From the NCBI GenBank assembly GCA_963719225.1, contig CAVRAY010000001.1, forward strand, positions 1,312,001-1,376,000: a stretch of DNA of 64,000 bases. The letters are read 5' to 3'. Made by a program: the position numbers and the translations under genes. The stretch is from Thermoanaerobaculia bacterium (GTDB lineage Bacteria > Acidobacteriota > Thermoanaerobaculia > UBA5066). A model generated the notes under the pieces. It searched no databases. It was not told the origin of the DNA and worked only from the letters and a program-made list of their open reading frames with translations. Below, in pieces: positions 1 through 64,000 of the stretch. How positions within the stretch are numbered: the stretch's first letter is position 1; the number at the start of each line of letters is the position of its first letter.

Positions 1-2
1 TC

Positions 3-1520
3 CGCCGGTTCGACCTGACTCTCGCGGCGGGAGAGACGCGCCGGTACCGCAACGTCGTGGGGACGCTCCTCGGCCTCGAGGGCGCCTTCACCGGCGAAGT
101 GCGGTCGGCCGCGCCCACCGTGACCGCCACGGCTCTCGTCAACAACCGGCCGCTGCCGGCGACGGTCGCCCTCCGAAACGCCTCCCGCCGCGCGCTCGCC
201 GGCACGACGCCGCCCATCGGACAGTACGGTTTCGAGCTCAGGCCCACGATCCCGGGCGAGGGCGTCAAGCAGAGCGACCCGCTCCACGTCACCTCAGGCC
301 TCGCACACGACGCAAACCGGCGGTCGAATCTGCTCCTACTCGAGACGTCGGGGTACGACACGACCGTTACGGTGGCGCTGTTCGACGCCGCGGGTTTCCC
401 TGTGACGAAGAACGGTGCGTCCGTGCAGTTCGAGAAAACCGTACCGGCCAATGGGACGCTACAGATCAACGACGCCGACGAGCTTTTCGACAGCGCGCCG
501 CTCCCCGGAGGCTATGCGTACGCGACCCTAACCTGGAAAACGAGCGCGAGCGACGCGTTCGGAGCGACGAAAGGGTCCGTCGTCGGGATGGCGACGGTTA
601 TCGACAACCGCACCCAGGACTCTTCGCTTCACGTGGGCGTGTCCACTCTGGCTTTGAATCCCTCATACGTGCCCGGGTCGAACCTCAGCGCATCGCGCCG
701 CGCCCTTTCATCCCTGCCGTTTGCGGGCTCTCCAGCTCCACTCCTTTTCCCGGTGGCCCACTCGGCGGGCGCGCCCCTCACGACCGGCGAAAGGCCTTTC
801 TGGCGCACCCGCGTGACGCTTACGAACACCGGCACGACGGCGGCGGACCAGCGCCAGGCAACCCTCGAGTATCTCGAGACGACCGGTACCGGCCTGATCC
901 GGCAAGCCACCGTCAGCCTCCCCCCAAGGGCCGTCGCGCACTTCGAGGACGTTCTCGAGGAGCTGCCAAGTCTCGGAATCCTCCCTGGCCAGAACACCTA
1001 TGGCGCAATCCGAATTCAAGCCGCCCAGAACAGCGACAAGAGCTGGGGCGGCGTGGACGTCCAGACCGAGACCTATACCGTGGACCCGTCGCAGGGAGTC
1101 GGCGACTTCAAGACCGGCATGGAAGCCTATGCGTACTTCCACGGCTACTCGTCCTTCCAGTCGAACCTCGGGACGATGTCGTTCGACGGCGCCGAGAACA
1201 GCACGAGCTACCGCACGAACCTCATCCTGAGCGAGGTCGGGGGCGATTACTGCGACGTCGTCGTCGCGGCGTATCTGCCCGGATCGTTCGTGCCGATCGC
1301 GTCGGTCACGAAGCGCATCCCGGCGATGGGCTATCTCTCGGACGAGCTCTTCCGCAACATCCTCGGCCTGAACCTCTCGGAGCTCACCGACGTGCGCGTC
1401 GTCGTGCGGCAGGTGGGCGGCGGCGGCGTCTTCCTCGCTTTCGCCTCGAAGATCGACCGCGTGTCGGGCGACCCGGCCAACATCTTCCTGCGTCCGGCGG
1501 CGGCCGGCACGGGACGGTGA
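3..1520 (+). CDS. Large secreted/surface protein, C-terminal part (5' end outside window), with repeated beta-sandwich-like modules
   Basis: Frame is open from base 3. Repeated modules such as 'RSNLLLLE', 'WRTRVTLTN', 'YRTNLILSE...AFASKIDRVSGDP' resemble Thermoanaerobaculia surface proteins (family assignment is inference). Confidence 0.7.
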   Translation, partial: RRFDLTLAAGETRRYRNVVGTLLGLEGAFTGEVRSAAPTVTATALVNNRPLPATVALRNASRRALAGTTPPIGQYGFELRPTIPGEGVKQSDPLHVTSGLAHDANRRSNLLLLETSGYDTTVTVALFDAAGFPVTKNGASVQFEKTVPANGTLQINDADELFDSAPLPGGYAYATLTWKTSASDAFGATKGSVVGMATVIDNRTQDSSLHVGVSTLALNPSYVPGSNLSASRRALSSLPFAGSPAPLLFPVAHSAGAPLTTGERPFWRTRVTLTNTGTTAADQRQATLEYLETTGTGLIRQATVSLPPRAVAHFEDVLEELPSLGILPGQNTYGAIRIQAAQNSDKSWGGVDVQTETYTVDPSQGVGDFKTGMEAYAYFHGYSSFQSNLGTMSFDGAENSTSYRTNLILSEVGGDYCDVVVAAYLPGSFVPIASVTKRIPAMGYLSDELFRNILGLNLSELTDVRVVVRQVGGGGVFLAFASKIDRVSGDPANIFLRPAAAGTGR

Positions 1521-1524
1521 CGGG

Positions 1525-3012
1525 TTGGCCGGCGCCGTCGAGCGCATCGCCCATTACCGCATCCTGAAGCGGATCGGCCGCGGCGGCATGGGCATCGTGT
1601 ACCAGGCCGTCGACGAGCGCGACGAGCGCATGGTCGCGCTGAAGGTCATCCGCGAGGCGGAGGGTCCCGGCGACGAGTCGCACGCGCACCTCAAGGAAGC
1701 GCGCGTGCGCTTCGACCGCGAGGCCGCGATCCTCAAGAGCCTCCTCCACGTGAACGTCGTGGCGTTCTTCGAGATCGGCGAGGAGGACGGAACGCCGTGG
1801 CTCTCGATGGAGTATCTCGACGGCACGCCGCTGACGTCGTTCGCGGGGCGCCCGTGGACGGAGACCGTGCCGCTCCTGGTGCAGGCCGCGCACGGGCTCG
1901 AGTACCTGTCCTCGCGCGGGATCGTCCACCGCGACCTCTCCCCGGACAACATCCTCGTCATCGAGCGCGGCGGGGACCGGCTCGTGAAGCTCCTCGACTT
2001 CGGGGTCGCGAAGCTCTTCGAGACGGGGACCGGCCTCGAGTCGCTGACGGCCACGGGGTTCTTCCTCGGCAAGGTCGCATACGGCTCCCCGGAGCAGCTC
2101 GGCTCGCTCGGGCACGGCGCGCCGCTGGACTGGCGCAGCGACGTCTACAGCCTGGGCGTCATCTTCTATCAAGTGCTCTCGGGCCGACGGCCGTTCGAGG
2201 GCAAGGCTCCCGTCGAGTACATCGCCGCGCATCTGAACGCCGTGGCTCCTCCGGTCGCGGCACCGTCCGACGGGCCTTCGCTGCCCGTGCCTCTCGTGCG
2301 TCTCGTGGGACAGATGCTGGAGAAGCGGCGCGAGAGCCGCCCCGCCAGCTGGCGCGAGATCGTGGACCGGCTCGTCGCCGTGCTCCGGGACGCCGGCGGC
2401 ATGCGGCTTCCTCCCGGGATCGACGTGTCTTCCGGAAATGCGACGCCGCTCGATCTGACGAGCGGCACCGAGCTCGTGGGCGTGGCGCGCGGAAACGGCT
2501 CGGGCACTCTTCCTCTCGGCAAGCACTCCCTCCACGAGGCGCGCCTCCTCCTGTGGCTCGCGGCGGCCGGAATCGTGCTCGTCCTCGCGGCTTCCTGGTG
2601 GGCGGCCCGCAGCCGCACGCCGTCGCGCACCGTGGAGAGATCCACGCCGGCGGCCGTCCCCACGGCCGCGCTCGCCTCCCGGACCGCAACGGCGCCGCCA
2701 CCGGCGCCCGCGGCCGTCCCGCCTGCCGCCGGCCGCCTGCAGGTCGTCGCCCTGCCCTACGCGCGCGTCGTCTCGATCGTGGACGCGCGCACCGGCCACT
2801 CGGTGGCGGTGCCTTCGAACGCGACGACGCCCCTCCTCGTCACGGATCTCGCTCCCGGCTCGTATCGCGTGGTCCTCACGGGGCCCGGCCCCGCCGGGCG
2901 TACGGTCGAGCGCGCCGTTTCGGTAGCCGGCGGCGCGACGGTGTTGCTCTCCGAGCCCTTCGAGACGCCCGGCGCGCTCGCTGACCTTCTGACGAGGGGA
3001 GACGCGCAGTGA
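1525..3012 (+). CDS. Membrane Ser/Thr protein kinase with C-terminal PEGA-like domain
   Basis: GRGGMG, VALK, HRDLSPDN, DFG, GSPEQ and SDVYSLG motifs, then a TM segment, a Pro/Ala linker and a beta-rich C-terminus. Confidence 0.9.
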   Translation: MAGAVERIAHYRILKRIGRGGMGIVYQAVDERDERMVALKVIREAEGPGDESHAHLKEARVRFDREAAILKSLLHVNVVAFFEIGEEDGTPWLSMEYLDGTPLTSFAGRPWTETVPLLVQAAHGLEYLSSRGIVHRDLSPDNILVIERGGDRLVKLLDFGVAKLFETGTGLESLTATGFFLGKVAYGSPEQLGSLGHGAPLDWRSDVYSLGVIFYQVLSGRRPFEGKAPVEYIAAHLNAVAPPVAAPSDGPSLPVPLVRLVGQMLEKRRESRPASWREIVDRLVAVLRDAGGMRLPPGIDVSSGNATPLDLTSGTELVGVARGNGSGTLPLGKHSLHEARLLLWLAAAGIVLVLAASWWAARSRTPSRTVERSTPAAVPTAALASRTATAPPPAPAAVPPAAGRLQVVALPYARVVSIVDARTGHSVAVPSNATTPLLVTDLAPGSYRVVLTGPGPAGRTVERAVSVAGGATVLLSEPFETPGALADLLTRGDAQ

Positions 3013-4454
3013 CGACAGGACGGTTCCGGAACGCGGCGCTGCCGCTCTTCCTCAGCGCCCTCGCGGCCTCGTCCGTTCGCGCCCAGACCGATTCGGCGCT
3101 CCTCTCGAAGGTCAGCTTCAACCTCACGAACCCGGGAGGAAAGTCGCTCGCCATGGGGGGCGCGTTCACGGCGATCGCCGACGACGCGACGGCCGCGCTC
3201 GCGAACCCCGCGGGGCTCGGGCTCATCTCCTCGATGGAGTTCGCGATCTCCGGCAAGCGCTCGGACGAGACGCTGGGCCTCGTGACGGCGCGCTCCACGG
3301 CCATCGGCCAGCTCGCGACGCCCTATCCGGGAATCGAGACGACGAACGTGGATCGCGACGCGCGCGCCACGTCCGTCGACTTCGCGGGCGTCGTCCTGCC
3401 ACTCACGCGCCGTCTCGTCGCGGCCCTCACGTACGCCGAGAACCTGCGATTCGAGGGCGACGCCGGGAGCGGCGGCTACCAGTACGTCGAGCTGCGCGAC
3501 AACCGCTCGGGGGGCGGCGCGCGCCAGGATTTCCTCTACTCCTATCGCGAGTTCGGCTCGGTGAGCCTGAGGAACAGGCTGCTCGGGATGTCTCTCGCGT
3601 ATCGCGTGACGGAAAGCGTGCGGGTGGGCGCGGGCGTCACCCTGAACCGCGCGTCGTTCGACCTGGGGGGCGACACGGACGGGCCGCACCGCATCACGCA
3701 TCGGACGTTCCTCTCGCCCACGTCCGACGAGATCCGCACCGTTACGATGCGCGTGGATGGCGTCTCGGGCACGAAGGTGGGCTTCCTCGTGGGGATCCAC
3801 GTCGACCTTCTGTCCGGTGGCGCCCTGACGCTGGGAGCCGACTATCGCTCCTCGCCGCGCAACGACGCCACGCTCGTGCTCGGCGGCGACGTGCCGCCGG
3901 CGCTCGCATCCCAGACGTCGCGGCCGTTCACGTTTCGAGTGCCGCGGGACGCCGCGATCGGTCTCGCGTGGCATCCGATGCCGGGTCTGACGGTCGCGGC
4001 CGAGGCGCAGTGGGTCGCCTACGGCGACATCTTCGACCGATCGCTCCCGGTCGTGTCGTACGCCGGGCTCGTTGGGCCCCTGGGTTTTCCGATCACCGAT
4101 GTCCTCGCCGACGTCTCTCCGGCGCCGAACGTCTGGGTGCCCCGCATCGGGCTCGAATACGTGGCGGGCGGGAACGACGCGCGCCTCGCGTTCCGGGTCG
4201 GCTACCACCGCGAGCCGGCGCACGGCGTCACGGCGAGCCTCGCGGCGAAGGAGCCGTCGTCCGGCCAGCCGTTTCCGATCACGGACCCGCCCTTCTCGGA
4301 GAGCGTCGCGGCGGTATTCGACGGGGGCCGCGCGGACGACCGGTTCACGGGCGGGCTCGGCTTGACCATCGCGAAGTCGCTCTCGGTCGACTTCGGCTTC
4401 GACGTCGGCCGCGCCTCGCGGCAGCTCGCCGCCAGCCTCTTCTATCGCTTCTGA
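3009..4454 (+). CDS. FadL/OmpP1-like outer-membrane beta-barrel transporter
   Basis: Signal peptide, 'GGKSLAMGGAFTAIADDATAALANPAGL' hatch motif, C-terminal YRF. Confidence 0.8.
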   Translation: MTTGRFRNAALPLFLSALAASSVRAQTDSALLSKVSFNLTNPGGKSLAMGGAFTAIADDATAALANPAGLGLISSMEFAISGKRSDETLGLVTARSTAIGQLATPYPGIETTNVDRDARATSVDFAGVVLPLTRRLVAALTYAENLRFEGDAGSGGYQYVELRDNRSGGGARQDFLYSYREFGSVSLRNRLLGMSLAYRVTESVRVGAGVTLNRASFDLGGDTDGPHRITHRTFLSPTSDEIRTVTMRVDGVSGTKVGFLVGIHVDLLSGGALTLGADYRSSPRNDATLVLGGDVPPALASQTSRPFTFRVPRDAAIGLAWHPMPGLTVAAEAQWVAYGDIFDRSLPVVSYAGLVGPLGFPITDVLADVSPAPNVWVPRIGLEYVAGGNDARLAFRVGYHREPAHGVTASLAAKEPSSGQPFPITDPPFSESVAAVFDGGRADDRFTGGLGLTIAKSLSVDFGFDVGRASRQLAASLFYRF

Positions 4455-4455
4455 T

Positions 4456-4476
4456 ATGGAGTGACCCGTCAAGTTC
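4456..4476. repeat. IS110 sub-terminal inverted repeat (downstream end)
   Basis: ATGGAGTGACCCGTCAAGTTC versus the reverse complement of 5924-5944, ATGGAGTGACCGGCCCAGTTC. Confidence 0.85.
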
Positions 4477-4504
4477 CGGATCGAGAGTTCTTTGAAAGAT
4501 CGAT

Positions 4505-4690
4505 GGCCAGCGGTCCTGAGGCTTAGATCGACGGCTGATCAGTCTGATATTCGAGGATCGAGCCGAAGCTCGCCTTCATGGTCAGGAACCGTCGGGAGCT
4601 GCCTCGGACTAGAGTCGCGGATCTGGGTTTGAGCCCTGCCGCATAGAAGTGTCGAGGGTTCTCCTTTCCGTCGCCCGTGGACCGCTGGCC
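4505..4690 (-). ncRNA. Putative bridge RNA / seekRNA of the IS110 element
   Basis: Perfect 12-bp closing stem (4505-4516/4679-4690). Two stem-internal-loop domains, one capped by C(UUCG)G (4559-4572). Loop segments CACUUCU and UCUAGUC match the target flanks; AUAUCA matches the donor end. Confidence 0.8.
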
Positions 4691-4721
4691 GTTCGAATTC
4701 ATTCGAGTTGTTGGTCTGCGA

Positions 4722-5866
4722 TTACGCGCAGGCCGCCGCGACTGTGTTCTTTTCGTGGAATTGCTTTTCGACCTCGAGTCCGACAGCCCATACGAACCCT
4801 GCGAGCTCTCGGGACACCGCACAGACCACCTTCTGACTGGGCTTACCCTTGCCGAGCAATCGCCAGTAGATGGAATGCAGCCGGTGCTGCGCTTTCCAGG
4901 AGATCTCGAGGATCTTTTCGCTCTGGCCGGCCTGGCGTCGGCGCAGCTCGGCTCCGATCGAAGGCCGTGCCCGATACGTCCAGGCCGCTTCGGTCAGGAC
5001 ACGCCGCAGATGGGCGTTACCCGTCTTCGTGATCGCTCCGCGGCGTGTTCTGGTGCCGCTGGAGTTTTCGCTCGGGACAAGGCCGCTGTAGCCCATGAGC
5101 TGGCGCGGATGACGGAAACGCGAGAGGTCTCCGAGCTCGGAGACGAGCGTCACGGCGGTGATCTTGGCCACGCCACGCAGCGCCTGAAGCCCCTCGATGA
5201 GGGCGCGCATCGTGCCGGGCACGTGGCGAGCGGCCTCGTCGATGGCACTCTCCAGGCGCTGAATCCTCGCGGCCGCGTGATCGACTTCGGCCACGTAATC
5301 CAGGAGTGCCGCTTCCTGCGCCCGGTGCTCGAATCGCACCTGCCCTTTGACCCATGCCAGATGCTTCAGCGTCCACGCCTTGATCCCCGAAGGGGCTCTT
5401 TGGCCGCGCCGCAGCAGGAATTTCTGCAGCCGGTGCCGCGCTCGAAGCTGGTCCTTCTTGGCCGCCTCGCGGGCTCTCACCAGATCCCGCAGCGCCTCGT
5501 GCTCGGCATCCGGCACCCACACGGCCGTCAGCTCGCCACTGCGATTGAGCCGGGCCAGCTTTTCGGCGTCCCGTCGGTCCGTCTTGACCCGATCTCCGGC
5601 CTTCACCGGCACCAGCGTCGGTGCCACTACGTCGCACCTCACGCCCAAGCTCGTCAGGAGCCAGTACAACACGAAGCCTGTCGGCCCGGCCTCGTAGCAG
5701 GTCCGGAGACTCTCCGGATCCCCAGCTTCCTCACGAGCGCTCGCACCGCTTCGGGACGATTCGCGATCGTCCCCAGAGAACGAACCTCATCGCCCCCTTC
5801 GGCCACCGCCACCGCGATCGTCTCGGCGTGCACGTCCAGACCCACCCAGCGGGTATCCTTCTTCAT
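4722..5866 (-). pseudogene. IS110-family transposase/recombinase with a one-base frameshift at about 5720-5723
   Basis: GLDVH...CYEAG...KTDRRDA (DEDD) and SENSSG (Tnp serine). Adding one G to the G4 run joins ORFs 5654-5866 and 4722-5672 as KLG-DPESLRTCYEAGPTG. May be a sequencing error. Confidence 0.85.
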
Positions 5867-5923
5867 CGACCGGCCCTCCTTCGCGTGTAGCTCTGCGTCT
5901 CACGACGCAACCTACGATCCCGC

Positions 5924-5944
5924 GAACTGGGCCGGTCACTCCAT
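5924..5944. repeat. IS110 sub-terminal inverted repeat (upstream end)
   Basis: GAACTGGGCCGGTCACTCCAT, partner of 4456-4476. Confidence 0.85.
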
Positions 5945-5949
5945 CTTGA

Positions 5950-7101
5950 CTAGGCGCCCGCGGTCTGCGGACTCGGCGGCGCGCTGGCAGGAGGCTCTTC
6001 GAGCAGGATCCGGTTGCCGCCGGCGGCGCGAGCGTGGGCCAGGGTCCTTTCGGCGCGCTCGAGGAGCGCGTCGCAAAGCGTCTTGTCCCGCCTGCCGTGC
6101 ACGGCGATGCCGGCCGAGAGCGTCATGGTGCGACCCTCGACGGCGGGAAAACCGTTCCGGATGCGCTCCACGGCGATCGTCGCGTTCGTTTCGTCCGCTT
6201 CGACCAGAAGCACGAGGAACTCGGAACGGGGACGGCGGGCGGCCAGGTCGATTCCGCGGATCATCCGCGCGATCGCCTGCCCGAAGGAGGCCAGAACCTC
6301 GTCCGCGGCGTCGCGCCCCTTCTCCTTCTCGAAAGCGTCGAATCCGTCGATCGCGAAGACGACGAGCGCCGCCGAGCGCCGAGTCCGCTCGGCGCGCACG
6401 AGCTCCTCGGCGGTGCGGCCGAGGAAGAGGGAGCGCGTGAGGAGCCCGGTGAGCGCATCCGTGGTCGCGCGCGCGAAGAGCCGGCGCTCTTCGTCGGCGA
6501 CCGTGGGAAGGAGGAGTGCGGAAAAGACGAGGAACGCGAATCCGAAGAAGACGCCCGAGAAAGCCCCGGAGCCGGCCACCCAGCGCGAGCCCGTCTCGAG
6601 CGTCGCGCCCGCGAGCAGGAAGGCCGTCGCGACGAAGGCGAGCGTCGTGTCGCGCCGTCTGTTCTCCTTCCGCGAGAAGATGACCAGAAAGCCGATCGAG
6701 ATGAGCCCGACCGAGACGACGGACAGCCCGCCGACGAGCGGGCTCGCCGCCGGCAGGAAGAGCGCGAGGAACGTTCCGACGAGCGGAAAGGCGAGGAGAC
6801 CTCCCAGGGCCGGCGTCAGCCGGACGTTCAGGAAGCGCAGCAGGAAGAGAAAGCCGACGGCGGGAAGGACGAAGGAAAGCGCCCTCACGAGGCGTCCCAG
6901 GATCTCGCGCGAGACGGGGACCGGAACCGGAGTGAGGAGCGGCGTCGCGAGCCAGAACGAGATCGCGAACGCAAGCGTCGCGTAGAGCACGAGCTCCGTG
7001 CGGGCGCGGTTCCAGCGCAGGAGAAGCAGCGCGAGGACGCCGAAGGACGACGCCGCAAGCGCGCAGAAGAGCACGAGGACCTGAGGAAGGGTGAATGTCA
7101 C
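5950..7101 (-). CDS. Multi-TM protein with a degenerate GGDEF domain
   Basis: About 7 hydrophobic segments, then 'ATTDALTGL', 'RGIDLAARRPRSEFLVLL' and 'TLSAGIA'. GGDEF is replaced by PRSEF. Confidence 0.85.
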   Translation of the reverse strand: MTFTLPQVLVLFCALAASSFGVLALLLLRWNRARTELVLYATLAFAISFWLATPLLTPVPVPVSREILGRLVRALSFVLPAVGFLFLLRFLNVRLTPALGGLLAFPLVGTFLALFLPAASPLVGGLSVVSVGLISIGFLVIFSRKENRRRDTTLAFVATAFLLAGATLETGSRWVAGSGAFSGVFFGFAFLVFSALLLPTVADEERRLFARATTDALTGLLTRSLFLGRTAEELVRAERTRRSAALVVFAIDGFDAFEKEKGRDAADEVLASFGQAIARMIRGIDLAARRPRSEFLVLLVEADETNATIAVERIRNGFPAVEGRTMTLSAGIAVHGRRDKTLCDALLERAERTLAHARAAGGNRILLEEPPASAPPSPQTAGA

Positions 7102-7116
7102 GCTGCTGCGTACATT

Positions 7117-8073
<957 letters not shown>

Positions 8074-8125
8074 GAAACCGCGATTGTAAGGGGTGCGAGC
8101 GCGCGGCGCGTCCGCGCGAGCCGTC

Positions 8126-8368
8126 TCAGGCGTGGAGCTGGGCGTAGCGGGCTTCGAGAACCTCGCGCGGCTCGGCCGGCTCGGTCACGATGCAGCCCTC
8201 GATCGGGCAGATCTCTACGCACTTCGGCGCATCGAACGCTCCGACGCACTCGGTGCAGCGCACCGCGTCGACGACGTAGGTCGGATCGCCCGCCGCGATC
8301 GCCTGGTTCGGGCAATCCGGCTCGCACGAGCCGCAGTTGATGCAGGTGTCCTGAATCTTCATGGCCAT
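8126..8368 (-). CDS. YfhL-like 2[4Fe-4S] ferredoxin
   Basis: [12 protein letters not shown] and CTECVG...CVEICP; GGAGG RBS at 8375-8379. Confidence 0.9.
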
Positions 8369-8370
8369 GA

Positions 8371-8396
8371 GGCACCTCCGATGTGCGGAGGGTGCC
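8371..8396 (-). promoter_or_regulatory. Hairpin occluding the ferredoxin Shine-Dalgarno
   Basis: mRNA GGCACC-C-UCCG cacau CGGA-GGUGCC ends 2 nt before the AUG. Confidence 0.45.
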
Positions 8397-8430
8397 ACCG
8401 GCAGCGGCCGGCAGCCATGATGCACGCGCT

Positions 8431-9729
8431 TCAGGTCCGACCCAAACCCGCGTAATTCCAGCCGGCCTTCCTCATTTCCTTCGGCTCGTAGAGGTTCCTC
8501 AGATCGACGAAGTTCTTGGCTTTCATCGTCTTTTCGAGGCGGCCGAGGTCGAGCTTGCGGAACTGGTTCCAGTCGGTCGCCAGGACGAGGACGTCCGCCC
8601 CGGCGGCGCAGGAGTAGACGTCGTCGGCGAGCTTCAGGGAGGGCATTTCCCTCCGCGCGTTGTCCATCGCGGCCGGGTCGTAGGCCACGACGTCGGCGCC
8701 GCGCGCCTGGAGGTCGGCCGCGAGCCTGAGGCAGGCGCTTTCGCGGATGTCGTCGGTCTCCGGCTTGAAGGCGATCCCGAGCATGGCGACGCGCTTGCCC
8801 GCGAGGTCCGGGCACAAGGCGGCGACCTTCTCGACCATTCGCGCCTTGACGTGATCGTTGACGGAGAGGACGGCCTCCATGATCTCGAACGTGTATCCGT
8901 TCTTCCGCGCGAGGTCGACGACGGCGGAGGAGTCCTTCGGGAAGCACGAGCCGCCGTAGCCCGGTCCCGGGTTCAGGAAATGCGGGGCGATGCGCTTGTC
9001 GAGGCCCATCCCGCGCGCCACGTCCTTGACGTCGGCACCCATCCTCTCGCACATGGCCGCCACCTCGTTGATGAAGGAGATCTTCAGCGCGAGGAAGCCG
9101 TTCGAGGCGTACTTGATGAGCTCGGCCGACTCGACGTCGGTCACGACGAACGGCACGCCGCCGATCGAAAGAGGAGAGTAGACGTCCTTGACGATCGCGA
9201 TCGCCTCTTCGTCGCGCGATCCGATGACCACGCGGTCGGGATGCATGAAGTCCTCGATGGCCGATCCTTCACGCAGGAACTCGGGGTTCGAGACGACGGA
9301 GAACTTGTAACGGCCGTTCTTCGTGCGCAGGATCTCCTCGATCTGCGCGCCCGTTCCGGTCGGCACCGTGGACTTCGTGACGACGACCTTGTACCCGTTC
9401 ATGTGCGTCGCGATCGACTCGGCGACCTGGAAGATGAACGAGAGGTCCGGCGAGCCGTCTTCCTGGGGAGGTGTCCCCACGGCGATGAAGATGACGAGGC
9501 TGCGCTCGATGGCCTCGACGATGTTCGTGGAAAAGCGCAGCCGGCCGGCTTTCTCGTTCTTGTGGATCAGCTCCTCGAGGCCGGGCTCGTAGATGGGCGA
9601 GACGCCTTTCCTGAGCAGGGCGATCTTGGCCTCGTCCTTGTCGACGCACGTCACGTCCATTCCGAAGTCGGCGAGGCAGGCGCCGGTCACGAGGCCGACG
9701 TAGCCCGTTCCGACCATGCAGATGTTCAT
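8431..9729 (-). CDS. ugd: UDP-glucose 6-dehydrogenase
   Basis: GTGYVGLV, IAVGTP, KSTVPTG, SNPEFLREG, GYGGSCFPKD, FKPETDDIRES. Confidence 0.95.
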   Translation of the reverse strand: MNICMVGTGYVGLVTGACLADFGMDVTCVDKDEAKIALLRKGVSPIYEPGLEELIHKNEKAGRLRFSTNIVEAIERSLVIFIAVGTPPQEDGSPDLSFIFQVAESIATHMNGYKVVVTKSTVPTGTGAQIEEILRTKNGRYKFSVVSNPEFLREGSAIEDFMHPDRVVIGSRDEEAIAIVKDVYSPLSIGGVPFVVTDVESAELIKYASNGFLALKISFINEVAAMCERMGADVKDVARGMGLDKRIAPHFLNPGPGYGGSCFPKDSSAVVDLARKNGYTFEIMEAVLSVNDHVKARMVEKVAALCPDLAGKRVAMLGIAFKPETDDIRESACLRLAADLQARGADVVAYDPAAMDNARREMPSLKLADDVYSCAAGADVLVLATDWNQFRKLDLGRLEKTMKAKNFVDLRNLYEPKEMRKAGWNYAGLGRT

Positions 9730-9800
9730 CGGGGAGGAGCCTCCGAAGGTGGGATTCCGGGGAGGGCGATTCTACCCTTCAAGTCCGTCGAGATCGGGTC

Positions 9801-10699
9801 TCAGGGCTTCAGGAGGACCTTCAGGACTCCCGGTCGCGACGCCTCGTTCAGGGCGCGGACCGCGGAGGCGAGCGGAAAGACGGAGGACACGAGGGGTTTG
9901 ACGTCGACGCGGCGGGATGCGAGGAGTTCGAGCGCGGGCTCGAAGCGCCCGCAACGCGACCCGACGACGGTGACCTCGTTCACGACGAGAGGGGCGGCGT
10001 CGAACCGCGCCGGTCCGTGATGGGTCGACTTCCAGACGATCGTCCCGCGCGGGCGGACGAGGGAGAGCGCCCGTCCGATCCCGTCGGGTGAGCCCGTGGC
10101 CTCCACGACGAAGTCGAAAGAGCCCGCCCTCGCCCGTGATCTCCGCCCGAGGAGCGCGACGTCGGCCCCGGCGTTCCGGAGGACCGCGGCGGCGAGCCGG
10201 CCGAGCTTGCCGGGACCGAGGACCGCGGCGTGCGTGCCCGGAGGAACCGCGACCTGGTCGAGGATCTCGCAGGCCGCCGCGAGGGGTTCAACGAATACGG
10301 CTTCCTCGTCCGGAACGTTCTCCGGAATCGCGTGCAGATTCGCGTCGGGCAGGGTCAGCCATTCGGCGTGCGCGCCCGCGTGGCCGCGAATGCCGAGGAC
10401 GGTGCGCTTCGGGCAGTGCCGCCCGAGCCCTCGGGCGCACTAGTCGCATCGGCGGCACGCGAGGTTGATCTCGCCGGCGACGCGGCGGCCGAGAAGAGAG
10501 GATGACCGTGGCCCTCGACGACTCCGACGAACTCGTGACCCGGGATTCCCGAAAAGGCGTGGTACCCGCGCCTCAGCTCGAGGTCCGTGTTGCAGATGCC
10601 CGAGAGAAGAACCCGGATCAGGGCGAAGCCCCTGCGAGGCGCGGGCCGCCGCGCCTCGTGGACCGCGGCGCGGCCCGAATGGAAGAAGAGGGCGCGCAC
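9801..10699 (-). pseudogene. Zn-dependent alcohol dehydrogenase (MDR family), disrupted
   Basis: GICNTD, GHEFVG, CRRCD*C...C, EPLAA, VVEATG, VVGSRCG. Frameshift near 10510-10514 and an in-frame TAG at 10440-10442. Confidence 0.8.
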
Positions 10700-10785
10700 G
10701 GACCGATGCTACGCGAGACGCCGGCGCCCCCGCCGGCGCGAGCCACAACGAAGTCCGATTGCGCTTAGGTGCTGGGAGGTGACAC

Positions 10786-11685
10786 ATGTCCGGAAGGCGA
10801 ATGTTCGTCGGCGCCGCTGCCGGTCTGGCCGCCCTCCTGGGGGCGCGCGTCGCGGCCGGAGCGCTCACCGTGACGGTCCTGGACGGGAACGCCGCCGTCC
10901 CGGGCGCCCAGGTCTGTGTCGGTTCGCTCTCGAACCGCAGGGCGATCGGGACGGCGCTCACGAATGCCGCGGGGGTCGCGGCCTTCGCCCAGGTGCCGTC
11001 GAGCGCGATCTTCGTGACCGCGAGCCATCTCGGGCGGGGAGCCGAGGCGTCGGTCGTCCCGAGCGGCTCCAATGCGGCCGTGACGCTTCGACTTTCTTCG
11101 GGCGGCCCGACCTGCGCCGGCACTCTCACGATCCAGCCTCTCCCGACGGGGGCGGCGGTTCCAGGCGGCGGGACGGTCGTCGTGCCGTCGCCGTTCGTTC
11201 TGCAGTCGACTCCGGCCCCGAAGACTCTCCCGTCGCTCTCGCCCGTCCTGTTCCGCAAGACGGAGTTCTGCTTCGGCGCGCTCGGCGCCGGATGCGGCGG
11301 TGCCCAGTTCGACATTCCCATCGCGGCCCTGTGCTCGTTCGGAAGCTGCTCGATCAACGGCGGGAGCTGGCGGCACGACGAGTGCTGCTCGGCCCACCCT
11401 CACGGAATGGCCTGCCGATACGGGCCCGCCGACTCGATCACCGGACACGACGGCAACTGTGTGACGCAATGGAACGCGGCCCTGGCCAAGCTCTCCTATG
11501 CCTGGAGGCGCGACGTGGACTTCGCCAGGCCGAACGCGACGGGCATCGTCGTCTTCACCGAATACTGTGCGCGTCCGGGGAGCCGCGTGCACCAGGACGA
11601 CGTCCCGTTCTGCTGCTCGGCACGCGCTCACGCCGAAAACGTCGCGAGCAAGTTCGCGGACCCCGTCGTGCGGGTCTGCGACTAG
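10786..11685 (+). CDS. Secreted cysteine-rich hypothetical protein
   Basis: GGAGG RBS, signal peptide, N-terminal beta-sandwich-like region, C-terminal domain with about 12 Cys including WRHDECC. Confidence 0.7.
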   Translation: MSGRRMFVGAAAGLAALLGARVAAGALTVTVLDGNAAVPGAQVCVGSLSNRRAIGTALTNAAGVAAFAQVPSSAIFVTASHLGRGAEASVVPSGSNAAVTLRLSSGGPTCAGTLTIQPLPTGAAVPGGGTVVVPSPFVLQSTPAPKTLPSLSPVLFRKTEFCFGALGAGCGGAQFDIPIAALCSFGSCSINGGSWRHDECCSAHPHGMACRYGPADSITGHDGNCVTQWNAALAKLSYAWRRDVDFARPNATGIVVFTEYCARPGSRVHQDDVPFCCSARAHAENVASKFADPVVRVCD

Positions 11686-12704
11686 CGTTTCTTCGTGGCG
11701 GCGTCGAACGGCCGGCGAAAGATCCCGAATAGCTCCCGCCGCGAGACCGGCCGCGGGGGCTCCGCCTGTTCGCGCAGAGCCGTTCCGGCGAAAGGCACGG
11801 CGCGTCCGGCCTCTTCGGGATACCGCCGGGCGCGGACGATCTCCCAGGCGATCTCCCCGACGCCGAACTGAGGGGAGTAGCCCAGGAGCTGCCAGGCTTT
11901 CTCGAGGTCGGCGATGCGCGGGGGGCGCGGCGATTCCCCCGAGACCGAGATGCGGGCTTCGCGGGACGCGCGCAGCGCGAGCGCACGCACGAGCTCGGAC
12001 GGTCGCACGGCACTCCCCGTTCCGAGATTCACGGTTTCGCCGAGCGGCCTCCGTGCGATCGAGAAGAGCACGCCTATGACGACGTCTTCGGTATGGACGA
12101 AGTCGCGGGGCGCGTCGTCCTGGAGGAAGATCTCCTCGTCTGAAAGGAGCGCCTCCAGCGCGTCGAGAGGAAAACGAGCAGGCGCGACGCCCGGGCCGAC
12201 GGCGGAGAAGACGCGAAGGTTGACGAAGGGCACTCCCGACGCGAAGAGCGCTTCCTCTTCGGCGGCTTTCGCGACGAGATCGACGTCGTCGCCGGGCTCG
12301 GGCGCCTCGTCCTCCTTGGCCCGCCGTCCCGCCTCGTCGCGAGGTCCGTAAAGCCTCCCGTCCGAAAGGTGGACGAAGGCTCCGAGCCCCGCGCCGCGGA
12401 CGCTTTCGAGGAGCGGCCCCAGCCCGGGGCCGTCCGGCGGAAGGAGCATCGCGTTCACGAGGGAAGAGGGACGATGCTCGCCGAGCACGCCGGTGAGGAA
12501 CACGGGATCGGCCGCGTCCCCCCGCACGACCGCGGCACGCGGATGCCGGGCGAACGACCGGACGCGCTCTTCCTTCACGGCTCGCCCGTCTCCGGCGTCG
12601 TCGAACGTGTCCACGAGGACGACGCCCTCGCCGGTGCCGAGCAGCCTCCGGACGACGGCGGACCCGAGGAAGCCGGCTCCTCCGGCGACGAGGGCGAGGC
12701 TCAC
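11682..12704 (-). CDS. NAD-dependent epimerase/dehydratase-like protein (degenerate)
   Basis: GGAGFLG, LRVFSAVGPG, RDFVHTEDV, NLGTG; the YxxxK tyrosine is absent. Confidence 0.75.
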   Translation of the reverse strand: MSLALVAGGAGFLGSAVVRRLLGTGEGVVLVDTFDDAGDGRAVKEERVRSFARHPRAAVVRGDAADPVFLTGVLGEHRPSSLVNAMLLPPDGPGLGPLLESVRGAGLGAFVHLSDGRLYGPRDEAGRRAKEDEAPEPGDDVDLVAKAAEEEALFASGVPFVNLRVFSAVGPGVAPARFPLDALEALLSDEEIFLQDDAPRDFVHTEDVVIGVLFSIARRPLGETVNLGTGSAVRPSELVRALALRASREARISVSGESPRPPRIADLEKAWQLLGYSPQFGVGEIAWEIVRARRYPEEAGRAVPFAGTALREQAEPPRPVSRRELFGIFRRPFDAATKKR

Positions 12705-13876
12705 GGAGTGGGTTGAGGCGTGGGCGCGAGCTGCTTCCGGGCCTCGTCGTAGCGCTTCTGGATGCCCGACCTCTGCCGGTCGCGGATGAGCCAGCGCAGG
12801 AGCTTGCTCTGGTTGATCCCCACGAGGATGTCGTCGATCGCTTCGGCGACGGCCGGATCCGCGATGAGCTTTCCGGCCGTCCCCTGCCTGGAGTCGAGCT
12901 TCGAGGCGACGTTCGCGAGATGGGACGAGAGCTTCTTGAGGTCGCCGAGGAATTCCTTCGAGAACTCGCTGTCGGAAACGAGCTGCCCGAGGAGGCCGTT
13001 CCCCGCCTTCAGGTCCTTGGAGAAGGCCGCGAGACCCTCCGCCGTGACCTCCAGCGAGTCGACCATCGCGAAGAACTTCCTCTTCCCTTCCGGGTCGGAA
13101 AGAAGAGCGGGCAAGAGGCCCTCGCCGGTTTCCGTGCCCTTCTCGACGGTCGCGAGAATCCTGTGGAGGGAAGCGGACGCGGAGCTCAGCTCTCCCAGCA
13201 CGGTATCGGCCGCTTTCTCGTCGGTTAGGAGCCGCCCCACGAGGCCCTTGCCCTGCCGCACGTCCTTCATGAGGGCGTTCAGGCTGTCGAGGGTCTGCCG
13301 GAGGGAGCGCGACAAAGCCTGCCCGTTCTCCGACTCCGAGGTGATCTCCCCGAGAAAGCCTTCGCCCTTCTCGGTTCGGCCGAGAATGTTCTTGAGCGAC
13401 TTCGAGATCGCGACGACGTTGTCGACGAGGTCCCCCGAGCCGGCGAGGATCTTCTCGAGCTCGGCGCCGCGGAACGCCATGATCTCGTGGTCGGGCTGGA
13501 GGTCCGGCTTGTCGGCGGAGCCCACCGTCACCTCGAGGTACTTGTCTCCCAGGAGCCCGATCGTCTTGATCTCGGCGCGGCTGTCGGTCTTGACGAGATG
13601 CTGGTACTTCCGCTCGATGTCGAAGTGAATCGTGACGTCCTGGCCCGGTACGCGAGGCACCTCGATGGCTCGCACGGCACCGACGATCACGCCCGCGAGG
13701 CGCACCTGGTTTCCGCCCACGATGCCCTGCGTGTTCGGGAAACGGGCGAAATAGGACGTGCGGCTCACGAAGAATCCCTTCGTGCCGCCGATGAACAGGA
13801 TGGCGCCCGCGAGCAGCACGAAAGAGGCGAAGAGGATGACCCCGACGCGCGTCTTGGTCCTGATGTCGGCTCTCAA
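12701..13876 (-). CDS. mlaD: MlaD/MCE substrate-binding protein with long helical extension
   Basis: N-terminal TM, VRLAGVIVGAV, IGLLGDKYLEV, repeated G(K/N)GLxGxL segments. Confidence 0.88.
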   Translation of the reverse strand: MRADIRTKTRVGVILFASFVLLAGAILFIGGTKGFFVSRTSYFARFPNTQGIVGGNQVRLAGVIVGAVRAIEVPRVPGQDVTIHFDIERKYQHLVKTDSRAEIKTIGLLGDKYLEVTVGSADKPDLQPDHEIMAFRGAELEKILAGSGDLVDNVVAISKSLKNILGRTEKGEGFLGEITSESENGQALSRSLRQTLDSLNALMKDVRQGKGLVGRLLTDEKAADTVLGELSSASASLHRILATVEKGTETGEGLLPALLSDPEGKRKFFAMVDSLEVTAEGLAAFSKDLKAGNGLLGQLVSDSEFSKEFLGDLKKLSSHLANVASKLDSRQGTAGKLIADPAVAEAIDDILVGINQSKLLRWLIRDRQRSGIQKRYDEARKQLAPTPQPTP

Positions 13877-14700
13877 GGCGGCCCTCCCTTCGGCGTGCTC
13901 ACGTCCTGTGATTCTCCCGCGACGAGGAAGGCGTGCAGGTCGGGGATCTCGGAAGCACGCGCCTCCTCCGGAGTCCCGATGAAATCGAAGCGGCCGTTCT
14001 TCAGGAAGGCGATGCGATCGGCCACGAAGAGCGCCGAGACGATGTCGTGAGTCACGACGACGGACGTCGTCGCGAGGCGCTCGTTCAAGTCGACGATGAG
14101 GCGGTTGATCGTCATCGACGTGACCGGGTCAAGCCCCGTCGTGGGCTCGTCGTAGAGAAGGATTTCGGGCTTGAGCGCCACGGTGCGGGCCAGGGAGACG
14201 CGCTTTTTCATCCCGCCCGAGAGCGAGGAGGGGAGGAGGCGCTCGACGTCGCGCCCCAGGTTCACGAATCCCAGCACTTCGCCCACCCGCGCGGTGATCT
14301 GCTCCTCGGACCAGCGCGTGTGCTCGCGCAGCGCGAAGGCGATGTTCTCGAAGACCGTCATCGAGTCGAACAGCGCCCCGCCCTGGAAGAGCATCCCGAT
14401 CTTCTTGCGCACCGGCACGAGCTGCTCTTCGGGAAGCCGCGAGATCTCCACGCCCTCCACCCAGACCTCTCCCGAGTCGGGTTGCTCGAGGCCGTTCATG
14501 TGCCGGAGCGAGACGGACTTCCCGGTCCCGGAGCCTCCCAGGATCACGAGAACCTCTCCGCGCTGGACGGTGAGGTCGACCTCGTCGAGGACGCGGCGCG
14601 AGCTGTATTTCTTGAGAACGCGCTTGAACTCGATGATGGGGCCTCCCGCAGGGCGGTCGGCCTTCACGAACCTCATGACCGCCGTCTCGCTGATCGTCAT
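13873..14700 (-). CDS. mlaF: Mla ABC transporter ATPase
   Basis: GGSGTGKS, FQGGALFDS, LSGGMKKRV, YDEPTTGLDP, VVVTHD. Confidence 0.92.
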   Translation of the reverse strand: MTISETAVMRFVKADRPAGGPIIEFKRVLKKYSSRRVLDEVDLTVQRGEVLVILGGSGTGKSVSLRHMNGLEQPDSGEVWVEGVEISRLPEEQLVPVRKKIGMLFQGGALFDSMTVFENIAFALREHTRWSEEQITARVGEVLGFVNLGRDVERLLPSSLSGGMKKRVSLARTVALKPEILLYDEPTTGLDPVTSMTINRLIVDLNERLATTSVVVTHDIVSALFVADRIAFLKNGRFDFIGTPEEARASEIPDLHAFLVAGESQDVSTPKGGPP

Positions 14701-15542
14701 TGGAACCCCAGATGGAGAACGATGAAGAGCTTCGTGAGGAAGAAGTCGGACATGAGCACGGCGATCGAGGCCACGACCACCGCGATCGTCGTGGCGCGGC
14801 CGACGCCGTCCGCCCCGCCCGAGGCGTTCAGGCCGTTGTAACAGCCGATCATCGCGATCTCGAACCCGAAAAAGGGAGTCTTCAAGAGCCCGTGCAGGAC
14901 GTCGTTGAGATGCACGGACTGCTGGACGGTCGACAGGTAGAACGATGCGCCGACGTTCACCTCCACGACCGCGATGAAGAGGCCGCCCACCATTCCGAGA
15001 AAGTCCGCGAGCAGCGTCAGGACCGGCAACATGATCGTCACGGCCACCACGCGCGGCAGGACGAGCTTCCGGATCGGCGAGGCTCCGAGGGCCCGCATGG
15101 CATCCACCTGCTCGGTGACCGACATCGTGCCGAGCTCCGCCGTGATCCCCGCTCCGACGCGGGCGGCCACCATGAGGGCGGTGAGCGTCGGCCCGAGCTC
15201 GCGGCAGATCGAAAGGACCACGACCCGGCCCACGAACGTCTTGCCGCCGAACTGCGCCAGGGCATAGGCCGTCTGGAGTGCGAGGACCATGCCGGTGAAG
15301 AGGGCGGTGAGGTTCGTGATGGAGATCGACTGGACGCCGAGCGAGTCCATCTGCCGGATGATCTCGGAGGTCTCCCACCGGCCCCGCGCCTGGCGGGCGA
15401 GCTGGACCGTCATCTCCGCGACGCCGCCGAGGTGAAACGAGACGTTCTGAATCCAGCGCCGCACGCGCGCGAGCTTCCAGAGCGGCTCCTTCAGGACGGC
15501 GACGTACTGCGTCGTGGAGTCGAACTGCGCCACGAGTCCCAT
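14697..15542 (-). CDS. mlaE: Mla ABC transporter permease (alternative GTG start 15533)
   Basis: RELGPTLTALMVAARVGAGITAELGTM, EQVDAM, GGADGVGRATT. Confidence 0.92.
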   Translation of the reverse strand: MGLVAQFDSTTQYVAVLKEPLWKLARVRRWIQNVSFHLGGVAEMTVQLARQARGRWETSEIIRQMDSLGVQSISITNLTALFTGMVLALQTAYALAQFGGKTFVGRVVVLSICRELGPTLTALMVAARVGAGITAELGTMSVTEQVDAMRALGASPIRKLVLPRVVAVTIMLPVLTLLADFLGMVGGLFIAVVEVNVGASFYLSTVQQSVHLNDVLHGLLKTPFFGFEIAMIGCYNGLNASGGADGVGRATTIAVVVASIAVLMSDFFLTKLFIVLHLGFQ

Positions 15543-15579
15543 TCTACGGGCCTCCCCCCGCTCGCTAGACTCCGTCCGC

Positions 15580-16296
15580 ATGAAGCTCCTCAGAGACCTC
15601 GTCGTGTCCCTGTGGAGCTGGTCGGTGATCGCGTTTTCGGCGGCGGTCTTCGGCTCCCTGGCGATCCTGACGGCCTGGATCCCGCCCCGAGGCCGCACGT
15701 ACCTCTTCTGGGCGCGCGCGTGGGCCCGGTCCATCCTGTTCTTCACGGGCGTTCCCGCCACGATCGAGATCTCGGACGACGCGGCGGCCCTCCCGCAGGC
15801 GATCTACATGTCGAATCACGAATCCGGGATCGACATTCTTCTCCTGCTGCTGGTGATTCCTCAGGACGTGCGCTTTCTCGCGAAGAGGTCGCTCTTCTGG
15901 GTGCCCTTCATGGGCTGGTCGATGTGGCTCGCGGGCTTCGTGCCGGTCGACCGGAGGCGGACCGACAGGGCCAAAGAGGTCCTCTCGGAGCTCGACGAGC
16001 GCCTCGCGAAGGGCACGTCGATCCTCGTCTTCCCCGAGGGCACGCGGTCCCGCGACGGAACCCTGGGCCCGTTCAAGAAGTCCGGCTTCCTGACGGCGCT
16101 CAAGTCCGGGGTGCCGATCGTGCCCGTGGGCGTCTCCGGCGCCCGGGCCGTTCTCGGAGCGCAGGGGATGGTCGTCCGCCGGGGTCCCGTTCGGGTGCGC
16201 GCCGGGCATCCGATCCCGACGGCGGGTCTGTCCGTGCACGTGCGGCAGGAGCTCATGGACGAGGTGCGGCGGGAGATCCTCGCGCTTCGCGGGTGA
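15580..16296 (+). CDS. plsC: 1-acyl-sn-glycerol-3-phosphate acyltransferase
   Basis: NHESGID, FLAK, VFPEGTRS, PFKKSGF. Confidence 0.88.
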   Translation: MKLLRDLVVSLWSWSVIAFSAAVFGSLAILTAWIPPRGRTYLFWARAWARSILFFTGVPATIEISDDAAALPQAIYMSNHESGIDILLLLLVIPQDVRFLAKRSLFWVPFMGWSMWLAGFVPVDRRRTDRAKEVLSELDERLAKGTSILVFPEGTRSRDGTLGPFKKSGFLTALKSGVPIVPVGVSGARAVLGAQGMVVRRGPVRVRAGHPIPTAGLSVHVRQELMDEVRREILALRG

Positions 16297-16379
16297 CCGT
16301 CCGCCGCTTGTACCATTGAGTCACTTGCATCAGGGCAGGGCGCGCCCGAGGGTCCGACGTTCAATGGGGAGATCTTTCG

Positions 16380-17858
16380 ATGAAAGCGCACGCCCATGCC
16401 GCCAAAGAGCCTTTCTCGTTCCTCCACATCGATTTCCACGCGCACCCCGCGATCTGGAAGGGCCTTCTCGCCGTCCTGTTCGGCGTGATCGTCGCCCTGC
16501 TGCCGGTCCCGGCGGGCCTCAAGCCGGCAGCGTGGTACTTCTTCGCGCTGTTCTGCGCGGTCGTCGTCGGACTCGTTCTCGAGCCGATTCCCGCCGCCGC
16601 CGTGGGGCTGACCGGCGTCGCCTTCGCGACGGTGACCGGGCTCGTGGAAGCGAAGCCGGCTGATTCCATCCGGTGGGCCCTGTCGGGCTTCTCGAACACG
16701 ACGGTGTGGCTCATCTTCGCCGCGTTCATGTTCGCTCTCGGGTACGAGAAGTCCGGCCTCGGCCGGCGCCTCGCCCTATCGCTCGTGAAGAAAATGGGAA
16801 AGTCGACGCTGGGGCTGGGCTACGCGACCGCCTTCTCCGACGTCATCCTGGCGCCTTTCACCCCCTCGAACACGGCGCGATCCGGCGGGACGATCTTCCC
16901 GGTCATCCGGAACATTCCGGGTCTCTACGGCTCGGAGCCAGGTGAGACCTCGCGGCGCCTCGGCGGACCGCTCATGTGGACCGCTCTCGCGACGACCTGC
17001 GTCACGAGCTCGATGTTCATGACGGGCCTCGCGCCGAACCTTCTCGCGCTCGAGATCGTCAAGAAAACCGCGAAGGTGGACGTCTCGTGGTCCGCGTGGC
17101 TGATCGGCTTCCTCCCGGTCGGCATTCTCCTCGTCGCCGTTCTGCCGTACCTCGTCTCCAAGATCTATCCCCCGGAGGTGAAGCGGAGCCTCGACGTGCC
17201 GGACTGGGCCGGCCGAGAGCTCGGCACGATGGGGCGGGTCTCGAGGAACGAGGTCGTGATGGCCCTCCTCGCCTTGGGCGCACTGGGCTTCTGGATCTTC
17301 GGCGGCAAGCTCGTCGACGCGACGGCCGTCGCTTTCGCGGCGATCGCCGTCATGGTGATCGCGGGAATCGTCAAGTGGGACGACGTCGTGGCGAACAAGA
17401 GCGCGTGGAACGTCCTCGTGTGGTTCGCGACCCTCGTCGCGCTCGCGGACGGTCTGAACCGGGTCGGCTTCGTGACGTGGTTCGCGAAGCGCGCCGCCGC
17501 GCCGCTCGCGGGCTACGCGCCGCTCACGGTCACGATCCTCCTGACGATCCTGTTCTTCGTGACGCACTACATGTTCGCGAGCATCACGGCCCACGTGACG
17601 GCGATGCTCCCCGTCATGCTCGCCGCCGGCGCGGCGGTGCCGGGGATCGACGTGCGGCTCTTCGCGCTACTCCTGTGCTACACGCTCGGGATCATGGGCA
17701 TCCTGACGCCCTACGCGACCGGGCCCTCCCCCGTGTACTTCGGAAGCGGCTACGTCCCGCGCAAGGACTTCTGGCGCCTCGGCGCGATCTTCGGATTCAT
17801 CTACCTCGTCGCGCTCCTCGCGATCGGCGTCCCCTGGATGCTGTACGTCAAGCCCTGA
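16380..17858 (+). CDS. DASS-family anion (citrate/tartrate/2-oxoglutarate) transporter
   Basis: PSNTARSGG, SSMFMTGLAPN, HYMFASITAH, TPYATGPSP; many TM segments. Confidence 0.9.
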   Translation: MKAHAHAAKEPFSFLHIDFHAHPAIWKGLLAVLFGVIVALLPVPAGLKPAAWYFFALFCAVVVGLVLEPIPAAAVGLTGVAFATVTGLVEAKPADSIRWALSGFSNTTVWLIFAAFMFALGYEKSGLGRRLALSLVKKMGKSTLGLGYATAFSDVILAPFTPSNTARSGGTIFPVIRNIPGLYGSEPGETSRRLGGPLMWTALATTCVTSSMFMTGLAPNLLALEIVKKTAKVDVSWSAWLIGFLPVGILLVAVLPYLVSKIYPPEVKRSLDVPDWAGRELGTMGRVSRNEVVMALLALGALGFWIFGGKLVDATAVAFAAIAVMVIAGIVKWDDVVANKSAWNVLVWFATLVALADGLNRVGFVTWFAKRAAAPLAGYAPLTVTILLTILFFVTHYMFASITAHVTAMLPVMLAAGAAVPGIDVRLFALLLCYTLGIMGILTPYATGPSPVYFGSGYVPRKDFWRLGAIFGFIYLVALLAIGVPWMLYVKP

Positions 17859-17860
17859 TA

Positions 17861-17896
17861 GAGGAAGAGAAGAATTTCTTAGAAGGGTAAGTAAGG
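17861..17896 (+). repeat. Copy of the recurrent purine-tract + TTTCTTAGAAGGGTAAG motif (intergenic)
   Basis: GAGGAAGAGAAGAA-TTTCTTAGAA(17875-17884)-GGGTAAG. Confidence 0.7.
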
Positions 17897-18016
17897 CGGG
17901 GGCGGCAGGAGACGCCCCGGCGATTCCAGCGGCTGCGCCCGCAAGAAAAGCACCCTTTCCCGAACCGGAGCAAAGCAGGTTTGTGAGATCCTGTCTCTTC
18001 GAGAGGGAAGCAGACA

Positions 18017-19075
18017 TTGTCCACGACCATGCTCAACGAACAGACCGTTCTCGACGCGCTCAGGCAGGTCAAGTACCCCGGCTTCTCGCGCGACATCGTG
18101 TCCTTCGGTTTCGTCAAGGACCTCGCGGTCGGGGGCGGAAACGTCTCGTTCCGGCTGGCGCTGACGACGGACGCGCCCGCGGCCGCCGAGGCCATCAAAC
18201 AAGAGTGCGAGGCGGTTCTGCGCGGGCTCGAAGGCGTCCGGGCCGTCACGATCGCGGTGCAGGCCGCCCCGCCCCAGTCTCCCGTGATGGCCGGCGCCGT
18301 CGCCCGCAAGGACATCCTCAAGGACACGCGGTTTGTCGTGGCCATCGCCTCGGGCAAGGGCGGCGTCGGCAAGTCCACGGTCTCCGCGAATCTCGCGCTC
18401 GCCCTCAAGAAGCTCGGCTACGAAGTCGGGCTCATGGACTCGGACATCTACGGCCCGTCGCAGCAGATGATGATGGGCATCACGACGAAGCCGTTCGTGA
18501 ACGAGGAGGAGAAGATCCTCCCGATCGAGCGCTTCGGCGTGCGCGTCATGTCCATCGGCTTCCTGATGGACGTCGACACGCCGGTCATCTGGCGCGGCCC
18601 GATGATCTTCAAGGCCGTCGAGCAGTTCCTCGGCGACGTGGCGTGGGGGAAGCAGGACTTCCTCCTCGTGGACCTGCCCCCCGGAACGGGCGACGCGCAG
18701 CTCACGCTGACGCAGAAGGTCGCTCTTTCGGGCGCGGTCATCGTGACGACTCCCCAGGACGTCGCGCTCATCGACGCGCGCAAGGGCCTCGCGATGTTCC
18801 AGAAGGTGAACGTGCCCGTCCTCGGCATCATCGAGAACATGAGCTACTACGAGTGCCCGAAGTGCGGGAACCGCGACGAGATCTTCAAGCACGGGGGCGG
18901 GAAACGGACGGCGGAGCACCTCGGCGTGCCGTTCCTCGGGGAGGTCCCCATCGATCCGCGTGTCGCGATTCAGGGCGACGCCGGCACGCCGATCATGGTG
19001 GCCGAGCCGGAATCGACGGTGTCGAAGGCGTTCCTGAGACTCGCCGAGCAGGTGGCCAAGGCGGTAGGCGCCTGA
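18017..19075 (+). CDS. mrp: Mrp/NBP35 Fe-S cluster carrier ATPase
   Basis: N-terminal DUF59-like domain, SGKGGVGKST, DIYGPS, WRGPM, DLPPGTGD, CPKC. Confidence 0.93.
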   Translation: MSTTMLNEQTVLDALRQVKYPGFSRDIVSFGFVKDLAVGGGNVSFRLALTTDAPAAAEAIKQECEAVLRGLEGVRAVTIAVQAAPPQSPVMAGAVARKDILKDTRFVVAIASGKGGVGKSTVSANLALALKKLGYEVGLMDSDIYGPSQQMMMGITTKPFVNEEEKILPIERFGVRVMSIGFLMDVDTPVIWRGPMIFKAVEQFLGDVAWGKQDFLLVDLPPGTGDAQLTLTQKVALSGAVIVTTPQDVALIDARKGLAMFQKVNVPVLGIIENMSYYECPKCGNRDEIFKHGGGKRTAEHLGVPFLGEVPIDPRVAIQGDAGTPIMVAEPESTVSKAFLRLAEQVAKAVGA

Positions 19076-19159
19076 CGGCGCGGGCGGTCGGAGCCTGACC
19101 TCTCGCGGTACGTTTTTCCGGCGTTGCTAAGATCCGGTCCCAATCAAAAGGAGGACGTC

Positions 19160-19918
19160 ATGGACGGCATGAACCTTTTCGAGTCGCTGTTCCGGTGGGG
19201 ACACGTCGTCGCGGGTGTTCTGTGGATCGGCCTTCTGTGGTTCTTCAATTTCGTGAACTCGAACTTCGCGCCCACGATGGACGGCGACACGAAGAAGAAG
19301 GTCATCCCCGAGCTGATGCCGCGCGCCCTGTGGGCGTTCCGCTGGGGCGCCGCCTGGACGTGGATCACCGGCCTCGTGCTCCTCGGCGTCGTCTACTACA
19401 GCACGGGCCTCGTGTTCAAGGACCCGGCGGTGAAGACGTGGGGGACTGGCGGCATCGCCGTCCTCGTCGCGATCCTCTTCTTCGTCGTGTACGACCCGCT
19501 CGCGAAGGCGATCGCGAAGACCGAGATCCACTTCTGGCTCGGCCTCGTCGTCGCGACGGCCGCCGTTCTGTTCTTCTCGCACGTCGGAGGCTTCGGCTTC
19601 CGCGGCACCGCGATCCACGTCGGCGGCATGTTCGGGACGATCATGGCGGCGAACGTCTGGATGCGGATCTGGCCGGCGCAGAAGAAGATCATCGCGGCTA
19701 CGAAGAACGGCGAGAAGCCGGATCCGGCCCTCGTCGCCATGGCGGGCCTGCGAAGCAAGCACAACACGTACATGTCCGTGCCGTTGATTTTCATGATGCT
19801 GAACGCGCACGCCACGTGGGCCGCAAGCTACGAGTGGGCCTTGCCGCTCGTCGTCCTTCTGGGCTGGGCTTTCACCTACTGGATGTACAAGAAGGCAGCG
19901 ACCGTCAAGGGATTCTGA
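19160..19918 (+). CDS. PuuD-like (urate hydroxylase N-terminal) membrane protein without a cytochrome c domain
   Basis: RWGHVVAGVLWIGLLWFFNF, FRWGAAWTWITG, GTIMAANVW, RSKHNTYMSVP; AGGAGG RBS. Confidence 0.8.
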   Translation: MDGMNLFESLFRWGHVVAGVLWIGLLWFFNFVNSNFAPTMDGDTKKKVIPELMPRALWAFRWGAAWTWITGLVLLGVVYYSTGLVFKDPAVKTWGTGGIAVLVAILFFVVYDPLAKAIAKTEIHFWLGLVVATAAVLFFSHVGGFGFRGTAIHVGGMFGTIMAANVWMRIWPAQKKIIAATKNGEKPDPALVAMAGLRSKHNTYMSVPLIFMMLNAHATWAASYEWALPLVVLLGWAFTYWMYKKAATVKGF

Positions 19919-19943
19919 GAGGACCGGGAAAGACCAAAGAGTT

Positions 19944-20022
19944 TTTCTTAGAAGAGTGAGGAGGCTTCAGCGCGTTTCGTGCGCTCCGGCCGCGCCTCGC
20001 CGCAAATCCACTTTCTAAGAAA
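19944..20022. repeat. Inverted pair of the recurrent motif (intergenic)
   Basis: TTTCTTAGAAGAGTGAG (19944) ... CCACTTTCTAAGAAATC (core 20013-20022). Confidence 0.75.
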
Positions 20023-20042
20023 TCTTTCTCGGCTTTTTCTTC

Positions 20043-20058
20043 TGGCCTGCGCCTTGCT
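20043..20058 (+). promoter_or_regulatory. Putative sigma-54 (-24/-12) promoter of the CBS gene
   Basis: TGGCCTG-CGCC-TTGCT with exact GG-N10-GC spacing. Confidence 0.6.
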
Positions 20059-20066
20059 GCGAATAG

Positions 20067-20105
20067 CCTCCACGGGGAGTCCGCGAAGCCCCGTGGAGGT
20101 TTTTT
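20067..20105 (+). terminator. Terminator-like hairpin containing the CBS gene RBS
   Basis: Perfect 11-bp stem CCTCCACGGGG/CCCCGTGGAGG followed by T6, directly before ATG 20107. Confidence 0.55.
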
Positions 20106-20106
20106 C

Positions 20107-20580
20107 ATGAAGGCCAAGGACATCATGACGGAGAACATCGCGACCGCCACTCCCGAGACGCGCCTGGAAGACATCGCGAAAATGCTCGTCGCGCACGATT
20201 GCGGCGCGATTCCAATCCTGAAGAGTGAGAACTCGAAAAAGCCGGTCGGGATCGTCACCGATCGCGACATCGTCTGCCGCGTCTTCGCGGCCGGGAAGGA
20301 CCCGCGCGAGGCGACCGCGGGCGACTGCATGTCGAGCCCCTGTGTCACGGTGACGCCGGGGACGAAGCTGGACGCGTGCTGCACGACGATGGAGGAGAAC
20401 CGGATCCGCCGCCTCGTCGTCGTGGATCATGACGGCTTCTGCTGCGGGATCGTCTCCCAGGCCGACGTTGCGCGTCGCATCGCGGACAAGGCGGGAGAGA
20501 TCGTGAAGGAAGTCTCGCAGCCGACGGGCTCGGCCTCGGCCGTCACGCCGCGCGAGCAACCGGCGGAGGTCCATCACTAG
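20107..20580 (+). CDS. CBS-domain pair protein
   Basis: KDIMT, CGAIP, GIVTDRDI, IRRLVVV, GIVSQADV. Confidence 0.9.
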   Translation: MKAKDIMTENIATATPETRLEDIAKMLVAHDCGAIPILKSENSKKPVGIVTDRDIVCRVFAAGKDPREATAGDCMSSPCVTVTPGTKLDACCTTMEENRIRRLVVVDHDGFCCGIVSQADVARRIADKAGEIVKEVSQPTGSASAVTPREQPAEVHH

Positions 20581-20629
20581 GACGGGGTAGGATCGCCTCC
20601 GAGCCACTGGGAACGGCGAGGAGGCTTCG

Positions 20630-22576
20630 TTGACAAGTTCGGGCCGGTCACTCCCGATTGTCGTCACCGTCGTCGCGCTCTCCGGCGTTGTTGGGCTGCC
20701 TTCCCGAGCGGCCACGAACAAGCCGCCGCTTCACGCGAAGAAGTGGCTCGCGATCACGGGCAAGCCGCTGGCCGCGACCGCGGGCGCGATGATCTTCCAG
20801 AAAGGCGGGAACGCCGTGGACGCGGCGGCCGCCATGATCGCCGCGACCGCCACGATGTGGGACACGCTGTCGTGGGGCGGCGAGACGCAGGCGCTGATCT
20901 ACAACCCGAAGACGGGCAAGGTCCTCGGCCTCAACGCGCTCGGCGTCGCGCCGACGGGAGCGACGCTGGAGTTCTTCAAGTCGAAGGGCATGCCGTATCC
21001 GCCCGAATACGGCCCGCTCGCCGCCGTCACACCCGGCACACCCGGGGGAATCATGGTCATGCTCGCCGAGTTCGGGAAGCTTTCGCTCGCCGAGGTCCTG
21101 GGGCCCGCGATCGAGATGGCCGACGGCTATCCCGTCGAGCAGCAGCACGTCTCGACGGCGTCGAGGCAGCGCGACTGGCTCCTGAAGTGGCCCGAGTCGC
21201 GGCGCGTCCTCCTGCCGCGTCCGGGCGACCAGCCGCCGCGGGCGGGGGAGATCTTCCGGCAGCCCGATCTCGCCGCGACGTTGCGGAAGCTCGTCGACGC
21301 CGAGAAGGAGGCGCTCGCGAAACGCAAGAGCCGGAAGGACGCGATCCTCGCGGCGTACGACCGCTTCTACAAGGGCGACATCGCGCAGGAGTTCGTGCGC
21401 GGCTCGCGCGAGGTCGGCGGCCTCCACACACTCGAGGACCTCGCGAAGTGGAAGGTCCGCATCGAGGAACCGGTGAAGACGACCTACAAGGGCATCGACG
21501 TCTACAAGCTCGACGTGTGGACGCAGGGTCCCGCGATGCTCCAGGCCCTGAACGTCCTCGAGGGCGTCGACCTCAAGGGAATGGGCTACAACAGTGCGCG
21601 CTACATCCACGCCCTCTATCAGGCGATGAGCCTCGCATTCGCGGACCGCGACTTCTACTACGGCGACCCATACTTCCCGCCCGCCGAACCCACGAAGGGC
21701 CTTCTCTCGAAGGAGTACGCGAAGAAGCGGGCAGCCACGATCGACTGGGCGAAGAACGATCCGAACGTGAAGCCCGGCGATCCGTACCCGTTCCAAGGAG
21801 AAGAGAATCCGTTCAAGATTTTCTTAGAAAGGTGGAAGACGACCCCGGCGCGCCGCGACGTCGCACCGGAATCCGCGACGCACCTCTCGCGCCACGAGGC
21901 TGGCCCGGCAGCGGCGGCCCAACTCTCGCGCCGCGACGCCGCCGCTTCCTCTTACCCATTCGAAGAATCTTCTTTTCCCTCCGACTCTTTCTTCGCCGGG
22001 ACGACCTCTGTCGAGGCGGCGGACGCGGAGGGATGGGTCGTCTCCGTCACTCCGTCGGGCGGCTGGCTGCCGGCGGTCATCGCAGGGAAGACCGGCATCG
22101 GCATGAGCCAGCGCATGCAGAGCTTCGTCCTTGACGGCGCGGACGGCCCCTTCAACGTTCTCGAGCCCGGCAAGCACCCGCGCGTGACGCTCACGCCGAC
22201 GCTCGCGCTGAAGGACGGCAGGCCGTACCTCTGCTTTTCGGTCCAGGGCGGCGACTCGCAGGATCAGAACCTCCTCCAGTTCTTCCTGAACGTCGTGGAG
22301 TTCGGAATGACGGTCCAGGAAGCCACCGAGGCGGCGAACGTCAACAGCTACCAGATGAGGAGCTCGTTCGGCGCGCACGAGTCGCGCCCGGGCGCGATGA
22401 TGATCCACGCCTCTCTTCCCGCCTGGGTGCGCGGCGAGCTCACGCGGATGGGCTACAAGCTCGAGCCCCACGCGAAGACCTCCGGGCCCATCAACGCGAT
22501 CTATCTCGACCGCGAGCACGGCACGATGTGGGGCGGGTCGAGCGACCACGGGGAGGACTACGGGATCGGGTGGTGA
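20630..22576 (+). CDS. ggt: Gamma-glutamyltransferase family (Ntn hydrolase), exported
   Basis: GGNAVDAA, FRQPDLAATL, FYKGDIA, AFADRD, GTTSVEAAD (Thr nucleophile); insertion before the cleavage site. Confidence 0.9.
   Translation: MTSSGRSLPIVVTVVALSGVVGLPSRAATNKPPLHAKKWLAITGKPLAATAGAMIFQKGGNAVDAAAAMIAATATMWDTLSWGGETQALIYNPKTGKVLGLNALGVAPTGATLEFFKSKGMPYPPEYGPLAAVTPGTPGGIMVMLAEFGKLSLAEVLGPAIEMADGYPVEQQHVSTASRQRDWLLKWPESRRVLLPRPGDQPPRAGEIFRQPDLAATLRKLVDAEKEALAKRKSRKDAILAAYDRFYKGDIAQEFVRGSREVGGLHTLEDLAKWKVRIEEPVKTTYKGIDVYKLDVWTQGPAMLQALNVLEGVDLKGMGYNSARYIHALYQAMSLAFADRDFYYGDPYFPPAEPTKGLLSKEYAKKRAATIDWAKNDPNVKPGDPYPFQGEENPFKIFLERWKTTPARRDVAPESATHLSRHEAGPAAAAQLSRRDAAASSYPFEESSFPSDSFFAGTTSVEAADAEGWVVSVTPSGGWLPAVIAGKTGIGMSQRMQSFVLDGADGPFNVLEPGKHPRVTLTPTLALKDGRPYLCFSVQGGDSQDQNLLQFFLNVVEFGMTVQEATEAANVNSYQMRSSFGAHESRPGAMMIHASLPAWVRGELTRMGYKLEPHAKTSGPINAIYLDREHGTMWGGSSDHGEDYGIGW
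21818..21970. repeat. Inverted motif pair inside ggt bracketing an in-frame insertion
   Basis: ATTTTCTTAGAAAGG (core 21820-21829) ... CCTCTTACCCATTCGAAGAATC (core 21959-21968). Confidence 0.7.
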
Positions 22577-22905
22577 GGTTGCGGCCTCGGCCGCCAGCGG
22601 AAGGCCTCTAGGTTGATGACGCCCTTTCGGTCGAATCGAACGCCTTCGCGCTTCAGGATCAGCCGCTGGAGGACGTCGTGACCGGAACCATTTCTCCTGA
22701 GGCTGATCGTGCCCTTTGCGTTCACGACGCGCTGCCACGGCACGCGGCTCCCTTCGTGGAGCGCGTTGAGGGCGTAGCCGACGAGGCGCGCGTGGCTTGG
22801 AAGGCCCGCGAGGCGCGCAACCTGGCCGTACGTTGCGACGCGGCCGCGCGGAATCCGCAAGACGACGGCGTAGATCGCGGGGTAGGAGCTCGCAGCAGGC
22901 GTCAT
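22558..22905 (-). CDS. Alkyltransferase-like protein (MGMT/ATL family)
   Basis: IPRGRVATYGQVA, ARLVGYAL, PWQRVVN (Trp replaces the catalytic Cys). Confidence 0.88.
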   Translation of the reverse strand: MTPAASSYPAIYAVVLRIPRGRVATYGQVARLAGLPSHARLVGYALNALHEGSRVPWQRVVNAKGTISLRRNGSGHDVLQRLILKREGVRFDRKGVINLEAFRWRPRPQPHHPIP

Positions 22906-23363
22906 CAGTCTCCTCCCTCGAGGCGGGACCAGGACGCCCACACGATCTTCCATCCTCCTTTTCCCGCCTCGAGGCGCACGTCGAAGATCCAGTTCGACGT
23001 GCGCGGGAGAAAGCCCTCGAGTCCGCCGACGGCGCGCGGCCTGCCCGACATCCGCACCTTGAACTTCGCCTGCGCTGCGGCGGGTCCGCGCTGGATTGCG
23101 ACGTCCGAGAGCGTCAGGGAGAGCGACTCGTAGGCGGCGAGGCTCCGGCGCACGAGCGCAGCTGAGTCCGCTTTCCCACCACCTTCCGCATCGCGGAAGC
23201 TCTCCGCCAACCTGCTCAGGACGCCGTCGGCGTCACGCACCTCGGCGGCTGCGATGGCGCCGGTCAGGCACGTCATCGCCGGATCCCGCGGAGCACGGCG
23301 GCAGGCGGAAGCGAAAGAAAGGACGAGGGAGAGAAAAAGAGCGACCTGGAGACGGCAGATCAC
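22905..23363 (-). CDS. Putative lipoprotein, NTF2-like
   Basis: GTG start overlapping the M13 stop, hydrophobic stretch plus FASA-C lipobox, C-terminal GGWKIVWASW. Confidence 0.65.
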   Translation of the reverse strand: MICRLQVALFLSLVLSFASACRRAPRDPAMTCLTGAIAAAEVRDADGVLSRLAESFRDAEGGGKADSAALVRRSLAAYESLSLTLSDVAIQRGPAAAQAKFKVRMSGRPRAVGGLEGFLPRTSNWIFDVRLEAGKGGWKIVWASWSRLEGGD

Positions 23364-25411
23364 CAGATGCTCGGTCTCTCCCCTTCCGCGCGGCGCATCG
23401 GCGTCCCCTCGGCGCACCCGAACGCGTCGTAGAACTCCGGCAGGTTGGAGGTCGGGCCGATCGCCCGCCACTTGCCGGGGCTGTGCGGATTCGTGTTGAG
23501 CTGGACGCGAAGCGCCTCTTCGCGCGACTGGTTGCGCCAGATCGTCGCGAACGAGAGGAAGAAGCGCTGCTCGGGCGTAAAGCCGTCGATCGCGGTGCGC
23601 GGTTTTCCCTCGAGGGCCTTCTGGAGCGCCGCGTAGGCGATCTTGATGCCGCCGAGATCGCCGATGTTCTCGCCGAGCGTGAGCTTCCCGTTGATGGCCT
23701 GGTCGGCGAGCGGCTTGTATCCGTCGAACTGCTTCACGACGAGCGCCGTGCGGGAGTCGTAGGCTTTCCGGTCCTCGGCCGTCCACCAGTTCTTGAGGTT
23801 GCCGTCCGCGTCGTACTGGCTGCCTGAGTCGTCGAACCCGTGGGACATCTCGTGGCCGATGACGACGCCGATGCCGCCGTAGTTCACCGCGTCGTCGGCG
23901 TCCTCGGAGAAGAAAGGAGGCTGGAGGATGCCCGCCGGGAAGACGATCTCGTTCATCGTGGAGCTGTAGTACGCGTTGACCGTCGGGGGCGACATGTTCC
24001 ACTCCGTCCGGTCGATGGGCTTGCCGAGCTTCGCGAGGTTGCGTTTCGTCTCGAAGGTGCGGGCGTTCCTCACGTTCTCGGCGTACGACGCACGGGAGAT
24101 CGCGAGGGACGAGTAGTCCTTCCACTTGTCGGGATAACCGATCTTCACGTTGAAGGCGGCGAGCTTTCTCTGTGCCTGCTTCTTCGTTTCGGCGCTCATC
24201 CACGGCAGCGCGTCGATCCGCTCCTCGAGCGCGGCGCGCAGGTTCTCGACGAGGACGCGCATCCTCTCCTTCGCACGCGGGCTGAAAGCGCGCGCCACGT
24301 AGAGAGGCCCCAGAGCCTCGCCGAGCGCCTGGTCCGTCGCGGCCTGGACGCGCCTCCAACGCGGCTCCTGCTCCGGGACGCCCATCAGAGTCTTGCCGCT
24401 GAACGCGAAGGCCTCCTCCTGGAAGGCCTTCGAAAGGTACGGCGCCGCCTGGCGGAGGACGTGCCACCTCAGGTATGTCCGCCAGGTCTCCGCGGGAACG
24501 GTGCGCGAAAGCTCTCCGAACGCGACGAAGAAGCGCGGTTGCCGGACGTTGACCTCCGTGGCAGAGGAGGTGCCGAGGTCCGTGAAGAAGCGCGGAAAGT
24601 CGAAGCCGGGGGCTTCGGAGGCCAGCGCCGCGAGCGTCCTCTTGTTGTAGGTCTTCTGGGGGTCGCGATTCTCGACGCGCGTGAGCGCGGGCTCCGCGAG
24701 CTTGGTCTCGAGCGCCATGACGACGTCGGCGGACGCTTTCGCCTTTTCGGGAGAGGCGCCGGAGAGCTCGAACATCTTCGCGACGTGGACCCGATAGGCG
24801 TCGCGGAGGCCTTTCGACTTCGGATCTTCCTTCGTGTAGTAATCGCGGTCGGGAAGGCCGAGGCCGCCCTGGCCGAGGATGCCGATGTACCGCGTGCTCT
24901 CGCGGGCGTCCTGGCCGACGCGGAAGTTGAATCCGACCTCGAGACCCCGGGCGTGGAGGTCCGCGAGCACCACGGGAAGGTCGGCAGGGGTTTTCAGCTT
25001 GTCGATCTCGGCGAAAAGGGGCGCGAGGGGCTTCGTCCCCGCTTTCTCGATCGCAGCCTCGTCCATCCCGGCGGCGTAGAAGTCGCCGACTTTCTGCTCG
25101 TTCGATCCCTTCGGCCAATCGGTCTTCGCCGAAGTCTTCTCGAGGATCTTCTTCAGGATCTCGCGATTGCGGTCCGAGAGCTCCTGGAATCCGCCGTAGC
25201 TGGCGCGGTCGGCCGGGATGGGATGTGCTTTCAGCCAGGAGCCGTTCGCGTATTGGTAGAAGTCGTCGCACGGCTTGACGGACGTATCGAAGTTCGCGGA
25301 ATCGATCGGCTTCGGCTTCGCGGGCGCGGCGGGCTGGGCGTTCGCGGCGGCCGGGACGGCGAGAAGGGCGAGGGCGAGCACGGCTCTACGAATGGACACG
25401 GGGACCTCCAT
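23360..25411 (-). CDS. M13 family metallo-endopeptidase (neprilysin/PepO-like)
   Basis: PCDDFYQYANG, VNAYY, GHEMSHGFDD, GENIGDLGG, NPHSP; signal peptide. Confidence 0.95.
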   Translation of the reverse strand: MEVPVSIRRAVLALALLAVPAAANAQPAAPAKPKPIDSANFDTSVKPCDDFYQYANGSWLKAHPIPADRASYGGFQELSDRNREILKKILEKTSAKTDWPKGSNEQKVGDFYAAGMDEAAIEKAGTKPLAPLFAEIDKLKTPADLPVVLADLHARGLEVGFNFRVGQDARESTRYIGILGQGGLGLPDRDYYTKEDPKSKGLRDAYRVHVAKMFELSGASPEKAKASADVVMALETKLAEPALTRVENRDPQKTYNKRTLAALASEAPGFDFPRFFTDLGTSSATEVNVRQPRFFVAFGELSRTVPAETWRTYLRWHVLRQAAPYLSKAFQEEAFAFSGKTLMGVPEQEPRWRRVQAATDQALGEALGPLYVARAFSPRAKERMRVLVENLRAALEERIDALPWMSAETKKQAQRKLAAFNVKIGYPDKWKDYSSLAISRASYAENVRNARTFETKRNLAKLGKPIDRTEWNMSPPTVNAYYSSTMNEIVFPAGILQPPFFSEDADDAVNYGGIGVVIGHEMSHGFDDSGSQYDADGNLKNWWTAEDRKAYDSRTALVVKQFDGYKPLADQAINGKLTLGENIGDLGGIKIAYAALQKALEGKPRTAIDGFTPEQRFFLSFATIWRNQSREEALRVQLNTNPHSPGKWRAIGPTSNLPEFYDAFGCAEGTPMRRAEGERPSIW

Positions 25412-25452
25412 GAGCGGATCTTACGAATTTCGGGGCAAGACGAACGCCCGGG

Positions 25453-27918
25453 CTATGCCAGCGAAGCCTGACGCGAGTCGCGCGCGCGGCGCACGAGGGC
25501 CACGAGGCCGCCCGCCATCATCACGTAGAAGCCTCCCCACACGAGGGAGATGAGGGGCTTCGTCGTCAGGTCGACGGAGAGCGTCTCGCCGGTCGCGGGC
25601 TTGAGGTCTCCTCCCGGCGCGACGCCGAGGAGCTCGATCTCGCAGATGCCTTCGTTCGGCGACACCTTGAGGAGCTTCAGGCGGCCCTTTCCGGGGAGGG
25701 CCGTCTCGGGCGACTCCGAGGCCGATTCCGCATTCGCCCCGCCGAAGTACATCACGAGCCGGGCGGTCTTCTCCTCGGAAGCCTCTGCGGTCGTCACGAG
25801 GAAATTGCCGGTCACGGTGACGTGCGGCCGCGCCGACGCGACCTGCGAGCGGTCGGCGGAAAAGTCGAGGAACTTCACCTTCACGCCCTCGACGGTCTTC
25901 GACTCGCCCTTCTTCAGGGCGAGCGTCGTGCCCTCGATGCGCGCGGACCGGCCCGGATCGTAGGCCTGGGGCGAGACGTAGAGGTCCATCAGCGGCGACG
26001 ACTTCACGTCGGGATTCGCCATCATCTGGTTCGTGCGCGTGTTCGTGTAGAGCTTCGGATATGCCTTCCAGACGCTCCGTCCGGGAGACGACACCTCGAC
26101 CTCCATGGCCTGCTTGGCGCGGCGGTCGGAGAGGTCCAACGAGTTGAGCTCTTCGAAGCGCTTCACGTCGCCGCTGTCCGTGACGAACACGGTGCGCGTG
26201 AACGTCAGGGTGTTGCGACCGACGCTGACGGGCTGGTTCCTGAGGAGGTTCACGGTCGTCCTCTTCTCGTAGACGCCCGAGATGAGGATGCCCACGAGCA
26301 TGATCGACATGCCGATGTGCGCGAGGTACCCGCCCATGGTCTTGACGGCCTTGCGCCTCACGAAGAGGACCGCGGTCTCGACGTTCGCGACGAAGCCGGC
26401 CACGGCGAGACCGAGGATCAGAAGGTCCCCCGTACCGCGTACGCCGGCCGCGAAGAAGACCCCGATGCCGAGGAGGCCCACGACGCCCGGGACGAGCGCC
26501 TTCCTGAGGACACCCTTGCCGCTCTCGCCGCGCCAGGATAGATACGGAACGAGAAGGAGGAGCAGGGCCATGAGCCCCGCGATCGGGCGATGCGTGACGT
26601 TGTAGAAGCTCGTGGCGACCTGCGAGGGCTTGCCCGCGATGCGCGTCAGGATCGGGGCCGAGGTCCCGAGCAGGATGACGAGGCCGGAGGCGCAAAAGAG
26701 CGTGACGGAGAGGATGAAGAGGACCGACCGCGACAGGAACGGCTCCTCTTTCTCCTTGCCGGTCGCCGCGTCCAAGTCGGAAACGACCGGGATCTCCTTC
26801 CAGCGCCACGCGAGGAGGCCGAGGCCGCCCACGAGGAAGACGAGGATGATCCCGACGAGCCAGCCCGTGATTCCGAGATCGATGAAGGAGTGGACGGAGA
26901 AGTCCGCGAGCACGCCGGAGCGCGTCAGGAACGTTCCGTAGAGGATGCAGCAGAAGGCGAGGATCGCGAGGATGATGTTGATCTTGCGGTGCTTTGCCCG
27001 CATCTTCTGAAGGAACATGCCGTGCACGAGCGCGACGGTCGCGAGCCACGGCACGAGCGACGTGTTCTCCACCGGGTCCCAGCCCCAGTAACCGCCCCAG
27101 CCGAGCGTCTTGTAGGCCCAGTACCCGCCCATGAGGATCGCGGTGCCGAGCGTGACGAACGTGAAGAGCGCCCAGGGCATCGCGCGGACGACCCACCCGT
27201 CCCAGCGCTTCATCCACAGAGCGCCGATCGCGAACGCGAACGGCACGGAGAGGGACGCGAAGCCGGAGAACATGACCGGCGGGTGGATGACCATCCACGG
27301 GTCCTGCAGGAGAGGGTTCAGTCCCTGGCCGTCGGCCGGGATCTGCGCGAGGAACCGGAACGGTGACTGCTTCACGAGGATCGCGACGATCCCGATGAAC
27401 GACGCGATGTAGACGATCATGACGGGAGCTTCCTGCTCCTTGGCGGATCTGAGGACGAAGAGCCCGATGAGGGAGCCCCAGAACAGCCACAGCAGGAACG
27501 AGCCTTCCTGCCCGGCCCAGAACGTGGAGAAGAGATAGTAGAAGGGAAGGTCACGCCCCGAATACGACGCCACGTACGAGATGCGGAAGTCATGCACGAG
27601 GAGGCGCGAGAGGAGCAGCACGGACGCGAGGACGATCGAGAACGTGAACGCGTAGTAGAGCCGCCGCGCGAAGAGGAGATTCTGAGAGAGAAGACTCGGA
27701 AGAGGACTTTCTTCGAATGGTAATAGGGCTGGGCCACCAGCCGTCGCGACTGCAGCGCCGGAGCTCCTCTTACCCTTTCTAAGAAAATCCCCGGCCGCGA
27801 ATCCCATACTGGGCATCGTTCGCAGGTACGCGAGCATGCACGTGAGTCCGAAGAGCAGCGCCGCCCAGATCGCGAGCGTGCCTGGCGCGAAGCCAAGAAG
27901 GCCGGGGAGATTGTTCAT
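25453..27918 (-). CDS. ccmF: Cytochrome c heme lyase CcmF (long form)
   Basis: WAGQEGS, GLNPLLQ, IHPP, WAYKTLGWGGYWGWDPVEN, FLTRSG, SVHSF. Confidence 0.93.
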   Translation of the reverse strand: MNNLPGLLGFAPGTLAIWAALLFGLTCMLAYLRTMPSMGFAAGDFLRKGKRSSGAAVATAGGPALLPFEESPLPSLLSQNLLFARRLYYAFTFSIVLASVLLLSRLLVHDFRISYVASYSGRDLPFYYLFSTFWAGQEGSFLLWLFWGSLIGLFVLRSAKEQEAPVMIVYIASFIGIVAILVKQSPFRFLAQIPADGQGLNPLLQDPWMVIHPPVMFSGFASLSVPFAFAIGALWMKRWDGWVVRAMPWALFTFVTLGTAILMGGYWAYKTLGWGGYWGWDPVENTSLVPWLATVALVHGMFLQKMRAKHRKINIILAILAFCCILYGTFLTRSGVLADFSVHSFIDLGITGWLVGIILVFLVGGLGLLAWRWKEIPVVSDLDAATGKEKEEPFLSRSVLFILSVTLFCASGLVILLGTSAPILTRIAGKPSQVATSFYNVTHRPIAGLMALLLLLVPYLSWRGESGKGVLRKALVPGVVGLLGIGVFFAAGVRGTGDLLILGLAVAGFVANVETAVLFVRRKAVKTMGGYLAHIGMSIMLVGILISGVYEKRTTVNLLRNQPVSVGRNTLTFTRTVFVTDSGDVKRFEELNSLDLSDRRAKQAMEVEVSSPGRSVWKAYPKLYTNTRTNQMMANPDVKSSPLMDLYVSPQAYDPGRSARIEGTTLALKKGESKTVEGVKVKFLDFSADRSQVASARPHVTVTGNFLVTTAEASEEKTARLVMYFGGANAESASESPETALPGKGRLKLLKVSPNEGICEIELLGVAPGGDLKPATGETLSVDLTTKPLISLVWGGFYVMMAGGLVALVRRARDSRQASLA
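27708..27789. repeat. Inverted motif pair inside ccmF bracketing an in-frame insertion
   Basis: TTTCTTCGAATGGTAATAGG (27708) ... CCTCTTACCCTTTCTAAGAAAATC (core 27777-27786). Confidence 0.75.
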
Positions 27919-27927
27919 GGGGTGACC

Positions 27928-28326
27928 TCAGGCCTTCTTGGCGCCGTACTGTTTTTCGATTTCCTCGCCCTGGTACTTGGACGGACACTTGACGAGAAGC
28001 TTCTCGGCGGCGAAGACCCCGGCGTCGTAACGGCCGATGGCCACGATCGACACGGCGTCCTCGAAATTCGCGGGCTTCACGTCGGTGTAGGAGACGGGGA
28101 TCGACTCCTTGGTCTTCTCGTCGTAGAGCGTGAAGAAGAGCGTCTTCGTGCTCGTTTCGTAGCGCGTCGAGCCCTTTTGGAGAGCGCCCATCACCTGCAC
28201 GGTGCGCGGCGCGGCTTTCGCCTCGGCGAAGGAGACGTAAGGCGTCATCGAGCGGGTGAACGTCGAAAGGCCAAGGGCGAGGAAGCCGAGGACGAGGATG
28301 GCGCCGGCCCAGTACGCGCGTTTCAT
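27928..28326 (-). CDS. ccmE: Heme chaperone CcmE, CxxxY type
   Basis: N-terminal TM, LLVKCPSKY. Confidence 0.9.
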   Translation of the reverse strand: MKRAYWAGAILVLGFLALGLSTFTRSMTPYVSFAEAKAAPRTVQVMGALQKGSTRYETSTKTLFFTLYDEKTKESIPVSYTDVKPANFEDAVSIVAIGRYDAGVFAAEKLLVKCPSKYQGEEIEKQYGAKKA

Positions 28327-28451
28327 CGGGGTTTCTCCTGCCCGGGCCCGGAGGCCGCCCGGACCTTGCGGTCGAGGTAGACGAGATAGCCGAAGATTCC
28401 GGCCCAGATCACGATGTTGACCGCCGCGACGTAGCCGAGAGCCCCGCTCAT
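28323..28451 (-). CDS. ccmD: CcmD-like small membrane protein (not in the ORF track)
   Basis: 42 aa MSGALGYVAAVNIVIWAGIFGYLVYLDRKVR..., with ATGA overlaps to both ccmC and ccmE. Confidence 0.8.
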   Translation of the reverse strand: MSGALGYVAAVNIVIWAGIFGYLVYLDRKVRAASGPGQEKPR

Positions 28452-29119
28452 GCCGCCCTTTCACGGACGATGCGGGACACGCGCCGATCGAGATTCCACA
28501 TCCAGAAGAACAAGATCATGAATGCCACCATGGAGGAGAAGAAAACGGCTCGGATGTCCGCGGACATTTCGACCTTGCCGCGGACGTTGAGGACGGTGTC
28601 GGGGTGGAGCGACTGGTACATGCGGGGGACGGCGAAGGTCAGGAACGGCACGGTCACGACTGCGACGAGAGCGTACGCCGCCGAGAGCGTCGCGCGCCGC
28701 TCGGGGTCCTCGAGCGCGCCGCGCAGCCCGAGGTACGCGCCGTAGACGAGGAGAAGAAGCACGATGGACGTCTCGCGCGGGTCCCAGTTCCAGTACGAGT
28801 TCCACATCACGCGGGCGAAGATCGAGCCGGTGACCGTGGCCAGGACGCAGAACACGAAGCCGAGGCGCGCCGCGCCTGCCGCGGCGTCGTCGCTCTCGAT
28901 CCGGCGCTTCCTCAGATAGACGGCCGAGTGCCATGCGGCGAGGAAAAACGCGAGGGTCGAGACCCAGGCCATGGGCACGTGGAAAAAGACGATCCGAGAG
29001 GACTCGCCGACGAAGCTCTGGGCGGGGCGGGCCCACAGAAAAGCGGCCCAGCAAATGACGGCCATCCCAAGTCCCAGGAGTGCTTTGAGGAAGAAACCAA
29101 GGCCCTTCACGTGAGGCAT
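28448..29119 (-). CDS. ccmC: Heme exporter protein C (alternative GTG start 29110)
   Basis: FFHVP, WNSYWNWDPRET (WWD motif), SLHP. Confidence 0.9.
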   Translation of the reverse strand: MPHVKGLGFFLKALLGLGMAVICWAAFLWARPAQSFVGESSRIVFFHVPMAWVSTLAFFLAAWHSAVYLRKRRIESDDAAAGAARLGFVFCVLATVTGSIFARVMWNSYWNWDPRETSIVLLLLVYGAYLGLRGALEDPERRATLSAAYALVAVVTVPFLTFAVPRMYQSLHPDTVLNVRGKVEMSADIRAVFFSSMVAFMILFFWMWNLDRRVSRIVRERAA

Positions 29120-29199
29120 GATACTGCCGAGTCGAGAATCGTTCTCTAAAGCAGGCGAATCAGGTTTCGTCCGGTCGAAAAGAGGTCCCGAGGGCCGAT

Positions 29200-29901
29200 T
29201 CACTCCCGCCAGACGGCGTCGAAGAGCAGGAACGCGGCCGTCGTGACGACGCCGTCGTAGGCCACGAGGAGGCGCACGAAGTCGACTCCGGCCGAGAATT
29301 CCGGCTGCGTGGCGGCGACCCGTGTCGCGAGCACGGCGCCGACGAGTGGCGGCAGGAGGAGCGGGATCGCCAGAACGGCGAAGAGCGCTCCCTTGGCGCT
29401 CGCCTTCGAGACGAGCGCGGCCGTGAACGTGGAGGCCGAGGCGAGGCCGAACGTTCCGAGCACGAGAAGGACCACGAAGAGCGCCGGATCCTTGATCTCG
29501 AACCCCATGAGGACGACGAAGAGCGGCACGATGAAGATCGTCACGGCGCCGAGGAGCGCCACGTTCGCGAGCAGCTTTCCGAGGAGGACGCCGGGCGGCG
29601 GCGCCGACAGCCGGAGAGCCGCGGCCGTCCCCGCGTCCTCTTCGTGGACGAATGTGCGCGAAAGGCCCGTCATCGCCGAGAAGAACAGGACGATCCAGAG
29701 AAGGACGGCGTTCACGGTGGGCCGGTCTTCCGGGGAGAGGCGTGTCGGGCCCACCGCGTAGGCGACGAGGACGAGGACGGCGAAGGCGAAGAGGAAGAGC
29801 GAGTTCACGGCCACGCGCGTCCGCCACTCCGCGAGGAGCTCCCGCCGGAACACGGCGAGGGCCGCCGGGAGGACGGCCGCGGATTTGTGCGGCGCGCTCA
29901 C
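29200..29901 (-). CDS. ccmB: Heme exporter protein B
   Basis: FRRELLAEWR, FVHEEDAGT, LLGKLLAN, LAIPLLLP; position in the ccm operon. Confidence 0.88.
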   Translation of the reverse strand: MSAPHKSAAVLPAALAVFRRELLAEWRTRVAVNSLFLFAFAVLVLVAYAVGPTRLSPEDRPTVNAVLLWIVLFFSAMTGLSRTFVHEEDAGTAAALRLSAPPPGVLLGKLLANVALLGAVTIFIVPLFVVLMGFEIKDPALFVVLLVLGTFGLASASTFTAALVSKASAKGALFAVLAIPLLLPPLVGAVLATRVAATQPEFSAGVDFVRLLVAYDGVVTTAAFLLFDAVWRE

Positions 29902-30524
29902 GAGAGCGTCACGCGTTCGTCCGAGAGCGCCAGGTCTCGCGGGTCGTTCGATGCGATCACGGTGATTCCCCGGAGCCGCTGGGAGGTCACGACCTTCTCC
30001 ACGATGGAGCGGCCCGCCTCGTCCAGGTTCGCGCCCGGCTCGTCGAGGAGCAGCAGGTCGGGCTCGTGCAGCGTCGCGAACGCGAGCTTGACGCGCTGGC
30101 GCTGGCCCGTGGAGAGAGAGGAAAGAGATTTCTTCGAGTATGAAGATTCGGGCAGGCCGACCTCCGCGAGAAGCGCCTTCGCGATGGCCGGCCCGCCCAC
30201 CCGACCTCTTACTTTTTCGAAGAAAATCAGGTTCTCTTCGGCCGTCAACTCGCCATACAGAGAAAGATCGGGGGCGCACCACCCGATGCTGGGCATCACG
30301 TCGCGCGGCTCGTGCCCGCCGGCAGACTCTTCACCTTCCAAGAAAATCTTCGTGCTTCCTCCGCTCGGTCGCAGCAACCCCGCCAGGACCTTGAGGAGCG
30401 TCGTCTTTCCGCTCCCGTTCTCTCCCGCGACGCCGAGGACGTGTCCCTTCTCGACGCGGAACGAGACCGGCCCGAAGGCGCGGCGCCCGAAGGATCGCGA
30501 GAGGTTCTCGGCGACGAGGCGCAT
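29898..30524 (-). CDS. ccmA: Heme exporter ATPase
   Basis: GENGSGKTT, LSTGQRQR, LLLDEP; first gene of the ccm cluster. Confidence 0.85.
   Translation of the reverse strand: MRLVAENLSRSFGRRAFGPVSFRVEKGHVLGVAGENGSGKTTLLKVLAGLLRPSGGSTKIFLEGEESAGGHEPRDVMPSIGWCAPDLSLYGELTAEENLIFFEKVRGRVGGPAIAKALLAEVGLPESSYSKKSLSSLSTGQRQRVKLAFATLHEPDLLLLDEPGANLDEAGRSIVEKVVTSQRLRGITVIASNDPRDLALSDERVTLS
30127..30348. repeat. Three motif copies inside ccmA
   Basis: GATTTCTTCGAG (30127), CCTCTTACTTTTTCGAAGAAAATC (core 30216), CTTCACCTTCCAAGAAAATC (core 30336). Confidence 0.65.
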
Positions 30525-30548
30525 CGCGACAGCATAATCGGTCCCGAC

Positions 30549-31211
30549 GTGCGCTCGCGCATCCTCGGTTTTCTCGTTTTTCTCGCGGTCGTGCTCTACC
30601 GCCTGACGCTGCGCCTCACGATCGTCGGCGAGGAGCATCGGCAGGCCGTTCGCTCTCGCGGGAAAAAGCCTCTGCACGCGATCTGGCACCAGCGGATGGT
30701 CGGCGGGATCCTCGCGCACCGCGGGCTGGGCTATGTGACGATGGCGTCCCGAAGCGCGGACGGCGAGATCATCGCCACGTTCCTCGCGCTCTGGGGCTTC
30801 AAGGCCGCGCGCGGCTCGTCCTCGAAAGGCGGCGATCTCGCCATCCTGGAATTCCTCGTAGCCCTGAAGGACGCGCCCGGCGGTGCGCTCACTCCCGACG
30901 GGCCGCGCGGTCCCGCGCGAAGATGCAAACGCGGGATCCTCACGCTCGCCGAGCAGGGCGAGGCTCTCGTGCTGCCTTCCTCCTCGTCCTCGAGCCGTCC
31001 GAAGTTCCTGAATTCGTGGGACCGTCTTCTCCTGCCGATGCCGTTTTCGAGGTGTGTCGTCGTCTTCTCGCCCGCGCTCGAGCGGGCTCCCGGCGAGATC
31101 GAGGAGGCGTTCCTGGCGCGCGCGGACGCTGCGCTCGACTCCGCGACGGCAGAGGCGGACCGTCTCTGCGGCGTGAAGGACGGCCCCCGTGAGAAGGGAA
31201 AAGCGGCATGA
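30549..31211 (+). CDS. DUF374 lysophospholipid acyltransferase-family protein
   Basis: IWHQR, SRSADGE, RGSSSKGG, TPDGPRGP, SWDRLLLPMPFS. Confidence 0.85.
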   Translation: MRSRILGFLVFLAVVLYRLTLRLTIVGEEHRQAVRSRGKKPLHAIWHQRMVGGILAHRGLGYVTMASRSADGEIIATFLALWGFKAARGSSSKGGDLAILEFLVALKDAPGGALTPDGPRGPARRCKRGILTLAEQGEALVLPSSSSSSRPKFLNSWDRLLLPMPFSRCVVVFSPALERAPGEIEEAFLARADAALDSATAEADRLCGVKDGPREKGKAA

Positions 31212-32191
31212 CTCTTCCCGTAACGCTCGACGACGTGAAGGCCGCCCGCGAACGGATTTCCTCTCACGTTCACCGGACGCCGGTGATGACCTCGCGCCGC
31301 CTCGACGCGCGCGCGGGCTGCCGCCTGTTCTTCAAGTGCGAGACGTTCCAGCGCGTGGGCGCGTTCAAGGCGCGAGGCGCGTTCTCGAGGCTCTCGCTCC
31401 TGGCGCCGGAGGAAAGGAAGCGCGGTGTCGTGGCGTTCTCCTCCGGCAATCACGCTCAGGCCGTCGCGCTCGCGGCCCGGGAGCTCGGCGTCTCGGCCGT
31501 CATCGTCATGCCGCGCGATGCCCCTGCGCTCAAGCTCGCCGCGACGCGCGGATACGGGGCCGAGGTGCGGCTCTACGAGCGCGCCGAGGAAAGCCGCGAG
31601 AAGATCGCCGGCGGGATCGTGGCCGACGAAGGCCGAATCCTCGTGCCGCCGTTCGACGACGTGGCCGTCATCGCGGGACAGGGCACGGCGGGGCTCGAGC
31701 TCCTCGAAGACGTGCCGGACCTCGATGCTGTTGTCACGCCGCTCGGCGGCGGCGGTCTCCTCTCCGGCGTGGCGGTCGCCATCAAGGCGCTCCGGCCCTC
31801 GATCCGCGTCTTCGGGGTCGAACCCGAGGCGGGAGACGATTTCGTGCGCTCGCTCGCCGAAGGACACCCCGTGTCCATCCCCGTGCCCGCCACGATCGCG
31901 GACTGCCTACAGACGACGAAGCCCGGCGTTCACACGTTCGCGCTCGTATCCGCTCTGGTCGAGCGGGTCGTCACCGTGAGCGACCTCGAGCTCAGGCACG
32001 CCATGTCGCTGCTGTTCACGGTCATGAAGCTCGTCGTCGAGCCCGGCGCGACCGCGGCGCTCGCGGGCGTTCTTTCAGGCCGCGTGCCCGCCCTCTCCGG
32101 AAAGCGCGTGGGCGTCGTTCTCTCGGGCGGCAACATCGACCCGGAGACGTTCGGCCGCCTCGTGTCCGGTCTCGGAGCCGACGCCGTCTAG
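31208..32191 (+). CDS. PLP-dependent serine/threonine dehydratase-family enzyme
   Basis: KCETFQRVGAFKARGA, SSGNHAQ, GQGT, PLGGGGL, SGGNID. Confidence 0.92.
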   Translation: MTLPVTLDDVKAARERISSHVHRTPVMTSRRLDARAGCRLFFKCETFQRVGAFKARGAFSRLSLLAPEERKRGVVAFSSGNHAQAVALAARELGVSAVIVMPRDAPALKLAATRGYGAEVRLYERAEESREKIAGGIVADEGRILVPPFDDVAVIAGQGTAGLELLEDVPDLDAVVTPLGGGGLLSGVAVAIKALRPSIRVFGVEPEAGDDFVRSLAEGHPVSIPVPATIADCLQTTKPGVHTFALVSALVERVVTVSDLELRHAMSLLFTVMKLVVEPGATAALAGVLSGRVPALSGKRVGVVLSGGNIDPETFGRLVSGLGADAV

Positions 32192-32760
32192 AAGTAATAG
32201 TTGAAGCCCGCCGCGACGCGGACGTAGTCGGCCTTCGGCTGATTCGGCAGCGCCTTGACTGCGCCGACGTCGAGAAAGACGTAACGGCCGTCGAGGAAGA
32301 CCGACGTCCTGAAGCTGGTTCTCACGTCCACTCCGACGCCGCCGTGCAACGCGAAGAGGTTCTCCGCGGGAGTGGGCATGTCGGCATTCGGCCCCTGACC
32401 TCTGGGCTTGGCCCACGTGTATCCGATGCCGGCCAGAACGTAGGGCTGGACGCGCCCGTCGTGCGGGAAGAAAAGGAGCAGCGACGCGGCGATGGGGACC
32501 TCGTCGACCGTCAGGACGCGAACGCCGTCCGTCGCGAACGAGTCGTGGCGGTATCCCGCCGACACCTCGAGACCGATCCCGCCGGTGAGGCGAAAGCGCA
32601 CATGGACCCCGCCGGTCGCGCCGCCCGACTCCGCGTCGTGCCCGCGCGCGTATCCGGCGCCCGCGCCGTACCCCGTGCCGGGGTCCGAATACGACTGGGC
32701 GGCGGCTCGCGGGGCCACGGTGAGGACCACGGCGAGGAGAAGAAGGGTTGGCCCGCTCAT
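32188..32760 (-). CDS. Small outer-membrane beta-barrel (OmpA/OmpW-like)
   Basis: Signal peptide, VQPYVLAGIG, GGVGVDV, C-terminal FNYYF. Confidence 0.8.
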   Translation of the reverse strand: MSGPTLLLLAVVLTVAPRAAAQSYSDPGTGYGAGAGYARGHDAESGGATGGVHVRFRLTGGIGLEVSAGYRHDSFATDGVRVLTVDEVPIAASLLLFFPHDGRVQPYVLAGIGYTWAKPRGQGPNADMPTPAENLFALHGGVGVDVRTSFRTSVFLDGRYVFLDVGAVKALPNQPKADYVRVAAGFNYYF

Positions 32761-32836
32761 CGAGAAAGCGACTGTACCGCGGCCGTGGTCCGCCCGTCCG
32801 CGCACGCCGCCGGGAATCGCTCATAATCGTGCACCC

Positions 32837-35647
32837 GTGGCGTCCAGAAACTGGAAAGACGACCTCCCGACCCTGGTTCTCGCGCTCGCCGCCCAGCTCG
32901 GACTCGTGCGCGCGGTGGACTGGGCGCGCACCCATACGGAAACGAGCGATCTCGCACGCCGGCTCGTCGCGGAGCGCTTCTACTTCGCGCCGCAGATCGG
33001 GGCGGTGATCGTCGTCCTGATTCTCGGGCGGCTCATCGTGAAGGCCCTGAACCTGCGCGGAGTCGCGATCGGCGAGTGGCTCCGCTCCTCGATTCTCGTG
33101 CTCGTCGTGGGCGTCGGGTTCCTCGTGGCCGCGCATCTCGATCAGATCCTCGACGTCGTCGCTCTTCTCGCGCCCCAACCATCGCTGGACGCGGCATCGC
33201 GCGACCTGGGCGCCTCGGCGTTCTTCCAGCTCCTCGGGCGCACGGCCACGCTGCGCTACGCGATCGACATCGTGGGACTTCTCGTGTGTCTCTTCGCGAT
33301 CCGGCTCGGCCAGCCCGCGCACCCGGAGGTCTCGTCCGCGCAGGCGTTCCAGGACGGCCGCGACTGGGTTCACGCCGGCGAGGCATACCTGAAGGCGGGC
33401 GACTCGAAACGCGCGCGCCGGATGTTCAAGAAGGCGAGGGCATGGCCCCGGCTGGCTGCCCTCGAGCAGCGTGACGGAAGAGCTCGCGAGGCGGCGCGCC
33501 TCTATGGCGAGGCCGGCGACGGCTACACCTGGGAAGCTTCACGCGCGTGGGAGGCCGCCGGCGAGACCGGAGTCGCCGAGGAGCTCGGCAAGAAGGCGCT
33601 CCTCCTGGCGCGTGCGGGATCCCGCTGGGACCGGCTCGCCGAGATCGCCGACGTACTCGGCGATCATGCGTCTCTCGCAGAGGCGTGTCGCCGGCTCGCC
33701 GAGGGCACGCCGCAGGGGCCTGTCCGCTCGGCACTGTGGAAAAGGGCTGCAGACGCCTACCGCAACGCGGGGAAACCGGGCGATGCCGCTGAGGCCTACC
33801 GGAACGCGCAGGAATTCCTCCTCGCCGGCGAGCTCTTCGTGGAGAGCGGCCGATCCGTGGAAGCCGTCCAATCGTTCGAAAGGAGCGGCGCTCTCACGAA
33901 GGCCGCCCTTGCGGCGGCGCGCGCGGGCGACGAGAAGGGCGCACAGGAGCTTCTCGCGCGGGAGGCCGAGGGCCGGGGAGACCTCGTGTCCGCGGCCGAC
34001 GCCTGGCGGCGGTCGGGACAGGCACTGCGCGCCGCCGGCCTCTTCGAGAAAGCGGGAGACTTCGTCCGTGCTGCGGATGCGTGGAAAGAGGCGGGACGCC
34101 TCGAAAAAGCGGCCCCGCTCTACCAGCGCGGCGGGAATCGCGCCGCGGCCGCGGAGGCATACGCGGGCGCCGGACAGGTCGAGAAAGCCGCGGCGATCTT
34201 CAGCGAGCTCAAGGACTACGACCGCGCGGCGGCGCTCTTCCGCGGCGCGGGGCGCCTGCCCGCCGCGGCGGCCGCTCTCCAGGCCGGCGGAAAGTTCGAG
34301 GAAGCGGCCCAGCTCTTTCACCGAACAGGCCGGGATCTCGAGGCCGCGCGGTGCTCTCTCCTGGCAGGGCGTCGCGAGCAGGCGTGGGAGTTCCTCACCG
34401 GGGTGCCGCGCAGCGAGCCCGGCCTCGCCGACCTTTTTCTCGAGCTCGCGCGCTCGCATCTCGCCGCTGGCGAGAGCAAGGACGCCGTGCACGTCCTGCG
34501 CGCCCTGCTCGGGCGCGGGAAGGTCGACGCCGAGAACGTGCATCTTCACATGACGCTCCTCGAAGCTCTGCGCGCCTCGGGGGATTCCGAGGAGGGAGTG
34601 GAGCTCGGGCGGATCGCGGCTTTCGACCCTTCGGTGCTGGAGGGCGCCGCGGTGCAGCCCATGCCCTTCTCGGACGTGGCGCTCGACGATCCCATGCCGC
34701 CGGCGCTCATTCGGACGCCGGCCGTCCACAAGTCCGGACCCTACGCGGCGTTCACGCGGCCCGCTCCGCCGCCTCCCGCCCAGCCCCCGCCGCTCCGTAT
34801 CGCGGTGCCGGCGGCACCGCCGCCCGCCAAGCCCACGATGGGCTTCGGCCTGCCCGAAACCCCCGAGTCGCGATACGAGATTCTCGCCGAGCTCGGGCGC
34901 GGCGGCATGGGCGTCGTGCACAAGGCGCTCGACAAGAAGCTGGACCGGTTCGTGGCTCTCAAGATCCTGCCGTGGCAGCTCCGCGGAGACGAGACGGCGA
35001 TGCGCTATTTCAAGCGCGAGGCCAAGGCGATCGCGGCCCTCAAGCACCCGAACGTCGTCGCGCTCTACGACTACGGCGAGGGCTTCGGCAGCCTCTATCT
35101 CGCGATGGAATACCTCGAGGGGCCGAATCTCCAGAAGCTCATCAAGAAGGACTCGGAGAGGGTCCAGAAGAACTGGCGGACCTGGTTCGTCCAGGCGACG
35201 CGCGGGATCGCGGCGGCCCACGCGAAGGGCATCCTGCACCGCGACCTGAAGCCCGCGAACCTCATCCTCGACGAGCACGAGACGCTGCGCATCCTCGACT
35301 TCGGCCTCGCGCTTCCGCAGGCCGACGCGGGCGGCACGTCCAAGCTCATCGGCAGTCCGGCCTTCTTTCCGCCCGAAGTCCTGCGCGGCGAGATGCCGAG
35401 CCCCGCCTCGGACGTGTACTCGCTCGGCGCGGCGTTCTACACCCTCGCGACCGGGCGCTGGCCGTACATCGGCGACGATGTCCTCGTCGCGCGGCTCGAG
35501 CGCGATCCCGACGACCCGCGCCCGTACGCCCCGTTTCTCAGCGAGGGGGAAGTCGTGGTTCTCATGCGGACGCTCGCGCGGCACCGGCCCGATCGCTTCC
35601 CGGACGGTGGCGAGCTCCTCGCGGCGCTTCTCGCGCTCGAAGCGTAG
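32837..35647 (+). CDS. Membrane-anchored helical-repeat (TPR/clathrin-like) Ser/Thr kinase
   Basis: About 4 N-terminal TMs, many ~13-aa AAxx(Y/F/W)xxAG repeats, Pro-rich linker, then GRGGMG/HRDLKPAN/DFG kinase domain. Confidence 0.88.
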   Translation: MASRNWKDDLPTLVLALAAQLGLVRAVDWARTHTETSDLARRLVAERFYFAPQIGAVIVVLILGRLIVKALNLRGVAIGEWLRSSILVLVVGVGFLVAAHLDQILDVVALLAPQPSLDAASRDLGASAFFQLLGRTATLRYAIDIVGLLVCLFAIRLGQPAHPEVSSAQAFQDGRDWVHAGEAYLKAGDSKRARRMFKKARAWPRLAALEQRDGRAREAARLYGEAGDGYTWEASRAWEAAGETGVAEELGKKALLLARAGSRWDRLAEIADVLGDHASLAEACRRLAEGTPQGPVRSALWKRAADAYRNAGKPGDAAEAYRNAQEFLLAGELFVESGRSVEAVQSFERSGALTKAALAAARAGDEKGAQELLAREAEGRGDLVSAADAWRRSGQALRAAGLFEKAGDFVRAADAWKEAGRLEKAAPLYQRGGNRAAAAEAYAGAGQVEKAAAIFSELKDYDRAAALFRGAGRLPAAAAALQAGGKFEEAAQLFHRTGRDLEAARCSLLAGRREQAWEFLTGVPRSEPGLADLFLELARSHLAAGESKDAVHVLRALLGRGKVDAENVHLHMTLLEALRASGDSEEGVELGRIAAFDPSVLEGAAVQPMPFSDVALDDPMPPALIRTPAVHKSGPYAAFTRPAPPPPAQPPPLRIAVPAAPPPAKPTMGFGLPETPESRYEILAELGRGGMGVVHKALDKKLDRFVALKILPWQLRGDETAMRYFKREAKAIAALKHPNVVALYDYGEGFGSLYLAMEYLEGPNLQKLIKKDSERVQKNWRTWFVQATRGIAAAHAKGILHRDLKPANLILDEHETLRILDFGLALPQADAGGTSKLIGSPAFFPPEVLRGEMPSPASDVYSLGAAFYTLATGRWPYIGDDVLVARLERDPDDPRPYAPFLSEGEVVVLMRTLARHRPDRFPDGGELLAALLALEA

Positions 35648-35658
35648 GAAAGCGTCCC

Positions 35659-36864
35659 ATGAGGATCGCGGTCGTGGCCGGCGACGGGATCGGCCCGGAA
35701 GTGACGCGCGAGTCTCTGAAGGTGCTCGGTGCGCTGGCGTCGGTCGCCGAAGGCATGGCCCCTTCTCCTACTCGCGTGAACTCGCTTCGCTCAGACAGCA
35801 CGCTCGGGCGTCGAAGGGGTCATGCCTCCGGCTCCGATCCATTCATAGAAATCTCTCTATTCCCTTGGGGCGCAGATCACTATCTGAAAACGGGCGAGAC
35901 GCTTCCCCCGGGCGCGTTCGAGATGCTCGCGCGCGATTTCGACGCCGTCCTCGCTGGCGCCTTCGGCGACCCGCGTATCCCGGATGGGCGGCACGCGGAC
36001 GAGATCCTCCTCGGCATGCGCCACGGGCTCGACCTTTTCGCGAATGTCCGTCCCGTGCGCGCGCTCCACGACTCCCTCGTCCCGATTCGGAATGCGCGCG
36101 CCTCCGACGTCGACTTCGTCCTCTTCCGCGAGAACACCGAAGGAGCCTATTCGGGCCGGGGGCGCGTCGAAGGACCCGGGACCGCCGAGGAGGAGGCGGT
36201 GGAGGAGGATGTGACGACCCGGCGCGGCGTCGAGCGGATCTGCCGCGCGGCGTTCGCTTTCGCCGCGACCTTCGGGAAACCCCGGCGCCTTGGACGCCGG
36301 CCGCGCGTTCTCATGGCGGACAAGCACAACGTCCAGAAGCGCGGCGGCGGCCTGTGGCTGCGCGTCTTTCGCGAGGTGGCGAATGAATTTCCCGCCCTCG
36401 AGAGCCGGCACATGTTCGCGGACGCCCTCGCTCACGAGATGGTGAGGAACCCCGCCGCGCTGGACGTCGTCGTCACGAACAACCTCTTCGGCGACGTCCT
36501 GTCGGATCTCGGCGCCGCGCTGCAGGGAGGCCTCGGCCTCGCGCCATCCGGGAACGTGCGACCGAACAGCACGTCCGTCTTCGAACCGGTGCACGGCTCG
36601 GCGCCCGATCTCGCGGGGCAGGGGATCGCCAATCCCTTCGGCTCGATCCGGAGCCTCGGGATGCTGCTCGCGCACCTGGGCCGCGCGGATCTCGAGGGGC
36701 GGGTCGAAAACGCCGTCGCCGCCTGCGTGGCGGCGGGAGAGACGACGCGCGACCTGGGGGGAAAGCTCTCGACGGCAGAGGCCGGCGACGCCGTCGTCGC
36801 GCGGCTGGGCGACGGAACGGCTAGCAGGCTGCTGAAGAAAGGGCTCTTTTTCAAAGGAGCTTGA
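35659..36864 (+). CDS. leuB: Isocitrate/isopropylmalate dehydrogenase family (LeuB-like)
   Basis: GDGIGPEV, FRENTEGAY, NLFGDVLSDL, FEPVHGSAPD. Carries an N-terminal insertion; the last residues are encoded by the IS5 end. Confidence 0.8.
   Translation: MRIAVVAGDGIGPEVTRESLKVLGALASVAEGMAPSPTRVNSLRSDSTLGRRRGHASGSDPFIEISLFPWGADHYLKTGETLPPGAFEMLARDFDAVLAGAFGDPRIPDGRHADEILLGMRHGLDLFANVRPVRALHDSLVPIRNARASDVDFVLFRENTEGAYSGRGRVEGPGTAEEEAVEEDVTTRRGVERICRAAFAFAATFGKPRRLGRRPRVLMADKHNVQKRGGGLWLRVFREVANEFPALESRHMFADALAHEMVRNPAALDVVVTNNLFGDVLSDLGAALQGGLGLAPSGNVRPNSTSVFEPVHGSAPDLAGQGIANPFGSIRSLGMLLAHLGRADLEGRVENAVAACVAAGETTRDLGGKLSTAEAGDAVVARLGDGTASRLLKKGLFFKGA
35746..35832. repeat. Palindromic element inserted in frame in the leuB-like gene
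   Basis: 20-bp arms 35746-35765 and 35813-35832 (18/20), with an inner GCGTG/CACGC stem. Confidence 0.75.
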
Positions 36865-38153
36865 GCGGGAGAAGACACGTCAAGCTGAAAGAGGGGATTG
36901 CTTCGAGAGAGTGAGTCCGTGCTGCTCGCCTTTTTCGGCCCGCTTCGGTCGCACCGAGGGGCGCTTCAGGGGGAATCAGGCGGTCGAGGACTCCATTCGC
37001 GCCATTCGGACGAGGTTGTAGGCCGTCATCACGCTGAGGACGTGAGCCGCCACGCGGGCGAGTCCTCGGAAGCGCGTCTTGGCCAGGCCTCCGATGGTCT
37101 TACTCCAGCCGAAGATTTCTTCGACGCGCTTCCTGATTCGCTGGCTCACGGCGTAGCCCGCGTGTCTCGTCGTCCTTCGGTCGATGGCGCTGCGCCTGTT
37201 GGTGGTGTTCTGGGCCACGTGGGGCGTGACGCCTCTCTCTCGGAGCCTTTCGATGAAATCCCTCGTGTCGTAGCCCTTGTCGCCGGCCAGCGTGATGCGC
37301 TTGTCCGAGCCCAGCTCGTCGACCATGCCCAGTGCGGCCGACCTCTCCCCGTAGCCGTCGGCCGTCGTTACGCGCGCCTTCACGCACAGTCCGTTTCTGT
37401 TCTCCATCAAGACGTGGCCGAGGTAGCACAGCTGCGAAGGCTGGCCGTCTCCCTTCTTGTAGAGCTTGGCGTCGGGATCGGTCGTCGAGGCGTGCGTGTC
37501 GTTGCGCCTCTTCTGGCCGCGAAAGTCGACATCGGCGTTGCGGCCGCCAGGAGCTGGCGGCTCATCGCCGCCCTTACCGTCCTTGTCCTTCCGGGGCTGG
37601 AAGCTCTTCAAGGAGGCGTTCGCTTCGATCAGCGTGCCGTCCACGGTGAAGTGCTCGTCCGAGAGAAGAAACTTCTTGCGGGCCTGTGCGACGACTTCCG
37701 AGAAGAACTCCTCGAAGACCTCGGCCTCCAACAGTCTCTGGCGGTTCTTCGAGAAGGTCGTCGGATCGAAGGCCGGTGCAAGCCCCGGCATGTCCAGGAA
37801 CCAGCGGAAGAGAAAGTCGTACCCGAGCCGCTCGCAGAAGAGCCGCTCGCTTCTCACGCTGTACAGCGCGATGAGGATCTGCGCCTTGAGAAGCATCTCG
37901 GGCGGAATCGATGGACGCCCTCGCTCCGAGTACAGCCTGGCGAGCTTGGGCTCGAGACGCCTGAGCGCTTCGTCTGCAAGCGCCTTCACCTTGCGGATCG
38001 GGTGGTCCCGCGGCACGAGCTCCTCGGGCGTCATCGTCACGACAAGATCGACCTGCTTTTCGTTGTCTCCACGCATGCACATCAAGGTGCAGCCGCATCG
38101 CGCAGCAGTCAATGCCTCGCCGCGATTTTCAGGAGCCCTTTTTCAGCAGCCTG
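36825..38153 (-). mobile_element. IS5-family insertion sequence with CTAG target duplication
   Basis: TIRs CAGGCTGCTGAA(G)AAAGGGCTC at 36825-36846 and 38133-38153; CTAG at 36821-36824 and 38154-38157. Confidence 0.92.
36976..38076 (-). CDS. IS5-family DDE transposase (intact)
   Basis: VPRDHP, GRPSIPPE, YSVRSER, VDGTLIEA, GDKGYD, RKRVEEIFGW, YNLVRM. Confidence 0.93.
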   Translation of the reverse strand: MRGDNEKQVDLVVTMTPEELVPRDHPIRKVKALADEALRRLEPKLARLYSERGRPSIPPEMLLKAQILIALYSVRSERLFCERLGYDFLFRWFLDMPGLAPAFDPTTFSKNRQRLLEAEVFEEFFSEVVAQARKKFLLSDEHFTVDGTLIEANASLKSFQPRKDKDGKGGDEPPAPGGRNADVDFRGQKRRNDTHASTTDPDAKLYKKGDGQPSQLCYLGHVLMENRNGLCVKARVTTADGYGERSAALGMVDELGSDKRITLAGDKGYDTRDFIERLRERGVTPHVAQNTTNRRSAIDRRTTRHAGYAVSQRIRKRVEEIFGWSKTIGGLAKTRFRGLARVAAHVLSVMTAYNLVRMARMESSTA

Positions 38154-38477
38154 CTAGAGGACCCGGACGCGCACCTCGCGCATCGGCTCGGGCTCGTCGA
38201 GCTCCAGCTTCTCCTCGACGACGACGCGCTGAATGAGGCCCCGTTCCCCCTCGACGATCAGGGTGATGCCGGGCTCGATCTCGTCGAACGTCGCCTCGGC
38301 GACGGACTCGTCGGGGTTCTTCACGATGACCGACTCCACGACGGAGGGCTCGCCCGCGCGACCGGCGACGACGAGCCGGAACGTGGACGTCTCCTTGGCG
38401 TGCTTGTTTTTTTCCTTGCGGGCGAGCTCGCGGGCTCGCTTCTGCGCCCTTTTCTGGCGGATTTCCCAAGCCCTCAT
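38154..38477 (-). CDS. Hypothetical protein
   Basis: AAAGGAG RBS, GC3-rich codons, basic N-terminus and acidic beta-rich C-terminus. Confidence 0.7.
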   Translation of the reverse strand: MRAWEIRQKRAQKRARELARKEKNKHAKETSTFRLVVAGRAGEPSVVESVIVKNPDESVAEATFDEIEPGITLIVEGERGLIQRVVVEEKLELDEPEPMREVRVRVL

Positions 38478-38566
38478 GCCGCTCCTTTCCGGGCGCGAGA
38501 GAGCGCCGGAGCCCCGCATTATGACCGAGCCGGCTATCGGCTAATCTCGGCCGAGCGGAGGCAGCG

Positions 38567-39601
38567 ATGAAAGCAGTCTTCCTGACCGCCCACGGCGGCA
38601 ACGACGTTCTCTCCTTCGGCGAGCGGCCCGACCCGGTTCCGGGCGCCGGAGAGGTGCTCGTGAAGGTCGAGGCGGCCGCGCTCAACGGGCTCGACATCTT
38701 CGTGAGGAACGGCATTCCCGGCGTGCCCGTGACCTTTCCTCACGTGCCGGGCGCCGACGGGACGGGAGTCGTCGAGGCGCTCGGACCGGGCGTGAAGGGC
38801 CCCGCGCCCGGAACGCGCGTCGTCCTTCAGCCCGGTCTTTCCTGCGGCACCTGCGAGTTCTGTCTCGCCGGCGAGCGCAGCCTGTGCGTGACGTTCCGGA
38901 TTCTCGGAGAGCACCTCCCGGGCACGTTTGCCGAGAAGGTCGCCGTGCCCCGGGCGAACGTCTACCCGACGCCCGGCCGGCTTTCTCCGGAGCAGGCCGC
39001 GGCGTTTCCGCTCGTGGGGCTCACGGCGTGGCGCATGCTCGTGACCCGCGCCGCTCTCCGGCCGGGGGAGACCGTGCTCGTGCACGGCGTCGGCGGCGGC
39101 GTCTCGACGATGGCGGTGCAGATCGCGAAGCTGTGCGGGGCGTCCCGGGTCTTCGTCACGTCCTCGTCCGAGGAAAAGCTCCAGCGCGCGCGGGAGCTCG
39201 GGGCGGACGAGACGATCAACTACAAGACGGCGGATGTCGGCAAGGCGATCCGCGAGCTGACGAAAAAGCGCGGCGTGGACCTCGTCGTGGACTCGGTCGG
39301 GGCGGCCACGTGGCGTCACTCGCTCAATGCGGCCGCCAGGAATGGTCGCATCGTCACGTGCGGCGCGACGTCCGGCCCGAACCCCGAGGAGGAGATCCGC
39401 ACCATCTTCTGGAAGCAGCTCACGATCCTCGGGTCCACTATGGGCACGGACGCGGAGTTCACGGCGATGCTTTCGGCCGTCGAGGCCGGCCGGATCGATC
39501 CCGTCGTGGACAGCGTCTTCCCGCTCGCGGACGCGCGCCAGGCCTACGAGCGGATGGCTTCGGGGGCGGCCTTCGGGAAGATCGTCCTCAAGGTCGCCTG
39601 A
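38567..39601 (+). CDS. Zn-binding alcohol dehydrogenase / quinone oxidoreductase family
   Basis: PHVPGADG, CGTCEFC...C, TAWRML, GVGGGV, GSTMG, FGKIVL. Confidence 0.9.
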   Translation: MKAVFLTAHGGNDVLSFGERPDPVPGAGEVLVKVEAAALNGLDIFVRNGIPGVPVTFPHVPGADGTGVVEALGPGVKGPAPGTRVVLQPGLSCGTCEFCLAGERSLCVTFRILGEHLPGTFAEKVAVPRANVYPTPGRLSPEQAAAFPLVGLTAWRMLVTRAALRPGETVLVHGVGGGVSTMAVQIAKLCGASRVFVTSSSEEKLQRARELGADETINYKTADVGKAIRELTKKRGVDLVVDSVGAATWRHSLNAAARNGRIVTCGATSGPNPEEEIRTIFWKQLTILGSTMGTDAEFTAMLSAVEAGRIDPVVDSVFPLADARQAYERMASGAAFGKIVLKVA

Positions 39602-39676
39602 GACCGCCGGGCTCGTTGTCGCGTCCGCCTGTCGGGCGTAGAGTGAGTCTCGAGTCGACCGCGCCGAGGAGGATGA

Positions 39677-40306
39677 ATGGCGTCACTCCTTTCCCGCCGC
39701 GAATTGGTGGAGCGTTGTCTCGCTACGGGAGCCCTCAAGCTCGCTCCGGCCCTTCCGCTCGGGTTCGCGGCGCCCCTCCTCGCGGACGAAGTCGCGCACG
39801 CGCCGACGCCGTCGAACGAGCTCGGTCCCTTCTACAAGCGGAGGGCGCCGAAGACGGCGGTCCTCGCGCCCGAGGGCGCCCCGGGCGTCCCTCTCACGGT
39901 GGAGGGCGTCGTCCTGGACACGCATGGCGAGCGGCTTGAAGGCGCGGTCCTCGAGCTCTGGCACGCTTCGGGCGCGGGCCTGTACGACAACGAGGGTTAC
40001 CTCTACCGGGGCGTCGTCGAAGCGGGCTCCAAGGGCGCATACGAGTTCCGATCCGTGCTCCCCGGACACTACGTCGGGCGCGTCTGCCAGCACATCCACT
40101 ATCGGGTGACGGCGCCGGGCCACAAGCCGCTCGTCACGCAGCTCTACTTCGCCACGGACCCCGCGTTCGACGGGGACCCGGACAGGAACTTCCGCAAGGA
40201 CCCGCTGATCACGAGCCGCGAGCTCGTGCGGCCCGTGTCCCTCGCGGCGGACGGCGCCACCGTGCGCGCGAAAGTGCGCTTCGAGATCACCCTCGAACGC
40301 GCCTGA
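39677..40306 (+). CDS. Tat-exported intradiol dioxygenase-like protein
   Basis: SRRELV signal, GPFY, ELWHA...YD, PGHY..R..HIHY, TQLYF. Confidence 0.85.
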   Translation: MASLLSRRELVERCLATGALKLAPALPLGFAAPLLADEVAHAPTPSNELGPFYKRRAPKTAVLAPEGAPGVPLTVEGVVLDTHGERLEGAVLELWHASGAGLYDNEGYLYRGVVEAGSKGAYEFRSVLPGHYVGRVCQHIHYRVTAPGHKPLVTQLYFATDPAFDGDPDRNFRKDPLITSRELVRPVSLAADGATVRAKVRFEITLERA

Positions 40307-41235
40307 TGGGACGCCCGCCCGACCATCTTCTCCGGCTCGAAGCTCGCGCGAGCGCGGGTGCCAGTGAGCCGCTCGGCGACTCTCTCGCGGTTTCATTCGC
40401 GGACGGGACGCTGCGCGTCTACGGGCCCGGTGGCGAGGTGCGCCGGACGTGGAAAGCCGGCGACAAGGGGTTCGTCGCCCTTGCGTATTCTGGGGACGGC
40501 CGGCGACTCGTCGGGGGCGGCTCGGACGGCCGCGTTTCTGTCGTGGAGTCGGGCACGGGGCGCGAACTCGGCTCGTTTCCCGCAAACGCGGCGAAGATCG
40601 AAGCGCTCGTCTCCTCGCGCGACGGGAGCGTCGTCGCGACGGCCGCGGGGTCCGAGGCCGCCGCCTTCCGGACCGCGGACGGGACCCGTCTCTTCAAGAT
40701 CGGCTCGACTGTCTCGGAGGTGACGGATGTCGCCGTTGCGTCTGGAGGCGACCGCGTCGCCGTGGCGTTCACGGACGTCGACGTGCGTCTCGTGGATTCG
40801 TCGACAGGGCGCGTTCGCGCGACGATCGCCGACCTGGACATGGCGGCGTTCTGCCTCGCGTTCTCGCCGGACGGGCGGCAGCTCGCGTGCGGTTGTGCGG
40901 ATGGGTGCGTCACGATCCGCGACGTGGCGACGGGCTCGCGCGTCCGCGCCGACGTGCGCCACGCCGAGCCCGTCGGCGCGGTGAGGTTCTCGCCTGACGG
41001 GTCGTGGGTCACGAGCGTCGGACAGAGCATGAACCCGGCGACGCGCGAGGCATCGGTGAAGACGATATCGGTCGCGACGAGCATCGTCGCGACGGAGGTG
41101 CTCGGGGTCCTGCCGTTCGTGACGCTCGGCTTCTCGGAAGACGGGACGGCGCACGTCGCCTCGCCCGAGCGAGGGGTCGGAGTGCGCGTGTGGGACGTGC
41201 GGCGTCCGGGCGGAGCCGAATTCAGAAACTCCTGA
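40306..41235 (+). CDS. WD40-repeat beta-propeller protein
   Basis: LAYSGDG, LAFSPDG, VRFSPDG, VRVWD repeats. Confidence 0.85.
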   Translation: MGRPPDHLLRLEARASAGASEPLGDSLAVSFADGTLRVYGPGGEVRRTWKAGDKGFVALAYSGDGRRLVGGGSDGRVSVVESGTGRELGSFPANAAKIEALVSSRDGSVVATAAGSEAAAFRTADGTRLFKIGSTVSEVTDVAVASGGDRVAVAFTDVDVRLVDSSTGRVRATIADLDMAAFCLAFSPDGRQLACGCADGCVTIRDVATGSRVRADVRHAEPVGAVRFSPDGSWVTSVGQSMNPATREASVKTISVATSIVATEVLGVLPFVTLGFSEDGTAHVASPERGVGVRVWDVRRPGGAEFRNS

Positions 41236-41240
41236 GCGAA

Positions 41241-42311
41241 CTAAGAGTCGGCAAAGAGATCGAGCTGCGGCGCGGGCGGCCGCCGGAACGCGGCCGCCGA
41301 GAGACCCGGCGAGCGGGACGTGAAGCCGACCTTCCGCGCTGCGACGGCGAAAAGCGTTCGCATCTGGAGGGCATATGGTCCCTCTCCCGTCATGCGCGAG
41401 CCGAAGCGCGGGTCGTTCAGGGCACCGCCGCGGATCCCGCGCAGGAGCGAGAGGACCTTCTCCTTCCGCAGAGGAGTGTGCCGTTCGAGCCAGTCCTCGA
41501 AGAGCGGCGCGACCGCGAACGGCAGCCGGAGCGGGATGAACCCGGCCGAGCGGGCGCCGGCCTCCCACGCGGCCGCGAGGAGCGCGGGGACCTCGTGGTC
41601 CGTGAGGCCCGGGATGATCGGGGCGAGCATCACCCCGGCGGGCACGCCGACCTCCGCGACCGCGCGGATCGCGGCAAGCCGGCGGGCCGGGGTCGCCGCG
41701 CGCGGCTCCATCGCGCGGGCGAGCGCGTCGTCGAGCGTCGTGAGCGAGATCGACACGCCCGCAGCGCCGTGTACCGCGAGGCTGGCGAGCAGGTCGAGGT
41801 CGCGCGTCACGAGCTCGCTCTTCGTGATGACGGCGACGGGATGCCGGAGCGCCGCGAACACCTCGAGGCAGCGCCGTGTGACGCCGAGACGGCGTTCGAC
41901 GGGCTGGTAGCAGTCCGTCACTCCGCTCATGACGATCGTCTCGGGCGTCCAGGACGGAGCGAGGAGCGCTTCCGCGAGGAGCCGCGGTGCGTCCTCCTTC
42001 ACGAGGAGGCGCGTCTCGAAATCGAGCCCCGCCGAGAAGCCGAGGTATTCGTGCGTCGGGCGCGCATAGCAGTAGATGCAGCCGTGCTCGCAGCCGCGAT
42101 AGGGGTTCACGCTGTACGTGAACGGGACGTCGGGACTGTCGTTCTTCGAGAGGATCGAGCGCGTCGCGTCGCGGTAGAGCTCCGTCTTCGGCGTGCCCTG
42201 TTCGGCGGGCGCGTCCGGGTCCAGCTCGTAGTGCAGCCTCTCGAAGCGATTCGGCGGGTTGTCGGCCGCTCCGCGGCCCCGGAACCCCGGGGGAACATAC
42301 GCCTCACTCAC
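41241..42311 (-). CDS. PA0069-family radical SAM protein
   Basis: NPYRGCEHGCIYCYARP, SGVTDCYQP, MEPRA, C-terminal QLDLF clamp-binding-like motif. Confidence 0.92.
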   Translation of the reverse strand: MSEAYVPPGFRGRGAADNPPNRFERLHYELDPDAPAEQGTPKTELYRDATRSILSKNDSPDVPFTYSVNPYRGCEHGCIYCYARPTHEYLGFSAGLDFETRLLVKEDAPRLLAEALLAPSWTPETIVMSGVTDCYQPVERRLGVTRRCLEVFAALRHPVAVITKSELVTRDLDLLASLAVHGAAGVSISLTTLDDALARAMEPRAATPARRLAAIRAVAEVGVPAGVMLAPIIPGLTDHEVPALLAAAWEAGARSAGFIPLRLPFAVAPLFEDWLERHTPLRKEKVLSLLRGIRGGALNDPRFGSRMTGEGPYALQMRTLFAVAARKVGFTSRSPGLSAAAFRRPPAPQLDLFADS

Positions 42312-42343
42312 GCCCCGATCCTGCCACGGCTCGGCGCGCGGCG

Positions 42344-44059
42344 CTACGCCGGAATCCAGAGGGTGAAGGTCGAGCCGGGACCGCTTTCGTTGTTCGCGAC
42401 GTCGAGGCGTCCGCGGTGGGCCTGCAGCACCTTCTGCACGACCGTCAGGCCGAGACCGGTGCCGGGTACTTTCTCGCTGCCCTGAAATCTCAGATAAGGG
42501 GTCGCGATTCTCGACTTCTCGGCGGCGGGGAAACCCGGCCCCTGGTCGGTCACGGAGATGCGCAGGAAAGGCCGTCCCTCGTCCGGCACCATCTCGACCT
42601 TGACGTGCACGATCCCGCCCGGCGGGCTGAACTTCACGGCATTGCCCAGGAGGTTCGCCGCAGCGCGCCGGAACATCGCGAGATCGAGCGGGACCTTCGG
42701 GAGATCCCTCGGCACGTCGGATTCGACGGTCACATGGCGTGCCACGGCGAGCCAGCGTGCCTCCTCGAGCGGCAGCGCGAGCGCGTCGGCCGGAGAGACC
42801 GGGCGCTTCTCCGTTTCCGGGGCGTCCGCCGGCCGGTAGACGAGGAGCGCGTCCTCGATGAGCCCCTGCAGCCCGCGGGCCGAGGCCAGCGAGCCGTCGA
42901 GCATCTTCGCGAGACGCTCGTCGCCAGTCCGGCGCTCCTTGTCGCGCGTGAGCTCGAGTGCGGCCGAGAGCGCCGAAAGCGGGTTTTTCATGTCGTGCAC
43001 GAGCATCGCGGTGAGGCGGCTCCGGTCGCGGTCGGCGAGCTCGCGGCGCCGCTGCTCGAGGGCGAGGGCCTCGAGCTGGCTCTGCAGGTTTCCGTAGAGG
43101 CGCGCCGCGCGGATCGCGAGAGCGAGCTGGTCGGCGGCGCGCCCGAAAAAGACGAGCTCGTCTGCCGGGAAGGCGCGCGGCTCGACCCAGGACATGCCGA
43201 GGACCCCCATCAGCTCGCCCTCGCGGTGAATCGGAATGCCCACGAGGCTCGCGGCCCCGAGGGCCTCGAGCGCGGCGAAAGCGAGCGACGTCGGATCGAG
43301 CTCGTTGCGGTCGGAGACGACGTACGGCTGACGCGAGGAGACGAGGGCGCGGAACGGCTCGCTGTCGGGCAGCGGCCGCTCGTATCCCACGAGGGACGAG
43401 CCCGCGTCGCCCTGGCGCCAGTCCATGAAGACCGTGCACGAGGTCGCGTCCTCGTTCAGGAACCAGATCTCGACCGAGTTCGCGGCGAATCGCGTGCCGA
43501 GGAGCGACGTCGCGGCGCCGAGCACTTCTTCGAGGTTGAGCGAATCCCTCGACGCGAGCGCGATGGACGCGAGGATGTCGTTGCGCTTGGCCTCCGTGCG
43601 AAGCCGTTCCTTGAACGCGTCTTCGTGCTCCTGCGAGCGGCGGCGCTGGAGAAGGAGGAGCCGTTCGAGTCGCATCGCCAGGAGCGGCCCTTCGTCGCGC
43701 TCGCGCACGACCTCGAAGGACTCGAGCGGAATCCGCCTGACGAGCTGGTCCGTGATCTCGTCGCCGGGCGGCACGACGACGAGACAGAGCGGCGGAGAAG
43801 GGGCGACATCGAGGATTGGCGGCCGCACCCGGACGAAGCCGCGACCGAAGGCGTCGGGTCTCGTCACCCAGACGAGAGGCCAGTGCGAAAAGAAATCCGG
43901 CTCCGTGATCTCCGTCTCGTCGTGGCGCTCGACGAGGAGGCCTCCCGCCGACAACGTCCGGGCCACCCAGGCCATCGCTTCCGGCTCGCCCACGAGCTTG
44001 ATCCTTCGCAGGATTCCATCGCGCTCCGTGCGCGCGGTGATTCCGCTGACCGGCTCCAT
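42344..44059 (-). CDS. Cytoplasmic GAF sensor histidine kinase
   Basis: GAF region, HDMKNPL, NLLGNAVKF, DQGPG, GTGLGL; start uncertain. Confidence 0.88.
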   Translation of the reverse strand: MEPVSGITARTERDGILRRIKLVGEPEAMAWVARTLSAGGLLVERHDETEITEPDFFSHWPLVWVTRPDAFGRGFVRVRPPILDVAPSPPLCLVVVPPGDEITDQLVRRIPLESFEVVRERDEGPLLAMRLERLLLLQRRRSQEHEDAFKERLRTEAKRNDILASIALASRDSLNLEEVLGAATSLLGTRFAANSVEIWFLNEDATSCTVFMDWRQGDAGSSLVGYERPLPDSEPFRALVSSRQPYVVSDRNELDPTSLAFAALEALGAASLVGIPIHREGELMGVLGMSWVEPRAFPADELVFFGRAADQLALAIRAARLYGNLQSQLEALALEQRRRELADRDRSRLTAMLVHDMKNPLSALSAALELTRDKERRTGDERLAKMLDGSLASARGLQGLIEDALLVYRPADAPETEKRPVSPADALALPLEEARWLAVARHVTVESDVPRDLPKVPLDLAMFRRAAANLLGNAVKFSPPGGIVHVKVEMVPDEGRPFLRISVTDQGPGFPAAEKSRIATPYLRFQGSEKVPGTGLGLTVVQKVLQAHRGRLDVANNESGPGSTFTLWIPA

Positions 44060-44105
44060 GGGCACATTCTCGCCGCCGGTTCGGGCCTCGTCCACCACGA
44101 CGGGC

Positions 44106-44990
44106 ATGAGATCATCCTTCGAGATGCCGGTCGGCCTCGTCTTTCTCGCCGCGGCTCTCGCGGCGCCCGCCCTGGAAGCTTCGCCGAGTGTCCCGCTCCC
44201 TCCGCTCGTGACGTACGAGCTCCTCGAATCCACGCGAAGCGTCACGCCCGCGGGCCAACGCGCCGTCTCGGCCGGCGGAACCGTGACGGTGCGCGCCTCC
44301 CGGGCACGCTGGGACCTCACGCACGGGACGTTTCCCCGCTCCACCGCGTCCTCCGTCGTCGCGGAAGCGGACGGCGTGACGTTGCTCGACCGTCAGGAAA
44401 AGCTCGCGGCCCAGGCTTCGGCCGCGGACTTCGTCGGGCTCTTTTCGGGGCGCCCCGCGGATAGTGGCGCGACGGTGCCTGCCGTGCGCGACGTGACCGT
44501 CGTCCTTCGGCCCGACGGCAGGGGGCGTCCGTTCCAGGACCTTTCCACGTCGCGCTTCCGGCTGGACGGGGCGTGGACCGTCGTCCTTTCGGCGCCCGGG
44601 CGCATCACGCGCGTGAAGACCGAGGTCGCCGGAGTCGTGGAGACGGCGGATCTTCCCGAAGCCCTCTCTCCCCTCGATTCCCTCGCGCGGCTTCTGCCCG
44701 CCCGCGGAGAGGCGCGCGAAGCCTTCGAGAAGGAGCTCGCGAAGGTGCCCGGCCTTCCCGTGTTCGTCGAGCTCACCGTGACATCGACGTCGAGCACCGA
44801 GATGCCGGGGATCCCGCCGGGCACCGAACCCCCGCCGAAGCCCGTGAGCGCGCGCTCGACGGCCACGCGCCGCGTCTCGAATCTCGCCGTTCGGCCCGGA
44901 ATCCGCGGCGACGAGGCGCTCGTTTCCGTCCCGGAGGATTTCCGGACGCGCGGCCTCGAGAGGCTCGTGAGGGAGCGCGAGCTACCTTGA
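44106..44990 (+). CDS. Secreted hypothetical protein
   Basis: Signal-like VGLVFLAAALAAPALEA, beta-rich body, stop overlaps the cobB start. Confidence 0.65.
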   Translation: MRSSFEMPVGLVFLAAALAAPALEASPSVPLPPLVTYELLESTRSVTPAGQRAVSAGGTVTVRASRARWDLTHGTFPRSTASSVVAEADGVTLLDRQEKLAAQASAADFVGLFSGRPADSGATVPAVRDVTVVLRPDGRGRPFQDLSTSRFRLDGAWTVVLSAPGRITRVKTEVAGVVETADLPEALSPLDSLARLLPARGEAREAFEKELAKVPGLPVFVELTVTSTSSTEMPGIPPGTEPPPKPVSARSTATRRVSNLAVRPGIRGDEALVSVPEDFRTRGLERLVRERELP

Positions 44991-45739
44991 GCGAGCCCCT
45001 CCTCACGCCGCTCCTCGACCTCCTGCCCGAGCTCCTGTCGGGGCGCCCGCTCGCCGTGCTGACGGGAGCGGGTATCTCGGCCGAGAGCGGTCTTCCGACG
45101 TTTCGCGGGCCCGGCGGGCTGTGGGAAGGGAATCGCCCGGAGGACCTCGCGACACCCGAGGCGTTCCAGGGGGATCCCGAAAAAGTGTGGCGGTTTTATG
45201 CGTGGCGCATCGAGAAGCTGCGGAGCGCGCGGCCGAACGAGGGGCACCTCGCACTGGCGCGCATGGAGCGCCTCCTGCCGCGCATGACGCTCGCGACGCA
45301 GAACGTGGACGGCCTGCACGCCGCCGCGGGGAGCCGGAACATCCTCGAGCTGCACGGCACGCTGCTCCAGGCGCGCTGCACGAAATGCTCTCGCCGCTCG
45401 GCGGCGCCCGAAGGCGCGATCCCGCCCCTCCCGCGATGCCCATGCGGCGGTCTGCTTCGACCCGACGTCGTGTGGTTCGGGGAAGCCCTGGCGCCCGAGG
45501 TCTGGGAATCCGCGGCGCGCGCGGCGGAGGAATGCGCGGTCTTCTTCGTCGTCGGCACGTCCTCCGTCGTGGCGCCCGCTTCGTCGCTCGCGCTCCTGGC
45601 GGCGCGCAGCGGCGCCTACGTGTTCGAGATCAACCCGGAGGAAACACCCCTCGCCCCTCTTGCGACGGGAGTTTTCCGGTCGACCGCGGCTGAGGTCCTG
45701 CCGGCCATCGTGAGAGCGCTCGTGAGGTGCATCCCGTGA
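44987..45739 (+). CDS. cobB: NAD-dependent protein deacylase (sirtuin)
   Basis: GAGISAESG.PTFRG, TQNVDGLH, ELHG, CxxC...CxC, RPDVVWFGE, VGTS. Confidence 0.92.
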   Translation: MSEPLLTPLLDLLPELLSGRPLAVLTGAGISAESGLPTFRGPGGLWEGNRPEDLATPEAFQGDPEKVWRFYAWRIEKLRSARPNEGHLALARMERLLPRMTLATQNVDGLHAAAGSRNILELHGTLLQARCTKCSRRSAAPEGAIPPLPRCPCGGLLRPDVVWFGEALAPEVWESAARAAEECAVFFVVGTSSVVAPASSLALLAARSGAYVFEINPEETPLAPLATGVFRSTAAEVLPAIVRALVRCIP

Positions 45740-46455
45740 CGGAGCGGCATCCGCGGCGCCGGCCCGGCCCGCAGGTCGGACGACTCTCCGAGACGAAGAA
45801 AGAAGAGAGACCCAGGGAGAAGATGCTTGGAAAGGGTCCCGAGCATCTGGACGACGAAGAGCTCCTCGCCATCGTTCTCGGCACGGGCAGCGTCCGTAGG
45901 CCGGTCCTCGAGATGGCGCACGACCTTCTCGCGGACGGCGGGTTCCCATCGCTGTTCGCGCGAGGCGCCGGCGATCTTCGCAGCCTCGTCCACGGAATCG
46001 GCCCGGCAAAGGCCACCCGCGTCGCGGCGATCCTCGAGATCGCGGCGCGTGTCTCCCATGATTCACTTTCTAAGAAAAATCTCCTCTCCGACCCTTCCTC
46101 CGTGAGCCGCTACCTCGTCGAGAGGCTCGCGCGCGAGACGCAGGAAGTCATGGGGGGCCTGCTCCTCGACTCCAAGAACCGCCTCGTGAAGGATGCTCTG
46201 TTGTTTCGCGGCACGGTGTCGCACGCGTCCGTCGCGCCCGCTCCGCTCTTCCGCCAGGCGATCCTCGCCGGAGCGGCAGGAGTGATCCTGTATCACAACC
46301 ACCCCTCGGGCGACCCCGAGCCTTCGCCCGAGGACCTCGCGACGACGCAGCGTTTCGCCGCGGCGGGCCGCGAGATCGGCATCGAGGTGAAGGACCACGT
46401 GATCGTGGGGCGCGGCCGGTGGGTCTCGTTCCACGATCGGGGGCTCCTGCGCTGA
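45736..46455 (+). CDS. radC: RadC (JAB/MPN) family protein
   Basis: RPREK, ELLAIVLGTG, GIGPAKA, HNHPSGDPEPS..D, DHVIVG. Confidence 0.92.
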   Translation: MTERHPRRRPGPQVGRLSETKKEERPREKMLGKGPEHLDDEELLAIVLGTGSVRRPVLEMAHDLLADGGFPSLFARGAGDLRSLVHGIGPAKATRVAAILEIAARVSHDSLSKKNLLSDPSSVSRYLVERLARETQEVMGGLLLDSKNRLVKDALLFRGTVSHASVAPAPLFRQAILAGAAGVILYHNHPSGDPEPSPEDLATTQRFAAAGREIGIEVKDHVIVGRGRWVSFHDRGLLR

Positions 46456-46465
46456 GGGAAACGGC

Positions 46466-47671
46466 ATGAAGACCTACGACGTGGCGGTCGTCGGCGGCGG
46501 CATCGTCGGCCTCGCGACGGCGTGGCGCCTCCTCGAGAGCGACCCGAAGCTCTCGGTCCTCCTCCTCGAGAAGGAGGGCGAGGCCGGCGCCCACCAGACC
46601 GGCCACAACAGCGGCGTCATCCACTCGGGCCTCTACTACAGGCCCGGCTCCGAGAAGGCGCGTTTATGCGTCGAGGGCGGGAACCTGCTCGTCGATTTCT
46701 GCCGCGCTCACGAGGTCCCGTACGAGATCTGCGGCAAGCTCGTCGTCGCGACGTCGGATGAGGAGCTGCCGCGCCTCGACGAGCTGGCCCGCCGCGGCAG
46801 GGAGAACGGCGTCGCGGGCGTGAAGGAGATGGAGCCTCCGGAGTTCCGGAAGATCGAGCCGCACGCGGCGGGCGTGAAGGCCCTTCACGTGCCGCCGACG
46901 GGCATCACGAACTACGGACTGGTCGCGAAGACGCTCGCGCGCCTTCTCTCCGAGCGCGGGGCGGACGTCCGGTTCCGCTCGAAGGTGACGGCGCTCTCCT
47001 CGGCCGGCTCGGAGGTGAGGATCGTCGTGGGAGGCGAGCACCTGGCGGCGAAGCATGCCGTCGCGTGCGCGGGCCTTCAGGCCGACCGCGTCGCGCGCCT
47101 GGACGGCGTCGACGCGGGCGTGCGGATCGTCCCGTTCCGGGGCGAGTACTACACGCTCGCGCCCGGGCGCGAGGGGCTCGTGAAGGGGCTCCTCTATCCC
47201 GTGCCCGACCCGCGCTTCCCGTTCCTCGGCGTCCATTTCACGCGGCTCGTCGGCGGGGGCGCGGAGGCGGGCCCGAACGCCGTGCCCGCGCTCGCCCGGG
47301 AGGGCTACGCGAAGACTTCCTTCAATCTCTTCGACGCGCTCGAGGAGGCCGCATATCCCGGCGTCTGGAAGCTTCTCGCGAAGTACGGCGGAATGGCGGC
47401 GGGGGAGCTCTACCGCTCGTTCTGGAAGCCCGCCTTCGTGAAGGCTCTGCAGAGGCTCATGCCCGACATCCGGAGCGAGGACCTCACGAGGGGCGGCGCC
47501 GGCGTGCGCGCTCAGGCTCTGCGCCGCGACGGCACGCTCGAGGACGACTTCGTCCTCGTCCCCCACGGCCGCATCGTCCACGTCCTGAACGCGCCGTCGC
47601 CCGCGGCCACGGCCTCGCTCGCGATCGGCGGGAGGATCGCCGACCGCGTTCTCGCGATGCGGGGAACGTAG
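46466..47671 (+). CDS. lhgO: L-2-hydroxyglutarate oxidase
   Basis: GGGIVG, HQTGHNSGVIHSGLYY, PFRGEYY, YPVPDP.FPFLGVHFT, NAPSPAATASL. Confidence 0.92.
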   Translation: MKTYDVAVVGGGIVGLATAWRLLESDPKLSVLLLEKEGEAGAHQTGHNSGVIHSGLYYRPGSEKARLCVEGGNLLVDFCRAHEVPYEICGKLVVATSDEELPRLDELARRGRENGVAGVKEMEPPEFRKIEPHAAGVKALHVPPTGITNYGLVAKTLARLLSERGADVRFRSKVTALSSAGSEVRIVVGGEHLAAKHAVACAGLQADRVARLDGVDAGVRIVPFRGEYYTLAPGREGLVKGLLYPVPDPRFPFLGVHFTRLVGGGAEAGPNAVPALAREGYAKTSFNLFDALEEAAYPGVWKLLAKYGGMAAGELYRSFWKPAFVKALQRLMPDIRSEDLTRGGAGVRAQALRRDGTLEDDFVLVPHGRIVHVLNAPSPAATASLAIGGRIADRVLAMRGT

Positions 47672-47693
47672 GAACCTGCCTCGATCGAGCAGA

Positions 47694-48500
47694 CTATGGC
47701 AGTGTGAAGCTCGGCCCAGCCACCGGTGCCGCATACGGCCGCGACGCGGAGACTGCCTGCAAGGTCCACGTAAAGCTGCCTGATCCCACCGAAGGGCCGA
47801 TCGTGTACCACGACGGTGCTCCCGGGTGAAACAGGCATCCTGACGCGCAATAACCGGTTCCTCCTGTCAGCCATAAGTTGTAAGTCACGGCGTCCCCGGA
47901 CGTGAGATTGTCCGGCGGCGTCCAGCCGAGATTCCTGCTCGGAGACGCTTCCTTCGACAAGGCGGTCGGCGCGTGGAGCTGAGGCGAGATGAGTTTTTCC
48001 CCGTCGCTGTGGATCGATACCGCTACGGGCTGCGTCGATCCCGGCGGGATGAGCTCGGAAACGATCGTGTGGATCTTGCGGCCCTGATCGCTGAGAACGA
48101 ACATGAGCTTGATCACCGCACCGGTCGAGCCGGGAGGCGCAGCGAGATCGATTTCGGCATTGCCGGTACAGTCGGAATTGACGTGATACGTCCCCGTCTC
48201 GTCTATGTGGAAGCCGGTGACGGGATCGGTCGGGCCGGAAAGGGGCACGCCGTTGGACATGACGAAGTCGGCCTGAGTGAGCCTGCCCTGACCATCGAAG
48301 GAAGTCATCGCGACTCCGTCGCGCAGGGTGACAGAGCCATTGGGTCCGAAGATCTGCCCGGAAACCGTGAAACCATAAGAACCGGTCAATGTGGCGTCGG
48401 TGCAGCCGTCGCCGTCGGCTTGGGCGCGCGCGACGCTTGTTGCCAGCGTCAATACCGCCGCGAACGCCATCATGACTTTCTTCCCGAGCGAGATTCTCAT
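47694..48500 (-). CDS. Secreted hypothetical protein (beta-barrel-like domain plus short Fn3-like C-terminal region)
   Basis: AAGGAG RBS, signal peptide, CTDATLTGSYGF...GTYHVNSDCTG. Confidence 0.7.
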   Translation of the reverse strand: MRISLGKKVMMAFAAVLTLATSVARAQADGDGCTDATLTGSYGFTVSGQIFGPNGSVTLRDGVAMTSFDGQGRLTQADFVMSNGVPLSGPTDPVTGFHIDETGTYHVNSDCTGNAEIDLAAPPGSTGAVIKLMFVLSDQGRKIHTIVSELIPPGSTQPVAVSIHSDGEKLISPQLHAPTALSKEASPSRNLGWTPPDNLTSGDAVTYNLWLTGGTGYCASGCLFHPGAPSWYTIGPSVGSGSFTWTLQAVSASRPYAAPVAGPSFTLP

Positions 48501-48629
48501 TTTGTTCTCCTTTCGACCATGCACCGGAATCTGGCGCCCGGATCGCTCGCGCGCCTCTATGGCGGACTCACGTTTCGATCACGTTTACTTGGGGCTTCGT
48601 TAGAGCAAGAATCGTTGCCGGAAAAGGAG

Positions 48630-49322
48630 ATGAAGGCCTCCGACGATTCGATCTGGGAGTTCGGGGCCTTTCGCCTGGACGCCCGAGAGCACGTTCTTCT
48701 CAGAGCCGGGACAGAAATCTGCCTGACCCCGAAGGTCTTCGATGCGCTCGTGCTCCTGGTCCGGCGCTCCGGGGAGCTGCTGGATCGCGAGGGGCTGCTC
48801 AGGATGCTCTGGCCCGGCACGATCGTCACCGATGCGACGCTGACCCAGACGATCTGGCTCCTCCGAAAGGCGCTCGGAGACGTGAGCGAGGGCGGCGAGC
48901 TCATCGAGACGGTGCCGCGCGTCGGCTATCGCTTCGTCGGCGCCGTGAGGCGGCGGCCGCGCCCCGCCGGCTCGATCCGGTCGCCGGAGGAGCTTGGCGA
49001 GTGTTACCTTCACCGCGATCGCGAGAAGTTCCGGCTGGTCAAGGGCGAAAACGTCGTGGGCCGGGATCCGGACGCGGCGTTCCAGGTCGACCTCGACACC
49101 GTCTCCCGCCGGCACGCGCGGATCCTTCTGACAGGGGATACCGCGGTGCTCGAGGATCTCGGGAGCAAGAACGGTACGTTCGTGCGCGGCATGCGCATCG
49201 GCGCTCCAACCACGCTCGCGGACCGCGACGTGATCCTCCTGGGTGAAGTCGCGCTCCTTTTTCGGACGTCGCCGCGAAGCGCCACGACGAGATCGGCGGT
49301 CCGCCGGCCCGGCCGATCATAG
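48630..49322 (+). CDS. OmpR/CadC-type winged-helix regulator fused to an FHA domain
   Basis: FGAFRLD, LTPK, LRKAL, IETVPRVGYRF; FHA motifs VGR, VSRRHA, SKNGT. Confidence 0.9.
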   Translation: MKASDDSIWEFGAFRLDAREHVLLRAGTEICLTPKVFDALVLLVRRSGELLDREGLLRMLWPGTIVTDATLTQTIWLLRKALGDVSEGGELIETVPRVGYRFVGAVRRRPRPAGSIRSPEELGECYLHRDREKFRLVKGENVVGRDPDAAFQVDLDTVSRRHARILLTGDTAVLEDLGSKNGTFVRGMRIGAPTTLADRDVILLGEVALLFRTSPRSATTRSAVRRPGRS

Positions 49323-49340
49323 AATGAGACTCCTCCTAAC

Positions 49341-52017
49341 TTGACGCTCGCACCAGGTTCGAAGCTCGGCCCGTACGAAATCCTCTCGCCCCTCGGTGCC
49401 GGCGGAATGGGAGAGGTTTACAGAGCCCGTGACGCGCGCCTCGGTCGCGAGGTTGCGGTCAAGGTCCTGCCGGAAGAATTCTTCGAAGACAAGGAACGGG
49501 TCACCCGCTTCGAAAGGGAAGCGAAGCTGCTTGCGGCGCTGAATCACCCGAACATCGCGGCCGTCTATTCATTCGAAGAAATCCCCGGTTCTCCGGGGTC
49601 TCCTGGTTCCTCCAGCCGTCACCTGCTCGTCATGGAGCTCGTGGCGGGCGACACGCTGCGCGAGCGGATGCGAGACGGGGCGCTGCCGGCGCGCAAAGCC
49701 GTGGAGATCGCCGTTCAGATCGCGGAGGGCCTGGCCGCCGCGCACGAGAAAGGGATCGTCCACCGGGACCTCAAGCCCGAGAACATCGTCCTGTCGAGAG
49801 ACGGCCGGGTCAAGATCCTCGACTTTGGCCTCGCGAAGCTCTTGCCGCGGGCCACCGCCGGTGACGACCCCACATCGGCCGGGACGCGGTCGCTTCTCAC
49901 GGAAGCCGGAACCGTGTTCGGGACCGTAAGCTACATGTCGCCGGAGCAGGTGTTCGGAGAGCCCGTCGACGGGCGCTCCGACATCTTCACCTTCGGGACG
50001 ATCCTCTACGAGCTGCTCTCGGGGACGAACCCCTTCCGGTCCGCGACGTCCGCCGAGACGATGACGGCGATCCTCAGGCACGAGCCGCCGCCGCTTTCGG
50101 AGCCGCCGCTCGCCGTGGCGCCGGCGCTCTCGGAGATCGTCGCGCGCTGCCTCGACAAGAGGCCGGAAAAGCGCTTTCAGACGGCGGAGGATCTCGCCTT
50201 CGGCCTGGAGATGTCGTCAGGCGCTTCGCTCTCGGCGGCGCCTGTTACGGGCCGGCACCCGGGTCGCCGCGTCGTCTGGGCGGTCGCAGGAGCCTGTGTC
50301 GCCGGCCTAGTTCTCGGCGCCTCGGCCGCTTTTCTGCTGAGGAGCCACTCGCGCGTCGCGCCGGCGAAGTCCATCCGCTTCACGATTCCGCCCCCTGAGA
50401 ACGGCTCCTTCTCTTTTGGGATCGAGTCGACGAGCCTCGCCTTCTCGCCGGACGGATCGCAGCTCGCATACATTGCCTCGGATCCGAAAGTAGGGCGACG
50501 CATCTGGCTCCGGGCCCTGTCCGGCTTCGAGGCGCGGCCGCTGGCGGGCACTGAGGAAGCCTGGTCGGTTTTCTGGTCCCCCGGCGGGTCGTCGATCGGG
50601 TTCTTCGCCGAGAACAAGCTGAAGCGTCTCGACCTTCCGGGAGGTGCGCCCGTTTCGGTCTGCGAGGTCGCCGGTGGAAGCGGCAAGTCGGGCACCTGGG
50701 GACGCGGTGGCGACATCCTTTTCGCCAGCGCCCAGGGCGATGCGATCTATCGCGTCTCTGCGTCCGGCGGTACTCCGGCCGCCATTCTGAAGCCCGACGC
50801 CTCGGTCGGCGAAACGCGGGTCGTCTGGCCCTGGTTCCTGCCGGACGGCGAGAGGTTCCTCTATTACGCGCGCGTCTTGGGCGGAGGAAAAGTCATGCTG
50901 AAAGAGCCCGGACGGCCTCCGCGTCTCGTGCTGACCGCGGCCTCGATGGCTCAGTACTCCGACCCGGGCTATCTCGTTTTCGTGAAAGACGGCGTTCTCC
51001 TCGGCCAGCCGTTCGACGCGGGCAGCGGGCGTCTGTCGGGACGTCCGTTTTCGATCGCCGATCACGTCCGCTACTTCATGTCGACGGCCGCCGGGTCGTT
51101 CGCCACGTCTCGGGGGGGCACCCTCGCGTTTCAGCCGCAGAACGACGTCCATCGCCTCGTGTGGTTCGACCGGACGGGCCGTGAGCTCGGGACGATCGGG
51201 ATGCCCGCCGAATATCTCGGCGTCCGGATCCCGGCGGACGGCAGCCCCGTTCTCTTCGATCGCGCCCGAGCCGACCTCGGGACGTTCGACGTCTGGTCGT
51301 ACGACGTCGAACGAAACGTCGAGACGCGCGTGACGTCTTCGCCGGACAGCGAGTTCGCGGCAATCTGGCTTCCCCGGCGGAAAGAGCGTTCTTTTCTCGG
51401 CGGTGAGGGGGTCGCCCCCTCGTCTCGTGCGTCGGGACCTCGCGACGGGCACGGAGAAGGAGCTCCTCCCGGAGGGCGGCTTTCAGAACGTCGGTGACAT
51501 CTCGCCGGACGGCCGGACGCTCGTGTACTTCGAGAGGAGCGACAGGAGTCCCTTCGCAATGTGGGCGCTTCCGCTCTCGGGGGAGGGAAAGCCGCGCCGC
51601 CTCCTCGAAGGGGCTTCCCTGGAGGACGATGCACGATTTTCGCCCGACGGCCGCTTCCTCGCGTTCATCTCCGGCGAGTCGGGGCAGCCCGAGGCCTACG
51701 TGATGCCGTTTCCGGGACCCGGGGAGAAGACACGGGTCTCGACGGGAGGCGCGAGCGTCGTGCGCTGGAGCCGAGACGGTCACGAGCTTCTCTACCTGGC
51801 CGGCGACCGGCGCATGACGTCGGTGCCGGTCAGGACCTACCCGTCGCTCCAGCTGGGTGCGTCCAAACCGCTTTTCGAGCTGAAGGGGCGGTTGAGCTGG
51901 ATCGCCTTCGATGTCTCCCCGGACGGCAAGCGTTTCCTCGCCGTGGTCCCGGAAGCGCTGGCCGACGATCTTCCCCTGAGCGTCGTCGTCAACTGGTCGT
52001 CCGACGTGGAGAAGTAG
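49341..52017 (+). pseudogene. Ser/Thr kinase with TM and TolB/PD40 beta-propellers, single frameshift at 51372-51375
   Basis: GAGGMG, HRDLKPEN, DFG, FSPDG repeats. Removing one C joins ORFs 49341-51497 and 51403-52017 as WLPGGKSVLFS. Possibly a sequencing error. Confidence 0.85.
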
Positions 52018-52039
52018 CCCGCGGTATCCTCGATTCTTC

Positions 52040-54214
52040 ATGGCGCGCCGCTACTTCACGACCCCGATCTACTACGTCAACGACCGGCCCCACATCGGGC
52101 ATCTCTACACCACGGTCGTCACGGACACGCTTGCCCGTTATTTCCGCCTCGCGGGGGAGGACGTGCGTCTTCTGACCGGCACGGACGAGCACGGGCAAAA
52201 CATCGAGAAGGTCGCGAAGAAGGAGGGCGTCGCCCCCATCGTCGTGGCCGACCGGCACGCGCCGACGTTCCGGAACCTGTGGAAGGAGTTCGGGATCGCG
52301 AACGACGACTTCATCCGGACGACCGAGCCGAGGCACCGCGTGGGCGTCGAGGAGATCATCCGACGCATCGACGCGGCGGGCGACCTCTATACCGCCTCTC
52401 ACGAAGGCTGGTATTGCGCGCCGTGCGAGGCGTTCTACCCGGAGAAGGACCTCGTGGACGGCAAGTGCCCCGTCCACGGGACGACGCTCGAGCTGCAGAA
52501 GGAAGAGAACGTCTTCTTCCGCCTCTCACGTTATGCCGGCCGCCTCCTCGAGCTGTATGGCGCAAAGAACGCCGACGGTCAGCCGTTCGTCTATCCCGAG
52601 AGCCGTCTCAACGAGGTTCGATCGTTCGTGGAATCCGGTCTCAAGGATCTCTCGGTGTCGCGGACGTCCATCACGTGGGGCATCCCGTTCCCGGGCCGGC
52701 CGGGCCACGTCGTCTACGTGTGGCTCGACGCGCTCGTGAACTACATCACCGCGCTCGGATTCGGCTCGAAGGACGAGACGCTCTACGAACGCTACTGGCC
52801 GGGCATCCACGTGATCGGGAAGGACATCCTGAGGTTCCACGCGGTCTACTGGCCCGCGTTCCTCATGTCGGCAGGTCTCGACGTTCCGCGGCAGGTCGTG
52901 AGCCACGGCTGGTGGCTGCGCGACGCGAAGAAGATGTCCAAGTCCACGGGCAACGTCGTCAAGCCCGACGAGCTCGTCGCCGCGTTCGGCGTCGACGCGC
53001 TGCGCTGGCACCTCGTCTCGGCGATGTCGTTCGGGCAGGACGCGAGCTTCTCCGACGAGGACTTTCTCGCCGGGTACAACGCGGATCTCGCGAACGGAAT
53101 CGGGAACACGCTCTCGCGCGCGGTGAAGATGTCGAGGGATTTCTTCGAAGGTAGAACGCCGCCGGAGAGGGATTCGAAGAAAAATTCCTTCGAATGGCCG
53201 AAGACCGCCACGGATCGGATCGCGAGATGGCGCACGGCATTCGAGGGCTACCGCCTTCATGAGGCCGCCGGCGAGATCCGATCGTTCCTGCAGCTCGTGG
53301 ACAGCTACATCACGACCAACCAGCCGTGGCGCACCCCGGCAGATCTTTCGCTCGAAGAAATCTCCCGGTTCCGCTCGCACGTGCTTTTCGACTGCCTCGA
53401 AGCTCTGCGCATCGCGGCCTGCCTTCTCGCGCCCATCGCGCCGCGCGCCGCGACGGAGATCTTCCGACGTCTCGGCGTCGACAAGCGCGCAGAAGACGTC
53501 CGCGGAGCCGACCTCGCGTGGGGCCAGCTTCCGCTCAGCGCCCCGCTCCCGTCCGCGCCGCCGCTCTTTCCGAGGGCGGACGCGAAAGAATATTTTGCTT
53601 CCAGAGGCGAATCCACGGGCAGTGCCTCCAAGGAGAGATCAGTGGCAGACGAAAGGTCCGAAGGTTCTTCGAAAGGTGTGTCTCAGGCAGGTGCCGCGGC
53701 GGGCGGCGGGGCTGATGGTGGCGCATCGCCCGCGCCGTCGCCGGCGGCCGGCGGCAGCGCGGGCGCGCTGACAGCGCCCGAGGCTGGTCGTTCTTCTCTT
53801 AATTCCCCTTCTAAGCAAAATCCACCATCGCCATCCGCTCCACCGCAGCAGGCGACGACTCCTGCTTCGCCCGGCGCGTCCGAAAGCAAAATCCCAATCT
53901 CCGACTTCCTGAGGATCGACCTTCGCGTGGGAGAGGTGATCGCGGCGGAGAAGGTGGAAAAGTCGAAGAAGCTGATGAAGATGACGGTGAAGCTCGGCGA
54001 CGAGGTGCGGACGATCGTCGGCGGCATCGCGACCGCATACACGGCCGAGCAGCTCGTCGGGAAGAAGTTCGCCTTCGTCGCGAACCTTCAGCCCGCGAAG
54101 CTCATGGGCGTCGAGTCGAACGGCATGATCCTCGCCGCCACCTTCCCGGAGACCGGCGAGCCGTCGCTCCTCATGGTCGATCCCTCGGTGCCTTCGGGAG
54201 CGAAGGTCAAGTAG
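52040..54214 (+). CDS. metG: Methionine--tRNA ligase with C-terminal tRNA-binding domain
   Basis: TTPIYYVN, HIGH, GTDEHG, KMSKS, DLRVG...GVESNGMIL. Confidence 0.96.
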   Translation: MARRYFTTPIYYVNDRPHIGHLYTTVVTDTLARYFRLAGEDVRLLTGTDEHGQNIEKVAKKEGVAPIVVADRHAPTFRNLWKEFGIANDDFIRTTEPRHRVGVEEIIRRIDAAGDLYTASHEGWYCAPCEAFYPEKDLVDGKCPVHGTTLELQKEENVFFRLSRYAGRLLELYGAKNADGQPFVYPESRLNEVRSFVESGLKDLSVSRTSITWGIPFPGRPGHVVYVWLDALVNYITALGFGSKDETLYERYWPGIHVIGKDILRFHAVYWPAFLMSAGLDVPRQVVSHGWWLRDAKKMSKSTGNVVKPDELVAAFGVDALRWHLVSAMSFGQDASFSDEDFLAGYNADLANGIGNTLSRAVKMSRDFFEGRTPPERDSKKNSFEWPKTATDRIARWRTAFEGYRLHEAAGEIRSFLQLVDSYITTNQPWRTPADLSLEEISRFRSHVLFDCLEALRIAACLLAPIAPRAATEIFRRLGVDKRAEDVRGADLAWGQLPLSAPLPSAPPLFPRADAKEYFASRGESTGSASKERSVADERSEGSSKGVSQAGAAAGGGADGGASPAPSPAAGGSAGALTAPEAGRSSLNSPSKQNPPSPSAPPQQATTPASPGASESKIPISDFLRIDLRVGEVIAAEKVEKSKKLMKMTVKLGDEVRTIVGGIATAYTAEQLVGKKFAFVANLQPAKLMGVESNGMILAATFPETGEPSLLMVDPSVPSGAKVK
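53138..53822. repeat. Cluster of motif copies inside metG
   Basis: GATTTCTTCGAAGGTAG (core 53140) with TTCGAAGAAAAAT (53173); TTCCTTCGAATGG (53185) with CTCGAAGAAATC (53351); TTCTTCGAAAGGTG (53665) with CCCTTCTAAGCAAAATC (core 53809). Confidence 0.65.
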
Positions 54215-55039
54215 ATGGCCGAGTCCCACGGCGGCGACAACGACACCCACCGGCCTCCGCCGCCGTCGCCTCCCGTCCCGGCCGACCCGGCCGCGAAGGC
54301 GAACCTCGAGGCCAGCCTCGCGTCGCCGACGTACGCGCTGGCGCAGGAAGACCTCGTTTTCCTCGCGCACCGCCAGCTGCGGGGCGTGCGCCTCATGCTC
54401 GAGCTCGAGAAGGCCGACATGCAGATGGATCTGGAGGGGATCCGGACCACGATCGTCGTTTTCGGCGGCGCGCGGCTCAAGGAGGGGGACCGCTGGTACG
54501 CGGAGGCGCGAGAGTTCGGACGCATCGTCTCGACGAGCTGCCAGATGGACGGAGCGAGCGACTTCGTGATCACGACCGGCGGCGGCCCGGGTGCGATGGA
54601 GGCCGCGAACCGTGGTGCGTGGGACGCCGGCGCCAAGACCGTGGGCTTCAACATCCAGCTTCCGCACGAGCAGTGGCCGAACGCCTACATCACGCCCTCG
54701 CTCTGCTTCCGATTTCACTACTTCGGCATCCGCAAGATGCACCTCCTGATGCGCGCTCGTGCGCTCGTCGCGTTCCCGGGCGGCTACGGCACGCTGGACG
54801 AGCTCTTCGAAACGCTCACGCTCGTCCAGACCGGGAAGATGAAACGCGTCCCGATCGTCCTCGTGGGCCGCGCGTACTGGGAGAAGCTCATCAACTGGCA
54901 GCTCCTCGTCGACGAGGGCGGGATCGCGCCCGAGGACCTGAATCTCATTTCCTGGGCCGAGGGCGGCGCCGAGGCGTGGAACGCGATCGTGGACTTCTAC
55001 ATCCGGCATCCGGCGCCGCCCGGTTCGCGCCTGCGCTGA
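54215..55039 (+). CDS. LOG-family (TIGR00730) nucleotide phosphoribohydrolase
   Basis: TGGGPGAMEAANRGA, FHYFGIRKM, PGGYGTLDE. Confidence 0.9.
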   Translation: MAESHGGDNDTHRPPPPSPPVPADPAAKANLEASLASPTYALAQEDLVFLAHRQLRGVRLMLELEKADMQMDLEGIRTTIVVFGGARLKEGDRWYAEAREFGRIVSTSCQMDGASDFVITTGGGPGAMEAANRGAWDAGAKTVGFNIQLPHEQWPNAYITPSLCFRFHYFGIRKMHLLMRARALVAFPGGYGTLDELFETLTLVQTGKMKRVPIVLVGRAYWEKLINWQLLVDEGGIAPEDLNLISWAEGGAEAWNAIVDFYIRHPAPPGSRLR

Positions 55040-55052
55040 TGGCCCTCTTCGA

Positions 55053-55877
55053 ATGACCCCCGAGTACGCGGACTCGCACGGGCACCTCACGATGGTGTTC
55101 GAAGGCGGCGAGATGAAGGGCGCGCCGCGGGACGCGACCGCGGCCGAGGTGAAAGAGCTCGTGAACCGTGCGCGGGACGCCGGCGTCACGCGCATCCTCG
55201 TGCCCGGAACCCATCGCGGCGACCTGCGTCTGGCGGTCGACATCGCCGAGCGGTACGAGGGCGTCTTCGCCGCCGTCGGAATCCATCCGCACGAGGCGAA
55301 TGAGTTCGACGAGGACGGGGACCTGAAGATCTTCGAGGAGCTTTCGGCGTCGAAAAAGGTCGTCGCGGTCGGGGAGATCGGCCTCGACTACCACTACGAC
55401 CATTCTCCGAAGGAGGCACAGCGCTACGCGCTCGAGGCTCAACTGCGCTTCGCAATGGAGAAACGTCTGCCCGTCCTCCTTCACAACCGCGAATCCGAGC
55501 AGGACCTCCTTCCGATCCTCGAGAGTCTCGCGCCCGGCGACCCCGGGAATCTGCGAGGCGTCTTCCACTCCTTTTGCGCGGACGCGGCGACGGGGGAGCG
55601 GGCGCTCGCGCTCGGGTACCTCGTCAGCTTCTCGGGGATGCTCACGTTCAAGTCCGCCGAGAACGTCCGCGACGCGGCATCGGCCCTGCCGCTCGATTCG
55701 ATGCTCCTCGAAACGGACGCACCGTATCTCGCGCCCGCTCCGTTCCGGGGCAAGCCGAACGAGTCCTCGTTCCTGCCGAGGACGGCGGTGAGACTGGCCG
55801 AATTGAAAGGCGTGCCCGTCGAAGAGATCGCGCGCGTCACGACGGACAACTTCAAGCGGCTGTTCCGGGTGCCCTAG
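55053..55877 (+). CDS. tatD: TatD-family nuclease
   Basis: DSHGH, GIHPH, VGEIGLDY, HNR, ETDAPYL; follows metG. Confidence 0.92.
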   Translation: MTPEYADSHGHLTMVFEGGEMKGAPRDATAAEVKELVNRARDAGVTRILVPGTHRGDLRLAVDIAERYEGVFAAVGIHPHEANEFDEDGDLKIFEELSASKKVVAVGEIGLDYHYDHSPKEAQRYALEAQLRFAMEKRLPVLLHNRESEQDLLPILESLAPGDPGNLRGVFHSFCADAATGERALALGYLVSFSGMLTFKSAENVRDAASALPLDSMLLETDAPYLAPAPFRGKPNESSFLPRTAVRLAELKGVPVEEIARVTTDNFKRLFRVP

Positions 55878-55888
55878 AAACGGTTCCC

Positions 55889-56263
55889 ATGGCCCGCCCG
55901 CCGCGTCTCTCCCGCGCCGAGTTCGAGAAGCTGGTGGAAAAGGCGATCGAAGAGCTGCCGGAAGCGTTCCAGGAGCGCCTCGAGAACGTCGTCATCGCGG
56001 TCGAGGACGAGCCGACCGACGAGGACTACGAGCTCACGGACACGCCCGACGACGAAGACCTCTTCGGCATCTTCCGCGGACCGATGCGCACGGAGATGTC
56101 GTGGGACATGCTCCCCTCGCTCCCGCCGCAGGCCGTCGTCTTTCGCGGGCCCATCCTGCGCAACACAAAGAGCAGCCGGGAAGCCGTCAAGGAGATAAAG
56201 GACACTCTCGTCCACGAGCTCGGGCACTACTTCGGCCTCGAGGACGACGAGATGCCGTGTTGA
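55889..56263 (+). CDS. Minimal zincin metallopeptidase-like protein
   Basis: ENVVIAVED, HELGHYFG. Confidence 0.85.
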   Translation: MARPPRLSRAEFEKLVEKAIEELPEAFQERLENVVIAVEDEPTDEDYELTDTPDDEDLFGIFRGPMRTEMSWDMLPSLPPQAVVFRGPILRNTKSSREAVKEIKDTLVHELGHYFGLEDDEMPC

Positions 56264-56278
56264 GGGACCTCCTCTCTG

Positions 56279-56308
56279 CGTACGCTTTGAAGTACACTCA
56301 AACGTACG
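56279..56308 (+). promoter_or_regulatory. Probable TA autoregulatory operator
   Basis: CGTACG-C-TTTGA-N7-TCAAA-CGTACG palindrome; three GTAC at 12-bp spacing (56280, 56292, 56304). Confidence 0.6.
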
Positions 56309-56319
56309 AGAGGACTCCT

Positions 56320-56601
56320 ATGCGCCGAACGCACTTGAAAGAAGACGTTCACCCCATTTCCGAGTTTCGTTCCAATGCGGCCACTCTCGTCCGGAAAGTT
56401 AGGGAAAGCCGCCGGGCGCTCATCCTCACGCAGCGCGGACGTAGCGCGGCGGTCCTCCTCGATGCCGAAGACTACGAGGATCTTCTCGAGGAAATCGACA
56501 TCCTCCGCGACGTTCAGACGTCATTGAAGGAGCTCGAAGCCGGCAAGGGCGTCACTCACGCCAAAGCTCGCGACCAGGTTCTCAAGACACTTTCGCGGTG
56601 A
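56320..56601 (+). CDS. Phd/YefM antitoxin
   Basis: PISEFR, ILTQRGRSAAVLL, acidic C-terminus; overlaps the toxin start. Confidence 0.9.
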   Translation: MRRTHLKEDVHPISEFRSNAATLVRKVRESRRALILTQRGRSAAVLLDAEDYEDLLEEIDILRDVQTSLKELEAGKGVTHAKARDQVLKTLSR

Positions 56602-56897
56602 GAGTGAAATGGTCGCCCCTCGCGATCAAACGGGCGTCGGAAGCAGCTGCCTTCCTCGCTCGAGACAACCCCGAAGCCGCCGAACGGTGGACCAAGGAGC
56701 TCTTCGAGGCAGTCAAACGGCTCGAGAGCTTCCCGGAGTCGGGCCGCATGATTCCGGAAATCGGGCGACCCGAGTTCCGCGAGATCCAATACGGACGCTA
56801 TCGGGTTCTTTACCGCTTTCAGCGATCTGCGGTTTCGATTCTGACCGTACGACATGCCCGGCGACTATTCGATCCGACCGACGTGCGACCTCGCTAG
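56598..56897 (+). CDS. RelE/ParE-family toxin
   Basis: VKWSPLA, FPESGRMIPE, YRVLY, ILTVRHARR. Confidence 0.9.
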   Translation: MRVKWSPLAIKRASEAAAFLARDNPEAAERWTKELFEAVKRLESFPESGRMIPEIGRPEFREIQYGRYRVLYRFQRSAVSILTVRHARRLFDPTDVRPR

Positions 56898-56957
56898 CCT
56901 CTCGTGCGAAGCGCGTAACGCTAAACTAACGCGCTTGAAATTCCTTTCCGTCGAGTG

Positions 56958-56973
56958 GGGTCCGGAACTTGCA
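56958..56973 (+). promoter_or_regulatory. Possible sigma-54 promoter of mdtABC
   Basis: GGGTCCG-GAAC-TTGCA (GG-N10-GC); upstream palindrome AAGCGCGT-N12-ACGCGCTT at 56909-56936. Confidence 0.3.
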
Positions 56974-57017
56974 CCCCCGCTTCCTGCACCGGGGTCTGTC
57001 CCGGTCCCGAGGAACAA

Positions 57018-58382
57018 ATGAGCCCGATCGAGACCGAAGATCCCCCGGCCCTGCCCGCGGCGAAGCCGGTCGAAACGCCCGAAACACGCGCGCTACAGAA
57101 GACCGCGAAGGCGCTCCCGGAAGCTCACCGGCCGGAAGAAAAGCGGGACGAAAGGGACGCGAAGCCGCCCGACCAACCCTCCGGCAAGCCGCACCGGTGG
57201 CCGTGGATCGTGGGCGCCGTGGTCCTCGCGATCATCGCGATCATCTTTCTGGCGGGCGCTCGCAACAAGCGCGCCCAGCGCGAGGCGGACGCGAGGGCGC
57301 GTCCTAAAGCGGTGTCGGTCATGACCTCCGTCGCGCGCACGGGCGACATGCCGGTCTACCTCACGGGACTCGGAACCGTCACGGCGCTGAACACCGTCAC
57401 GGTGAGGAGCCGTGTCGACGGCCAGCTCCTGAACGTGGCCTACCGGGAAGGGGAGAACGTCCGGAAAGGCGACCTTTTGGCCGAGATCGACCCGCGCCCG
57501 TTCGAGGTGCAGCTCGCGCAGGCGGAAGGACAGAAGGCAAAGGACGAAGCAATCCTCAGGAACGCAAGGCTGGACCTGGAGCGCTATCGCATCCTGGCGG
57601 CGCAGGACGCGATTCCGAAGCAGCAGCTCGACACGCAGGCCGCCGCCGTCGCGCAGGGCGAAGCGGTGCTCATGACCGATCAAGCGCAGGTCGACGCCGC
57701 GCGGCTGAATCTCGTGTACACCCGCATCACGGCACCGATCAGCGGCCGCGCCGGGCTCCGCCTCGTCGACATCGGCAACATGGTGCACGCCGCAGATCCG
57801 AACGGCCTCGTCGTCCTCACGCAAGTGCAGCCCATTGCCGTCATCTTCACGCTGCCAGAGGACCAGCTCAACGCGGTGCGCGACCGGCTGCGCCAGGGCC
57901 GGAAGCTGCCTGTCGACGCGTTCGACCGCGACCTCAGGCACAAGCTCGGAACGGGCGAACTCGCGACGGTGGACAACCAGATCGACCCGGCGACGGGCAC
58001 GGTGAAGCTCAAGGCCATCTTTCAGAACTCAGACGACGGGCTCTTTCCGAACCAGTTCGTGAACCCGCGGCTCCTCATCGACACGTGGAAGGGCGTCGTC
58101 CTCGTGCCGAACGCCGCGATCCAGCGCAGCACGCAGTCCACGTTCGTCTTCGTCGTGAAAGAGGATCAGACCGTCGAGGCGCGCCCCGTCGAGGTGCGGC
58201 TGACGGAAGGCGACACGAGCGCGATCGCCAAAGGCATTGCCGCGGGCGAGACCGTGGTGACGGAAGGCGTCGACAAACTGCAGACCGGCGCGAAAGTGGA
58301 GACCGGAAAAGCCGGGGCGCCCGGTGCTCCCGCCGCGACCGCGCCGCAGACGAAGGGCGCCGCCGCCACCAGGAAGAAATGA
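57018..58382 (+). CDS. mdtA: RND membrane fusion protein MdtA
   Basis: [49 protein letters not shown]. Confidence 0.9.
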
Positions 58383-61300
58383 ACCCTTCCCGCCCGTTCA
58401 TCCTGCGGCCGGTCGCGACGTCGCTCCTGATGGCCGGGCTGCTCCTGGTGGGCGTCGTGGGATTCCATTTCCTCCCGGTCTCGGCGTTGCCCCAGGTCGA
58501 CTACCCGACGATCCAGGTCCTGACGTTCTATCCGGGCGCGAGCCCGGACGTCATGGCCTCCTCAGTCACCGCTCCTCTCGAGAGGCAGTTCGGCCAGGTC
58601 CCGGGCCTCAACCAGATGACGTCGACGAGCTCGCAGGGAGCGTCGGTCATCACGCTCCAGTTCACGCTCGAGCTCAACATCGACGTGGCCGAGCAGCAGG
58701 TGCAGGCCGCGATCAACGCCGCGGGGACTTTCCTCCCGCGTGATCTGCCGAACCCGCCCATCTACAGCAAGACGAACCCGGCCGACGCCCCGATCCTCAC
58801 GCTCGCCCTCACGTCCAAGACGATGCCGCTCTCCCAGGTGGAGGACATCGCGGACACGCGCCTCGCCCAGAAGATCTCGCAGCTCCCGGGAGTGGGTCTC
58901 GTGTCGATCAGCGGCGGCCAGAAGCCGGCGGTGCGGGTCCAGGTCAATCCCGCGGCTCTGTCCTCCTACGGCCTCACGATGGAGGACGTCCGGACGGCTC
59001 TCGCCCAGGCGAACGTCAACCAGGCGAAAGGGAGCTTCGACGGCTCCACGCAGGCCTACACGATCGGCGCGAATGACCAGCTCCTCAAGAGCGCCGACTA
59101 TCGGCCGCTCGTCATTGCCTACAAGAACGGCGCCCCCGTCCATCTCTCGGACGTCGCGGCCGTCGTCGACGGCGCCGAGAACGTGAAGCAGGCGGCCTGG
59201 ATGAACCAGACACCGGCCGTGATCGTGAACATCCAGCGACAGCCGGGCGCGAACATCATCGCGGTCGTCGACCGCATCAAGGCGCTCCTCCCGCAGCTCA
59301 AGAGCGGACTGCCGGCCGCGATCGACCTCGCGATCCTGACGGACCGCACGACGACGATCCGCGCGTCGGTCAAGGACGTCGAGTTCGAGCTGATGCTCGT
59401 GGTCGCGCTCGTCGTCATGGTCATCTTCCTCTTCCTGAGGAGCGTCGCCGCCACCATCATCCCGAGCGTCGCGGTTCCGCTCTCGCTCGTGGGCACGTTC
59501 GCGGCGATGTACGCCCTCGGCTACAGCCTGAACAACCTCACGCTCATGGCGTTGACGATCTCGACCGGCTTCGTCGTGGACGACGCGATCGTCATGATCG
59601 AGAACATCACGCGCTACATCGAGGAAGGGGAGAAGCCCCTCGAGGCCGCGCTGAAGGGATCCGAGCAGATCGGGTTCACGATCCTGTCGCTGACGGTGTC
59701 TCTCATCGCCGTTCTCATACCGCTCCTCTTCATGGGCGACATCGTGGGGCGGCTCTTCCGCGAGTTTGCGGTGACGCTCTCGGTGACGATCCTCATCTCC
59801 GCGGCCGTCTCGCTCACGCTCACGCCGATGATGTGCGCGCGCCTCCTGCGCCACAAATCCGATTCGGAGCGGACCCGCTTCTACCGGGCGTCCGAGCGCG
59901 TCTTCAAGGGGATCATCGCCTTCTACGACCGCACGCTTCGCTGGGTCCTCGGGCACCAGACGGCCACGCTCGTCGTCGCCGTCGTCACGTTCGTCGCGAC
60001 GATCCTCCTGTACGTCGTGATCCCGAAGGGTTTCTTCCCGGTTCAGGACACGGGCGTCCTCCTCGGCATCTCAGAGGCCCCGCAGTCCGCCTCCTTCGAG
60101 ACGATCTCCGAGAGGCAGCAGCAGCTCGCGGCGGTCATCCTGAAGGATCCCGCCGTCGAGAGCCTCTCGTCGTTCATCGGCGTCGACGGCACGAACCAGA
60201 CGCTCAACAGCGGGCGGATCCAGATCAACCTCAAGCCGCTCGACGAGCGCAAGATCCGCGCGGAGGACCTCATCCGCCGGCTTCAGCCGGAGCTGCAGAA
60301 GGTCGGCGGAATGACGCTCTTCCTCCAGCCCGTGCAGGACCTGACCGTGGAGGACCGGGTCAGCCGGACGCAGTACCAGTACAGCCTCGAGGACCCGGAC
60401 GCCGCCGAGCTGAACGCGTGGGTGCCACGATTCGTCGAGAAGCTGAAAGGGCTCCCGGAGCTGCGCGACGTCACGAGCGACCAGCAGAACGCCGGGCTTC
60501 AGGCGCGCGTGATCATCGACCGGAACGCGGCTTCACGCTTCGGCATTACGCCCCAGCAGATCGACGACGCGCTCTACGACACTTTCGGGCAGCGCCAGGT
60601 CTCGACGATGTTCACGCAGCTCAACCAGTACCGCGTCGTGCTCGAAGGGAGGCCCGAACTCCAGGTCCGGCCCGAGGACCTCCAGAACGTCTACCTGCGC
60701 TCCTCGGCCGGGGGCTCGGTGCCGCTGCGGTCGCTCGCGGTCATCGAGACGGCGTCGACGCCTCTTTCCGTGAACCACCAGGGGCAGTTTCCGGTCGCCA
60801 CGGTCTCCTTCAACCTCGCTCCGGACGCTTCGCTCGGAGGAGCGGTCAGGGCGATCGAGAAAGCGCGCAAGGAGCTCGGCCTGCCGGAGAGCATCCAGGC
60901 GGGATTCCAGGGAACCGCGCGGGCGTTCGGCGCGTCGCTCACGAACACTCCGCTCCTCATTCTCGCCTCGCTCGTGACGGTCTACATCCTCCTCGGCGTC
61001 CTCTACGAGAGCACGATCCACCCGATCACGATCCTGTCGACGCTTCCGTCCGCGGGCGTCGGGGCTCTCCTCTCGCTCATCCTGTGCCGCCACGACTTCT
61101 CGGTCGTCGCGCTCATCGGAATCATCCTTCTCATCGGCATCGTCGAGAAGAACGCGATCATGATGATCGACTTCGCCCTCGACGCCGAGCGCCGCGACAA
61201 GAAGAAGCCCGAGGACGCGATCACGCAGGCCGCGCTCCTGAGGTTCCGGCCGATCATCATGACGACGATGGCCGCGCTGCTCGCGGGAATCCCGCTCGCG

Positions 61301-61513
61301 CTCGGCGGCGGCACCGGCTCGGAGCTGAGGAAGCCGCTCGGGATCGCGATCGTGGGCGGGCTCATCTTCAGCCAGCTCCTGACGCTCTACACGACGCCAG
61401 TCATCTACCTCGCTTTCGACCGCCTCGCGGCCCGGCTCTCGAAGGGGCGCGGCCGGACGGCCGGGAGAGCGCCGGGCCCCGTGCCCGAGCCGGCGCCGGC
61501 GGAGAGCCGGTGA
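58379..61513 (+). CDS. mdtB: RND transporter subunit MdtB
   Basis: [45 protein letters not shown]. Confidence 0.93.
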
Positions 61514-64000
61514 GGCTCTCCGGGGGGCTGAGCTCCGGACGCCCGGGTCCCAACCCGGTCGTCCCCCCGGACCCCCGTCCAGAGGTGTCGGCGGGCTCTG
61601 CTGCTCGTCACGGAGGACCGTCGGCTCCGTTCATCCGCCGTCCGATCGGCACGAGCCTTCTCACGATCGCGCTCGCGCTCGCCGGCGGCATCGCCTACTT
61701 CTTCCTTCCCGTCGCGCCGCTCCCGCAGGTCGAGTTCCCGACGATCTCGGTTTCGGCGAACCTGCCCGGCGCGAGCCCGGAGACGATGGCCTCGTCGGTC
61801 GCGACGCCGCTCGAGCGGCAGTTCGGGCGAATCGCGGGGATCACGGAGATGACGTCGCAGAGCTCGCTCGGCTCGACGTCGATCACGATCCAGTTCGACC
61901 TGTCCCGGAACATCGACGCCGCCGGAAGGGACGTCCAGGCCGCGATCAACGCGGCGCGCGGCCAGCTCCCCTCGAATCTTCCGAACAACCCCCGCTACCG
62001 GAAGGTGAACCCCGCCGACGCTCCGATCATGCTGATCGGTCTGACTTCGGACAGCGTTCAAAGGTCGCGCATGTACGACCTCGCGTCTTCCATCCTGCAG
62101 CAGAAGCTCGCGCAGGTTCCAGGCGTCGGGCAGGTGTTCGTGGGCGGGGGCGCGCTCCCGGCGGTGCGCGTGGACGTGAACCCGACGGCTCTCGCGCGCA
62201 CCGGCCTCGGCCTCGAGGACCTGAGGAGCTTCCTCTTCAGCGTGAATACGAACCGGCCCAAGGGCGACGTCGGCCGCGGGGACCGCCTCTGGTCCATCGC
62301 AGCGACGGACCAGCTCTTCAAGGCGGACCAGTACAAGCCGCTGGTCGTCTCGTACAAAAAGGGCGCGGCCCTCCGGCTCTCCGACATCGCCACGGTCACG
62401 GATTCCGTCGAGGACGTGAGGACCACCGGCCTCGCGAACGGCAAGCCCGCGATTCTCATCATCGTGTTCCGGCAACCGGGCGCGAACATCATCGCGACCG
62501 TCGACCGCATCTACGCGCTCCTGCCGCAGCTCCAGGCCGAGCTGCCGCCCACGATCGCTCTCACCGTCATGCTCGACCGGACGACGACGATCCGCGCGTC
62601 CGTGAAGGACGTCCAGATCACGCTCCTGATCTCGATCTCCCTCGTCGTCCTCGTCGTCTTCGTGTTCCTGAGGAGCGTCCGTTCGACGATCATCCCGAGC
62701 GTTGCCGTGCCCGTCTCGCTCATCGGTACGTTCGGCGCGATGTATCTCCTCGGCTACTCGATCGACAATCTGTCGCTCATGGCCATGACGATCGCGACGG
62801 GCTTCGTCGTGGACGACGCGATCGTCGTGATCGAGAACATCACACGGCACGTCGAAGGGGGGATGAAACCGTTCGACGCCGCGCTCGAGGGTGCGCGCGA
62901 GATCGGGTTCACGGTCTTCTCGATGAGCATGTCGCTCATCGCGGTGTTCATTCCGATCCTCCTCATGGGCGGCATCGTGGGCCGGCTCTTCCGCGAGTTC
63001 GCCGTGACGCTTTCGGTCGCGATCTTCATCTCGATGCTCATCTCGCTCACGACGACCCCGATGATGTGCGCCTGGCTGCTCAAGGGAAAAGAGGAGCAGC
63101 AGCACGGCCGCCTGTACGCCCTGAGCGAGCGCGGCTTCCAGCGGATTCTCGGCCGCTACGACGCGTCGCTGCGCTGGGTGCTGCGTCACCAGCCGCTCAC
63201 GCTCGCCGTCACGCTCGTGACGATGGCGGCGACGGTCTTCCTCTACGTCAAGGTGCCGAAGGGCTTCTTCCCGCAGCAGGACACCGGCCGCCTTTCAGGG
63301 TCCATCCTGGGCGACCAGAACACGTCTTTCGCGGCGATGCGAAAGCGTGTCGCCTCATTCGTGGATGTCGTCATGAAGGACCCGGACGTCCTCTACGTGC
63401 AGGCTTTCGCGGGTGGCCAGGGGGTGTTGAACCAGGGCCGGATGTTCGCCACGCTGAAGCCGCGCCGCGAGCGCAAAGCCACCGCGGACCAGATCATCGG
63501 ACGCCTGCGCGGACAGCTCGGTTCCGTGCCCGGCGGCAGTTTGTTCCTGCAGGCCGTCCAGGACCTCCGCATCGGCGGCTTCGCCTCGAGCGCGCAGTAT
63601 CAGTACACGCTTTCGGCGGACGACCCGAAGGACCTCGCGGAGTGGGCGCCCAAGGTGCTCCAGAAGCTGCGCTCCGTCAAGGGCCTCGCGGACCTCAACA
63701 GCGACCAGCAGATGAAGGGCCTCGAAGCGACCGTCGTCATCGACCGGGCGACGGCCTCGCGCTTCGGCATCGCGCCGCAGCAGATCGACGACGCCCTGTA
63801 CGACGCCTTCGGTCAGCGGCAGGTATCGACGATGTACACGCCCCTGAATCAGTACCACGTCGTGATGGAGGTCGATCCGAAGTTCTGGCAGGATCCCGAG
63901 AGCCTGAAGTCGATCTGGGTGAAGGCGAAGGACGGGACGCAGGTTCCTCTATCCGCCTTCACGCGATTCCAGCGTTCCACGGCGCCGCTCGCGATCACCC
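61510..64000 (+). CDS. mdtC: RND transporter subunit MdtC (runs off the window; N-terminal palindromic insertion)
   Basis: GTG overlaps the mdtB stop and is in frame to [41 protein letters not shown]. Confidence 0.9.
61519..61571. repeat. GC-rich palindrome at the 5' end of mdtC
   Basis: TCCGGGGGG...CCCCCCGGA outer arms and CCGGGT-CCCA-ACCCGG inner stem. Confidence 0.65.

What the first reader, a model, noticed from the sequence alone, without database searches (positions are those of the whole stretch)
17861..53822. Recurrent ~20-bp AT-rich motif in inverted pairs, written into both genes and intergenic DNA
Seen: core TTTCTT(A/C)GAA, extended consensus about GATTTTCTTMGAARGGTRAGAGG, usually with an outward purine tract. 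Forward cores: 17875, 19944, 21820, 27708, 30129, 49478, 53140, 53664. Reverse cores: 20013, 21959, 27777, 30216, 30336, 46068, 49572, 53173, 53809. Weaker copies lie near 45823, 53185 and 53351. Most form forward-then-reverse pairs about 30-150 bp apart with unrelated spacers, so this is not one MITE sequence. Copies force AT-rich codons (TTA, AGA, AAT, TCT) into a GC-rich genome. Some overlay ordinary protein regions (ccmA ENLIFFEKVRG, radC HDSLSKKNLL, kinase PEEFFEDK and YSFEEIP); others bracket in-frame insertions. Established: Neisseria DUS and Pasteurellaceae USS uptake sequences, and REP/RPE elements, show a similar mix of inverted pairs and coding-sequence invasion. Inference: a DNA-level signal under selection or molecular drive, such as an uptake sequence, a nucleoid-protein site or a recombinase/transposase end. 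I cannot assign it to a known family.
Basis: partly seen in the sequence, partly recalled or inferred. Interest (0 to 1): 0.85.

Follow-up and report, generated by a model that had tools for sequence, protein, structure and literature searches.

The report
Facing DNA marks bounding swapped patches
One genus of soil Acidobacteria carries hundreds of copies of a short DNA word, mostly as two facing copies about 60-200 bases apart written even over essential genes, and at the genes examined the stretch they enclose has been swapped between species as a unit, so the pair is likely a self-spreading signal for DNA exchange whose reader is still unknown.

Summary
The motif is real: a polar 22-bp word (RRRWTTTCTTMGAARGKGRARR plus an outward purine tract), 803 strong copies in this 4.75-Mb Thermoanaerobaculia genome (540 in CDS against 61-63 after codon shuffling). 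Neighbouring copies face each other (248 convergent, 5 divergent). The arms do not co-vary, have no helical phasing and no terminator bias. It is abundant in all 25 genomes of the genus tested, weaker in one sister genus, at background elsewhere in the class. Two things are added here. Density rises about 2.7-fold from the origin half to the terminus half. And the bracketed segments are mosaic: in metG a roughly 300-bp tract ending 30-40 bp outside the arms moved across a genus border, while motif-free lineages show no such discordance there; ccmA and a five-genome sample point the same way, more weakly. RAYT, Ssn nuclease, IS ends, dif half-site and a genus-specific integrase were tested and not supported. 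Best reading (0.45): an uptake-sequence-like exchange signal spread by molecular drive, differing from DUS/USS in working as a spaced facing pair. Rivals: chromosome-structure site, break-and-patch hotspot, orphan MITE. No reader protein was found; uptake bias is untested.

The parts
17871..17892 (+). forward arm, intergenic (DASS transporter / apbC); partner lost in this genome
   Evidence: 33.0 bits; forward arm in 8 relatives and reverse arm in 7; segment 17863-17963 replaced by 111 other letters in related contigs
19940..20026 (.). facing pair (arms 19940+ and 20005-), intergenic short unit
   Evidence: 26.5 and 32.3 bits; spacer in opposite orientation in G021; unit absent in G017 and mostly deleted in G008; collapsed to 20 letters in related contigs
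21816..21972 (.). facing pair inside the gamma-glutamyltransferase gene, bracketing a variable in-frame linker
   Evidence: joint 21813-21979 in a related contig
27704..27790 (.). facing pair inside ccmF, an in-frame insertion that relatives keep whole, halve or lose
   Evidence: joint 27700-27783 in a related contig
30125..30349 (.). three arms (30125+, 30208-, 30328-) written over ccmA; the two paired arms replace residues without length change
   Evidence: 3 of 18 alleles motif-free; G022 and G023 carry motif patches on the flank background of the motif-free alleles
46060..46081 (-). reverse arm inside radC; possible decayed partner near 45819 (6.7 bits)
49474..49585 (.). facing pair inside a Ser/Thr kinase gene; 17 pairs genome-wide have this 90-bp spacing, several shown to share spacers as kinase paralogues
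53105..53401 (.). exchanged tract in metG, with arms 53136+, 53181+ and 53343- written over conserved MetRS sequence
53660..53822 (.). facing pair in the MetRS linker; spacer deleted in G009

Best explanation
The facing pair is a DNA-level mark, kept in core DNA across one genus, that likely causes the 100-300 bp segment it brackets to be exchanged between lineages by recombination, and so would spread by molecular drive, much as uptake sequences do. Shown: over-representation, polarity and pairing, arm conservation while spacers change, restriction to conserved genes in the region sampled, a rise toward the terminus, and lateral replacement of bracketed tracts with ends 30-40 bp outside the arms (metG; weaker evidence at ccmA and in a five-genome sample). 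Inferred: a lineage-specific protein reads each arm on its own (no co-variation, no helical phase), probably on incoming DNA during natural transformation, and favours survival or integration of the fragment between two arms; homologous integration overwrites protein sequence, occasional illegitimate integration gives the short inserted units; the terminus bias would reflect more repair from outside DNA where no sister copy is at hand.
For: metG: G294 (sister genus) matches its sister G290 in 217 of 268 informative sites outside window 53100-53400 but the genus member G003 in 68 of 83 inside; the inner spacer alone, arms left out, rejects G294+G290 (p-AU 0.003) and G009+G042 (0.0003), and the flanks reject the three patch groupings (p < 1e-40) (groups named). 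Control on the same segment: among motif-free alleles the nearest flank neighbour stays 86-100% identical inside at 90-100% flank identity, whereas most comparisons involving a motif allele fall to 59-79% at 90-93% (44 alleles); the derived state needs at least 6 changes on the flank tree. ccmA: G022 and G023 are 52% and 48% identical to flank neighbour G012 between arms 2 and 3. Five-genome sample: strongly discordant windows 21% inside pairs (47 overlapping windows, 14 genes), 7.4% near, 1.3% far in the same genes, 2.7% in site-free genes. Related contigs have joints at the bounds of 3 pairs and the single arm (one study). 0 sites in 26 genes without orthologues (33 kb) against 40 in 191 conserved genes (208 kb). 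ComEC, ComEA and DprA are present. DUS are reported to be core-enriched, to arise by recombination and to be enriched in conversion fragments (PMC2397512, passages).
Against: No reader found: the FimT/GspH-like pilin beside comEA is in 47 of 50 family genomes, motif-negative ones included, and competence genes are common in bacteria. The gene-level test is marginal (10 of 14 genes, Wilcoxon p 0.049) and a four-taxon site count showed no excess discordance inside pairs (24 of 34 sites fit the species tree). G000+G003 was not rejected by the inner spacer (p 0.41) and G000-M427 stays 89% inside. Tract ends at the arms could follow simply from alleles being too divergent inside to host a crossover. 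ggt is discordant along its whole length, so background exchange exists. DUS need no partner and their pairs are terminators at most 21 nt apart; a terminus gradient is not predicted by uptake drive. G004 may show a loss rather than a retained ancestral allele.
Confidence: 0.45

Rival explanations
1. Binding sites of a chromosome-organising protein (a MatP/Noc-like role) that holds two facing sites and loops the DNA between them, needed most in late-replicating DNA; patches move between species because they are beneficial.
For: 120 loci in the origin half against 321 in the terminus half, in coding and intergenic DNA alike and in all three codon classes; 56 of 83 forward hits within 1 Mb of dif in G044 (from the cut listing); 22 of 27 genus dif loci have a site within 270 bp; arms kept while spacers change, both arms in 73 of 99 comparisons; a second ParB is encoded beside dif.
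Against: No helical phasing. That ParB is in 90 of 91 order genomes with a nearly unchanged recognition helix in motif-negative genera, and no motif lay at dif in the motif-negative loci whose output was visible. Exchange also occurs between alleles that both carry pairs. Gaps of 60-150 kb have no site.
Confidence: 0.2
2. Recipient-side hotspot: the pair is cut, or folds back in single-stranded DNA and breaks, and the gap is patched from any available template or end-joined; arms persist because patches usually bring them back.
For: Deletions with one end in an arm core (metG linker G009; 19928-20041 and 27700-27783); two spacer inversions, at different offsets from the core; Ku in 16 of 16 genus genomes against 1 of 17 in g13; repair without a sister copy fits the terminus bias (inference).
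Against: Ku is present in motif-negative G079 and G217 and not found in motif-positive G178. Real arm partners pair no better than swapped ones (-15.00 against -14.98 kcal/mol; identity 13.48 against 13.51). No inversion in 98 comparisons with four genomes. Breakage alone should erode the sites (inference).
Confidence: 0.17
3. An orphan MITE/REPIN-like element whose arms are its ends, moved by an unrecognised or lost transposase; coding copies are domesticated relics.
For: Whole units are present or absent at orthologous sites; short units at unrelated loci share spacers above background (score 36 or more: 20 against 5; 32 or more: 74 against 22, of about 33,000 pairs); modal spacing 72-76 bp resembles the 71-bp REPIN doublet (PMC3116915, passages).
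Against: 149 of 248 pairs lie within one gene and those aligned bracket native or near-native sequence; the only repeats of 90% identity or more that hold a site are IS copies; no compensatory changes; Y1 transposases are rarer in the genus and have their own different ends; no target duplication was evident by eye at the empty sites.
Confidence: 0.13
4. Operator of a global transcription regulator, or an RNA-level signal (terminator, processing stem).
For: Intergenic DNA is about four times richer per base; the core TTC-N3-GAA is dyad-like; lexA has sites on both sides.
Against: 546 of 803 sites are inside CDS, 274 sense and 272 antisense; no preference among convergent, tandem and divergent gaps (4.7, 6.2, 3.9 per 10 kb) and no G-U over A-C excess on the sense strand (305 against 296); no Rfam match in 17000-48500.
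Confidence: 0.05

Closest known systems
DNA uptake sequences: DUS (Neisseriaceae, ComP receptor) and USS (Pasteurellaceae)
   Same: Lineage-restricted, hundreds of copies, polar core with degenerate flanks, written into proteins in all frames, core-genome enriched, tied to conversion tracts (PMC2397512 passages; bioRxiv 10.1101/2025.10.24.684340 passages).
   Different: Most copies are facing pairs 56-212 bp apart inside genes, not terminator hairpins; tracts seen here are about 300 bp and end at the arms (DUS fragments average 573-1734 nt); terminus gradient; no receptor or uptake bias shown.
REPINs / BIMEs with RAYT transposases
   Same: Inverted doublets with a variable spacer, similar modal spacing, presence/absence at orthologous sites (PMC3116915 passages).
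   Different: Mostly intragenic, arms are not REP hairpins, no compensatory change, no associated RAYT.
NTS/SRM repeats with Ssn GIY-YIG nucleases
   Same: Hundreds of copies, linked to transformation (PMC11893778, abstract and sections 6 and 10).
   Different: No short hairpin motif; genus genomes other than G000 hold only one long-frame (UvrC-type) GIY-YIG match; the one short frame lies in a site-free region.
Chromosome-organising sites: matS/MatP, NBS/Noc, parS/ParB, KOPS (recalled, no paper read)
   Same: Position-biased protein-binding words that overlay genes.
   Different: Facing pairs, no replichore polarity (unpaired sites 141 co-directional, 166 head-on), far more copies, lateral patch exchange.
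Rickettsia palindromic elements and other MITEs in coding DNA (search listing only; otherwise recalled)
   Same: In-frame insertions into protein loops.
   Different: No fixed internal sequence or length; many copies replace residues instead of inserting.

Membership tests
DUS/USS uptake sequences | strong lineage-specific over-representation, also in coding DNA | tested here: met
DUS/USS uptake sequences | enriched in core genes, rare in accessory DNA | tested here: met
   0 in 33 kb against 40 in 208 kb, one 300-kb region only
DUS/USS uptake sequences | association with gene-conversion tracts | tested here: met
   (metG, ccmA); marginal; site count negative
DUS/USS uptake sequences | competence machinery present | tested here: met
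   ComEC, ComEA, DprA in G000
DUS/USS uptake sequences | inverted pairs are closely spaced terminators | tested here: not met
DUS/USS uptake sequences | sequence-biased DNA uptake | not testable with these tools
   needs cells
DUS/USS uptake sequences | cognate minor-pilin receptor | tested here: inconclusive
   one candidate, present in 47 of 50 family genomes; other pilins not examined
REPIN/BIME | extragenic location | tested here: not met
   546 of 803 sites in CDS
REPIN/BIME | hairpin kept by compensatory change | tested here: not met
REPIN/BIME | RAYT gene flanked by the repeat | tested here: not met
   3 of the 4 genus Y1 loci fetched, all with other ends
NTS/Ssn | small GIY-YIG gene flanked by the repeat | tested here: not met
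MITE / IS ends | near-identical copies and an autonomous partner with the same ends | tested here: not met
   (IS5-family ends differ; no repeated units); other IS families not each inspected
dif / pdif Xer sites | motif equals an Xer arm of the host dif | tested here: not met
   host dif arms differ
Invertons | frequent inversion with a fixed crossover point | tested here: not met
   0 of 98; 4 candidates among 312 comparisons, 2 confirmed by eye, with different offsets
ParB/Noc/MatP-type chromosome sites | positional bias on the ori-ter axis | tested here: met
ParB/Noc/MatP-type chromosome sites | cognate protein co-distributed with the site | tested here: inconclusive
   second ParB is order-wide; no genome-wide screen for other proteins was possible

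The most novel reading that the evidence does not exclude
A dedicated, undescribed system in which a lineage-specific protein reads two facing sites and hands the enclosed 100-300 bp to recombination as a cassette, so that bacteria exchange marked micro-patches of essential genes across species and genus borders, mostly in late-replicating DNA.
Probability: 0.25. Interest if true: 0.93.

Novelty: new variant of a known kind. Interest (0 to 1): 0.78.

Why it matters
Uptake-type signals are established in two families of host-associated Proteobacteria (recalled; the papers read treat only these two). A third, independent case in soil Acidobacteria, built as a spaced facing pair that seems to set the ends of the exchanged DNA, would give a new test of the drive-versus-function question, because motif-positive, partly positive and negative sister genera exist. 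It rewrites 15-30 residues of enzymes such as MetRS and moves them across 20% sequence divergence, which matters for protein evolution and for marker-gene trees. Even under the rival reading it would be a new terminus-biased chromosome site. Not found in print by three searches: Thermoanaerobaculia, repeat, inverted, motif: 0 papers; 15 of 31 listed, none on topic; 0 papers; the library lacks most subscription papers, and no supplements were read.

Tried and rejected
dif half-site: a recalled resemblance to a pdif arm failed against the host's own dif. Second ParB beside dif as reader: order-wide, helix nearly unchanged. RAYT: three strict hits near the G044 Y1 gene proved to be ordinary neighbours; the element has its own ends. 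IS ends: weak hits at window 36894 and 4483 are not the element termini for the IS5-family element; IS110 has no close second copy to define ends. Extra integrase: the four non-Xer integrases of G000 sit in island-like or unlinked contexts and counts vary from 3 to 13 in the genus; they were not aligned across genomes. Ku: imperfect match to motif presence. Hairpin selection, helical phasing, replichore polarity, terminator role: negative. Apparent position turnover of the ggt reverse arm was a length change of the outer tract. Viruses: no strict pair in two scans; 3 single hits in 33-41% GC contigs look like chance. Plasmids: no match to one unit. Sequencing runs held at most 0.21 of the words and were contigs only, so one search shows alleles of relatives, not events within a population, and nothing on expression. 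A read-level check of the radC, kinase and metG pairs stayed unchecked. A fifth comparison genome was not obtained, so the window test rests on four relatives. Rows dropped: G178 (frameshifted in the patch); M423.
Full report
Source and method. The window is G000:C1:1312001-1376000 of a 4.75-Mb, 68% GC genome in two contigs. A strict pair pattern scanned over the species collection gave 120 loci; 78 of the 80 listed come from Thermoanaerobaculia or Acidobacteriota records, so the lineage is inferred from its relatives. Genes were called with my own hexamer model (4069 genes, 90% coding); some pairs labelled intergenic lie in genes it missed (seen), so class counts are approximate.

The motif. 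TTTCTTAGAA and its overlaps are the most over-represented 9- to 11-mers (197 against 1.15). The iterated 22-bp matrix reads RRRWTTTCTTMGAARGKGRARR; purine content stays raised for about 30 bp on the outer side only. 803 sites reach 18 bits; 546 are in CDS in all six frames, 237 intergenic, 20 straddling. Synonymous shuffling drops 540 CDS hits to 61-63. Neighbours within 260 bp: 248 forward-reverse, 35 and 31 same-strand, 5 reverse-forward; of 307 unpaired sites 121 have a partner of 10 bits or more on the inner side against 13 on the outer. The two arms of a pair are no more alike than random arms (13.48 against 13.51 of 22) and pair no better, spacing has no 10.5-bp period, and there is no transcription or fork polarity. 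Each arm therefore looks like an independent protein site (inference).

Distribution. The strict 12-mer occurs 27-245 times in 25 of 25 genus genomes and 0 times in 16 of 16 from other families of the order. Over 251 class genomes a looser 11-mer gives 144-453 in the 14 genus members, 118 and 28 in two genomes of sister genus g11, and 0-46 in the other 235. A changed motif in other genera would be missed by these patterns. An assembly artefact is excluded by orthologous, in-frame copies in many independent genomes.

Position on the chromosome. dif lies at C1:2037568 near the skew maximum, dnaA at C2:326 kb. With clusters collapsed and 90-bp pairs removed, 120 loci fall in the origin half and 321 in the terminus half. 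The rise holds in intergenic DNA (30 to 97 per 100 kb, contig ends left out) and coding DNA (7 to 21); intergenic A+T and permuted matrices show no such trend. It assumes the two contigs join in the given order. G044 agrees (56 of 83 forward hits within 1 Mb of dif; listing was cut). 22 of 27 genus dif loci carry a site within 270 bp, but this is one intergenic gap in related genomes.

Evolution of single loci. Two forms exist. Inserted units sit in gaps and loops (ccmF, MetRS linker) and are kept, halved or deleted. Overwritten arms replace residues in place: outgroups and several genus members keep the ancestral MetRS and CcmA sequence, others carry the motif peptides. Arms outlast spacers: both arms are kept in 73, one in 17, none in 9 of 99 comparisons at 43 loci, a few of them paralogue matches. 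Inside coding pairs amino-acid divergence is about 2-4 times that of distant codons in the same genes and fourfold-site divergence is equal or modestly higher.

Mosaic tracts. In metG the segment between the arms does not follow the flanks. G294 of genus g11 is 90% identical to its sister G290 on both flanks, 64% inside, and 86% identical inside to G003. Informative sites switch at about window 53105 and back at about 53401, that is 30 and 37 bp outside the outer arms. G009 and G004 switch over about the same interval (76 of 96 and 94 of 109 sites inside side with the non-sister). AU tests support this, with groups named post hoc. With 19 further alleles from metagenome contigs (44 alleles analysed) motif-free lineages show no such discordance in the same segment, and alleles within one patch family are as close inside as outside, which points to exchange, not hypermutation. 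ccmA repeats the pattern for G022 and G023, and correlation with a reference distance matrix falls to 0.02-0.15 in its motif windows against 0.33-0.64 outside. Against: ccmF has low values away from the motif too, ggt is discordant throughout, the five-genome gene-level test is marginal (p 0.049) and the four-taxon site count is negative. Contigs of related organisms from one study show replacement or deletion at 17863-17963, 19928-20041, 21813-21979 and 27700-27783 (only the best-supported joints were shown, and other shown joints are not at motifs). Two spacer inversions and a modest excess of shared spacers at unrelated loci show that units sometimes flip or copy.

Tested without support: Y1/RAYT, GIY-YIG/Ssn, IS ends, extra integrases, the second ParB beside dif, the pilin beside comEA, Ku. 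ComEC, ComEA and DprA are present. No whole-genome presence/absence screen was possible.

Mechanism and odds. The features match what is reported for DUS (core enrichment, origin by recombination, enrichment in conversion fragments; PMC2397512, passages) except the spaced facing pair and the gradient. I give 0.45 to an exchange signal spread by drive through transformation, 0.20 to a chromosome-structure site whose patches hitch-hike, 0.17 to a recipient-side break-and-patch hotspot, 0.13 to an orphan mobile element and 0.05 to a regulatory or RNA role. It works like an uptake sequence as far as genomes can show; membership is not established, one defining feature (terminator-type pairs) is not met and uptake bias is untested.

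Literature seen. PMC2397512, PMC3116915 and bioRxiv 10.1101/2025.10.24.684340: passages. PMC11893778: abstract and two sections. PMC12616744, PMC3868556 and the RPE papers: listings only. matS, NBS, parS, KOPS and pdif are recalled. Earlier AI notes of this scan had seen the same motif in other genomes; they are leads, not support, and two word searches found none on mosaic tracts or the gradient.

Noticed in passing
G000:C1:2037868-2039524 (L190, L231): A second parA-parB pair; the parB lies beside or near dif in most order genomes whose loci were visible, apart from the usual pair near the origin. Its binding site is unknown.
   Followed up: partly
G017 and G008 loci L351-L390; one copy in G000 C1: A separate short hairpin repeat (ends GTCAAGGG and CCCTTGAC) lies within 250 bp of the motif in 7 of 7 and 2 of 3 sampled cases.
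   Followed up: no
L416:3201-4195, L417:1326-2451, L418:1432-2450: Y1 (RAYT-like) transposase genes with their own 26-bp inverted ends; the family is in 4 of 26 genus genomes but 17 of 17 of genus g13.
   Followed up: partly
window 36821-38157: IS5-family element, 9 near-identical copies in the genome, starting and ending with CTAG.
   Followed up: partly
window 4722-5627: Short IS110-family transposase frame (NCBIfam) with one distant copy at 75% identity.
   Followed up: no
G000:C1:1890656-1892367: Ku gene, found in 16 of 16 genus genomes tested, next to a conserved gene for a protein that looks like an HTH-containing partner; no ligase gene recognised beside it.
   Followed up: partly
G000:C2:230135-231488 (L412) and C1:1007213-1007921 (L413): Both ComEA-like genes have motif copies at their start or inside.
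   Followed up: no
G000:C1:54955-61413: Long G, T and A homopolymer runs in a site-free, skewed region; possibly an assembly problem or an island.
   Followed up: no
G000 C1 600 kb-3.55 Mb: The most replichore-skewed 8-mers share GGGGAG, a KOPS-like word distinct from the motif.
   Followed up: no
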